Source: Trichoplax adhaerens
Taxonomy: Eukaryota; Animalia; Placozoa
Assembly (NCBI RefSeq): GCF_000150275.1
Contig: NW_002060965.1
Coordinates: forward strand, 248,001-312,000
DNA length: 64,000 nucleotides
Direction: 5' to 3'
The stretch's first letter is position 1, and each line of letters begins with the position of its first letter. The translations under genes were made by a program, and so were the position numbers. The notes beneath the pieces were generated by a model that was not told the DNA's origin, made no database searches, and saw only the letters and a list, made by a program, of their open reading frames with translations. Shown one piece after another: positions 1 to 64,000 of this stretch.

Positions 1-570
1 TCTGTATTGAAAGCCAATAAAAATAATCACGATAATCATTTAATATCTAGTTGGACCGATTTTGGCCGTGATAATTTAGATGCATTGGAAAATTACACTA
101 TAATTTTAGCTTCATTATATACCAAAATAGGCAGTATAAAATACAGCCAGTATAAATATGAATCTGCAGTATCGGTTTGCCAGAGGGCGATTTTTATTAA
201 ATCGAATCTCTTAGGCATTCGTGGTGATTCAGATATTGCCACCATGTATGATGTCATTGGTCATTCCTATAAATATCAAGGTAAATACACCAATGCCCTG
301 GATAATTATCATAAGTCATTAAAGATCCAATCAAAAATATCAGGAAACGGAAATTATAGTCTAAGTATCGCCAACTGTTATGAAAATATTGGCGAAATAT
401 TTCATCGACAGAAAAATTTCGGTCAAGCTTTATCCTTGCATAAGAAATCGTTGAATATTCGATCAAAGATATTAGGATACGATACTATTGAAGTCTTACA
501 CTCCAGCAGTAGACTTGCTAAAACTATGTGGGAATATAACAACGCTTGTGAATCTGCTATACAGGACTAA
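1..570 (+). CDS. 3' part of an intronless TPR-repeat protein (5' end outside the window), short paralog of the 10279-11955 gene
   Basis: The frame is open from base 1; the ORF-track start is only a TTG. It has 42-aa TPR repeats (IATMYDVIGHSYKYQGKYTNALDNYHKSLKI; IANCYENIGEIFHRQKNFGQALSLHKKSLNI) collinear with residues ~140-280 of the 558-aa protein, and it stops early after about 3.5 repeats. Confidence 0.8.
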   Translation, partial: SVLKANKNNHDNHLISSWTDFGRDNLDALENYTIILASLYTKIGSIKYSQYKYESAVSVCQRAIFIKSNLLGIRGDSDIATMYDVIGHSYKYQGKYTNALDNYHKSLKIQSKISGNGNYSLSIANCYENIGEIFHRQKNFGQALSLHKKSLNIRSKILGYDTIEVLHSSSRLAKTMWEYNNACESAIQD

Positions 571-1164
571 TATGAAATTCAAGAATGCAAAATATAGATA
601 TTGGCGAAATAAGTTCAAAAAAGATGTTATCTTATTTGTAATTATAATTTGACTATTATTGTATTCTCAGAGATGTAAAGGGGTCATATCAGACATGATT
701 GGTGCATACAGTCTGAAACTTGATTTTTCTAAATTGTATAAAATTCTTTGAGTTTTTCTAATATTGCTAAGCGTTAATACGATCTAATTTAATCAGTAAT
801 GTGATTTACATATTTTTTCTGATGCATTTTTAAGATTTTTATAATAGCTGTATAAATTTTTGCATAATTATAAATATTACTAATTGGATAGAGAGCGAGA
901 AATCAGTTGCTACATAAACCGTGGGTGACAAGAAAAAGAGAAGAAACATTGATAGAAATTTTACTAATCGTATTCATTAATGACAAGGAAAAAAAATAAA
1001 ATAAAATATTCTCAAAATTAGATGCTGATAATTACTCTCATACAATATTTATAGTTCTATTAAGGAAAGATGCTTAAGCGAATGCGATTTAAAAATGAAA
1101 CGACAAAAAATCAAGATATTATCCAACAATGACAGCTTTCTGCTTTTCAAGTTTTATCTATGTT

Positions 1165-1650
1165 TGCGCAGAAATAGAAAATATTCCTCAAATCAAGTCT
1201 TATCAGGAAAATATGACAGAAGCATGACATTAAAGTATCTGGATAACTGTAATATGTATATAGCCGATAGCTACTTCTCTACTTTTTGAAATAGAAAGTA
1301 ATAGTTAGCAAATAAGCCATTTCGTTTCTAATTAATTCTGGCTGGGTTTATCTAGGCAGTTACAGCATACCATTAGGATTATTTAACGATTGCCATATTA
1401 ATAAAGTAGATAATTCGTTATTTTAATGAAATAGCAGTAAATAGTCAGGAAATGAACTGTTAGTTTTCTAACATAGATCATGGCTGGCATCTATCCACGG
1501 AGAGCCGCAGCATAAAATTAAGAAGCCTAAATGGCTATAATCGTGATATACTTGATACATAGTTCTTTCTTCTATAAAATAGTATTAGGGAACTAAAGAA
1601 TTAATTATTAATTTCCTACTAGATTTTATCTATGATAGATCGCAGCAGCT
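1165..1650. repeat. Degenerate tandem repeat, ~140-150 bp period, about 3 copies
   Basis: Related blocks (GAAATAG..AGTA..TAGT..G.AAAT....TTTCTAA....TGGCTGG..T.TATC....CAGCATA) recur near 1285, 1425 and, more weakly, 1573. Confidence 0.5.
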
Positions 1651-3971
1651 AGCAAGTCTGTTAGTGCTGCTTCGACAAATTCCTATGGTAATATCTACTA
1701 GAAAGCGACAACAAAGCATTTTCTCTGATTTATTTCCTACTCAATAGAAAAAACTACTTCTGTACTGTATATAATCAGTTCTAGGGATCAATTCATAAAT
1801 TGTGAACTTTTATGGTAGATTACGAGCACTATAACGAGCTTTACTGATCAATTATAGGCTTATACAGTAATTTAGTTATTATTACATATCTTTTGAAGAA
1901 ACAATTCGGTTCTTGCTTTGCCGATAAAGAATCATGAATTCACATACTTGTATATCCGTGTTAATAATTAATTAATCATACTTATTTATATTACAGCTGT
2001 ATTTTTAGAGATAAACGTCAAAGAAATTTTCCGTAATGAAAATTAAAAATTTACTCAATATTAGATGATTGATATGCTAAGTTTATTACAGCTAGAGGGG
2101 CTATTATTTGATGAATTATAAAATAGATAAATAGGATGTTATGATGCTGAAGTTATTATAGTATGATAGCAATAAATGGCAAAGCAAACGAGAGATAGAT
2201 AGGCTCTAGACTGCATAAGTTATTGACGACTTTTATACTCATCTTAGTAAAATTTAATGATTGTTATTATCAGGACAAGATCATTCAACTCTGCAATGAC
2301 TGTCATTTTCTTATTGACATCTAAAATAATTTCATTATTACAAGTTTCTTTAATATTCCTAATCGTATCAAAAATTATCTACAGTAAAATATAGATGAAA
2401 ACATGCAAATTACTACATTTATCGCTGATAATACCCCTTCAATTAAATTACTGGATTTACTATGCAAATTAGTACAAACAAATCTGTTGGTATTGTAGAC
2501 CCAAATGACTAGTTGGCACAACGGAATTTGCGAAACAAGATGTCAACATAAGGCTGATGAATTATTTTTATTAACGTAACTAATCTATATTGCAATTTAT
2601 TCTTAATTAGAGTTATTGTTAAAATGTTAAGTTTTGTTGTGATATTTTAGGTGCTGCTTGTCTCGATCGAGATTATAACATAAGTGGATTAGCTGAAGTA
2701 TAGATCCTTTCTCTTCATTAACCCGACAAATCTGGCTCATGGCATTCTCTTTACTAGAATTATCTTATAAGGCTAATTTTATGGCAAGCACCTTAAGTTC
2801 TACTCTGCTATCGTCCTGTAGGCAAGTATTTAATCATTGCGGGAAGTTTCAATTTAACTAGCTGAAACTAGAGCTACAACTGCTATAATTTGATAGTAGT
2901 AATAATCGCTGGTTAAATAATATTCATATTTTTAATATAGATATGCATACTTGGAAATGGTTTATATCACTAAATAAATTAATAAATTGATATCATAAGC
3001 TATCTGTTACGATTTTATTATCGTTAGTCAATTATATTGGATGACTAAAATATATGTTAAATTATTCGAGCATACTTAACTGATTTGAACGTATTAAATC
3101 ATGAAAATGTTTCATCAAAATGATCTTTATACAGATATGAAATAAACGAGTATTATTGAAATAACTCGCTCTTAAATTAACATTGTCGGCCTGCTTACAA
3201 TTGCAATTTTTTACTAATTTTTTCCCACCGCTACTCGATTAATAATTAATTTATACCTTTATTATTTAGCGACTCTTGCAGAGGACAGATTCTATTTCTG
3301 TTTAGAACTATTATGTTCATCAAATATCGGATTTACTGCGTCTATTATGCATTGACTTTGGTGAACTTCTTATCCGATGTTCTCTTTCTTCTCTAAACGC
3401 GTGAGATTGCTTTATTGCTAATTGAATTGCTTTCTTAGTTGAAGTTATTTAAAAGATTGAGACAATTACTTTACATCGTAATGATTTTCATTATTCTACA
3501 GTGTTAGAGAGAAAAGAACAAAACCTTCTAGATTGCATTAATAGCAGGTGCTTAACTTAGCTTCACCGAGTCTATTTATAGGCTCAAATATATATCATTT
3601 TAAAGATTGAGATAATTACTTTATATTCCGACATTATAACATTTAATAGCTTATTACAAATAACTCTAGAATTTTCGACACACAGAAAGCCGCAACTCGC
3701 TAAAATCGCCGTAGGATAACTTTATGAAAGTCCCTTTGTAATATCTGCATAAAGCGCAAAAGCAATAACACCATTTTTTATCTTTTACAGGTTTGAGTGC
3801 AAAATAAGAAAAGTTCTTTAATGTCAGCACAACATTGCATTCCTAGCTACGAGTTGTAATTTAATTTTAAAAACGGTGATGAAGACTGAATTCATAATAT
3901 ATACTATTCACGTGATGGCTTTAGCTAGTTGTAGCAATTTTGTGCTAGAGAGTACTGTGATAGTATGTAGT

Positions 3972-5040
3972 TGTTACGGAGCTTGATACTCCGTGATAAG
4001 TGGCTGGTAGTAAAGTTGCTAATGAGAATGACTGTAAAGATTATAATTAATCTAGCAAATAGTGTCGTGCTATTAAAAATATCATTCAAGATTGTTAAGT
4101 CGTAGACCACAATTCTCAATTGTTAATTGATTATTATTATTTATAACTTTTAATATATTGACTGTTATTAATTAATTATGCCGAAGTCGGCAATATAACT
4201 CAAAATGCGATATTACACCGCTGTGGTGAGATAATTAATATTAACCAGCGATACGTAGTAATTAATACTCTGTCTAGTCTACAGTAAGTCTGTAACGCGT
4301 ATTATATAATTTAAAGTGATAGATTAGCACAAGGGTATTTGTGTGATATAGGAGATTGTATATAAGCCTGATCATTAATTTTTAATCTCGGTTCCTCTGA
4401 GGCTACGCAAGAGCACACTAGTACTAAGTTGTAGTACTTATTAACAAAATATTTAATAAGCTAAACTTATCGTTGGACTCGTTTTCTATAGTATGGGAAT
4501 AAGTTAGTTTTCCTTTATTGAGGATCTTCGGAGTTAGTCAGGGAACCTTAAGAAAAGATAGTTTAGTTCAGGAGCACGAAGCATTGTCACAAAAGCTGTG
4601 TTGTGACTCAGTTTGATCTTTACGAATTTACGGAAGCGTGCGGAATTTCTGCTGAGCCAACGACAACAAATAAATTTCCTTTCTTTTCTATCGGTGGTTG
4701 AAATCGACCTTTATTAACTACAACCAACCAACTTACTAACTCATACTCTAACCGACTTGCCAAGATAGTAAAAGCGCCTCATTTATATACTCTAACATTG
4801 GCATGAATATGCATAACTTCTCTAACATTGCGATAACATTCTTGAGATATCATTTTTCAGTATAACACAATTGACTAATAAACATACTTGTACCGTACAA
4901 CATTAATTTATCATTTACCATACAAGATAAAGGTAGCAACTATGCATAGTTAAGGATATTAATCCTTAAGAACAATATTATCTAGCGATGCTAGTCTAGC
5001 AGTCGCGACAAGCTGCTCGAAAAAAAGCTGTTTTGTGACA
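3972..5040 (+). mobile_element. Solo LTR family E (~652 bp net) with LTR D nested inside
   Basis: Termini TGTTACGG...TTGTGACA. Flanks GTAGT (3967-3971) / GTACT (5041-5045) form a 5-bp TSD with one mismatch. TATATAA at 4359. The 3' terminal inverted repeat TGTCACAAAA/TTTTGTGACA is interrupted by element D. Confidence 0.7.
4599..5010 (-). mobile_element. Solo LTR family D (412 bp) nested in LTR E
   Basis: Termini TGTTGTGAC...GTCGCGACA. Perfect TSD AGCTG at 4594-4598 and 5011-5015. Minus-strand TATA (4782-4789) followed by AATAAA (4710-4715). Confidence 0.8.
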
Positions 5041-5397
5041 GTACTGTAGAATTGTATGCCTTAATTCCCATACATGACTATCACAACGGCGATTACAGTA
5101 CAATTTATTCGCTTTAGAACTACTGTAAGTATTATTGAGCGTCTCTGATTCTACTTGCTAGAGCAAGACCTTAAACAAAATATAATAACCAATATAGGGT
5201 AGATATGTGTTAATTAGTGTTAAGCTTTAACAAGTCTTAATCCAATTAACAAGCGTTACAGTGTTATATGCTATAATATCGAGATTATTCTAGAAATATC
5301 TATGTCAGGATAATTCTTACAATTTAAATCACTGTGATATTATAACTTACTTATGGTAGATTATAGATTATTCAGATAATGTTCTGTGATAGAACAT

Positions 5398-5949
5398 TGT
5401 GATATATACCAATCACGAAATTCCAAATTTTAGAAAAATAAGGGCTTTATTGAATCTTATACAAAGATTAACTACGTACAGCTCTACTCTAGCCGAATAC
5501 TACTACTAAAGACTTCTAGAACGAACTAACAGAATAATCTAAAGTTGCATGCTTTTATACTTTCCGTAGCATTCGCAGCTACAATCCGCATGGCAACCTT
5601 TTACCTTATTTTACACATAGTTAAATTATTCTTAGTAACACTATTCTACTGCGGACCATCATTAATCCAATATGGATACGACTACAGTACTTACGTAGAC
5701 ATTATTCACACCAGCCAAAGTACAATGAATTAACCATATCCTAATATATGATTTACAGTTCTATTTTTACCTACAGCCATATTAGTAACTCAACAGCTTA
5801 CTGTATATAGTCATCTGTACTCTAGCATAGAGTCTCTACCACTACAGTCTATAGTTACAGCTACCAAATATCTCTTAGGATAAATATTTACCGTACATTA
5901 TACTACACATGGCTAACAGTCTACAATCACAATACTAAGTTACATTACA
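5398..5949 (-). mobile_element. Solo LTR family A, copy 1 (552 bp)
   Basis: Termini TGTGATAT...CATTACA. Perfect TSD AACAT at 5393-5397 and 5950-5954. Minus-strand TATAAAA (5553-5559) and AATAAA (5446-5451). Highly similar copy at 48127-48692 and a diverged inverted copy at 55472-55991. Confidence 0.88.
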
Positions 5950-6123
5950 AACATATAATAGTCTGACTATTTTGCAGTGATCATTAGATATCTATGTTCG
6001 TAAATACTGTTGTCTTCATTAGTTAGCAGTAGATAAAATTAGCTTTTAATTTATTAGAAAGTTTCAACGATAATATTAATAACTAGGATGTCTAACTATT
6101 GTAAAAGAGTATAAAAATGCGGC

Positions 6124-6560
6124 TGTCATGGTACGAACTACCGTGAAGAAATAGCTGTCTAAATTTGGTTAATATAATATAGTGATAATATATTACCAAC
6201 TAGTTACTTACAATACGAATTACTCTAATTATAAATGTGTTACAGTAAATTTAATGCTGTGCTGTAATGTGCACGGAAATGATTCTGTGAATGGACATAT
6301 TTTAGTCCGACTGTGAAAAATTACTTAGTAGATGTTCTCACCTAAGTATTTTTATAAGATGACTCGCGAATGTCAGCTGCTGTAGAAGGGTATATAAGCC
6401 CGTTAGATAGTTGAATAAAGTAGTTCTCAATTGTCTAGTTGAGTTTAACGTAGAATCAAAGGCGTCTAAATTCTTGTGAGTAAGGATACTGAATCTGCAG
6501 ATTTTAAGTGATTTAGAGATTTATTTTACGTTATCCTTGCCACGAAGCTGGTTTGTGACA
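6124..6560 (+). mobile_element. Solo LTR family B, copy 1 (437 bp)
   Basis: Termini TGTCATGG...TTGTGACA. Perfect TSD GCGGC at 6119-6123 and 6561-6565. TATATAA at 6391 and AATAAA at 6414. Inverted copy at 19538-19973. Confidence 0.88.
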
Positions 6561-9500
6561 GCGGCATATCATATAATGAAGGGAGTTCTTTAGATTAGTG
6601 CTTAACGTAAAATACGAGGCGTCTACGGCATTATGCAGTCTACTAGTATAAGAAAAGTCTTCCTGATAGGGTAGATATTGCTCCCTTATATGTAGTTTAA
6701 GGAATCAACTTATTGATCCTGCATTAGATTATCTTGTTGCAGAGTCGTTTGTAACAACAACTTAGATCAACTTAATATCTAAGAGCCTACAATTATAAAT
6801 GTTACAACCTCTATTTTAATTATTACACTTTTACTCGTACCAAAAGACTTTAATCTACGTATTCCTTAATGCAAATTTATTCACGGTTTTATATTCAGAA
6901 TTTCACATCAGATAATCATACTAACAAATATTATTAAATCTAAATTCTTTAATATCATCTAAACTATAGCATCTTATTTACGGTAACTATGTAACCTCAA
7001 CCGCGACAATTCGTTTAGAAAGCTGTACAGATGCTTAGAATTTCGCCTAATACGATATCAAGATGCAAATGAAATGCCAGGCTGGGCTAGTACTGATAGA
7101 TTTACCTACTATTTACTTAACTTCAATTTAGAGAATTTTGACAGAGAAATCGCTCAGCTTCATTTTGATTATATTATAGATGATAACATGAGCTCTATTA
7201 TTCCGTTAGCTGTGATATATCATTATATTTTTTATTTCATCTTCATAATTCATAATCCCTTGTGTATAGTGTATATATAGTAAGCAAATATCCTAGATGC
7301 TGCGATGAAGTTTGAACATGAGAATAAGCACTCTAAATCATTCAACAAATGTTAATGCAAACCGCTGCTGCGAAAGCGATACATATTATAATGCAAATAA
7401 ACTTGCCTTATAAATCAAAAAATATAGTTATGGGTCATTCATAGTCCCTTTTCCAATAAAAATTGCAGAGTTTTTTAACGCTATATTCATCATGCGTATA
7501 GTGACCGATAAGATTTCTGAAAATATGATTGAAAGGATATTTGATAATAAGGAGTGTATCAGTATATTTTGAAACCGGCTAATAATTCGGAAAGTTCGTG
7601 AAATTTTTAGGAAACCTTTAACGTCTAGTGCCTATAAAATTATCTCAATCGCAATTTCAATATATAATAACTTTAATATGGAAACAGACACACTTTAATA
7701 ATCATTATTTGAATTAGTACTCTAGAGTGCACTAAATATATCTAATCAAGACCCTTAAACTCGTTTGCAATTATTTAAAATGATAAATAAATTCTTTATG
7801 CACTTATTTTCAGTACGTCGGTCATTCTTCTATCATTACTTTAACAGGCTGAACTTCATATCGCTACCTGTAACAGGTATTGCTTGCTGTGTTCTGTATA
7901 CAATTTTATTGCACAATTCAGTAAAGCTTTTCTTCGCGCAGCAAATAACAACTGTACCAAGGTTTTTAATGCTAGCAACTCAAAAGGTGCATTAATTTCG
8001 TTTTATAAATTAATTATGCCAAAAATCAGCTAATTAACATGTAACCAGTGCAAGTTCAATAAAATTTATTTCAAGATCATTTATCTGTCCGTTTGTAAAA
8101 CAATAAAACTTTAATGTGTGCATTTACGTCATATATGGCAAAATATATACCGCCCCATCCGCTTGATTATTATTTGCCTGTATTCTAATAAAAATTTTTT
8201 ACTAGATATAATTTAGAATTCAATTACGTCTACTAATGGCTTGTACTTGATTCTAATTCTCATGTACGATAACATATACATCAAATAAATGTGTTGGACT
8301 TTTTAAGCCACAGATCAATTTGTTCCTATTTCCTGGTAATGTTATAGAGAATTAAATTTATTGATATCTAAATAATATCAAAACTCTCTAATACATACCT
8401 TAACAAATTTTAGAATGATCTTAAAGCCTTGTACTATATTGCTTAATGTGTTAAGAATGTAAATCGTGTTTAAAGCATAAGCATTAAAACAGTTTGTTAC
8501 TAGGAATTGCCGCCAATTAACAATATTATTTGATCAGCTTTGAGCTAAGATCATTCTATTTCTAGACTTTATCAGGTCTTAGATATATGTACCTTTTGCA
8601 TGAATTAGTTCATAAATAGGCGAATGCGATTACTAAATTTAGTGAGTTAACTTTATTGGAAGATTTACGTTCAGAAGCGACGAAATAATTGGTAAATAAA
8701 CAATTAAATAACAAGCTCAATTTAAATATATATTCGGCGGTCTATAAAGTTTAACATCATATTTAAAAATTCTATATACTAAGATTAGATAGCAATCCTT
8801 TGTTAAATCGAACGCGTTATCCATATTGTAGATAACCATTATTATCAACTAACGATGGTAAAAACATAGTGCTGTACTCCTTTGTGATACTTAATTTATC
8901 TATTCTTTACTAATCCAACAGGAAATTAAGACTTACACTGAATGTATTGATACTTGAACTTTGAATATCGCCATCACTTCGGGTACTAAAATTAGTTTCA
9001 AGTACCGGATTTATTCACCTACGTTACCTTGTATTTTTGCACGTAAAAGAATACATTTTACTGTAAAACTTGTACTAATAAAAACTCATATTGATTAACG
9101 TTTATGTTATGAGCAAGGATCTTGCAGGAAACCCTTACAATAGTTTTTACCAGAATATCGTCATCATCGACAGCATTGCCAATAATATCAAAGCATAATG
9201 CAAATGATAGATTGATGTGATAAATTACTTAGCCTAACACAAATTAGAAAAACTATAAACTGGTATGCTTTTGTTTTCATTCTCTCATTCAGACAGTCTA
9301 ATCTATTGAATTGTGCATAATTTCCTCATTAATGGATGCATAGGAAGGCATAGAGAACGTCAATAATATACCGGTAATTAAGCTTTCCTATTACTAAAGC
9401 ATCATGGCCAATTAGGACTTATGAAATTAGAAAGTCATATGACGTGGACTAGCTTTAAACAGGAACTGCTATTTCATCTATTGTTTTCTATTCAATTTTT

Positions 9501-10278
9501 GCCTAAATTATAAGAACTTACTTTCAGTTTATTTATCTACTTATAGCTTTATTGAATTTAACTTCGCCTTTACGAACTAACGCCAAAGGTAGTAAAAGTT
9601 GATTGCTTTGAAATGGACTTATTCTCATGTCTTACATGATTATAAAGGATTTTTAATATTTTAGGTTTGATACAAATTTTGTAAGTCTTTATTCTGATAA
9701 AGTTGGTAAATAATAAGCATTCCATCTATTTTTTTCAAGAAGTTGAGCGTGTTATAATAACTACCTTAAAAAATTGCTGACACAGAAAAACAAATTTCAA
9801 AATAATCCTTTGTATCAAACTAGCTGCTATCTTAAGCATCTTTCTCTAAAACATTTCGTGGAATTGGCAAGCGTCATTAGTGCTACCAAACACAAATTGC
9901 CTCGGCGAACTTGGCATCAATAAAGTCTTCTAAATACATATATATGTCATGCATCAACAAATGCAGTCTTAAATAAAAATTGCTTAAGCTCTCCTTTCGC
10001 TGTAGATTGGAAATTAACTTAGATTGCATAAATCACCTCATTAATAGTGGATTTGCTTTTTCCTCTACTTTATACTGGAAATACGAGGACACGTATACTA
10101 CAACTAACATTAATATTAAGTATTAGTGACTAATATGTATTGCGATTAATCACTAAGCTTGTCATAAAGCCATTTGAAAACTTACCTGCTTTCATATTTA
10201 ATCAATCTTTGCACAGAGTTCTAAAGACATTAAAAAACTTGTGGCACAAGTACCCCCATTTGTTAAAGCGAGATCGTT

Positions 10279-11955
10279 ATGGGTTACAACATAAGCAGAA
10301 TTGTTAAATCATCACTAGCGAATGAAAAAGAAGATTGCGTTCAATTTTTACTTCGATCCGGATCTCGCTATTGTGAAAATAAAGAGTTTGATGCCGCTCG
10401 ATTAGAATATGAGCAAGCTTATCGTGAAATTAGCACAATGTGCTGTACGCATGATTATCGACGATTATTACGTTGCGAAGTCCAGTTAGCACTGTCAGAT
10501 AGCTATCTTAAACAGAAGCAAACTGACGATGCTTACAGATATTGCCAACTTGCTGAAATGGACAGAAACTCTGTTAAAGAAACAAGACAAAGTGGTAAAG
10601 AATTTAGCGACTATCCGATAACCAAGACAATTGAACGCTACTACAAATTAATCACGGAAAATCGAGAAACATTGACTTGGAAACAGAGAATATTAAAGTA
10701 TTATTACTTAGCCATTGCTGCTACCTACTGTAAAATTGGAAGCCAATGTGATGAACGATATAAGTACGATATGGCTCTATCCATTTATAAGCATGCTATA
10801 CAAATTACCACTAAGGTCTTTGGGGTCTATCATTCCGCAATTGCTAAATTATATGATAATATTGGTAACATCTATTGCTGCCAAGATCAGTACAGCGATG
10901 CACTTTCAAATTATCAAGCATCATTAAATATTCGTCTGAAATTATATGGAAATAACCATTTAGACATCACACAGTCTTATGAAAATATCGGAGAAGTTTA
11001 TTGCAAACAGAATCGCTACGATGATGCTTTATCAATGCATAAAATATCGCATATGATTCGACTGGAGACATTAGGAAAAGATGCAATCGATTTAGGCCAT
11101 TCTAGCTATAATATTGGAAAAATTTATTGCTTACAGGAGAAATATGAAAATGCGTTAGAAATGTATCAGCAAAGTCTAGAAATTTATCGTATCAAATTAG
11201 GGGATTCTAACGTTGATGTATGCAATACCTATATTGGTATTGGAAATGTCTACTTTCATCTAGGCAACTTTGACGAAGCAATGGCCTATTATCAAAAGTC
11301 ATTAACCATTGAATTAAAAATGTACGGTGAAGACAATCTGCATATCGCTAACACTTATAGTTGTATTGGAGGAGTCTATAACAAGCAGAACAAGTATGAC
11401 GAAGCATACGCAATTTATCAGAAATCCTTGGCTATTCGTTTGTCCAAGCTTGGCGACGATAGTTTATCTGTAGCGCATAGTTATCACTGGATCGGAATTA
11501 TTAAATATTTACAACAACAGTATGATGATGCTATGAAATTTTACGAAAAATCGCTACTTATAACATTAGAGAAATTAGGAAGTGATCACTTGGAGGTGGC
11601 TGAATTATATGATAGAATAGGCCAACTTTACCATTCACGAAGTCAGTATGATCACGCTTTTGCCTATTTTGAAAAATCTCTTTTCATAGTTATGAAAATT
11701 TTGGGAGAAGATACTTTCAAGTGTGTTTCTTTATATCGTAAAATGGGTTATTGCTATAACGAACAACATCAATTTGATGCAGCAGTTGTAATATTTGAAA
11801 AAGCAATTCGAATTCTATCCAATCTGGAAGGTAATTATTATCAAGATATTGCCGATTTATATAAAATGATTGAAAATATTTATTGGAAACAGGGAAAAGA
11901 TGAATTCGCAATATTAGCTCATCAGAAATGTCAAGAAATAATAGCCTCAGAGTAG
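10279..11955 (+). CDS. Intronless TPR-repeat protein, 558 aa, with predicted N-myristoylation (MGYNIS)
   Basis: Uninterrupted ORF with about 10 repeats of 42 aa (consensus A.sY..IG.vY..Q.kYddAl.mYqKSL.I.l..lG...l.v). The N-terminal TPR-like segment is shared with neighbouring paralogs. G2/S6 motif. Confidence 0.92.
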   Translation: MGYNISRIVKSSLANEKEDCVQFLLRSGSRYCENKEFDAARLEYEQAYREISTMCCTHDYRRLLRCEVQLALSDSYLKQKQTDDAYRYCQLAEMDRNSVKETRQSGKEFSDYPITKTIERYYKLITENRETLTWKQRILKYYYLAIAATYCKIGSQCDERYKYDMALSIYKHAIQITTKVFGVYHSAIAKLYDNIGNIYCCQDQYSDALSNYQASLNIRLKLYGNNHLDITQSYENIGEVYCKQNRYDDALSMHKISHMIRLETLGKDAIDLGHSSYNIGKIYCLQEKYENALEMYQQSLEIYRIKLGDSNVDVCNTYIGIGNVYFHLGNFDEAMAYYQKSLTIELKMYGEDNLHIANTYSCIGGVYNKQNKYDEAYAIYQKSLAIRLSKLGDDSLSVAHSYHWIGIIKYLQQQYDDAMKFYEKSLLITLEKLGSDHLEVAELYDRIGQLYHSRSQYDHAFAYFEKSLFIVMKILGEDTFKCVSLYRKMGYCYNEQHQFDAAVVIFEKAIRILSNLEGNYYQDIADLYKMIENIYWKQGKDEFAILAHQKCQEIIASE

Positions 11956-13913
11956 GAATTACAACTTCCTGATAAGATCATAATCTGCAGACGGATTTAA
12001 TGAATAACTACAGTTATTAGATGGATTGTTGAAAACAACAGCCTATTAAATATGCCATTTTACGTCACTCTATGTATTAATTTATTCTTCACATTTATTG
12101 ATAGTGTAGGATATTGCTTTTGTTATAACAGCTGCATAATAAAATTAAGTCTTGTTATGAGATTTTAAATCATTTTTTTAAGAATACCGAATATTATGAT
12201 AAAATCGAGTCTTGCTATGAGATTTTACATTTTCCTTCTGAAAAAAGCAATGTCGGATATGTGACAGATTACTATTTAATAAATCTTAATATGGTAGTCA
12301 AGTAATAATTCCATGACAATTTATGTAAAAATATTCGCAATACTCTTCACCATTCTGCTTTCTATAGCATAATTATAAATTTAAGTTTGTTTTAACATTA
12401 CTCTGTGCAGAATTTTATATCTCCATCTTCAATTCGAATGATATTACATTTACAATTGGACCAATAAGATATCTATTCTATTAAACTACGTTGCGCTAAT
12501 CTGCAATGGCTACATATTATTATTTTTAACTCTAATAAATTAATTATTAATATTGGATGCTGAAATTTAGGCTATTCTGTGAATGAAGTTATCCGCTTAG
12601 GTATTGTTGTAATTCTTCATACATGTTAAACATTGCAATTATAGGTCAAAAGTTTTCAAATTCAAAAGTCATGTTAATTATAAGTGAGAATAATTAATTA
12701 TATACAGCTCAAATATTTATTTATACTTAATATCGAGATCGTTATTGTAGAATTAGGATATTGAAGAAAACATAATATACGGGATACAGTCGTTGATCGC
12801 TAATAAATTATAGTCCTTTAAATTTGTGATTATAGTTCAAAATTTATTATGATATCATTGACATCGGTTACCGAGTCATTCTATTTTTTTTCGCTAGTTC
12901 TTGCTCTAAAGAAAGTTATGGATAATTTTATTTCGGTACAATTCATTTCATTAGCCTATATAATACCGTACGTTTTGATGCTTTTTACATTTCTGCACAA
13001 TATATATATATTGAACGTAGATCTATACTCTCAGATACACACGTGTACAGCAACAATTAAGCTACTATAAACACTTCATTTATACATCGGAACATTATCA
13101 TTGGAAACCTTTTGTTCATGTTTTTCAAAATGATAATGGCCAGAACTGGACAAGCGAATCTAAATAGATGTTATTTGATATTCACAAGGTGATTTAAGCT
13201 TTAATGTCAGTTTAATAGCTATAGTACGGTACTTTACTTCTCAGGTGCAATCATATGTGATTTTACACCTTTGAAAGCTTTTCAAGTAAATACGCTGCAC
13301 GATATACATAGGATATATTACACGAATAAAACAAGACATAATCTTATTTTCTCGATAATTTATGTTCATTTAGAAGCTTTAAAGCTTTGCTTCAATACAT
13401 TTATCCTGTTTATATCCGGTATATTGTACAACTTTCTTATACAACTATGAAACAATACTAATAAAATTATAGCAACCTTTAATTAAAAATCTTGAATTAG
13501 AAAAGTGGCTTAGACCTTTGATATACTGCTTTCCTTTTCAATGTTCTTAGTGATCGCGGCTGGTAAATAATTTTAAAGTAACGATGTAACTTCAGTCACA
13601 TTGCTACTCAATTTGACTTTTGCTGACTTCAAGTAGTATCAGAATTGTGGAAGAAAAAGAGTATCTATTGATAGGCAATAAATTTTGCATAAATCATACC
13701 AACACTACATAACATTCTGGTATGGTGCTATGCACTCTTGAGCATTAAAAAGCCATAACATTTTTACCTAATAACTAATAAAAAGTGCATAAACTGATAT
13801 GAGTAATACGTAATTAGCGAAGAAGTACTAGCATGTTACAAACATCAACTGAGGAATACGATTACTGCTCTATCCTTCCACTTATAAATTTCAGCAAGAA
13901 CGCGATATTCACG

Positions 13914-16900
13914 TTACATTTTAATGTAAATAAGTTCCATTTTTTGATGAAGAATTTTAACCTTTGAATAGCTACAATCCGGATAGCTTACTAGGATATT
14001 GAGTGCTTTATGGTACGCAAATAATGCCCCAGTATAGTTTTGTTGATTGAAATAAACGTCACCAATGCCATTATAGGAGTTAGCAACAATAAAATGATTA
14101 CTTCCTAATATTTTCAATCGAATATCCAGCGATTTTTGAAGGTAGAATAAAGCATCAGCATGTTTTCTTGTCTCTTGTAAGCATTCCCAATTGCTTGATA
14201 AGCTACTGCAACTCTGATATCCCTTTTATTCAACAGACTTTGTCTGATATCCAACGATTTTGGATAGAAACTCATGGCATGATTCAATTCATCTTGTTTG
14301 AAATAGATATGACCAATTGCAAGATAGCAATTAGCAATGTCCAGATTTTCTTCATCTAATAAATTCAGTCTAATTCTCAACGATTTTTTATACATAGCTA
14401 AAGCATCGTGATAGTTTTCTTGCTTAAGATAATCATTAACAAATGCGCAATATGCATAAGAAACCTGTAATTTATCTTCTCCAAGCAATAATATTTGAAT
14501 CTTTAAAGGTTTCTGATGCATAACTATCGAATCAGCATACCTCTCTTGCCTCAAGTAGACATAAGCTATGCGAGAGTATATCCAAGAAACAACAAGATTA
14601 TTATTTCCTAACAACTCTAACCGACATGTAAGACAGTTTTGGTACGTTGGAATTGCTTGTTCGTGCATATACATTAGAGTGTAGATATCTCCAACGTAAT
14701 AATAAGAATTTACAAAATCTGCATGACTACTACTTAAGACTTGTAAACGAATTTCTAATGATAGATTAAAATTAGCCAGTGCTTCGAAGTATTGATACTG
14801 TTTTTCGTAAGTTTTGGCTAAGCAATGACATAAATCACTTATAAGTAAGTCGTTTTCACCTATAATATTCATAACAATACAGAGCGATTCTTGATACATG
14901 GCTAAAGCATCACTATAGCGTGCTTGCATATAATAAACATCACCAATCGCGTAGTATATAGGGCAGGTATAAACGTTATTCGTAGCATAAATTTTTAATC
15001 GAGTAGTCAGTAATTTTTGATAAATACTTAGAGCTTCAGCATGCTGAAGTTGCGAAAAAAGGGCATCGCCCATGGAATGATGTGAATCAACCACAGGCAA
15101 GCTCGTATTTCCAAATAATTCGAGAGTTATTTTTAAAGATTTTGGGAAATAATTTAAGGCATCATCGCATTTACCCTGAGAGTAATAGACATTACCTATG
15201 CCTGAATATGCATTTGCAACGTAACTATTACTACTACCTAGGATTGATGTTATCATATTTAAGGACTTATTAAACATGATAAAAGCATCGTAATATTTAT
15301 CGCGTTTTAAATAAATGTTGCCCATGGCAAAATAAATCTCCGATACAGCTATATTAATATGGCCCAAAACTTCAATCCAAATTGTTAGACTTTCTCGCAA
15401 AATGGACATTGCTTTTTGGTAATATTTTAGATGACAATAAACTTGACCCATTCCTGTTTAAGAATAAGCTATTTCAATATTTACTTGCCTAGAATTTTTT
15501 GCTTTATATCTAGCGATTTTTGATGCCATTGAAGAGCATTGTCGTAGTTCCTTGCTCGCAAAAGATCTTACCCATATAGCAACATACAAACTATTATTAC
15601 CTAACAACTTAGAGCTAATTTTAAGGCATTTTTGATACATTTGCATTGCTTCATCATTTCTTCTTTGCTCGCCATAGATGTCTCCAATGCCAAAATAGGC
15701 CAATACTGCTCGTAAACTACCATCATCCATGCCTGCTATTTTTCGACAGATATCCGAAGATATCTCGAATATGGTTAAAGCATCCATGTACTTATTTTGC
15801 TTCAAGTAAATTTCACCCATTCCAATATAGCAATCAATAACAACCAAATTATCATTAGCGGAAATATTAATAATAACAATATCCAAAGATTTTTTTATAC
15901 ATATACAGTGCATCATTGTATTTCTCTTGCCTACAGTAGATTAAGCCAATTAGTAAGAGTAAATTAGCCGCCTTCAAATTCTTGCTTCCTAATATTTCCG
16001 ATCTAATTTTTAGGCACTTTTTAAATATCACTAAGGCATCTTTATATTTACACTGTAAAGTATAGACCTTGCCTATAGCAAGATAGGAAGACGCCATGAG
16101 TAAATAAGTATATCCTAATATTTCTAGTTTTCGATGTAATGATAACGTCTCTTCGTATTCTTCCTCATAGCGATAGGCATCGCCAATGCCTAAATAAGAG
16201 CATGGATCATAAAATTCTTTAAATCCTAATATATCGAGTCTCAAGTTCAAATATTTTTGGTATATTATAGGATCTTCATCGTATTTATCTTTTGAAAAAT
16301 AAACATCATCAATGCTATGATGTTCATTTGCTGCAGCTAGGTTATTTTGTCTTAAAATATCCAGTCTAATATAGAGATTTCTGGTACATGATTAATGCAT
16401 GTTGAAATTGATTTTGTGCAAAGCAAAGATGTCCTAAGGCACTATAGGTATAGGCCATGTCTAAGTGACTATCACCGAGTGCTTTAATTTTAGAGGTAGT
16501 GATTTACCGCAATAATTTAATGCTTCCGTAAACATAAGTTGGCCCCTTTTGATCTTGCCTAGACAAAGCATTTAGCGATTCTAACTTAATCATTAAGAGC
16601 TACGGCTATCATTTGTGCTTGGGAAATATATTCCTTAGCCTGCTCAAGTTGACATAATGCACAATATGTTCTAAACATATCCGCAAAAATATCAATACGA
16701 AGCTACTTATAACCTTCGATGTCATCTTTCATGGTCTTCAATTTTCTAGAGCCATTCCATATTGAAATTTTGTAATTTTAATTTCTTCTAAAGTGAAATG
16801 GCGATGGCCAGTTTTCCGAATAGTTTTTAGTTCCTGGATTATAAGATTTTCTATTGAATCTTGAAACGAAGTTTTAATATCTTTAACATGTTGAATCTCT

Positions 16901-16943
16901 TGCTTTCGATTGTAGTCGAGTCGATTTTAATGTTATCATCCAT
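13914..16943 (-). pseudogene. Frameshifted TPR-repeat pseudogene (originally about 1000 aa)
   Basis: ORF fragments 13914-14117, 14114-15451, 15458-15916 and 15867-16250 are consecutive TPR pieces in different frames. Upstream, 16450-16850 translates with stops as IQELKTIRKTGHRHF...LRIDIFADMFRTYCALCQLEQAKEYISQAQMIAVALND*VRIAKC, homologous to the N-terminus of the 1428-aa gene. Candidate ATG at 16943. Confidence 0.85.
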
Positions 16944-19537
16944 CGTTGATGTTGAAAAAAATTATGTTAAAAAATATTGTCAATATTTCCAATTAAATAA
17001 CGAATATTTTTTTCATTAAGCCATTTATAATGTATTGTACCTTTAACTAAATATTAATGTTTCCATTTATATATATATATATAATAAGTTGTATAGGATA
17101 CATGGTACAAGCAAGTAATTAGTACCGCAACATTCTGAAATTTTACTCACCAAAAAATTATTAATTTTACTTGTTTCACTTATATTCTGGACTCAATCTC
17201 AATTCTCGTAGATGCATTATTGACCCCTTAAGATTCTTCCCATATTTTAACAATGACCGACTATAATTCCATTTATGTTGATCAAAGGTTTGGTATTGTA
17301 ATGTTTAAAATAGATTAAAATATATTATTGGGCCCTGGCTCATGATGAAACAGTGAAATATCCAAGATTGTTAATTTCTGAACCTAACGTAGTAGCAGTG
17401 AGGCTATTGCAGGGATCTATATATAGTAAAATTATAATAATACCTTCGCTAGGTCACTAGCTGAATCAAAATTTGATAGAAACTGGAACGATCGATTTTC
17501 TGTATAATATTGTACTTCATTCAGAGGATGCATTAGTAGAATTGTTGAATATGCATACATTACAAGCTTCGATCACATTGATCAATAGAAATTTGCTGTA
17601 TTATTTTTAAATATGTTCACAAGCATGCATTTATCATCTCTAGCAGCTACTAAGCAATTTAATGGGTCTATGTATAATTTATAATCGAATAGACATAAAT
17701 TGGAGCAGAATCAATAAAGACCATAAACATTGTTGCTTGTACTTCCTTTAGTTTACTACCATTATTGTTGCTTTCTATATAGTCTATATTCTTCCAATTT
17801 CTATTTGAGTAAAGTAAGTATTATATCAAATAATTATAGGTTTTATACTATACTAATTTTAACAATTGTGCATCAATGGAAATGTTAATTTGGACAATTT
17901 ATCGCTGAAGTGAATCTGTAGAGTAGAAGTATGTTGCTAGATTGCATTTATAGGCATTATTCGATAAAGTAGCGTTTTATTATCATTCATATTTTATGTT
18001 TATAATCTATCCTGCTATTAGCAACCAGATGTTTCATAAAGGATTAAACTATAAAGTTTTCTTCATGCCCATTAATCTTAAAATTACCAAAATATATTAT
18101 TCTTCTTGACCGATTTTTACTTACAATTAGATAGTACCTGTTATGTTCTATTTATTGATTGATCGTATAATTGAGTTTATGTAGTTTTGGTACTATTTTC
18201 ATCTTTGCATTGCTATTAATACTTAATTTAACACGCTTTTATGCACTCCTCTATCTGAAAATTATCAAAGCTATTATCTTCTAGGTATAATCATTCTATA
18301 TCACTTTCAATCTTCAAAGTACTGAATAAGAAAACTCAAAAAGAGATAATTAGTTCAAACTCATACAGTAAGGCAACGTGCTTCTTTTAGCCATTGCAAT
18401 CATTGACGATGATGTGAGTGCTTACTCAATTACAATGCAGCAGACAATTTGGATGTTTGTCTCGAATTAAAATTATGACCTAAATAAATCAATTCTTTAT
18501 GAAGAAATAGTTTATTAAGAAAGTATACATCGCATTACCTTTATCAAAGAACTCTTTACACTGATATAGGCTCTCTTAATAAATTTTAAGTAGTTTGGAT
18601 CATAATCTACGCGTGCTATAGATATCCGTTAAAAATTTTAGCATCTAGAACAGAATTTTACGATGAATAATCAAACTTTTATGTCTTTCGTAGAATTTTT
18701 TCCAAGCAGACTTTCTGTAACCCGTTATCGATCAGCAGAAATAATAAGCATAAATAAATAATAGATTCCTGTATTTGACAAGAATAATATCATCGTAATC
18801 TAGGATAGTTATTCTATGCTTAGTTCACATTATACGACTTAAGTTTGCTAATGGTAGCAGCCAAAAGCTATTATAGTCATAATAGCAGTTATATTTCAAA
18901 GACTTTAATATCGGTATACGATGATACAATACAATCACTTCTTGAATGTATAAATAATTATCTAGTTGCGATCAATGCAACTAGTGTAGTTGATTATGCT
19001 TTTTCGGTACAACAGTTACAAATCATTATTAAAATTTTTATTAGCTGCCGGCATTCTTTTCATCTAAAAGATACAGGGTCTTTAATAGTATGAAATTTCA
19101 ATTTATTCAATATTTTATTCCTACACTTTTATGATTTGTGCAGTACGACTTAAATCGAGTATAACCACTAAGCACTATAAATCAGCACGTTTCTGGATCT
19201 CTATTTTACCTATAAATTGATCATATTTTCTCCTATATATGCATTACAGTAGTGTCTCATGCTTTAAATTGAATGCGTGCAAGATTTACTATCTGATCAT
19301 TATCTTTAAATAATATAAATAAAATTTTATAATATATCATATGCTTAACAAGCAGTGTCATTGAGATTATGTTGCTAAAATATTCTTTACAGTAATGAAT
19401 TTCCAAGTATTATATAGCAGCCGGAAGAATTTCCTAATCCGGTTGTGTTATATTTGACTTTAAATATCGGCATATGTGATCCTTTAGTTATGAATTTGTG
19501 TAATTTTTCGTGAAATAAGCAATTCTTCATTAATCTG

Positions 19538-19973
19538 TGTAACAAACGAGCTTCGTGACAAGGATAACGTAAAACAAATCTCTAAATTACTATAGTCTCC
19601 GGGATTCAGTATCCCTACTTACAAGAATTTAGACGCCTTTGATTCTACGTTAAACTCAACTAGACCAGTGAGAACTGCTTTATTCAACTATCTGACGGGC
19701 TTATATACCCTTCTACAGCAGCTAACATTCACAAGTCATCTTATAAAAATACTTAGGTGAGAACATCTACTAACTAGATTTTCATAGTCGGACTACAATA
19801 TGTCCATTCACAGAATCATTTCAGTACACATTACAGCACAGCAATAAATTTACTGTAACACATTTATAATTAGAGTAATTCCTATTGTAAGGAACTAGAT
19901 GTAATATATTGTCACTATATTATATTAACCAAATTTAGATAACTATTTCTTCACGGTAGTTCGTACCGTGACA
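19538..19973 (-). mobile_element. Solo LTR family B, copy 2 (436 bp)
   Basis: Reverse complement of 6124-6560 with scattered substitutions. Perfect TSD ATCTG at 19533-19537 and 19974-19978. Confidence 0.88.
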
Positions 19974-19976
19974 ATC

Positions 19977-20529
19977 TGTTACGGTGTTGCCTTGTCATTA
20001 GGATAGTTTACTAAGTACAGTAGTAGCTAGTATGGAGAATATCCATATTTGTAGTGCTAGGTAAGATAAGTAATGCCTTAACGTGGATGTTGTTTGTAAT
20101 AGTTCATTACATACTTGATATTGATTGTTATGGTGTGACAGATAGCAGTAAGATGATTCAAGTTCTAGTTGATGATAGTTGAATTAGACCACCTGCGAGC
20201 TTAGCTTAGATTAAGTATGAGTAAGAGATTCAAAATATTTACTGATAGAAAAGCTAAGTAAGGAACATCTCACTTCGCGATGTTTTCCTAGTAAGGTATA
20301 ACAATAAAGCTGTTGTTGTTTACAAATTAGACGGTTCCTATATAAATGGGAACATTTGAGTTCAGTGTGGTAAAAAGTTGTAGATGTACAATATCTGTGC
20401 TAATAAAATTTTCGTCTTTACAGTCTTTTGCTGTGTGTGTTTAACGTTAAGAAAAAAGGGCGCTTGAGTCAGTAGCTAGTTATAGACTTTTACTGTACGT
20501 TACCTTGTCGCAGAAGTGAAATTGTGACA
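19977..20529 (+). mobile_element. Solo LTR family C (553 bp)
   Basis: Termini TGTTACGG...TTGTGACA. TSD TAATC at 20530-20534 matches 19531-19535 once the later B2 insertion is removed. TATATAAA at 20339 and AATAAA at 20402. Confidence 0.82.
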
Positions 20530-21571
20530 TAATCATTTATAGAGTTGTAGCATACATTAATTGTCCTCAGTTAGACTTTCAGTTAGCATTGGAATTACAA
20601 ACTCCACTTTTTACTTAAATTATTATTGGCTAATTAATATCTTTTAAATTGAAGTATCATCTACTTATGGAACGCCTACGAATTCACAATTGTGGCAATG
20701 CCATTTGAGATAAAATTGGAGCTACCTGGTAGACTTTTCACTAATCACGTATATTGCTTACTAACAATAAAACTAAATAGCTGTAATCTACGACAGCCAC
20801 ATAACATTGGTAAATTATAATCAAAGACAATATTAGAAATTAAGTAACATTAAAATCAGCAAATAGTAGGATAAACACTGATCATGATAGTTCTTATAAA
20901 TATACAGGCCTAGCAAAAAATGTGCATTATATTCAAAATTACCATCGAGTTATGATTAGTAGTCCTAAAAATTTACGTATGGGGATTCTCTTCCGATACT
21001 TATTATAATTAGAATGGATTTATATCATAAATTTGTTTTAAATTCCTAGTTATGATACACCGATACAAAATTTTAGCAATTTATCACTTGGGATAGTTTG
21101 CATCTGCTGTGACACATTCATTCTTGAAATATCATCGATTATAGAATATAGAATACTTATCGTATACTAACATCTACCAATGATAATGATTCATTTGGCA
21201 TTTAGCTAGACGCTTGAAATTCTTGATTGAACATAATATCTACTTCATTTGAGTTCCAAATTCCATTTAATAAACGACTACAGCGTAGGACAACAAAATT
21301 TTTATAAGTAATTACCTTTTTGATGTAAATTGATTCCAAAGTCAAGAAACATAGCCTCGGTAGTATGATTGAGTTATAAAACTTAGATACGTAAACCCAT
21401 TTAATTAAGAGTAGTTTCTTCACTAATTGACGAATTTATGGTATCATCACATTCCTTTCCTTCCTCACTTTCTTCTATTGGTCTAATAGAAACTATTTTA
21501 GAAATATAAAATTACAAATCAATTATTAGTTTTCGAGAGTGTTGATGAAATTTTCAAATTTCAATTGTCTA

Positions 21572-24500
21572 TCAAGTTAAGTTACCTTGATAATCACCGT
21601 CATACTTAATTGAAGTGGGTGCTGTCAATTCCTGCATTATTTTTTTGTCTAGAATAACTTTACCATGGCTAGAAAATGCCAAACGTAATACGCTAGCTTT
21701 GACGTATTTGCGCTGTTTTTCAAACGCTTTACTCAGCTTGTTGTATAAAGCAGTAATTAAAGGATGATTTCTAGCGAAATTTCTCAAGGCAATCTTGAGC
21801 GATTTTTGATATAATGTTGAGGCTTCTTCGTACTTGCATTGTGCAAGATAAACATCAGCAATACCATAATAACTTTCGCAAATCTTAATATTATTTGAAC
21901 TTAGTTTTGCTTGACGAGTTTTTAGCGATTGATTAAACATTGACACAGCATATTCTAATTTATTTTGAGCAAAATAGACTTCTCCAATCCCGTGATAGGA
22001 ATCAGCAACGTATAAGTGAATATCACCTAAAATATTTCGGGTCATGGCTTGACATTTTTTATAGAATTTTAATGCGTCGCGGTATCGATTTTGCTGTGAG
22101 TAAATGTGAGCAATATGATAATAAGACGAGGCAACACGAAGATTTGAATCTCCTAATACCTGTAATCGAATTTCTAAAGACTGATTATATTTATTTAATG
22201 CATCGTCGTATAAATTTTGCTGAGCATAAACATCTCCAATACCTTCAAATGCATTGGCAACCAGTAAATTATTGTCACCTAACAATTTTAAAGGAATATC
22301 AATGCATTTTTTATACATTTCTAGAGCGCTCTCGTACTTTCCTTGTTTACAATAAACCTTTCCAAAATTACGATATATCCGAGAGACGTGGAGACTATCG
22401 TAATCTATAGTGTTAAGAGTGACATTTAGAGATTTCTGATACGTTAATAGAGCATCGTTTAATAAGTCCTGCTTCCAGTAGATGTTACCTATATCACAAT
22501 ATAAGGAGCCAATTTCTAAATGATTTTCTCCTGTTATAGCCAGTCGAATATGTAGTGCTTTTTCATAATTGAATAAAGCCTCTTTAAATTGATCTTGCTT
22601 GTACAAGACTTTTCCAATGCGATAGTAGGAATAAGCAGCGTAAGGGTTTTCCTTTCCTAAAATATCTGTTGTTAACTGAAATGATTTCTCGTACATTGCC
22701 ATAGAATCATTATAGTTTTCCTGTGAGTAATAAACGTTTCCAATGCCATGATAAGAAGATGCAATATGTAGATTATGATCACCGAATAATTTTATTTTAA
22801 TGTCGTAAGATTTCTGATACATTACCAAAGCATCTTGGTAAAGGTCTTGTTCCATATAAACATTGCCGATACCATGATAGGAGTTAGCACTATTCAGATT
22901 ATTCATACCCATGATATCTATCGTAATATCTAACGATTTCTGGTACATGGACAGAGCAAGATTGTACTTCGCTTGTGAGCAATAAACGTTACCTATGCTG
23001 TGATAAGCCCCTGCGACGTCCATATTATGACTTCCTAGTAATTGCATGCAAATATTAAGTGACTTTTCATACATTTCCAGAGCACTACTATATTTACCCT
23101 GATGATAATGAATATCACCAATTCCCATATATGTACTTGCAACACCTAAATTATGATCACCAGAGATCTCTATAGTGATATCGAGAGATTTGTGATACAT
23201 GGATAGAGCATCATCAAATTGAAGTTGAGAGTTATGAATGTGCGCAATATAGTGGTAAGAATCAGCGATATCGCAATGTTTTTCACCAAGTAATCGTTTT
23301 CTCATCGATAAAGATTTTTGATACATAGCTAAAGCTTGCTCATCTTTTCGCTGATAGTAATAGACGTGGCCTAATCCATGATATGAATTGGCAATTTCAA
23401 TATGATCTGTATGTCCAAGTAGGTGAATATGTAAATCCAATGACTGTTGATACATAGGTAATGCATCTTCGTATTTATCTTGCCTCCATAAAACATATCC
23501 TATACTATTGTAAACTTGAGCCACTTCTAAATTTTCCTCACCTAAGTTTACCCTCTTAATATTAAGAGATTGTCGATACATAGATAATGCCTTGGCATAT
23601 AGAGTTTGAGAATAATAAATATCACCAATGCGATGAAAAAGATTGCTAACATCGAGATGATTTTCTCCCAATATATCAAGTTTATAGTTAAGCGCTTTTT
23701 GATAATTTTCTAGAGCTGTATCGTATTCATCTCGCTGCCAGAAAATGTTTGCTATTCCTTGATATAAATTTGCCACCACTATATTATCTGTTTCTAGTAA
23801 CTTTAATCGTAGATTCAAAGATTTTTCATAGACTACCAATGCTTCATCATATCGATCTAGCTTTCGATAAACATCTCCGATCTGATGATATAATGTAGCT
23901 ATGTCAGCATGAGCATCATCCATTAACGCCAATTTCATATCCAGAGCGTCGTGATAATGGGATAAGGCATCGTTATATTTAGATTGTGAATAGAAAATAT
24001 TGCCCATTTTATGATGTATTTCAGTTGTAGCAAGATCATTTGATTCTTGTAATTGCAATTTAATTTCTAATGACTTTTGATACATCGGTAGAGCACAATA
24101 ATTCTGATTTTGGGAATAGTAGACATCACCAATGAGGCGATAAAGATGAGCGGTATTAATATTATTGATCCCTAACTTTTCCAGGCTAATATTTAACGAT
24201 TTCTGAAACATTAAAAGAGCACCATCGTAGTTATTCCATTTATGATGCAGATTTCCTCCTTTTTGATATAATTTAGCCACTTGTAAATGATTATTACCTA
24301 GTGATTCTGTTGCTAGTTGAATCGATTTCTCATATTTTGCCGAAGCAGTATCAAAATTATTTAATGCATCATAGATATCTGCAATTTCTTGATAAAGATC
24401 AGCGATCTCGATACCTTTATCTCCTAAATTTCTGATGCTAATTACAAGAGATTTTTCATACATTTCTAAGGCTTTATAATAATTAAATTGTACGTAATAA

Positions 24501-25858
24501 ATAAATCCAATGCAATGGTAAGAATATGCCACATCCAGATCATAGCTTCCGAGAATGGCTATTCGTATATTAAGCGATTTTTTATGCATATCCAAAGCAT
24601 CAGAATAGAGCTTTTTCTTTTGATAAACTTGGCCAATACAACAGCATGAACTTGCAATCAATAGATTTTGGGGTCCTAGCATTTCTAAAGTAATAGCATA
24701 GGATTTTTGATAGAATGCTAGTGCATCACTAACTTGATTTTGTTTACGATAAATATTTCCTATAGCATGATAGAGCTCAGAAAGGTGCAAGTTATTATCC
24801 CCTAATATGCTGATCGTCATATTCAGAGACTTTTGATACATCGACATTGATTCCTGATAATTTTTCTGTGAATAAAGTATGTTTCCTATACCACGATATG
24901 AATTAGCAACATCTAGATTATGATCTCCTAATAATTTTAATCGAATGCGTAGCGACTTTTCGTACAACTCCATAGCATTATGGTAGCTATCTTGCTTCCA
25001 ATAGATTGTGCCAATACCATCATAGGAACTGGCTACTTCTAAGTTAACATCCCCCAATAGCCGTATTCTGATGTTGATGGCCTTATGATGCATAGAAAAG
25101 GCATCTTGAAACTTGCGTTGTGAAGTATAAACATCACCGATGCGATGATAAGTACTCGCTATATCTAATTCATTGCCATCTAAAGCTTCTAATCGCAACT
25201 TGAGGCATTGCTTATACATGGATAATGCATCATCGTATTTTGATTGCTCCCAGTAGGCACTTCCAATTCCATGGTAGGAATGAGCAATATCTAAATTTTT
25301 GTTTTTATAGTGAGATATTTTCGATTTGAGACTTAACGATTTTTCATACATTGATAATGCAGTATCATATTTAGCTTGCTTTAAAAAAATATTGCCTATA
25401 CGATGATAAGAATGAGCTATTTCTAGATCATTTTCTCCTAGTAATACAATTTTAATCTCAAGAGACTTATAGTACTCAGCCAGTGCTTCTTGATATTTAT
25501 TCTTCATTCTATAAATACGACCTTGGCAATCACAGCACTTAGCAGTACGAATTTTATCTTTCATTAGCTTGGCAATATCTGCCGCTTGCTGGCAGTAGTG
25601 ACTAGCATTGCTGTATTGTCGTTGCTCTGCATAAGTGCGAGATATATCGTTGTAGATATCACACATTAACTGTGGCTTGTTTGAAATTCGATTGCTAATT
25701 TTCTGCACAATATCTAATGCTTTTAGATAAGCCAGTCGTGCTAAGACATAGTGCCCTCTCTTAAAGTTTTCATGACCAATTTGGCGCAAAAGTTGGATTT
25801 GTCGATCCCTTGTCATCGCTGGAGTTGATTTAGCAAAATGGCTTAGCCCTGCACCCAT
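21572..25858 (-). CDS. Intronless TPR-repeat protein, 1428 aa, about 30 repeats of 42 aa, with predicted N-myristoylation (MGAGLS)
   Basis: A single 4.3-kb ORF made almost entirely of KLC/NPHP3-type TPR repeats (e.g. IAHSYHRIGNIFLKQAKYDTALSMYEKSLSLK). No NTPase or enzymatic domain is visible. Confidence 0.95.
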   Translation of the reverse strand: MGAGLSHFAKSTPAMTRDRQIQLLRQIGHENFKRGHYVLARLAYLKALDIVQKISNRISNKPQLMCDIYNDISRTYAEQRQYSNASHYCQQAADIAKLMKDKIRTAKCCDCQGRIYRMKNKYQEALAEYYKSLEIKIVLLGENDLEIAHSYHRIGNIFLKQAKYDTALSMYEKSLSLKSKISHYKNKNLDIAHSYHGIGSAYWEQSKYDDALSMYKQCLKLRLEALDGNELDIASTYHRIGDVYTSQRKFQDAFSMHHKAINIRIRLLGDVNLEVASSYDGIGTIYWKQDSYHNAMELYEKSLRIRLKLLGDHNLDVANSYRGIGNILYSQKNYQESMSMYQKSLNMTISILGDNNLHLSELYHAIGNIYRKQNQVSDALAFYQKSYAITLEMLGPQNLLIASSCCCIGQVYQKKKLYSDALDMHKKSLNIRIAILGSYDLDVAYSYHCIGFIYYVQFNYYKALEMYEKSLVISIRNLGDKGIEIADLYQEIADIYDALNNFDTASAKYEKSIQLATESLGNNHLQVAKLYQKGGNLHHKWNNYDGALLMFQKSLNISLEKLGINNINTAHLYRLIGDVYYSQNQNYCALPMYQKSLEIKLQLQESNDLATTEIHHKMGNIFYSQSKYNDALSHYHDALDMKLALMDDAHADIATLYHQIGDVYRKLDRYDEALVVYEKSLNLRLKLLETDNIVVANLYQGIANIFWQRDEYDTALENYQKALNYKLDILGENHLDVSNLFHRIGDIYYSQTLYAKALSMYRQSLNIKRVNLGEENLEVAQVYNSIGYVLWRQDKYEDALPMYQQSLDLHIHLLGHTDHIEIANSYHGLGHVYYYQRKDEQALAMYQKSLSMRKRLLGEKHCDIADSYHYIAHIHNSQLQFDDALSMYHKSLDITIEISGDHNLGVASTYMGIGDIHYHQGKYSSALEMYEKSLNICMQLLGSHNMDVAGAYHSIGNVYCSQAKYNLALSMYQKSLDITIDIMGMNNLNSANSYHGIGNVYMEQDLYQDALVMYQKSYDIKIKLFGDHNLHIASSYHGIGNVYYSQENYNDSMAMYEKSFQLTTDILGKENPYAAYSYYRIGKVLYKQDQFKEALFNYEKALHIRLAITGENHLEIGSLYCDIGNIYWKQDLLNDALLTYQKSLNVTLNTIDYDSLHVSRIYRNFGKVYCKQGKYESALEMYKKCIDIPLKLLGDNNLLVANAFEGIGDVYAQQNLYDDALNKYNQSLEIRLQVLGDSNLRVASSYYHIAHIYSQQNRYRDALKFYKKCQAMTRNILGDIHLYVADSYHGIGEVYFAQNKLEYAVSMFNQSLKTRQAKLSSNNIKICESYYGIADVYLAQCKYEEASTLYQKSLKIALRNFARNHPLITALYNKLSKAFEKQRKYVKASVLRLAFSSHGKVILDKKIMQELTAPTSIKYDGDYQGNLT

Positions 25859-28800
25859 GATGAAATGCCTAAAGTTTTAACTACAACTATAATAGTAATT
25901 ATGATAATTTTATTTTAGATTCATTAAAATTACGGATTTCATTTATTAAAATTTGTGATAGGAATAGTTTTTAAGTAAAGAAATTTAACTACGACAATGA
26001 CTAATAAAAACTAAATAACTAAATGTTATCGAACTTAATGTATTATTCCAATAAATTACTAAATTTTTTACATGTCTATGCCATAAACACCCTAATTTTA
26101 TTTATAAAAATTATAATAAAGCATATATCTTACCTCAATTATTTTAAGTTCAATTTCAAGATGCTAAAATTTCTATCTTATTTCATAACTATTTATTGAG
26201 AATAAAAGGAATAAAGGTCTTATCGTCTGCTATATGGAGGTGATTGTCTGGCTTTTCCTAGCGGAGTAATCAATCATTATTAATCAAATATGCTGTACAG
26301 AATTATTTATGAATGATAAAATTCGTTTGTTTCAATATGGTACAATAAATTATTAAAATCTAGAAAGTTTCTACTGAAAAATTGTTCTAGATCTATGCAA
26401 TATTTTTAAATTTGAAACCTCTTATTTCCTATTATTTTACTTATAGAACGATGTAAATCTCTAGAAAAATTATCATTGATTTACAATGCAAACATTTGCA
26501 GGATAGAATACATTTGAATTGCTTCAGTATGTGATGATAATTTCGCCGCATGATGCCTTGCAGGATTTAAATCAGCGCATACCGGGTCTTAGAAGATATC
26601 GGGAGTTAAAGAATCGACTTCTATTATCCTTTCTCCAGTATGTTTCAGTAGCATTCAATGCTTAAGCTTGCAATCCGTTAATACGCATTTTAGAAGGTTT
26701 TATGTAGTCCAAATACGTAATTGAAATGTTTGGCTTGATATTAAAGTAGTATGATACCGGTTGCTTCTACAATGTAATAGTTACAGTATAAAATCTTGAA
26801 TCAGAGTCTAAAATGGTGCCTTGAAAATTATTCACCCAAAATCAGTTAGAGAAGATTACATTTTAAGCTCGAGCCACAAATGTGTGGCCCTATAAATGGT
26901 TTTCTTTTAAATGTATAATATCTCTATTATTTCGATGTAGGCTCTATCTCGGATTCTATGAATAGTTTATGAAACTGATTGAGTAAGCAATGTTTACATT
27001 AAAAGCAGTATATAATTAATATGCAAAACTTTTTTTGTTTTTCTATCATTATAATTACGCAATCAAGTGAAACTTGATTCCACCTTTGCCTACAAAAATT
27101 AATAAAGTGTAAATACTATGTAAATTATTTATGACTAACATAAATGAATTAAAATCGAAATTGTGTTTAGTTAGACGTATTATTGCTACAATATCAGATT
27201 AAAATATTTCCATTAATTTCACCGGCATTTAAGGTGGATTATAACGTCAGTAATCGCATAAGAATCTGTGATAGAAATAAAATTTGTAGACTTTAATTTG
27301 TGCATTTACAATTGGAAGGACTAAACCAATATAAAATTGTTTTATATTAGGCTACGCCATCTTTGCAAGGTATCCGTACGATAGTTCTATCGATTTAATT
27401 CCTTACATTATTATTAACCAAGTCTTTTATCAACTTCTTTTATGATATTGAAATCTTACTAGTTTTTCATTTTATATCGGTTACGGTTCGGTACTTAAAG
27501 TATAGGATTTGTAAGTTTAAATGATGCTCCTATTTCGCTGATCGAATCACATCTTTAATACCTGGAATTGGTTGCAGTTAGTAAACTGTAAAGAAATCAA
27601 CTTGAAGTTTCATCGGTATAAAATTACTCAGTTCATGCTTTCTACTTTTCCAGCGCTTAGATACTGAAAATGTCATCATGAAATTTATCAAGAAATTTGT
27701 TATTATTAATGTTTTAATTTTAATTATATTGTAAGTAAATATACCTCATTAATTTCTTACAGTATTACCACTAAATAATTTATACTCCAATTAAAATGCA
27801 ATAATGGCAATTTTTGTATTCGATTATGAACTATAAGATCCTTCGATCATATTACTTTGTAAAGTCTGATATCAGTTTTCGGAATAAACACAAAGCGAAT
27901 ATTATACAAAGTTATATGAATAACCGCTACTAAGCCATTATAATTATTTCAAGATATCTTTAATTGCAACAAATTGTAGAATATATTTCAGTTTTATTAT
28001 TAAATGAAGGAAATCATTCCTTTTTCATACAGTATTTCAATTCAACGTATTTTTGTGCATTTTACTGGTGCATGGGAGACTGTAATGCGCTGTATTGCAT
28101 TTGATACCTAATATTCTGCTTAATTGTATTAATACTCACGATATAATTATCATGGTTTGCATTCTTAGCTTACTCTTATAACTGACTTCATTGTTACAAA
28201 ATGCAAAGATTAAGACTTACCATACGGTACTATTTTAGGTTAATTTAATATGGCGAGAAACTTGAGCTGGTTTGTCCATGTGTTAGAGCTACTGTTTAAT
28301 TCATTAGTTAATTAATTCTCTAGGAGTCTTTGTGTGGTTGTATTATTTGGAACATTAATCGAACCACAAAATCATTACAGAAAGCTATGTATTCGAATTA
28401 AAAATTGATTGCATAGTACAGTTAGTGAATATATTTCTCAATTTCTTTTAAAGAATCGTCATTAACTTTTACGTTTAGATTGCATGCCATCAGTTACATT
28501 ATTAATTGTTCTCTACTTTGCTGTAATCATCCACACAGAAGAAATCTTTTTTTTATCTTCAAGCAGTTAATTAGCTTCTACCGGACTTCATCCGATAATT
28601 ACCTTTATTACCTGTTCTCTACTTGCTTGTAATCATTTAAACGGAACGAATTTTTTCATTGCCTTAACGTTGATTAGTGAATGTATTAGAAATGAATTAG
28701 CTACGATTTAAGATATCTGAATATTGAGCATTTAATCCCATTAAAGGAGTTAATTGTAACGCATTTGTATTTATCAATAGATATAAGGACATGCCTTTGT

Positions 28801-29896
28801 CAATTTAGCAGTTCCACGGAGGGAAATTTACTTGAACTCATAAATGCTAAATAGTATTTTAATGTATGATTCAACTAATTTTCCTGTTGACCCGACATGG
28901 GTTATTGAGAAAAATAAAAAACATTTCATTTTTTATCGAATAATAGAGAAATTTAAATATATAATTATAGTGTTCATAGTTGTGCGTAAACGCGTAAGAA
29001 CTAGAACATTTACTAGATAAAGGCATTAGATGACTAGCTAGGAAAGAAGGCCTTACTCCTAAATTAGTCAGTTGTGAATTTTATACCCTCGAGAGGAAAG
29101 AGATGGCTACTTGCAGTAAAAAATTGATCTCACAGAAGTATAAAGCTTATACAGATTTCCTTTGTCTCCTCAATGAAGGAGATAAAAATAGCTGCAGCAG
29201 GATTAAACCTATGCCAATTCATACGGTAGCATTTTTACAAGCACTGACTCATATTTCTGAACATACAGTACTATTTAAATGTTACTACCATTAGCAAGTA
29301 AGATTTTGATATAAGACCTTAAAACTCAATGGAGCATCCACTTAACATAGTATAGACAAGATAAGCACTATATTAGAACTTTTGTGGCTACACAATTTCA
29401 ATTAATTTTCAAGGTATTTGCTACTTTTTCTCAGTAGCCGGTGATTGTTATTATTCTAATTAGATGAAACATCAAAACACTTATTTGATGAACACATAGC
29501 TTTTACTCTTGCAAGCGTTGTATTTACAAATTGATCTTCCATCACTAAGTGTCTAAAATAGTTATGCTGCACCCTACAGGATAACGCCGTGATAGCTTCA
29601 AGGAGATCTGAGACCAAACACAGCTCGTAAATATTATCCATAGAATTCTGCGATAACCATAAACATCCTAAAACAGTACCTATGCAAATATTGTACTGCT
29701 TTATTTAGATGTACGTTAACATACTATAGTCACTAGACGGCAAAGACAAATTCTAATCCTATACAGTCATCTGCTGACAACTTTAACTGCTTGCAATTAT
29801 AAGATGAATTTTACAAGTCTGTGGCTCATTCAATTTCAAGGTTTGGATTAGATATTTTTATTATCGTTTTTGACCTCCTCGCATTTAACCTTAAAA

Positions 29897-31394
29897 TCAT
29901 AATCCACTCTTAGCTTGCATTTCTTTTATCAAGTCCGGTACTATAGTAGCTTCTTCCATATTTTCTACTGTCATGTAGTAATTTGCTATTGTCTTATATC
30001 AATTAATTATCTTGGTAGAATCCTCATTGGCATAATGGCTGTATATCTCTAAAGAGGATTGCAACTCCGACAGAACATCACTATATTTCTATTGGAAACA
30101 GTAGCCAGTCGTTAAGTAATCGTAGGCATCAGCATGCACTAAAGTACATCCTTTTGAGCACTCACAAGAACAATTTGGCATTAAATGCTGCTATCGCATC
30201 AAGTTTTTTCATGCCAAAATAATTACAGCCAAAAGCATCATAATAATCTAATAATCCCGCACTAACCATTAACTGTATCTTCTTAAAATATTTATCTAAT
30301 GTCTAGTTCATTTTCTAGTAACTCTGCAGTACTATCGTAATTATTGTTAGCCACAGCGACCAAGCCCAGGGACAGATATAGCGTAGCAAAATCCCTGTCT
30401 TATTCTTCTGAATTTACTTGACCAATTTCTAGCTATTTTGGAATACTGCTTTGGCCTGTTCTGACTCTTCCATTGACATATAAGTCTTTCCAATGTCATG
30501 ATAAGCATCTACAACTGATAAATCAGGGTCTTTGAGTGGTGGCGGTTGCAATGATTTCAGTTAAATGTAGTAGTACAGTAGGGTGACTAATAGGAAGAAA
30601 CAGTGCACTTGTACTGTTTCGAGTAAAGACTGGGATTCTCCAGTTAATGCCGTATCTGATAGCCAAATATAAAATTTGGGTTTACGTAGGCGAACCAATA
30701 GTAATAGCAGGAGACCATCACTGGGTACGAAATCAAAGGAAGCTTTTACTTCATTTAACTTTTCTACTTCTAAATATTGTCTATCCAAACGAAAATGTAT
30801 CTCAGCAACCTTATCATATTTTTTCCAAAATGCTTTATGAAGATATTAAGCACTTCTCATAAGTAAAAATAGCTAATTCATTTTCATCCAAGCCTTCATG
30901 GCTTACACCTAGTTCAAAATAAGTGTCACACTGCTTGAACTATCCACAGCATAAATGTAGCCCTAATTTCTTGGGCTTTCTTGTACACCTTTATAGCTTC
31001 TTCGTAATCATGCAAATAATATAAATTGCCAATCTTACATTAGAGTTTTCCTAATGACTATAAATAGTTACAAACTGAAATTATACATTAGCGACTTGTA
31101 AACAATTTTCGTCCTGTTTTGCTAATCAAATCTTAAGAATCTATTCTAGAAGTGATTTGGCTGCATGTAGTCGCCTTCATTCATTCAAATGCTTGCTAGA
31201 TTCATATAAGAATGAGCAATAGGTATATTATTTTCTGCAACGACACTTATTTTTACGTTCAGACTTTTCTCATATTTTTCCTAGGCGTCGCTATCTTTTC
31301 CTTGTAGCATCTAATATCTCCGATTGAATCATATAGCGACGCAATAGATTAATTTTGATCTCCTAATACTTTTAATCGCATATTTAGAGCAGTA
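29897..31394 (-). pseudogene. 5'-truncated, decayed duplicate of the 32766-34937 TPR gene
   Basis: Nucleotide collinearity with the intact gene (31323-31394 vs 34261-34332; 30841-30943 vs 33561-33664). Translations such as QVNSEE*DRDFATLYLSLGLVAVANNNYDSTAELLE vs QANSEEENVDYAQLYLWMGFVAVAKNHNDRATELLV, and the end EMQAKSGL* vs LLEAKSGISFEE*. Many stops and indels. Confidence 0.88.
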
Positions 31395-31400
31395 CGTAAT

Positions 31401-31640
31401 TGTCACAAATTTGTCTTTGTGATCGACTGAACTAATTTACTAGCTACTTAACGAGTTCCTACTAACTGAGGAGGTAAAGCAATACTGCAAATTAGACTGA
31501 CTACAGCCTCACAAGTACTATAAACAGCTAGAAGTTTGTGTAGCTTTTTAATAGTCATTATTCTAAGTGTATGCAAAAAGTATGAAACTTCGTGTACAAC
31601 TAGGAGATAGTAACTGAGCAATTAAAACGTTACATTATCA
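31401..31640 (-). mobile_element. Truncated LTR-like fragment (related to family E) at the pseudogene breakpoint
   Basis: Starts TGTCACAAATTTGTCTTTGTGA (terminal hairpin). Its reverse complement resembles the 3' part of LTR E (GTTAGT.AGGAAC..TTAAG...TTAGTTCAG). No second end or TSD was found. Confidence 0.45.
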
Positions 31641-31880
31641 GTAGTTTAATATGATAAGACTGACTATTAATAAGCTATTTTTTTTAATTAGTATTTTAAT
31701 TAATAGTATAAGTGTTCGTTAGTAGCACGTAATATGTAGTGACTATTAGTAATTTAGTATGGTGCAATATTAACAAACATTTTTATATTTAACCAATAGT
31801 CTAAGTGTTCGTTACGAGCTTAAAATATTTAGTGTTATCAGTAATTTAATATGATGGAATCTTCATAAGGCATTCTATAG
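31630..31880. repeat. Degenerate tandem repeat, ~95-105 bp period, 2-3 copies
   Basis: AATAGT.TAAGTGTTCGTTA at 31702 and 31795. TTATCAGTA.TTTAATATGAT-like blocks at ~31635, 31744 and 31835. Confidence 0.55.
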
Positions 31881-32294
31881 CTGTAGATTTACTTTATTCA
31901 TTGCGACTGTAATCAAAGATGCATCTTTGCAAACTTCAAATTCAATATTTTTAATAAACAAGAATTTTCTAAGAACTTTTAAATACATCCGCAGTAACTT
32001 ACTATTTAACTTGTTTTAATTATACCAAAAATCTGTGATTATTGAAGAAGCGATTCAAGATTAGCTGGTCTCGAAAGTGTTCTCACTGCACGTCTATGGT
32101 TTTCTTATAAGCCTTCATTATTGAAAAGAAAGCCCTTATGGATGTACTGTACTACTCTATTCCATATGCATAGACACAACAAAGTCACTAGATCATTAAC
32201 AAAATCTCAACACCCTAAATTATCGATTGGTAACTTCAGTAAGGTGCAATGATAAACTAAAATTTGAAGATAAAATTTACCCTATAGTTAACTC

Positions 32295-32710
32295 TGTAAT
32301 GATATCTTCTTTAAGTAGCGTAAAGTATTTTAAGGTAGACGATGATAGAAGGTATAAAGGATTTTATTGAGATACAAGTTACAGGCTAACAATGATATGG
32401 TTGTTATAGATAAGGTATTTGAGATAGCAGGAATGTAGGAACTGACTAACGAGTTAGCGTACAGGGGTATTTATAGGTTTTAGATGGGATTGAGATAAAG
32501 TCTTTATATGTATAGCATGTCGTCTATATGTAGTCATGATGTCGTACATTATGAATGTAATACAATACAGTACTTAAACGGTATATGATAAGTATTCGTA
32601 TATTAGGATATTACTATACTAGGCATCTTCTATATAAGATCATAATGTTACAAACTCTATTGCACTTACTGTATTATGTGAAATACAATGATAGCATAAG
32701 AATCATAACA
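32295..32710 (-). mobile_element. Solo LTR family F (416 bp) in the 3' flank of a TPR gene
   Basis: Termini TGTAATGAT...ATCATAACA. Perfect TSD AACTC at 32290-32294 and 32711-32715. Minus-strand TATAAATA (32468-32475) and AATAAA (32363-32368). Confidence 0.78.
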
Positions 32711-32765
32711 AACTCTCCTTTAAGGATTAGAATAAAATTTTGTAATGGTAATTATGATCTTTCTG

Positions 32766-34937
32766 TTATTCTTCAAAAGATATTCCACTTTTAGCTTCCA
32801 ACAGTTTTAAAAAGCTCCGCACTTTATTAGCTTCTTCAACATTGTTCAATTCTAAGTGGCATTTTGCCATGGTCCTGTAGGTATTAATTACCTTCAGTGG
32901 ATCATCATTTATATAACGCCAGTTTATTTTGAAGGCTAATTGCAGCTCGGATAGAGCATCGCTGTACCTATGCTGTTGATAGTATGCAGTTGCAAGATGA
33001 TTGTAAATATCAGCAGCTTTTAGTGTATCAACGTTTTCATTAGAAATAAGAACATCTTTTGCTTTATTAAACGCTGTAATTGCAGCATCCCATTTCTCTA
33101 ACGCGGCATAATTGCAGCCGATAGTATCGTAAAAAAGAAATAATTCTTCTCCACAGGGATCGCTTTCCAAAACATTCAACATAATGTCTAATCCTTTCAC
33201 TAGCAGCTCTGTAGCCCTATCGTTATGATTTTTAGCTACAGCAACAAAGCCCATCCACAGATAGAGTTGAGCATAATCTACGTTTTCTTCTTCTGAATTT
33301 GCTTGACGAATATCTAACTCTTTTTGAAAGAATTTATCAGCCCTTTTTGTATCCTTTAATGCCAAATGAGCCATTCCGATTCCATGATAAACTTCTGCTA
33401 GTTGTAAATTATCGTCTCCCAATAACATGAGTCGAGTAGTTAGAGCACTTTCAAACGAAATCAAGGCTTCATTTTGCTTTTTTATTTCTAAATAAACCTT
33501 CCCCAATCGGTAATAGGTCTCTGCAACCTTTTCATGATCTTTTCCGAAATGCATTATTAAGATTTTAAGACACTTCTCATAATTAGAAATAGCTAATCCA
33601 TTTTTATCCAAGCTTTCATAGCTAGCACCTATTTCAAAGTAAGTCTCACCCACACTCGGGCTATTTTCGCCATATAATTCAGCCCGAATTTCTAGAGCAT
33701 TTCTATACATCTTTATAGCTTCTTCATAATCATCTAGTGAAAAATAATAATCGCCAATAGTATGATAGCAAACAGCTACATATGTATGTTTATCTCCTAA
33801 AACTTCTTTTCTGAGATTTATGGCTTTATATAATAGCTCTTTTGCAGTATCGACTCTATCCTGATCGATCAAATTCGTTCCCATATCTAGATATATATCA
33901 GCTAGATTCACACTCTTTTCTCCGGCAATATTTTTTCTAATTTCTAAGGCTTTCTTGTACAAAGTTTCTGCTTCATCAAAATCATCCTCATGACGACAAA
34001 TTATTGCAAATTGAAAATATATATCCCCGACTTGTAAACTATTTTCGCCCCATTTAGCTAATCGAATCTTAAGAGCCTTTTCTAGAAGTGATTTTGCTTC
34101 ATCATAGTTGCCTTCATTCACTCGAACGCAAGATAGACGCATATAAGAATCGGTAATATGTATATCATTATCTCCAACGATACTTATTCTCATGCTCAGA
34201 CTTTTCTCATATATTTCCAAGGCCTCGCTGAATTTTCCTTGCTTACACTTAATGTCTCCAATTGAATCATATAGTGATGCAATAGATAAATCTTGATCTC
34301 CTAATATTTTTAACCGTATATTTAGAGCAGTATCTAGGTTTGATAAGGCTTCATCGATTCGTTGATATTCAGCATATAGTAAACCAATACGCGAATAAGA
34401 ATCAGCAACTTGTATATGGTTCTCCCCTAATTCTGTTAACCTAATTTTTAGCGCTTTCTCGTTGTACTCTATAGACTCTTTAACGAAACTGTAGCAACTA
34501 TACACATCACCAATGCCTTCATAAGTATCTGCAATTTCAGTTGTATTATCTCCAGTCGCTTGTAGTTTTAAATTAATTGCGGTTTTATAACTGTCTATAG
34601 CTTCTTGAAATTGATACTTCATGTTTTCCGTAAATCCTCGATTATCGAAACATTTAGCTATCCTTATGTCATCTTTTAAAGTCTTTGCAATTTCTTCTGC
34701 TCGATTACATAAATCAAAAGCTTGTTCGTAACGATATTGCCATGTATAGCAAACAGCAGAATCAAGAAGTAAATCGCAAAGGAGCTTATTTCGATCGTCT
34801 AACTGGTCAGTGATTGTTTGAAGTTTAGTTAATGCATCATGAAAACAAGCTAAAGCCTGATCATCCAGCTCTTTATATACTAGTAATAGTCCTTTTTGTC
34901 GTTGTCCTTGAATATCTTGAATTTTAGAGCTATCCAT
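32766..34937 (-). CDS. Intronless TPR-repeat protein, 723 aa (MDSSKIQ...), acidic
   Basis: Uninterrupted ORF with about 14-15 repeats of 42 aa. The ORF-track start at 34970 is a TTG; the first ATG is at 34937 and aligns with the paralog start MDVIPK. Confidence 0.93.
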   Translation of the reverse strand: MDSSKIQDIQGQRQKGLLLVYKELDDQALACFHDALTKLQTITDQLDDRNKLLCDLLLDSAVCYTWQYRYEQAFDLCNRAEEIAKTLKDDIRIAKCFDNRGFTENMKYQFQEAIDSYKTAINLKLQATGDNTTEIADTYEGIGDVYSCYSFVKESIEYNEKALKIRLTELGENHIQVADSYSRIGLLYAEYQRIDEALSNLDTALNIRLKILGDQDLSIASLYDSIGDIKCKQGKFSEALEIYEKSLSMRISIVGDNDIHITDSYMRLSCVRVNEGNYDEAKSLLEKALKIRLAKWGENSLQVGDIYFQFAIICRHEDDFDEAETLYKKALEIRKNIAGEKSVNLADIYLDMGTNLIDQDRVDTAKELLYKAINLRKEVLGDKHTYVAVCYHTIGDYYFSLDDYEEAIKMYRNALEIRAELYGENSPSVGETYFEIGASYESLDKNGLAISNYEKCLKILIMHFGKDHEKVAETYYRLGKVYLEIKKQNEALISFESALTTRLMLLGDDNLQLAEVYHGIGMAHLALKDTKRADKFFQKELDIRQANSEEENVDYAQLYLWMGFVAVAKNHNDRATELLVKGLDIMLNVLESDPCGEELFLFYDTIGCNYAALEKWDAAITAFNKAKDVLISNENVDTLKAADIYNHLATAYYQQHRYSDALSELQLAFKINWRYINDDPLKVINTYRTMAKCHLELNNVEEANKVRSFLKLLEAKSGISFEE

Positions 34938-36741
34938 TGTTATTAATTCGACGAATGCTTTAATTAACAACTTTAGTCGCGTATAAACTTAGGAATAATA
35001 AATTATTAGTTCCTGTTTCCAAAATTGATGAGTAAAATATTATAATCCAGCAGGCTGTGACCTTAATCTGATAATTGTAGTCTATATCTAATTAAGGAAT
35101 ATCATTTTAACTTATGATATGTTTTGATAATTATGCACCAGTTACTCCTTGAATTTAATACTTATAATCATACAACTTGAGCTTGATTGATGTAACATCG
35201 TCATGAGCTATTAAATTCTAATCACAATACATAATTGGACCATGTGGTTGTTAAGATCGTATGATGTACCTTACCAACGAAGCCTTATTGCTTTATCATA
35301 TGCCGCCATTTTTACAATTAACTCTCACCAGATATGACCTTGAGCATCAAACAGAAAAATATGTTACCGATCCCTATAAGTAAATTCATATTGCAGCACT
35401 CGGTCGTTAAATTTGATTACTGGTTCACGTGACACGGAAGATATACATGGTAACAATTCTTTGCATTCGAATTAACTAATTTGCTATACAGGCTATGATA
35501 ATAAATCCATAAGTTAACTACGAGGCTTTCTTTATTAATGTATTCCGAAAAGTCAGCCTGAGTTTGACTATATATTTCCTGCGGCTATTGTAATTTTTTA
35601 CGCCGCTATAGTGCTTGAATGCTTTGTGATATAAAATAATCTACCTAACCTTTGAACAACCCAATTTAATTAATTTATCTGAACAGAAAGCTGAAGTAAA
35701 ATTTCTAGTTAAACTGCCGATCATAATGCTATCATAGTTACTTTCTATAACTAGCTGCTTTACAAGAACTGCTGTATAAATATTTGCGAACTTGGCATAT
35801 CCTTCGGAACCCAGAAGCTTTTTGTTCTTTCATGGGACAGTGATCATGAGTTGACATATTAGTATACTTCTTCAATAGTAGTGAATGGTAGCGTTACTAG
35901 TCTATACGGATAGCCAACAATTTTATTACTAGCCTATAAACCGTTATTAGGCTATTTAAAAATATACATGCATATGTACTTATCACTAATAGCAGACTAT
36001 TACCACGTTGTAAGCTGTCTAGTGTCACTATAGTACAAATTCATATTCTCAGAGCTCTCAAGCTAATTCTAAGAAACACCAGCTACTGCGTAGACTAGCT
36101 GGAAGAACTAATTAAGAATTATTATAGTGCAAAAAGTTTCTTAATATTCATTACGTATTTTAAGGCCTGGCATCAGCTTATCTTTATGTATAGGTTGCAA
36201 CTTCAGTAACTAATATTGCACCTTCTAGCCATATATCGGTAACAAACATAAACCAAGGTAATAAACCGTAATTTGATTGTTTGAAAACATACATGCATAT
36301 GTATATTACCATTAATGGCGCCATTGATATATTAGTGAGCAATCATCTAATATTAGCTTCACGATAATATCTATTCAAAGTAACCTAAGTAAATCAAATA
36401 TAGCTATCCATATTATCAATAGATGCATCCCTACAATGATTCAACACGAAATTTGTAACGTTAAGAAGTAATCCATGATATTTACTAGTTCTGAAATCCG
36501 ACCTAAAGTATAAACTTTTAAATAAATGCACGATACCATATAGAGTGAGCATTTGGCTACAATGAAATAAAATTTAGGCGCTTTTTTAATGCTCTAATGC
36601 TGTAAATTACGTTTTAGTTATGAATATAAGAGAAAATTACTGATTTGCCACTGTATTATTCCATATTTAAATATAGATACACGCAAATATATCTGACTGA
36701 TAACTTCCAAAAACATTAGTATTTATTTTTGCTTCCTCATT

Positions 36742-38967
36742 CTATTGTACTTCTTCTTGGTCTTTCTCTTCCTCTTCTTCTTCCTCATCTTCTTCTTTTG
36801 CTTCTTCTTTTGCCAAAACTTCTAGATCAGATTCATTTATTTTCAACAGACTTATCATTTCAAGTGCTTCCTGATCTCTATCAAGTTTAGAATAGCATTC
36901 TCTCATACAATCGCAAACATATAAAATTTCTGGATGTCGTTTTCCATATTTCTCGAAGTAAATCTCTAAGCAGGGCTCATACATCAATAAAGCTTCTTCA
37001 TACTGTTCCTGCTTGAAATAAACGTTGCCCAATCCTTCGTAAATGGGGCAAATCTCTAATGATTCTTCACCAAATTTGTTTACAATAAGATTCTTGGCTT
37101 CGTAATACATCGACATAGCATCATCATGTTTGTCTTGATTATAATAAACATAGGCGATAGTATTATATAATCTTATGAGATCATCGATCGCATCGTCTTC
37201 TCCTAAATACTGAAGCTTAATATTAAGATATTTTGAAAGCATATTAATGGCTTGATCATAATTACCGAGTTCATTATGAATTAAACCTAAAATATGATAA
37301 TTATTACCAATGTCTAAATTTTGATCATTAGTTTCTTTTAAACGAAAGCTTAGGGCTTCTTGACACATAGATAATGCATCATTATAGCCCTCTTTCCTGT
37401 AATAAGCCATTCCAAGATTGAGATATAAATCGATTAAACTAAATGCATGTTTAGTATCAACTTCTTGCTGTATAACCAATGATTTTTTCAACATCGATAT
37501 GGAATCATCTAGCTGATCCAGGTCAAGATAAATTTTTCCCAGAATGTGATATACCTTTGCTACTTGCAGATCTTCCCCTTTTAATTCAAGTTGTATACAT
37601 AGATACCTCTCATACATTAATATTGCATCGATGAATCGGCTTTGCTTGCTATGAATATCTCCAATATCGCAATATATTTGAGCCGTAAGTAAATTGGTTG
37701 CTCCCAAAAATTTTAATCGTAAAGTCAGAACCATATTATACATTTCTAAAGCCTTATCAAACTTGCTGAGGCTAGTATATAACCTACCTAGAGCTTGATA
37801 AGATTCGGCCACATTTAAGCTTTCATGACCAAGCAATTCCAACTTTATTTCTATTGCTTTCGTAAGCATTGAATTAGCCTTCTCATATTCTTCTTCTGTG
37901 TAATAAATCGTGCCTAAGTTATGATAAACTTTAGCAATTTCTATACTATTACGCTCAAGCAAGTCTAGCCAAATATTTAAAGATTTCTCGTGCAAGAACT
38001 TGGCTTCCTCGAAATTATTTTGATATGTATAGACTTTGGCCAATTCATGAAATGCATCAGCTACGTATAAGTTATGGTTACCAAATAATTCTAGCCGTAT
38101 ATCGCGAGCTTTCTCAATAATATTCTGAGATTCACGATCTTTCCCTTGAGATAGGTAGATTCCTCCAATTCTTACGTAGGATTCCGTAACTTCAAACTGA
38201 TGTTGACCGACAATTTCTAATTTTATATTTAAGGATTTTTCGAACAGCGACATAGCATCTTCAAGTTTATTTTGTTGCTGTTTTATATCTCCAATGGAAT
38301 CGTAAACATTAGCTACTGCTAAACTCTTGCTGCCTTGCTGGCTCAATCTAATTTTTAGAGCTTTTTCGTACATTAATAAGGCATTATCGATTTTATCTTT
38401 AGTGATATACATATCGCCGATGCTGCAGTAGGAATCAGCGGTTTTTAAGTGACCATCTCCAAATTTATCTAATCGAATTTTAAGTGACTTTTCGTAATTT
38501 TCTTGAGCTTCATTATACTTATCTTGCCAATAATAAATATCCGCAAGGCCATGATAGGTATCAGCGATATAGATATTATTATCCCCTATAGCCAAAAGTT
38601 TCAACTTTATGGATTTCAAATAATCATCAGCAGCATCTTTAAACAATCCCTTCATACCTTTGACTTTTCCGCGACTATCAAGACAATTAGCTAGTCTTAA
38701 GTCATCTTTCAGCATTCTTGCTAACTCCTCTGATTGACTACAGTAATCTAAAGCTTCGCTATAGCAATGTTGTTGTCGATAAGTAGCAGAAATATCCAAA
38801 CTCACGTCACATTGAAGTTCATCAAGAATTCTTGTATTCTTAATAGTACTATGAATTCGATCTAGTACTTGCTGATATTTCGATCGGGCTGTTTTAAAAT
38901 AACCTTTTTTAAAGTCATCATGGCCCTTTTGGTACAGCTTTCGCAGTTCTTTAGGGATGACATCCAT
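36742..38967 (-). CDS. Intronless TPR-repeat protein, 741 aa, with a poly-acidic C-terminal tail
   Basis: Uninterrupted ORF collinear with the 723-aa neighbour (IADTYHGLADIY vs IADTYEGIGDVY; VANVYDSIGDIK vs IASLYDSIGDIK). Ends EEAKEEDEEEEEEKDQEEVQ. Confidence 0.94.
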   Translation of the reverse strand: MDVIPKELRKLYQKGHDDFKKGYFKTARSKYQQVLDRIHSTIKNTRILDELQCDVSLDISATYRQQHCYSEALDYCSQSEELARMLKDDLRLANCLDSRGKVKGMKGLFKDAADDYLKSIKLKLLAIGDNNIYIADTYHGLADIYYWQDKYNEAQENYEKSLKIRLDKFGDGHLKTADSYCSIGDMYITKDKIDNALLMYEKALKIRLSQQGSKSLAVANVYDSIGDIKQQQNKLEDAMSLFEKSLNIKLEIVGQHQFEVTESYVRIGGIYLSQGKDRESQNIIEKARDIRLELFGNHNLYVADAFHELAKVYTYQNNFEEAKFLHEKSLNIWLDLLERNSIEIAKVYHNLGTIYYTEEEYEKANSMLTKAIEIKLELLGHESLNVAESYQALGRLYTSLSKFDKALEMYNMVLTLRLKFLGATNLLTAQIYCDIGDIHSKQSRFIDAILMYERYLCIQLELKGEDLQVAKVYHILGKIYLDLDQLDDSISMLKKSLVIQQEVDTKHAFSLIDLYLNLGMAYYRKEGYNDALSMCQEALSFRLKETNDQNLDIGNNYHILGLIHNELGNYDQAINMLSKYLNIKLQYLGEDDAIDDLIRLYNTIAYVYYNQDKHDDAMSMYYEAKNLIVNKFGEESLEICPIYEGLGNVYFKQEQYEEALLMYEPCLEIYFEKYGKRHPEILYVCDCMRECYSKLDRDQEALEMISLLKINESDLEVLAKEEAKEEDEEEEEEEKDQEEVQ

Positions 38968-41050
38968 TATATCGACAATCTCAATAGTTTAACCATTCTA
39001 TGATTTTACTGCTTTTTTAATCAATACAAACCTTTTCAAGGGTTATTTAAACCAGTGGCAAAGTTTCACTGAATATCTCACAAAATACATCAAGATGATC
39101 CTTGTTATTTGATGTAATTTAAAGTAATTAACGAATAGCCTTCTAGTAGTAAAGTTGAAATTATCCAGCAAAATATTGATTGAACGACCAGACGAAAAGA
39201 AATAATAGGAAATATCAAGTTTCCGGAGTAAGTTTTGATTAGTGGCGCCGTTTCTGGATAACGAACAATCGAACATTAGCCAATTGCTAATTTATGTCCA
39301 AATGTCACGTGCTAATCCACCAATATATAATTTTTAGCTAAGGGATGTATTTGTACTTTTTACACTACTATTATATTTCCATAACAAGCGCAAGTAAACG
39401 TTAATATGCTAAATATTAATTTATTATGCATACTTGATTCGATGTTACATGGTAGACTCGTGACGACATAAATGAAACTGGATTGACTTATAGTAGCTCA
39501 TAGATATTTGTATATTCTAAATATTACTTAATAATGCGCACTTGATTTGATGCTACAATATGAACTAATGATGGTGCAGTGTTTACTTCTAAATGAAAAT
39601 GGATTGACCTATACTAGTTTGTAAATACCTACTAAGTGACAAGTGATTGCATTTCATAGGATCTAAATTTTTGGTTCTATTAATAAGGGTTTTTCGTTGA
39701 TCTAGACTACATTTGACACTAATCAGTTCCTGCAAATGCAATCTAATGACAGAATTAGCAATATTATTACATTGTTTTAGTGTATACCTTGAAAGTATTC
39801 TTAGTACTAAGTAAAGCAGTAGTGAGAAGCAATGCCGTAATAGGTGTGGTTAGCATTAGGCATTAATATAAATCTTAATAGTACTACATCATATTATAGT
39901 ATATAATCTCAATTATGAGAGCAGAAAATGCTAATCTGCAGCGTTGGAATTGAACTTAGTGTTATTAAGCAGCGCCCTAAATCTTTTCAATGTAACCATG
40001 CAATCTATTCTGGAGCTCTTCTCACTATATCCAATATCCAAATAATCATTACCAGGTCAGAGATTCCAGAGATTCTTCATTGCCACTCGAAAGTAAATGA
40101 ATAGGCATCGATCCATACTAAACGATAATATATTTTCTTAAAACTACTTTTACTCTATAACGAATATTTCTGTAGTGATTTCAGCCAATTGAAGTAGTGT
40201 CATATTGAACGGTAGCACTAAGGCGTTATACAACCTGTTGGCTACAGATCGATTTTCATTTATTGCTAAGATTTTCTAGTTAGTACAACTCTATGCAGCA
40301 TGGCTTTATTACAGTATCATCTTATTAATTAGATACTACTTATATATATATATTATAGTAAATACTTAATTAGATATATTGTGACACAAAATCACATTGC
40401 TGCACGTAAAAGCCTTTAGGCTTAACGTCTCTAATCTAGATTCATTATGTGAATACATTTAAATTTCATCGAAGGTAAGATATTTACTATACTATAAGTA
40501 GTTAACCATTGATGAAATGATTTTAGTTACTATCTAAAACGTAATACCGTTATAAGGCTCATATTTCTTCGTGAAACTGCTATTCTTGACATATTATTAT
40601 CATTCTACAATTCAATTTCAAAGTATCAGCATATAAATAGGTCAAGTAAAGCTGATTTCTGTTGAATTTCAATCTCTCTTTACGTATAACTGAATTTCGA
40701 CTATACTATTGTAATACATTAAATTCAGATACCGGTTAGCCAACATTTAAGTACAAAAATAAAGTTGACAATACATCTGGCTTTACCGCTTAGATTACTT
40801 AGCAATTAAAAATCATATACAGTAAAAGAAACTATGATGTTATCCCACTTGATGTCAAGAATACGCCAAAATAATTAAAAAATACACTATTTCAAGTAGA
40901 GCTGAATAAGAGTGATATCTTAATTAAGATAATTAACCACACTGAAACTCAACTGAAGACCGAACTGGATGGTGTACAATTTATTCGCAGGGTGGCTACA
41001 GAGGAACCAACCTGTAATATTATTTTCTAGATTTGCCACCCTTTACCTAT

Positions 41051-42230
41051 TTAACTACCTGTCATACTGGATCTATCTGACCTATCTTTAATATCTTTCA
41101 ATATTTCTTTCATTTCTGCTACTTCTCTAAATGTACGTAATTTATGGCAGCAATCCTTCATACAAGAACAGATGTATTCCAACTCCGGATGTTTTTCACC
41201 ATATTTGGTCGATAAATATTAGAGCAGAATATATATCCATATGCAAGACATTCTCATATTCTTTCAGATGGAAATAGTTATTGCCTAGACCTTCGTAGAT
41301 AGGACACATTTGCAATGCATCATGCCTTAAATGCTTGCAACATAATCTTTAGTAAGATTATACATGGATATGGAATCATCATATTTAGCTTGATTAAAAT
41401 AAATATCAGCTAAAGCTTTATAAGAATCTGCTATATCATCGCCTATAATGTCTCCACCTAAAGTTTTTAATTTAATATCAACATGTTTTAAGTGCATATT
41501 TAGCGATTCATCATATCCCCTTTGCACATCGGCATATATTGACCCTTAAGCAATATAACTTTCTGCAATCTCTAAATTTTCCAAGCCAGATTATCCGAAT
41601 CGAATACTAAGGGCTGTCTGACACATGGGCAGAGCATGTTCGTGATTAGCTTGTTTATAATAGGCTATGACAAGCATATATTAGAACAGCACTAACAGGC
41701 TCATTTAGCGATAGATAAATATTCCCAATTTAGTAATTGGTTATATGGCTTTGCTACCTCTATACTATATCCTAAAAACTCTAAGCGAATATGAAGACTT
41801 TCTTACATACATCAACAGTACGTCTGCTTATTGATCTTACTTATTTTAAGCATCATTAATATCATGATAAGATTGAGAAATATGCAAATCGGAATCCTCT
41901 AGTAACTCTAATCAAATATCAAGTGCCTTCTTAAACACTGGAAAGGCATGATTGCAATGATCTCGACAATAAGATAAATCTCTAATGGCCTGATATAAAT
42001 CTACAATTGCCAAGTCCTGAGCACCAAGTATTTTCAATTACATATTTAAAGCATGAAGAAACATCTATTCAGCATCATCTTAATCCTCTTTAAAGCAGTA
42101 TATGTTTGATAGTAGCAATTAGCCACTGTTAAATTCCTTAAAGTCAAGATACCAAACCAAATGGATAAGGCTTTCTCGTATATTAGCAGAGCAAGATCCA
42201 CATTTATTCTATAGCGTTAAATTTGGACTA
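41051..42230 (-). pseudogene. Decayed TPR pseudogene, paralog of the 741-aa gene (3' part only)
   Basis: The minus strand translates LQMCPIYEGLGNNYFHLKEYE...KYGEKHPELEYICSCMKDCCHKL vs LEICPIYEGLGNVYFKQEQYE...KYGKRHPEILYVCDCMRECYSKL. ORF 41327-41527 is one fragment. TPR remnants with stops continue to ~42230; the 5' boundary is approximate. Confidence 0.82.
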
Positions 42231-45200
42231 ACTGATAATTGAACTCAAATTTTCAATAAACAAAACGTATGGCCAATCTTTCATGAGACTGCTGAGAAAG
42301 AATGAAGAGAAGATAATATGTCTCTAGTAATATATTGTAAATTATACTTTAAGGCTTTGTAGTTAATCGTCCTAGCTAATATCCTAACATGCATCATTAG
42401 AATGATATTTCGCGACCATAAATCGAGAAGATCCTGTATGCCAAATACTATAATTTAATCTATACTGTAACAGCTGTAGTTGATTATTTCACTTATGACC
42501 TACCTTGTGTAAAAGTATGATTTGTTGCCAGTAGCGCAATGGAAAGGATGTTATATGCTCAGCACTCTGTTTTAATCCATACTTTAATAGCATGCAGCTG
42601 ATGATTTAACTTGTGGTATTACATACGAATGCAACAGCATGATTTATAGCCAGCAATAAGGAACAAAAAAGTAGCTACAAGCTCAGTACTCTAGGCTAAT
42701 CTATTCTTTAATTGTGCATAGTTGATCGTTTAACTCATGACTTTTCGTATACAGTAGTATGACTCAATAATAAGAAGTTGAAAGATGCTATATGCCCAGT
42801 ACTATATTTTAATTTATACTATAATAGGAAGTATTTGATTATTTAACTTTTGACCTTCGTATGAAACAGTTTGATTTATTGGCAATAAGAAAAAGGAAAA
42901 GATGCATGCTATATTAAAACCGTATATTTGAAATAAATCTTAAAGGGCATATAATTCTTCCATTAAAATTAGATCACAACTGGTATTATAGTTCCATTTC
43001 CTATTACAGTAAATTTTAAAGGTTGGCACTGATCACTATTGTCAAGTACAGCAGCTACTTGTTACTAGAGTCTTGTAAGTTTACCAATCAATATGACAAT
43101 CATTCTAATTTCTTTTCCTTTTTGATTACACGTTTTTACGAACACATCTACAGAGCTTTTTATTTGATGTGAAATTTTAAGCCAACAGAAACAAATTAAC
43201 TTACGTTAAAGATTTTAGATATCGTAAAAAATATTTAATTAATTGCATATAAATACAGACATAGAACTTTTAAATTTTTAATAACATAAACGGCAAATGT
43301 TTAATTATATTAAATAGCTAGGCCATAAATTGCTATATACTGCATGACAAATCAGTAAAGGGGTTGCAACATGTTAAATTCGAATATTTTGCATCATTAT
43401 AAAGATTCCACCTGGTAATGCAATTGTAGCATCATCTTGCTCTTTGCAGAGTCTAGTTTACTGTTAATATGCGGCATTTTGTATCTGAACTAGACCTTAA
43501 AAGTAGTTTCAATTTGAGCACATATCTATTACTCATATCAAGTTGCTATTGATCACAAACTTTATAACCTGATATCAAAGCAATTATTTCTTATCATTTA
43601 TTTATTCAAGAATTCTTTAGCTTTCTAGCCGAGTCGAGTTGACGTACCAATTATATAATTTACTCCTTTATCAACTTCAACTTAAAAATAGTATAAAAGT
43701 GAATTTTTTTATTTATTCTTTTAAATTCCTCGAAATTTGCATTGAAATAATCAAAGGAAATATCCCAATGGTCGTGTGAACCGAATAAGCTATAAATAAT
43801 TGATTAATTTTGCAGTTAATCATGAAATCAATATTAGATGTCGCAATGATTTTAAATCATATGAAAGTGCACAGATGATGCATGAAATGCATTGAAGGGA
43901 TTTTCCAATTTATCAGCTAAATAAAAAGATTTTGCATTATATTAGCTAATACAAGAATTGAATTATCGGATAGAAATGATACTTATTTCGTTTAAAAAAC
44001 TATTGTAAAGAGAGTATGATCGTAAACTTATTTAAAATGGCTTATAATTGCATTTGTTTGTTACACCGAAATATACGAGAGCTACTTGAGGCCCTAAAAC
44101 AATAATCTACGACTACCGATTGTTCAAATATCTAATTTTAAGCTCAGCACAAAGATTTATGTTACCAAAATAACAATCGTTTGCGATATTTGTAGTTGTA
44201 ATATGGTGATAATAGATTTAAGCCTTCCATTTTCTATAAAGACTTTTGAGAAAATGAGAGCATTATTCAATGTAGCAAGATCTATAATCCAAAACTTTCT
44301 TTACTATAAATTAATTAAGAAATAATGAATTACATGTTACTCAATGTATCTCGAATCTAATTAGGAAACGATAGCATATGAGATAATCATGATTGTATTA
44401 TGATTTACTAAATAGCCTTGATAATTTAATCAAACGCAACATCGCGTAACAGTATCTACATTCATCTATCCAGCATACAAATGGGAATCGATAATGGCTC
44501 TTTAAAGCTAGAGCAAAGAAAGTATTGAACAATGATCACCGTTTCAAAATAAAGTAAATTAAAAAATTATACAGCCACTGATACAAGACGCAATGAAAAG
44601 TTAAAGGTGGGGTGCTTTACTTGGCTATTGTTATAGTCTAACCAATCGTCGGCATCATGGATATACACATTTTAGCACGCCACCTTCCAACTCTGTAGTA
44701 GCCTAAAGCTTTGAATGGTTATTTAATTGTATGCTAGTCTATTGCCACCGCCTTAACAGCAATCTATTTAAATTTAACATAAAAAATTAAATAGTCACAG
44801 TCGATATCGTCTGGTTTGTTTAATTAGTCCTTTGTTCGCATTAACTGAATTATTCTATGGACTATTCATCAATTTTGTCACTATATTGCTAGGCATATTG
44901 AGCTATTGAGGTCAGTTGGATCATTAATTTATTTTTAAACAATAATATAACTTGAATTTCAATATTATTTAGCTCTGTAATTATTCAACTTTGTTTTGAA
45001 TCCCCCCCGTAGTTTGACATTAAGACAAGTCGCATATACTGTGACAGTTTTTTGTATTCATTACTTCTTTTTAGTAATCAATCGACTAAAACCACATTGA
45101 CTACTCTTCTATCGCTATCTAGTCTATCATCATCGTCATTATTATCGTCATCATCCGTTCAACATCAAAACAACGACAAGCATAACATTTATAATTTATT

Positions 45201-46860
45201 GCTGTTAAGACATTGCTACAATTAGAAATAAAAATTGATGCTATACGCCAATTAATTGAAAGGAAACTGAAGGTTTTCATGTTGGCCAACAATTTGATTT
45301 TAACGTCAAGGTAAAACACATTTTTCTTACACAAATTCCAATTTGTGATCATATAGAATCATTGCAGTAGAATTTAAAATGGTAGAAAAAAACAATACTA
45401 TATTGCTCATGATAGGATAAAAATATTTAATTAACAAACTATTTTAACCTTGTTCGTGTAAATTTCTAATTATAGTTCAATTCCAATTGAAAAGCTGCAG
45501 CGAAAAATATGATTGAATAAGCTTAAAAAGTTAAACTCGCCTACGTACTAAACTATTCGAAGCAATTACTTCATTTACAAACCGTCATTTAATAAGTCTC
45601 TAATTAATCATCGTGATATTCTTACGTAATCATTCTTTAACTTAGATTGATAGCATTCCACATAAAGCCGTTGTATACCAACCTTCAGTAGTATCTATTT
45701 AATTGAGATATATTGCTAATGAATCATTGTTCTTCAACTAAATTTTACCATTAAAGCTGATTTAGACAGAATTGAACAAAAAAATTGGACTAGTTCTTTT
45801 TCTCTCCTTATCACAGCAATTGGATAATTTTAAGACTATTTCTTCTCAATTTTTAATCGAGAAAAGAAACAGCATTGGAAATATTTCCCACGATGAATAA
45901 TTCCGGTGATTCAAATGTAACCGCTCAATTAAATGGTAAGACTTTTTAAATTTTTACCCAAGAATAGAACAGCACTGTTCTACAGTAAATCAGTTTCCTT
46001 TATTTGAACTTAGTCTCGCTTTTTTTTTTATGATAGTCAAGAAGTAAGATTACTAAGTATCAAAATCAATCAATATTCTATGAAACCACTCTTTTTCTAC
46101 AAATATAAAACATAAAATGAAATCTATCAGCAAAATTAAATTATAAATTTGTACTGAAATCGATAAAAAACAGGACCATTAATGCCATTTTTCTTAATTT
46201 GTAATCCTCACTATAGAAGACATAATCTTCCGTTAATTTTATTTTCATGCAGTATAAACTAAAAAGGCTTAAATTGATATCCTGCTTCGCTAATGTAATT
46301 TTTTATACCAATGTCACTGTGAGATTGGTAGATCAAGAATCTTCAAGACTTAAGAAAATTAAGATTTATAGAACAAAACCTCGTTTACAAAGATGCAACT
46401 TAATCGATCAGTTGATTATTTCTAACGAGAAAGAACTATTTTACTGTACTAAACTACTCGCTTATATACTTTTTCGCGTTAATAATCTTAGCACCTTACT
46501 TACTACAAACTTCAGTATCTCAAATGCAGGATAATTTACACCTATCACGTGAAGCTATAGTGTGAGCCGTGTAACGTTCCTCTTCAAAAGGGTACATTTG
46601 CTAAGCTAGCTATAATTAATACTTAAGCCTGTAATGGAATATCTATCACACGTTGAACACGATAACTACGTTAGACATTACTAAATATATCATCAATTTA
46701 GAATACAATATTACACTGTCTTACAGTCACATATAGGCAGAAATATTTTACTTGTATTTATTGTCAAACTTTAATCACATGATAGCAGTTCTAGTCATTG
46801 CAACAAATATTGACTAAACTGTCTTCTGTTAAATCAATCGGGCAACTGAATCATTAAGTG

Positions 46861-47350
46861 CTTTACTTTGCTGTTTTATTCAACAAATCTATCTCCCTGC
46901 AATATACTCTCCTGGAAAATTTTCACTATTTCCTATGACGATTGAATTATATTACATGCTTTAGTAATTAAATCGAAATATTAATTACAATTTTATTTTA
47001 TAAATTCTTTTACTAGCTAATGTTAGTGCTACAATGTTAATGCAACCATTCTTATACCAGTGTTACACATGGACCGAAATGTGTTGGTTGTATTTAAATT
47101 CGAAATTTTAATTGGAAGATAGGAGTTCTGGTCATTGCAATTAATATTGATTAAACCGTTTCCTACTAAATCGATTGGACATCTACATTATCAAATACTT
47201 TACTTTGCTGCTGTGTTGAACAAATTTATTTTCTATGAACATTCTGCACTCCGCCGGAAAATTTTCGGTATTTCCCACGCCGAACAAATTCTACTGCGAT
47301 ACTTTAGTAATTAAATCGAAACATAAATTGTATTTTTTCATTACAAACAT
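46861..47350. repeat. Diverged local duplication, ~150 bp unit, ~340 bp apart
   Basis: CTTTACTTTGCTG...AACAAAT.TAT...GGAAAATTTTC..TATTTCC...CTTTAGTAATTAAATCGAAA at 46861-47010 and 47198-47350. Confidence 0.6.
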
Positions 47351-48126
47351 TTCACTTACGAACTGAATTAGTTGAAATAGCTGCAGTCTTATCCATAGCT
47401 TAAAGCTAGCAATATTGCTGCTTTGGAAACAAATAGAATGCTAATTATAATAATAACTAAATAAAAACGACATTGATGGCCGAAATAATCATTCAAAAGG
47501 ATTCCAATGGAAATAGATATTAGAATTGATTGACAGGATCACCGAAATATACGGGCAACATTTAATCTTTAGTGCGGTCAGAACAAATAGTATAGTTTAT
47601 CTTATAGATAACTAATTTTAAAATAGACCCGATAGCTGAAATAATTATTTTAGCAATGTTGCAAGGTAACCTATATTCAAACATTCAATAGTAAAAACAA
47701 GCCGAGTGGACTCGTAGATGAATCTGTTACGGTAAATTTTGTCATAGAGGAAAAAATCTTTGTAAGGTTGATGTTATCTTAATCTTTATTTTAAAGAGAA
47801 ATTATAGTCCTGTAATATAACAATTATCCTTAAAATAGTCCATTTTTAAAACAGTACTAAACTTACTAACGAGTTTGATATTGTTTTTTGAACTATCCCA
47901 CTTCTATCGTTAAGGAAGTAATAATCAAATAATTACGAACAATCAAGGCATACGATACCGTGGTACTTTTAGCAGATGCAGACAGAATCAGTCTGACTCC
48001 AGTATTAATTAAATCAATAATTAATGTCAATCTCTCTGAGGCTGCCCTAGATTTGGCCAAGATTCCAAGGGCTTCAATAATAACCCTCAATACTAACATA
48101 ACTAATTAAACTTTTTTGTGGCCTGT

Positions 48127-48692
48127 TGTGATATACACCGATCACGAGATTCCAAATTTTAGAAAAATAAGGGCTTTATTGAATCTTATACAAAGATTAA
48201 CTACACACAGCTCTACTTTAGCCGAATACTACTCTAAAGACTTCTAGAACGAACTAACAGAATAATCTAAAGTTGCATGCTTTTATGCTTTTCGTAGCAT
48301 TCGCAGCTACAATCCGCATGGCAACCTTTTACCTTATTTTATGCCTAGTTAAATTATTCTTAGAGACACTATTCTACTGCGGACCATCATTAATCCGATA
48401 TGGATACGACTACAGTATTTACGTAGACATTATTCATACCAGCCAAAGTACAGTACAATGAGTTAACCATATCCTAATATATGATTTACATTTGTATTTT
48501 TACCTATAACCTTATTAGTAACTCAACACCTTAATGTATATAGTTATCTGTACTCTAGCATAGAGTCTATACCACTACAGTCTAAAGTTACGGCTACCAA
48601 ATATCTCTTAGGATAAATATAGAAGTTACGCTACCGTACATCATACTAAACATGGCTAACAGTCTACAATCACAATACAAAGTTACATTACA
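48127..48692 (-). mobile_element. Solo LTR family A, copy 2 (566 bp)
   Basis: Highly similar to 5398-5949, with TGTGATAT...CATTACA termini. Flanks CCTGT (48122-48126) / CATGT (48693-48697) form a TSD with one mismatch. Confidence 0.88.
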
Positions 48693-49589
48693 CATGTCTA
48701 CTACATTTATAAACGCTACGTATAACAAAAGTCATTTTGATGGCATGGATACAACGATTTCCGCTAAATCTATGTCTCACTGCTGATATATATTATGTTA
48801 GTGCTACAGCATTAAATCAATTAATCGAATGATGCTTCTTTTAGCTTTAAAATAGAGGATAGCCTTTATAACCTCATAAATTTTTATGAGGCCGGTGATA
48901 TAAGGCTGATTATAATATAGAGAAGCTGTCTTACGACTTTTTATCGTTACGCTAATTATTTCTCTTATATGAATATAAAAATATCAAATATACTCTATTG
49001 GATTTCTATAATATTACACCTTTTAAACATTATTCTGCCTTTCTTTCCGTTATTTACATAAGATCTGGCATAAATATAAAAATAACAAAACTACTGTTAT
49101 ACTAGTTGAAAGAGCAATAGCAGATAGAAATAAACTGTTACCAATGACCATTGACGATAATTATATACTATTTAATTTGGTAATCATCACTAATTTGATT
49201 CCAACTTTATTCTCAATCCTCTACTATCAAACAAATTTCTAATTAGTTTTACTGCAGTCATAATTAAAATAATACAGCATACTAGAACAATTATATCTCA
49301 GGTAGACAAATAATCAATATTTAAGACTTCCATTAGTCCGATATTAGTCGTCTTGCAAAGACATAGAAGTTTGTACTTTTCGATATAACCATTTTAAATC
49401 TCAAAACACAGAATAGGAAAGAATATTAGCACGCATAGCGGTACGGACATACTGTCTTGAAAGACTTTAAATTTCCCAAAAATAGTTAGTTCTTCCATTT
49501 TAGATAATCATAAAGTAAAAAATGAACGCATATTTCTAATCTGCTATGCTATAGGAAAGAAATCATTAGCACTTGATTGAATGCCTTAA

Positions 49590-50545
49590 TACTTAAATTC
49601 ATTTTTAATCCATATTGTCACGTTCTGAACTTTAATTAATCCAATTATTCCATGGAATATTTTACAATTTTCATCGGATATATTCAATTTACCAAAACAC
49701 TTCTTCATGAAATGCTAAAAAATTATTTAAGCTTATCTATGGTTTGAATTAAGAATACTTCACGATGGTAGCAATACCGTACTAATTATCATTATTGGTC
49801 GCAATAATACCACGTCGATGAAGAATCTATTCATTTCCAATGCAATATTTTACTTCTTGTACTTTACTTAATCTAATTATTTCATGAAGTGTTTAGAACA
49901 ATCATCGGATATATTCAATTTACCAAAGCGCTATTATTTTGGAATATTGAAAAATTATTTAAGTTAACCCATAGCTTAGATTAAAAGCAATTTAAAATGC
50001 TAGAAAGAAATAGCCATAAAAATCTCATCCTTGATCGCGAAAATACTACAATGAAGAAGAAACTATTTATTTCTAATCTATATTTTTAAGTCCTGAACTT
50101 CAGTAAATCCAATTATTTCAAAAACCATTTTTACAATTTTCTTTGGATATATTCAATTTACTAAAGCGATATGGTTTTATGATACTAAAATTATTGAAGG
50201 TAACCCCTAAGCATAGATTAAGGATAATTTAAAATGACAGTAAGAAATTGCTGTATAAATCTCATTCTTGATTGCAGTAATACTACCTTGATCAAGAATC
50301 AGTTCATTTCTAATCTATATTTTGGCGCCCTAAATTTAGTATATCCAATTATTTCATGAATAATTTTACAGTTTCCATCAGATATATTCAATTTACCAAA
50401 GCACTACTCTTTCATGATGTAAAAAAATTATTAAAAGTAAACCCATAGCTCACATTAAGGATAACTTAAGATGATAGCGAGAAATTTTTTTACTCAATCT
50501 CATTATTTATCGCAATAATGCCACCTTGATAAAGAAATGACCTTG
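49590..50545. repeat. Tandem repeat, ~235 bp period, about 4 diverged copies
   Basis: Anchor GATATATTCAATTTAC at 49677, 49908, 50146 and 50381 (spacings 231, 238, 235), with further shared blocks ATCCAATTATTTCA, AAAATTATT and TCTCATT.TTGATCGCAATAATAC. Confidence 0.85.
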
Positions 50546-52779
50546 CATAATTTTAAAGCAAAAAAGACAATTAAATCAATCGTATATCATCGGTAAATAA
50601 ACATAAACTGAAAATTATAATAACATTTTCCTATTATGATTATTCTGAATTACGCTACTATGAATATCAATATAAGCGTAGCGCTATCGTTAGGTTCTGA
50701 TTAATAGGAACAAAAGAATGCTAACTTCAATTATCCCTCTTTTACTCTCACAAGACATTATTCATAATGAAAATCATTAGAGTAAACCTCAACTCTAGAT
50801 GTTGCACTACTTACTCTTTGTTACAATTTTACTAAGCACCTTTCAATTAGTACAAGACACAAATAGATATTATAATAGTATAAACGTTATTAAAATTTTC
50901 ATGAAATCGCAGCTATTTAAATCGAGCCTCTCGTTTTTTAATTCATCCTGACTAGTTATTCTTATAATAATTCTCGCCTATTCAGTTGGTATTATAATAA
51001 ATCTTGTTTAAGCTGGAATTAGAAAACTATATCAAAAATATCGTAATAATTCTATCGAGATATAGTTGTACCTGTATCCTCTTATTACTTGCAGCATGCA
51101 ATATGATTTGTAAAACCTTCAATCAAAGCACCATCTTGACTTTTAAATCTGCTACGATACCGAAGCTAGCCTATAGAATCATCGATTGCCACAAAAAGGA
51201 AATTTTTTGTCCGTAAAAGTTATTTTGCACAATTAGCATCTTAACGTTTCCAAATATCATTACTGAGCAAGATAAACTAGAGCATTTTTATGATCCTTAA
51301 AATGTAAGTATTTCTTACAATAGGCCTAAATTTTATCATTATATTAAGCACTTTATCCATTAAATTATTGTAAATACAAAATATCAAAAATTGCTGATCC
51401 TCCAAAGTAAAAATTTATGTCTTAAGCTCGATTACGTAATAATCACAAAACTGACTTCATAGATAAAATTTCTATTTACAATTTCTCAGCAACATTGAAA
51501 ATTCTACTTGGCATCAATCTTTACTAAAAAAAATTCATTTCTACTATAATTTAGCAATATTTAAGTTGTAGTCAGTAAAACTCATTCAAGTACAACCCTA
51601 ACAGTTGCTAGCCGCTATTGCTGGCCATTGCAGAAGAATTCAATTATCATTACATTATAATGAAAAGTTAAATTTGTATAGACTGTCATTTCTGAAGTTT
51701 TAATTGACGTAGCAGTATCCTCCAATGCATCATTCAAAACGAATTGGGTACGACATTTTACCATATTGACATCAAAAGCGCACGACTTATGATGCGTAAA
51801 TGGCATAGGAAACATGATAATTATCGCATGTCTATAATAACGAACGAGACCATCAGCTAACCATTTGATAAATCCAATCAAGAAATATGTTTACAAGCAT
51901 TCTTACTGAAAACAAATAAGCCTATCAAATAAATACATACAAATGACAAATTAACCATCAGTTATACAATATAGCATGTATACTATAGACGAAAAAAGGC
52001 ATACAGTAAAGCCTCATTAAATCAAATATGGGATGATAATGTTTCTTAATGAAGAGGTTATGAATAACTTTCTCTTGCCTTTTAAAATGTATAGCTAGAT
52101 CAGAGCAGTAAAACTAGAAATTGATCCTAGGGAATCTTTCACTTTTACATTCTTTCGGGTATAATATCTTTTTCATTCACTCTTGATGAATGTTGGATTT
52201 GTGTATTGCCTTAAAATGTAACGATCATTAAAATAGATTTAGATGTAATAGCTACACTTCATTTTATGAAATAAAATTAATCTAGCTGAAAATGACTAAA
52301 GTAAACTCAAGAAATACCTAACTGTTTTCGTATTTCCTAAAACCTTTGAAACCTTTCTAAAATATACTCTTATCATATCTTCAAATCTCTAACAGATCAA
52401 TACAAATTTCAAAATAGATTTTCATAATTATGCTTCTATACTATCACCAAATCGTTGATCTAGAGAAACGAATGCAATTCTAAAAATAAATCATTCTTGC
52501 GGGCTAGTTATAAGATTATGTGAAAGTCTATTCACGAAAATCATGCTGCAGCATCAAAATATGCATGGTTACTAATAATACTCGATAATGAAATCGTTAA
52601 CTTTCTAACGTAATTTTCATTTTAAGTAATATAAAAATTATATTTTGCCAGGATATGATAAGATATCGAAGTATTCACATAATGTCTTGCCGACTCAAAA
52701 ATCAACTTTGAAAACATTTCTTTTATTGAACTTCTACTAACACGTGAATTGCTTCTCTTTCTTCCTTATAAAATAATAG

Positions 52780-53780
52780 TATCTATCGCTCCAGAATACA
52801 TGGTTAGTGGCATTTTTACAATTTTATCCAATGCAACATTATTAGCACTTATTCTATCAAGCAGAAGATTGAGGACTATACGCCATGTAATTATTATGAG
52901 CACATTAGTTGCTGGAATTTTATTTGCTGCATCATACATAATCCCGCGATTTGCAATCCTGCTAACCAATGGAACCCTAAGCTTTCCTCGCGATTTTCGT
53001 TGCGGTATCCTGTCACGTATTGGACAATCATTATTTTTATGCTTAAATCTCCACCTATTAATCCACGTATTAGAAGTTTATATTCTAGTCGTTTATCCAT
53101 TTCGCACTCAACAATGGTTGAGAAAGAAAATGATCACGATCATTTTAGTCGTTATTTGGTCTATTACTATTTTAATTCCGACGGTATTTCAGCTGTATTT
53201 CGAGCTGAAAGCAATTGCGGATACGCGTTTTAATGAATTAGCATGTGCACAAGTTTCTACAACCTTATTAACTGTTATTAGCTTATGTTTAGCTTTACTT
53301 TCATTTTCAATCTTAGTTGTATCATCAGTAGCTTATGCTCATGTCTTACATATCACTAATCGCGCTATTACAGAAACATATAAAGTATTAAATCGTCTTT
53401 CCATCAATTTTGATGAAGGTAATACTAAAGTTTCACGTCAGAAGAAAAAAATTTCTAACTTAAAATTAAGAATTAAAAGTGTATTTCAAGCCCTAGTATT
53501 TTATCTATTTTATCTATTATCCTTAACGCCATTTTTAATTCTGATTATTTATACTCAGTTTGCATATACCATCTATCTACTCCCATGGCCGTCGCAGCTT
53601 CGTGTAGTATTTCGTTATATACAATATATTGCTTTTTTCTTTCCAGCAATACAGCCAATTTTATTCCTTCTGTTTACTGCTGAATTTCGCAAAGAAATGA
53701 AATTATACGGAAAAAGAGTACCAGTAAGCACCTCTTTATCTAAAAGAGGGCTTTCAACGATGGGTGCATTTTCTACTTAA
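52780..53780 (+). CDS. Class A (rhodopsin-like) 7TM GPCR, orphan, with atypical motifs; start codon unresolved
   Basis: Seven hydrophobic segments: TM1 ILSNATLL, IC1 RRLRT, C at the TM3 start (FRC), LEVYILVVYPF at the DRY position, TM4 VIWSI, TM6 LSLTPF, TM7 AIQPILF, helix 8 EFRKEM. The ORF-track start at 52749 is a TTG; the first in-frame ATG is at 52800. Confidence 0.88.
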
Positions 53781-54478
53781 TAATTAAATTATATAATTAT
53801 TTCAAAGGATTCGTTAGTAGTAGCATTTAATGTTGATACGTTTACAATTTCCATAAATTAATCTAGAAGAATTGCTAATTTAGTTATTATGAAATGTTTC
53901 AAATGTTACATAGCTGATCATATTACAAGTGCTATAATTAATCATTAAAGGGATTGTTAATGTATTGAAATAAACGGAAATTTTATGATTATTATTGAAT
54001 TGTTATCTAATTTATTCAAATGGACTGCTAGATATTTATAAAATACTTAAAAATATATTAATTATCTCGCATATTATAGTTCATTTTTTTCTGACCATTC
54101 AGCTATTTCTCTTGTAATTTCTTCCATTTTATTTTTAATGGATCAATTTACTAATACAGACTTGACTTAATATAAATTTATCAGCATTAAATTATGAAAC
54201 TTTCATAAAAACTCTTCTCCAACAATTTCATTTGTGAAGTTCTTATTGAAAATCTTTTAAAAGTAAGTTTAGAAAAATATTTGAATATTATTTAAGTTTA
54301 GCAATTCTAGCTATGAAATCAGCGTCGAAATCATTACTGCACTGTAGCTGATTCGATATAATGAGAGTATTAGCATAATATAATAAAGAATTATAACATC
54401 TATTTTTATCATAAAATCTAGCTGTTAGAGTATTTCCATTGTTTATAATAGATTTATTTTTAAATGAAGCCCTTCTTC

Positions 54479-54985
54479 TGTTACGAGCTAGGAATAGCCC
54501 TAACTTGCTGCAAGGACTGAGAGAGTGACTTCTACCCTTTATTACTGTTATTCAGAATACCAAACAATTGATATTCCAAAACAGACATGGTTTAACATAA
54601 GGAAACCTTCAAGACTTACTAAAAAATAATAATCTAATTTATTGTCAGCGAACTCGCCGTTTATATAGGTTTCGGACCTAAAACCGGTTTAGCTCCGTAA
54701 GCTACTTAACTCATCTATAATAAATTAACCAAATTACTACCCTAAAGAGATTCTATCTGTACAGATTAAATACAGCCTAATCCTATTAAGTTTACTGTAA
54801 CAGTATTAAAATAATCAATGCTTATTAATTGTCTGACCGATACATATAAAGCTTTCCTTTTAAGACATTTCCTCTAAACTTAGGAATTGTACTTTGAACC
54901 TTAACAACTTCGGAGGTGATAGATATAATCCACTTTAGCTGATTGGTAATTACTTTTTTAGTCTATGTAATCTTACATTGTGACA
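54479..54985 (-). mobile_element. Solo LTR family H (507 bp)
   Basis: Termini TGTTACGA...TTGTGACA. Perfect TSD TCTTC at 54474-54478 and 54986-54990. Minus-strand TATATAAA (54660-54667) and AATAAA (54538-54543). Confidence 0.8.
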
Positions 54986-55471
54986 TCTTCATTCCTAAGT
55001 TATAATTGAAATAGATATGTTTTGTACTAGCTTATCGGTAAAGTCATGCCATTTGAATACCCTTAAATAATCATTGTTTCAATATTCAAAATAAAAATCG
55101 TTCATAGCTTACGATAGATGATCGCAATCATATCTTGCTAACTTATTGTCGCGGTGTGAACTATCATGAAGAGTTGAATAACTGAATTCAGTTAATTAAC
55201 ATTTATATATGGATATAACTATTGATGGCTTACAGTAAGCATCACGGTAGTTATTTTATTATAGTACATTATGCTGTACTGTAGTAAGAGTTATTATATA
55301 GTTACTGATATTAAATTGATTATAGTACGTACTACGTCTTATTACGCTTGTGATTAATATCCTGCAGATCTTCACTTACAGATGATACCATAAATAACGC
55401 TAAAAATGGACATACAGTAGTCTAATTATCTAAAATCATTCGGTACATATCCACGATTATGAATGTCCCTC

Positions 55472-55991
55472 TGTAATGTAACTTAGTATCATGATTGTAG
55501 ACTGTTAGCCATGTTTAGTATAATGTACGGTAGATATTTGGTAGCCATAAATATAGACTGTAGTGGTATAGACTCTATGCTAGAGTAAAGATGACCATAT
55601 ACAGTAAGATAATGAGCTACTAATAAGGTTAGAGGTAGAAATTGAATTGTAAATAATATATCAGAATATGCTTAGTTCATTATACTTTTGAGTGGTAGGA
55701 ATAATGTCTATGAAAATACTGTAATCATTTCCAAATTGGATTAATAATAGTTCGCTGTTGAATATTGTAACTAATAGTAAGCTGAATAAGTGTAGAATAC
55801 GGTAGAATGCTGCTGATTGTAACTGCGAAGGCTACCGAGAGTGTAAAAGCAGGTGACATTAGATTATCTGCTTTTGCTTTCTAGAAGTCTTTGAGTAGTT
55901 GTATTTGGCTAGAGTAGAGCTGTTAGTAGCTAGTCTTCGTATAATATTAATATCTGTAACTTTGAAATTTTCGTGATCGGACTTTATCACA
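55472..55991 (+). mobile_element. Solo LTR family A, copy 3 (diverged, inverted relative to copies 1 and 2, no matching TSD)
   Basis: Reverse-complement homolog of 5398-5949 with termini TGTAATGTAAC...TATCACA. Flanks CCCTC / AGAAT do not match. Confidence 0.82.
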
Positions 55992-57294
55992 AGAATCCAC
56001 TTTTCTTCCCTCATAGCAACAGTCGAAAATGACTAAGATAAACCGGATAATCGACTTCGCCTCCATGTTAACAATTCCTTATTATCTAACAGTTATATTA
56101 TGGTATATTACACAAAAACACCGCCTTATATGCCGACTACTGCGGCTTTATACATACATAGTACGAATAGTATAAGCATAACGTTTCATCATCAGCAATC
56201 TTGAAACTATTTTGTACTATAGTACTGTTCTTCTTAATGCTACGGTACATCAGTTACTACAGTAATTAGCTGAAACTGCTACACTCCTATAAATACTTTT
56301 TTGCATCATTTCTATAAATCCATTAATTTACGCTTATCTTTCATGTTCTTACTTGAAAAATTATTCTACTGTACATACTGACTGACATTATTTATGAATG
56401 CAAATTATGGAAATCCTTATAAACCGGGGTATTTGGTAAATCTAGAAGTTACAACAATCTCTTCAGATATTTATTTGCATAAGTAATATTTTACCTATAT
56501 CATGAGTTCTGGCTAGCAAAAAAATATGCTAGGATATTGTAATGAGCTGAATACCATGAACATTTTCAAATATAGCGTACATTGAAGATATTAGGTTAAT
56601 CTTTTTTTATTTGTAAATGATTTTCAATCCGCAGTTTTCGAAATTTCTTAGCACCCTATATTACACATCTACTCGTAGCCGATAATTTAGACATTGTTAG
56701 CATTAGTAACTACGAATCACGATATTCCAAATCCTCTGTAACTGCATATAATTCTACATCCGCAATCTGTAATTTCTCGATTAATATTGAAAATTTTAAA
56801 TAATAATTAAAATAGAAGTAAAGCACAGAGAATTTGAAAAGAATTCTCTTTCAGCAACATCTTATGTCATACGCAACAGGTAAATTCTAATACTTTACAG
56901 CAAATTTCTGGTGTCTAAAGTATTTTATGAAGCTCAAATGACTTGATCATTATAAAATTTTTTCTCGAAATTTACAATTCCTAAGCTTCTGATCCATTAG
57001 TACTACGCCTAAACTCTTAACATTAGTCCATCATGTCGATACTTTGCCAGCACGTTTAATGATTCGTTCGCTATAATCCACATAAAATAGATAACTTATG
57101 GATTAGTATACAACATTAAATCACTTCAATGAAGCATGCAGTTAGTATGCGTAAAATAGATCGAAAACTATAGAATTATTTCCAAATCTGATTAATGATG
57201 GGCTTAATAATCGGTAATTTAAAGTAATAATTTATTGCTTTTCATATCAATATAGATTAAGGAAGATCATATGTCCTACGACATTTATCCTAAC

Positions 57295-60200
57295 TCACTT
57301 CTTTTCGGCAATAATTTGATTTAGCGCAAAACGCTTTGAGTTTGCATCACCTTTGCGCTTGGATGTTTGACCTCGTGTCTTATCAAGAATACTCAAGTCT
57401 CTCAATTTCTCCAAGTGTTCCAAACGTCTTGCATCGAGTATTCTCTAAATGTAACAAGGATATGCTTAGAACGTAGTCACAGTAGGTGCAGACATTTAAA
57501 TTGAGCTTACCTTCTCTTCAAACAGCTCCTGTCCTCGGCGAGTTTTGGCATTAACTAATGTTATATCAGGATCGGCTACTCTTTGGGTAGCACGTAATCG
57601 TTCTAAACATCGATTAAAGTAGCCAGTGAATCAATAAGTTAATGAATAAATCAGTAGATTTTTGAAAACGAAACATCATTATGGAACAAAGATTGACTAT
57701 CTTGGATATTTACCGGATTTCTTATCCATCAATTTCTGTTTTAATTCATTAACTTGCTTATCATTAATTTCTTGACGTATGGTCAAGTTCTTTGTTCGTT
57801 CTAATCTGTTTTATGATTGGAGGTTATATTTTGGATTACTCAAATATCCAAGGTAAAATCAGTACTTAATCTTTAATTAATCAGATAAAATCATGTCCTT
57901 TATATGTTCATTATCTATACATATGAGTATATCATTTATTAGTAGAGAATGGACGTCCGTAAATTTTGATGTAATATTCAATAGTACATAGCTAATCATT
58001 GTCTTAATAAGCAATAAATCGAATGCTTACTTCAATGCTGCTTGGCGCGTTTGCTCCATACGATGTTTTGAAATAGTTTCTAATTTTTCAATCAACATCT
58101 GATCTTTTTGCTAATGATTACAAAATAATTCATCAGTTGGTGAAGTAAACAAGTCTTTGCAATTAAATATACAAAAAGTAAATAGAATATTATTTTGTCT
58201 AATTCAGTAATCATAAATATTATTGAAATTACCCTTTTCGACTCTAAGATCTCGTCTCTCTTCTTTTCTTCATCTTCTTGTTTTGCGATTTTCATTAATG
58301 TTAACCGTTCGCGTAACTGCAATTCAAAAGCCATTAGTTAATGCGCATTTTTCTCATTCATACGGTAATATTTCAATAGATTTACACTGTAGCTCTTACC
58401 TCAGCAATGGACATATCGTTCAAGAAACCAGGACTATTTGTTTCAGTAATATCGAAAAACTAAAATTGAAGGAAAGAAAACTTTTGCATTAGATCATGAG
58501 CAGGGCAAAGAGAGACGAGTTTAAATTAATCTTAAGTAATTACAGCAAAATAAAAATTTTTGAGATCTACAATCAGGCCATTGATGGTTATAGCTAATGA
58601 TTTAAGTCTGTATGAAAAATAAATGTTAAAATGATTCCCCATAAAAGGTAAAGTAGCTTGAACTATCATGCAGTTTATACAGCTTGCTGTAACCTTTATT
58701 TACAGCTATTAAATAGAAAATAAGAAACAAACAGATTCTTTCCGTAGGTAATACTCTAGAAATCTGCCTAGGATAGATTATTAAGTCCATATTATTATTT
58801 GCAAGAAATTTTTTAGAAACTCTGACCAACTAAAGTAGTACTATTTCAATTTGATATTGCGGTTGAGAATTAATATAAACACCTAACGAAATAATGCATT
58901 ATAGTGTTACCTTAGTCCTAATAATCGGAACGCTTTCCATGGCCTTAATCTGTTGTATTAATTCTATTTTTCTCTTCATTTCTTGTTCAGCCTGCAGCAT
59001 GAATAAGATATTTAAAGTCAACATTGAATTTATCAACATTTAAAGCTAAACATTAGCAGAAGCGATCAATAACGACCATTAATTAATTCTTTATAAAGAT
59101 TTTAGCTTACCTCTTCTAAAGCTTTTCTCATCAGCTCCTGGCTCTCTTTATTAACTTCTCGTACTAAAGGCGAAAGATAAGTAAATTCAATATCTTAGAC
59201 ATGCTATGCAAAGATACTCATCTGAATAACCGGATAGACCTGTTAGAATAAACTGCAGTAAAACGCAAGGTCGATTACCTAGACTTTGTTTATATTCCTG
59301 TAGCTTGATTTTGGCCTCTTTGACGTTCTTTTTATCCATAATTGTATTTTCAACTAAAGTTCTAATTGTGCATAAAAGAAATAAAACCATCTTAACGCCA
59401 AATAAAGTAAACCATTATTAGAAATCTTTTTAATGCTATTATATTTTCCGCTTTCTTATCAGCTTATATTAATCGCAAACTAGAAAGCTAGTCTGAATAT
59501 CAAACCTCATTTCCGCCTCCTCTTTCAGTCTCTGCTGTAAGTATTGCTGCATCATTTCTTCAGTCTATTATAATTGTCAATAAATCCAGAAGAGAAGCAC
59601 TAAACTTCGTGCTTTCCGATATAAATTTTGAAATTGATTTTGCTAATACCTCCACTTTTAATGCTTGAACAGTCTCTCGGTTTTCTTTAATTTTATTTTG
59701 CCTAGCTAAAATGGCCTCTTCATGGCTTATCCTTCCTTCCTGCGTTAAAGATAATAGATATTTCGAATATTAAAAAGTTTCAAGCGTTATAGAAACTTTA
59801 CATATACTTACCAAACGCTTTCTCTCGATTTCAGCAAGCTTTTCCTGAAAATCTCGCTAATTATAATAAAAATGACTAAAATCAAATTCCATGATGTAAG
59901 AATACTATACGGGTTCTGTTATCATGTACATGCATTATATACAAACTAGCTCTTAGCAGAGCTTATGAGTTCATAAATAAAGACTAACTACCTCAACAAA
60001 ATAAATTAGGACCTAATTTCATTTCATTCTAGGTCGAAAATGTTCAAATGTACAGGACTGAATTTTTAAATTTCATTCTATTACCTCTCTCATGGAAGCC
60101 TGCCACTCTAAAAATTCTGATTCATCCTTTTGACCAGCTTCTAATTCCGCAAGCCTATGGGATAAGTACCAATATTCTAAGCTCAGTTTGTAGACTAAAC

Positions 60201-62706
60201 ACCCGTCTTATATTTGAAAAATTGTTCTAAAAAATTTGAATTGATTGTCTTTGCTTATATACGTGCATACTTCTTAATTTCTTCTTCTTCTTTTTTGCCT
60301 ATCAGCGCTCCTTCTCGTAAGATAGTAGCGGCGTTTAGTTTTACAGGAATCGCATTCTCCTAATTTTAACGTAATATAAACCCGCGTATAAACGATTCCT
60401 TACGGATTAACAATATTATTTGTCTGAAATTAACTTAGAACGAATAAGAGCCCGTACTCCACTCAGATATACTAACCGTAATTTCGGCAGTTCGCCTATT
60501 ATATTTCCTGTTGAAATTCAACCTACAAGAATTTGAATTTTTATCAAAAATTAAGAGCTATGGATCCTTTATGTTATAGCAACGGCGAAAAGTTATTTAA
60601 TAGATGGTATCACATGGAAAATATGTTATTTCTAGACATACACTCGTACATCCTAGCTATAAAGCTATATAAAAAACTAGTACTAACATCAAAAATAGCT
60701 TACTGTGATTCTTCCTGCAGTTGCAATTCTTGCATTTTTTTCTGTAAATATAAGAAACAATAGTAAGAGTTAAGTTACAATTATTGTATATCATAACCAA
60801 GTAGTAAAGAAGCAAAATTAGAAATTTATACACAGTATTACCTTGAATTTAGTTGATTTAGTTGTATCACTACACTTTGGCTTTGTCTTATTAATTTTCT
60901 TAAGACTTTCCTAATTCAGAAGATATTTGTGAATTAAAATTTATCGAACTGTAAATTAGATCGATAAGAAAAGCGTTAAATTGCTAACTTTAAATCGATC
61001 ATTACCTCTGATTTCTTCTTATTTTCAGTTTTAATCTGACTCAGTTGGTTCTGGACCGAAGGCGGTTTATATGTACTGGCAGGCACTGATTTATGCTTCG
61101 GCATAACTGGAATCTGAAAGTAAGAATTCAACTATAATGAGCGCATATTTTATCAAACGTAAATAAGAAAAAGTAGTCCCATATTTTTCTTTGTTATCAT
61201 AGCATTAATATAGGGTGTAAATGTAAATAAGGCAGATAAATTACCTTCTCAGGAGACATTATCACTTTTGGCCTTGGTTTGGTAATCTGAAATGGCTTTG
61301 ATTCTGTAATTTAAAGTTTTATCAGATAACGCTATCTACCACATTTTAGTAGTATAAAAGCGTTCATAACCAAACCTGTAGGAGGCTTCTTAGCTTGCTT
61401 AGGGATTTCCACCTTTTCAATTCTACTTTTCAACTTCTTTATAATTTCTCGAACTTTTGGAAGGCGCCTAATGAAATAACAGTTGAGATCAATTTAGTTT
61501 TTATCCATTGTAGATGAATTTAAATTTCATGCATTAGAAATCGTAAGCAAATTCATACAATTAATTTATATCCCAAGTCTTACTTTAGCATTGGAGCAAC
61601 CAGTTCTTCCTGAACATAGTCTGGATCGTAAGTTTTACTCCACTATAGGAAAAATACATTCATTCAATTTTAGCTAGCTGATATAGCACTACAGGTTATC
61701 AGCGGCATTAGAGGAAGAATACAAGTAATCGTCCGACTACTATTTAGGCTAGATTACTATTTAAAATTTTGGCTAGCATAATATTTGCTTATAGTGGTAG
61801 TTATTTAGAAATTGAACTCATACGGAATAAATACCTCATCACATAGCCAAGTATTGATATAAGTTTCGTTGAATAAATAAGTTAGAAACTGAAGCAAATA
61901 AAAAGAAATCAAGATTAGCCTGTTTAACGAAGAGTGTTGAAAGGAAAATCATTAAATGGAATTACTTTCATCATCTTGTATGGATCTTGTGACATGACCA
62001 ACTTTGAATAAGTGCTTATACCGATTTCATTCATTCTGAAGCACGCAATATAACATAACGCTAGATAGCAATTATTAGAAAATGATACGAAAAGTTTAGT
62101 AGAGTCTAATCTCATAAAGAATAGTATAAAATGAAACACATGATTGCACGTTCTGCTACTACCTTTGAACAAGTTTTGATAAGCTCTTAGACATGTTTTG
62201 CCCTCTTTTAAGTAAAAGCGATCAATCGTTACCTATACAAAACATAAATGATATTTAATCGGCATTACTTGGTCCTATGATAAGCTTTAAACTTATTCAT
62301 AGCAGAATGATCAAGTGAAATTGGAGTTTTCGATACTTAAATCTCTCAATTTTAATGATTAAACCTACATCTAATATTCTTCTATGCCTGACACAACCAG
62401 AAAATACTTCTATAACGAAAATCTTGTCCACTTCGGCTAGTTCCTGTAGCAAATTGATAGAGTCAGAGCAGAAATAACACTTTATAGATGTATTGTATCA
62501 TATTCTTGATGAAAGTCCGACATCAAACTATTTAACACCAAGGAGACAGATCGCCATTATCCCCATTTAACGAATTTTTACTATCATCAGCAACTTACCG
62601 TATGTTCATCAAAATAATTAGTAGCATGCTCATCAACTCCTTCCAATCCAGGATTAAATGTGTCCAAAATATCGACTGTGTATTCCAAAAGAATCTTATG
62701 ATTCAT
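57295..62706 (-). CDS. CFAP99: Cilia- and flagella-associated protein 99, 26 coding exons, 666 aa
   Basis: Hand-spliced with GT-AG at every junction and consistent phases (2001 nt). Exons: 62706-62599, 62443-62369, 62232-62163, 62060-61966, 61888-61835, 61642-61584, 61467-61376, 61303-61245, 61113-61006, 60910-60842, 60741-60704, 60522-60477, 60359-60271, 60154-60085, 59856-59812, 59739-59650, 59564-59506, 59361-59279, 59163-59111, 58991-58911, 58459-58400, 58316-58233, 58110-58031, 57805-57714, 57602-57511, 57444-57295. Motifs recognised from memory of CFAP99: FVIEVFSGC, TWLCDEWS..YD, PFQITKPRP, IPVKLNAATILREGAL, SEFLEWQ, GRISHEEAILARQ, MSIAELRERL...EEKKRDEI. Confidence 0.9.
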
Positions 62707-63138
62707 AATTACTTGAAATCAAAGTATACCGGTTGGTTTTCAATGTCGTTGGTAAATTCTTTTAGAGGAATGAACGCTTATTTTATGAATGCTTTAAATC
62801 ATAAGAATAAATAAAATCAGCAATAAATTCTACTATGATTTTCAAAGCCGATTTTATTCAAAAAGGTAGAAAATATGTTGATGCGTAAATCAAGTTATGG
62901 ATGGCAGACTTTCAAACAAGCTAACAGCTACTATATTTGTTTGAGGCAGTTATATAATTTGTTTAGGCGCTTTAACACCAGCCAATCGGTTGTAGCATCA
63001 ATTAAATGTATAGTAAACTCTTATAATATACGAAAGTATGTTTTGAAGGCAGGCTATTCACTTTTATATTCATTGGTCTACATATCACGTCACAATCATT
63101 CGGCTAAGACTTGAGTAATGGTCTAATGACGAAACGTT

Positions 63139-63152
63139 ATTACCATAGCAAC
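63139..63152. promoter_or_regulatory. RFX X-box upstream of CFAP99
   Basis: ATTACCATAGCAAC closely matches the X-box consensus GTTNCCATGGNAAC and lies ~430 bp upstream of the start codon of a ciliary gene. RFX factors are the established regulators of ciliary genes. Confidence 0.65.
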
Positions 63153-63405
63153 CATAATAACAAAATTGGCTATCAATTCTTCATCTATATTTTGTATGGC
63201 TTCTACTAAAAATAATAACCTAATTTACATAGCAGGCTGTAGCCTTCATAGCCAACTAGACTTGCACTCAATTTACTAAAACATCATACGAAATAGTCTA
63301 TGAATCAAATTTATAGCTGGCTGATTATGGAAGCCCCACGAGCAAAGCGAGGCAGCAAACGTGAAACTAATATGCTATTAATTCCTCGCTTTATTTATTA
63401 TGAAC

Positions 63406-63993
63406 TGTCACAACCCTCACTTGTGGCAAAGGAAAGTAAAGAACTCTAGTGTAGTTACTTAAAACTTGGGCTATTTCTCCCAGTACTTTCAGTTTCAATG
63501 AGAGAAGTATTTGAGAACTCGATTTCTCGGCTGATCTCCACAGACAACTGACTAATTATTACACTATTCTTCACGATATGAGTCTTGCCGTTTCTTGAGC
63601 AATTACTTTCTTTATTCTACAAACACACGCGCTTAAATAGGTTTCTACAGTGAATTCCAATATTAACGAGTGAGAATTCATGCTTTACAAGTTACATTAA
63701 TTAGTATAATACCATTACTAAATATACATGTCGATATTCTCAGACTTAGATAGCTACAAGCTATCAGGTGTTAAGACGCTTAACCTTCGTCCATATACAG
63801 CTCAATTTTTAGAGATTAACACACCTTATAAACCTACAGTAAATTAACTGCTAACAACTTCTATTTTTCTCTCATTTCTACCATCCTATTATCAGCTACA
63901 AGCGCATTAAAACATAGCACATAACCTTATCTTATCTATTCATAAGCATTCATTAATTTACAGTTACTTAATTAGTAACGGCGTACCGTGACA
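63406..63993 (-). mobile_element. Solo LTR family I (588 bp)
   Basis: Termini TGTCACAA...CGTACCGTGACA. Perfect TSD TGAAC at 63401-63405 and 63994-63998. Minus-strand AATAAA at 63611-63616. Shares its first 12 nt (TGTCACGGTACG) with family B. Confidence 0.82.
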
Positions 63994-64000
63994 TGAACAT

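What the first reader, a model, noticed from the sequence alone, without database searches (positions are those of the whole stretch)
1..42230. Birth-and-death array of intronless, TPR-only proteins: candidate receptor/immune-like recognition family
Seen: eight paralogs in 42 kb (4 intact, 1 partial, 3 pseudogenes) share an ~100-aa N-terminal TPR-like cap and carry from about 3.5 to about 30 repeats of 42 aa. Scaffold positions are conserved while the residues around the helix-A tyrosine vary strongly (HSYHR, STYHR, SSYDG, NSYRG, ELYHA, SSCCC, YSYHC, DLYQE, KLYQK). No NB-ARC/NACHT or enzymatic domain is attached. Known: variable TPR arrays act as sensors in fungal and coral NLR-like proteins, and tandem clustering with pseudogenisation is typical of recognition families. 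Inference: this is a stand-alone variable-solenoid sensor repertoire rather than kinesin light chains or NPHP3 orthologs.
Basis: partly seen in the sequence, partly recalled or inferred. Interest (0 to 1): 0.8.

Follow-up and report, generated by a model that had tools for sequence, protein, structure and literature searches.

The report
Placozoan TPR-only gene cluster
This stretch of the Trichoplax adhaerens genome holds an old tandem cluster of single-exon genes made only of 42-residue TPR repeats; they are stripped-down relatives of Trichoplax TPR-GTPase-death-domain proteins, are kept by purifying selection where I could test it, and are only speculatively immune sensors.

Summary
The window has eight loci of 42-residue TPR_12/TPR_10 repeats: five intact genes of 301, 558, 1428, 723 and 741 aa, and three decayed copies. 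Two more intact genes lie further left.

No NB-ARC, NACHT, Roc, COR or Death exon lies in or beside the cluster, so these genes really are TPR-only.

They are not an isolated class. Their about 130-aa N-terminal cap occurs at least 122 times in this genome (Trichoplax adhaerens). Annotated Trichoplax sp. H2 relatives carry cap-TPR-Roc-COR-Death, TPR-Roc-COR, TPR-Death or TPR alone. Trichoplax ROCO genes with TPR and death domains are already published.

Young family members elsewhere have near-identical repeats. Their groove-facing positions show pN/pS of 1.4 to 2.7, as in fungal NLR repeats.

The window's copies are the opposite. They are 43% identical or less, synonymous sites are saturated, and repeats are not homogenised. 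Two cluster genes compared between T. adhaerens and H2 show 13 synonymous and 2 non-synonymous changes, with unchanged length.

An immune-sensor role is possible but untested. This scan has already met the family on other DNA.

The parts
1..570 (+). 3' two thirds of gene1. The intact single-exon gene encodes 301 aa (cap plus about 3.5 TPR units), and its CDS runs from 335 bp left of the window to 570. The N-terminus is MGHNIS.
   Evidence: The ORF was rebuilt from contiguous genome sequence. Pfam finds TPR_12/TPR_10 only. An identical-length orthologue, 299/301 identical, is annotated as a single exon in Trichoplax sp. H2. The AF2 model has pLDDT 86 and is all-helical TPR.
10279..11955 (+). 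g2, an intact single-exon gene of 558 aa with a diverged cap and about 10 TPR units. The N-terminus is MGYNIS.
   Evidence: The same 558-aa sequence is held letter for letter in the ESM Atlas. It forms a clade with gene1 and the 292-aa gene to the left, with 100/100 support.
13842..16900 (-). psi3, a pseudogene with a cap remnant and about 22 TPR units, broken by several stops and frameshifts. The damage is densest in the N-terminal third.
   Evidence: Three-frame reading; tblastn coverage.
21572..25858 (-). g4, an intact single-exon gene of 1428 aa with a cap and about 30 TPR units of 42 aa. The N-terminus is MGAGLS.
29894..31399 (-). psi5, a decayed tandem copy of g6. It corresponds to g6 residues about 212-732, is spread over three frames, and keeps no cap.
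   Evidence: 66-81% nucleotide identity to g6.
32766..34937 (-). g6, an intact single-exon gene of 723 aa from its first ATG (the TTG start in the ORF list is a bacterial-code artefact). It has a cap and about 14 diverged TPR units.
   Evidence: It is sister to g7, with 97/87 support.
36742..38967 (-). g7, an intact single-exon gene of 741 aa with a cap, about 15 TPR units and an acidic C-terminal tail.
41081..42213 (-). psi8, an old and heavily decayed TPR fragment. It is about 29% identical to g7 residues 332-709, has many in-frame stops, and keeps no cap.

Best explanation
The window holds part of a ten-locus tandem cluster from a placozoan gene family with at least 110 members. Each member begins with a family-specific cap of about 130 aa, made of degenerate TPR hairpins, followed by 4 to 36 KLC-type 42-residue TPR units.

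In other members this cap-TPR exon is the N-terminal, ligand-binding part of Roc-COR-Death (ROCO) or TPR-Death proteins. The genes of this cluster lack both the GTPase switch and the death domain and are complete as TPR-only proteins.

Shown here:
- They are old paralogues.
- Where they can be compared with Trichoplax sp. H2, they are kept by purifying selection.
- They fold as an open TPR superhelix.
- Three copies have decayed.

Inferred:
- They work as cytosolic protein-binding scaffolds that hold partners in the concave groove formed by helix-A residues.
- Those starting MGxxxS (five of the seven intact genes in the cluster) are probably tethered to membranes by N-myristoylation.
- Having no output domain, they most likely act as adaptors or as competitors or modulators of their ROCO-Death and TPR-Death relatives, much as CARD-only and PYD-only proteins modulate inflammasomes, rather than signalling themselves.
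For: Identity and anatomy: Pfam finds TPR only. The 42-aa register holds. Repeats fill the proteins wall to wall, 5 to 36 units in the 44 sampled members. The first Met lies within a few codons of an upstream stop in nearly all 40 fetched members.

Family size: the cap matches 122 places, almost all at the start of long open frames.

Link to ROCO and Death: cap-bearing H2 proteins are cap-TPR-Roc-COR-Death (P0136, P0140), TPR-Roc-COR (P0126, P0130, P0151), TPR-Death (P0148) or TPR-only (P0123, P0139). In this genome, 10 of the 40 sampled genes have a COR and/or Death exon within 5.5 kb downstream on the same strand. I counted this by eye; the expected number is about 0.2.

Absence in this cluster: there is no NB-ARC, NACHT, Death or COR hit in C1392:218-312 kb. 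tblastn with the Roc-COR-Death parts of six H2 relatives finds nothing in 114 kb. No intergenic ORF of 65 aa or more carries a domain.

Tree: (g6, g7) is sister to a ROCO-linked gene, and the ROCO and Death labels are scattered over the tree.

Constraint: H1 against H2 gives 9 synonymous and 0 non-synonymous changes for the 292-aa gene, and 4 and 2 for gene1. Lengths are equal and the region is collinear at 98.6% nucleotide identity.

Fold: AF2 gives pLDDT 86 and pTM 0.81. The nearest solved structures are the KLC1/KLC2 and LGN TPR domains.

Groove: the most variable repeat positions are HMM positions 6, 9, 13, 16 and 17. These equal canonical TPR positions 2, 5, 9, 12 and 13 (the mapping to the concave face rests on my own knowledge and on Dyrka et al. 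2014, PMC4986451).

Gly2: 14 of 46 members start with MG.
Against: No expression, splicing, localisation or binding data were reachable.

The H2 comparison covers only the two short genes at the left edge, across just 1.4% divergence. The H2 orthologues of g2, g4, g6 and g7 were hidden from the protein and contig tools.

Only two of the five MG starts in the cluster (MGQKPS, MGAGLS) satisfy the strict PROSITE myristoylation pattern. The other three have His or Tyr at position 3 (pattern recalled from my own knowledge).

The modulator role is pure inference.

Downstream exons of a kind that neither Pfam nor the six relatives represent would have been missed.
Confidence: 0.6

Rival explanations
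1. One reading: the cluster is a stand-alone repertoire of variable-solenoid sensors. It would recognise foreign or altered-self molecules and evolve by birth and death under diversifying selection.
For: Tandem cluster with three pseudogenes. Repeat number ranges from 3.5 to 30. Variability is concentrated at groove positions. In young members elsewhere, groove positions have pN/pS of 1.40 between paralogue pairs (bootstrap interval 1.12-1.70) and 2.1-2.7 among the repeats of L035, against 0.2-0.4 at other positions. Relatives are fused to death domains. Fungal NLR TPRs show the same regime (PMC4986451).
Against: The signals come from other loci. The window's genes have 27-38% internal repeat identity and no detectable 126-bp tandem arrays. 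Their paralogues have saturated synonymous sites. Two of the cluster's genes are length-conserved between H1 and H2, with 13 synonymous and 2 non-synonymous changes. They have no output domain. No challenge or expression data exist.
Confidence: 0.2
2. The ORFs are first exons of longer genes whose downstream exons, carrying an unknown or very distant domain, were not detected. On this view 'TPR-only' is an annotation illusion.
For: Many relatives are exactly that, a TPR exon spliced to Roc-COR and/or Death exons. A Death-like hit lies 12 kb right of the window, at C1392:324194.
Against: No Roc, COR or Death similarity appears anywhere in the 114 kb around the cluster. No domain is found in the intergenic ORFs. 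H2 annotates the two left genes as single exons of 292 and 301 aa. The nearest Death-like hit is on the + strand, beyond other genes and to the right of the whole cluster, so it is not downstream of the minus-strand genes g4, g6 and g7.
Confidence: 0.07
3. The cluster is functionless debris of a once-useful expansion and is drifting towards loss.
For: Three of the eight loci are dead. Dispersed repeats fill the spacers.
Against: Five ORFs of 301 to 1428 aa remain open even though synonymous sites are saturated between paralogues. The H1-H2 comparison gives 13 synonymous and 2 non-synonymous changes, where neutrality predicts about four non-synonymous changes per synonymous one. Scaffold residues are conserved.
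Confidence: 0.08
4. They are kinesin light chain or nephrocystin-3 orthologues, as automatic annotation names their H2 relatives.
For: The TPR_12 and TPR_NPHP3 models score above their cut-offs. The nearest solved folds are KLC TPR domains. Source names are 'Nephrocystin-3' and 'Kinesin light chain'.
Against: There is no heptad coiled coil and no P-loop NTPase. Repeat numbers are 3.5 to 30 rather than 6. The family has at least 110 paralogues. The Pfam scores are sums of repeated partial matches.
Confidence: 0.01

Closest known systems
Trichoplax ROCO proteins with TPR and death domains (at least 17 ROCO genes; Civiero et al. 2014, PMC4104024; noted again in PMC11378527)
   Same: The N-terminal cap plus 42-residue TPR array is homologous. 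The cap profile finds annotated H1 and H2 proteins with cap-TPR-Roc-COR-Death, and g6 and g7 group with a ROCO-linked gene.
   Different: The window's genes have no Roc, COR or Death part. The papers I could search do not describe the TPR-only majority, which numbers over 100.
TPR sensor arrays of fungal NB-ARC/NACHT NLRs (Dyrka et al. 2014, PMC4986451)
   Same: The repeat is the same KLC-type TPR. Variable and selected sites lie on the concave face, and repeat number varies. Young members of this family (L035, L038, L021) share the high internal repeat identity and pN/pS above 1.
   Different: There is no NOD ATPase. The window's arrays are old and not homogenised, at 27-38% identity.
TPR domains of kinesin light chain 1 and 2, and of LGN/Pins
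   Same: These are the best structural matches (6swu, 3nf1, 6f9i, 3ro2). They are peptide-binding grooves built from helix-A residues.
   Different: Sequence identity is 16-21%. KLC has six repeats after a coiled coil. These genes have a TPR-like cap and up to 30 repeats.
Rapsyn and NPHP3 (N-myristoylated TPR proteins; from my own knowledge)
   Same: A Gly2 start followed by a TPR array suggests a membrane-tethered scaffold.
   Different: There is no RING or coiled-coil part (rapsyn) and no NTPase (NPHP3). Myristoylation is not shown here.
IFIT proteins and CARD-only/PYD-only regulators (analogies only; from my own knowledge)
   Same: These are stand-alone modules of immune pathways, encoded in tandem clusters and lacking any signalling domain of their own.
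   Different: No homology was tested or is expected. IFIT TPRs are of another type and bind RNA.

Membership tests
TPR superfamily, KLC-type 42-residue repeat (Pfam TPR_12 / TPR_10) | Repeated helix-turn-helix units that match TPR_12/TPR_10 and form an open superhelix | tested here: met
   TPR_12 E-values run from 3e-72 to 2e-218. The 42-aa register holds. The AF2 model is made of paired helices with pLDDT 86. Foldseek matches KLC, LGN and CTPR structures.
Placozoan cap-TPR family (defined here) | An N-terminal cap of about 130 aa with the signature L.CD.YLDI...Y..Q ... RIA.C.D..G.IK, followed directly by 42-aa TPR units in one ORF | tested here: met
   It is met by gene1, g2 (diverged), g4, g6, g7 and the psi3 remnant. 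psi5 and psi8 keep no cap.
ROCO proteins | A Roc GTPase followed by a COR domain in the same protein | tested here: not met
   All 53 COR candidates in the genome were scored and none lies in C1392:218-332 kb. tblastn with the Roc-COR parts of six relatives finds nothing.
Death-domain adaptors and receptors | A Death domain encoded in the gene | tested here: not met
   All 127 Death candidates were scored and none is inside the window. The nearest is a weak hit at C1392:324194, 12 kb to the right.
STAND / NLR (NB-ARC or NACHT with a repeat sensor) | A central NOD ATPase | tested here: not met
   There is no PF00931 or PF05729 hit in the window. NB-ARC-TPR_12 genes do exist elsewhere in the genome, for example L052.
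Kinesin light chain | An N-terminal heptad-repeat coiled coil followed by six TPRs | tested here: not met
   The cap is TPR-like and not a coiled coil. There are 3.5 to 30 repeats.
Nephrocystin-3 | A coiled coil and a P-loop NTPase upstream of the TPRs, as a single-copy orthologue | tested here: not met
   Domain content is TPR only. The family has at least 110 paralogues.
Hypervariable, homogenised repeat arrays (fungal NLR type) | High internal repeat identity, roughly 85% or more | tested here: not met
   Window genes show 27-38% identity and TRF finds no 126-bp array. The feature is met or nearly met elsewhere in the family: L035 85%, L038 76%.
Hypervariable, homogenised repeat arrays (fungal NLR type) | dN/dS above 1 at concave-face positions | tested here: inconclusive
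   This cannot be tested on the window's paralogues because pS is 0.68-0.78, which is saturated. It is met in L035, L038, L020 and L021. H1 against H2 for two cluster genes shows purifying selection.
N-myristoylated proteins | Gly2 with Ser, Thr or another small residue at position 6, and lipid attachment | tested here: inconclusive
   Five of the seven intact cluster genes start MGxxxS. Only two fit the strict PROSITE pattern. Lipid attachment cannot be tested with these tools.

The most novel reading that the evidence does not exclude
The TPR-only proteins are the detached, partly membrane-anchored sensor or decoy subunits of a split receptor system. In this reading, groove-variable TPR arrays capture ligands and act in trans on the Roc-COR-Death and TPR-Death paralogues. 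That would be a death-fold innate-surveillance network in one of the simplest animals, built on ROCO rather than NLR switches.
Probability: 0.1. Interest if true: 0.75.

Novelty: new variant of a known kind. Interest (0 to 1): 0.45.

Why it matters
Placozoans lack LRR-type NLRs and canonical cytosolic sensors (Kamm et al. 2019, PMC6321704). A family of more than 100 TPR arrays that shares its sensor module with GTPase-death-domain proteins is therefore a candidate for how such a simple animal diversifies intracellular recognition.

This window shows the other face of that family: old, conserved genes with no output domain. That sets a useful limit. Not every tandem TPR cluster in this genome is a fast-evolving receptor locus, and any functional model has to explain why domain-less copies are kept under constraint.

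It also corrects the database names 'Nephrocystin-3' and 'Kinesin light chain' given to these genes.

Tried and rejected
- Three word-indexed protein searches (g7 whole, g7 cap, g4 cap) returned only generic TPR proteins or nothing. An exact-product contig look-up (g7) and an exact-sequence cluster look-up (g2, g4, g6, g7, the 1080-aa gene) also failed. The window's own proteins and their H2 orthologues appear to be hidden.
- Because of that, I could not check repeat number or pseudogene sharing in H2 for g2 to psi8. The H2 locus I did obtain ends at window position 9523.
- Site-wise dN/dS among the window's paralogues was abandoned because pS is 0.68-0.78.
- The cap-profile search of 1.84 billion representatives is swamped by generic TPR arrays, with 131,200 hits. 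Only hits with the whole cap at residue 1 were informative.
- The ESM Atlas gave only generic TPR neighbours.
- Co-location of cap genes with NB-ARC exons, judged by eye, gave about 3 cases within 25 kb against about 1.3 expected. I judged this not meaningful.
- A horizontal-transfer origin was considered because the genes are intronless and top hits include Neochlamydia and other bacteria. Identities are only 24-34% and the GC content matches the host, so I did not pursue it.
- Literature searches for this family under TPR_12, nephrocystin-3, KLC or 'TPR-only' in Trichoplax found nothing.
Full report
**What the window is.** It is G000:C1392:248001-312000 of a 105.6-Mb assembly in 1414 contigs with about 30% GC. 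Family members found by profile search are TRIADDRAFT proteins of Trichoplax adhaerens, on contigs whose lengths equal C1398 and C1414. The genome is therefore T. adhaerens H1.

**Checking the observation.** ORF lists and tblastn with the four long ORFs mark eight TPR loci between positions 1 and 42213, and none in the rest of the window.
- Pfam finds only TPR families in the intact products. TPR_12 and TPR_10 are the strongest, with TPR_12 E-values down to 2e-218.
- The 'partial' locus at the left edge is an intact 301-aa gene that starts 335 bp before the window.
- psi3 keeps a cap remnant and about 22 repeats but switches frame several times and carries stops.
- psi5 is a three-frame wreck, 66-81% identical in DNA to its neighbour g6.
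- psi8 is older and full of stops.
- The cluster continues to the left with a 292-aa gene and a 1080-aa gene. It therefore has ten loci in about 65 kb, seven of them intact.

**The cap and the family.** The first 130 or so residues are 35-40% identical among g4, g6 and g7, and weaker in g2. Pfam sees only weak TPR matches there.
- An AF2 model of gene1 (pLDDT 86, pTM 0.81) shows two TPR-like hairpins, a disordered loop at residues 110-133, then four regular hairpins. Its nearest solved folds are the KLC1/KLC2 and LGN TPR domains and designed consensus TPRs.
- The g7 cap matches 122 places in the genome, nearly all at the start of stop-free frames of 350 to 1675 aa, and many of them in tandem clusters.
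- I fetched 40 of these. In nearly every one the first Met lies within a few codons of an upstream stop, and repeats fill the protein from end to end, 5 to 36 units.
- Fourteen of the 46 members start with MG, including five of the seven intact genes of this cluster. Only MGQKPS and MGAGLS fit the strict PROSITE pattern, which I recalled from my own knowledge.

**Attached domains.** There is no NB-ARC or NACHT hit in the window.

Earlier notes of this scan pointed to death-domain and Roc-COR fusions elsewhere in the genome, and I tested that lead.
- Eight cap-bearing proteins from the representative search were scanned against Pfam. Two are cap-TPR-Roc-COR-Death, three are TPR-Roc-COR, one is TPR-Death and two are TPR only.
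- In H1, all Death candidates (118 hits) and all COR candidates (52 hits) were scored.
- Reading those coordinates against the 40 sampled genes, ten have a COR and/or Death exon within 5.5 kb downstream on the same strand: L003, L007, L010, L017, L025 and L039 with COR, and L015, L024, L031 and L036 with Death only. By my own arithmetic about 0.2 are expected by chance.
- At least a dozen further cap hits show the same arrangement.
- H2 gene P0136 spans 4.6 kb for 1247 aa, so these parts are spliced together.

None of these exons lies in C1392:218-312 kb, the stretch that holds the cluster and the window.
- The nearest Death-like hit is a weak one at C1392:324194 (+), 12 kb right of the window.
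- tblastn with the non-TPR parts of six H2 relatives finds nothing in the 114 kb around the window. The best hit, E = 0.037, lies inside the g4 TPR coding sequence.
- Intergenic ORFs of 65 aa or more carry no Pfam domain.
- H2 annotates the two leftmost genes as single exons of 292 and 301 aa.

The window's genes are therefore truly TPR-only, inside a family whose fuller members are ROCO/death-domain proteins. Trichoplax ROCO genes with TPR and death domains were noted by Civiero et al. 2014 (PMC4104024). I found no paper on the TPR-only majority.

**Age and selection.**
- Window genes are 43% identical or less to one another and 38% or less to any other sampled member.
- In a maximum-likelihood tree, g2 groups with gene1 and the 292-aa gene (100/100 support).
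- g6 groups with g7 (97/87 support). That pair is sister to the ROCO-linked L007 (93/80 support).
- The ROCO and Death labels need five and three changes on the tree, so output domains were lost or gained repeatedly.
- Synonymous sites between in-cluster paralogues are saturated, with pS 0.68-0.78.
- Within-gene repeat identity is 27-38% in the window genes, against 85% in L035, 76% in L038 and 69% in L021. TRF sees no 126-bp arrays in the window.

Per-position entropy over 710 repeats peaks at HMM positions 6, 9, 13, 16 and 17. These are canonical TPR positions 2, 5, 9, 12 and 13 of helix A, the concave face.
- Two close paralogue pairs elsewhere (L035/L038 and L020/L021) give pN/pS of 1.40 at those five positions, with a bootstrap interval of 1.12-1.70, and 0.35 at the other positions. 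Per-repeat pS shows no misregistered repeats.
- Among the repeats of L035, positions 6, 9, 13, 16 and 35 reach 2.1-2.7, against 0.22 elsewhere.
- This is the regime described for fungal NLR TPRs (PMC4986451).
- It belongs to young members of the family, not to this window.

The one cross-species test I could run bears on this cluster.
- The H2 locus L057 is collinear with window -10335 to 9523 at 98.6% identity. The exception is a rearranged repeat nest at about 5.4-6.4 kb.
- The 292-aa gene has 9 synonymous and 0 non-synonymous changes. Gene1 has 4 and 2. Lengths are unchanged.
- That is strong purifying selection, though over a short distance and for the two shortest genes only.

**Reading.** The anatomy and the evolutionary placement are well supported. 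The function is inferred.
- An open TPR superhelix binds partners in a groove lined by variable helix-A residues.
- Several members probably sit on membranes through a myristoyl anchor.
- Lacking any output domain, they most plausibly act as adaptors or as modulators of their ROCO-Death and TPR-Death relatives.
It gains some support at family level, but the window's copies behave like conserved housekeeping scaffolds rather than fast recognition genes.

**Limits.**
- The protein and contig tools hid the window's own proteins and their H2 orthologues.
- The adjacency counts were made by eye from tool tables.
- The selection tests use Nei-Gojobori counts on two pairs and on within-gene repeats, where gene conversion may play a part.
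- This scan had already reported hypervariable-groove TPR arrays and TPR-death or ROCO genes on other DNA of this genome.

Noticed in passing
L035 and L038 (contigs C1306 and C1293), L021 (C1413:902630-907500), L040 (C1410:8205580-8211090): These family members have near-identical internal repeats, with mean identity of 85%, 76%, 69% and 64%. Their pN/pS reaches up to 2.7 at helix-A groove positions and at position 35. L035 and L038 differ by exactly one 42-aa unit.
   Followed up: yes
G000:C1360 and G000:C1339: TPR_12 matches lie in stop-free frames of 8698 and 7814 aa on small contigs. If real, these would be giant TPR genes of about 200 repeats. They could also be collapsed or haplotype contigs.
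   Followed up: no
G000:C1389:264000-286000: A unit appears twice on the minus strand: a cap-TPR ORF, then a Death exon, then a Roc-COR ORF, then another Death exon. It looks like a duplicated two-gene block (TPR-Death next to Roc-COR-Death).
   Followed up: no
window 3930-7008, with copies at 19538-19973 and 48127-48692 and left of the window: A dispersed repeat or LTR nest. It is the only place where the H1 and H2 sequences are not collinear in the 20 kb compared, at about 5.4-6.4 kb.
   Followed up: partly
window 52749-53780 (+): An intronless rhodopsin-type GPCR ORF (7tm_1, E = 8e-10). The listed TTG start is an artefact, and the first ATG is 17 codons further in.
   Followed up: partly
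L043:1704-2669 (-) and L043:5292-6263 (-), 1.7-6.3 kb right of the window: Two tandem single-ORF PAQR/HlyIII-type receptor genes of 321 and 323 aa.
   Followed up: partly
window 49903-50537: A 237-bp tandem repeat of 2.7 copies with 76% matches, in a gene-poor spacer.
   Followed up: no
window 36742-36813 (the 3' end of g7): g7 ends in an acidic Glu-rich tail encoded by a CTT/GAA triplet run. No other cluster gene has this tail.
   Followed up: no
L052:3014-5767 (+) (C1407): A single-ORF protein of 917 aa with NB-ARC followed by about 9 TPR_12 units. The same repeat type therefore also serves as the C-terminal array of STAND proteins in this genome.
   Followed up: partly
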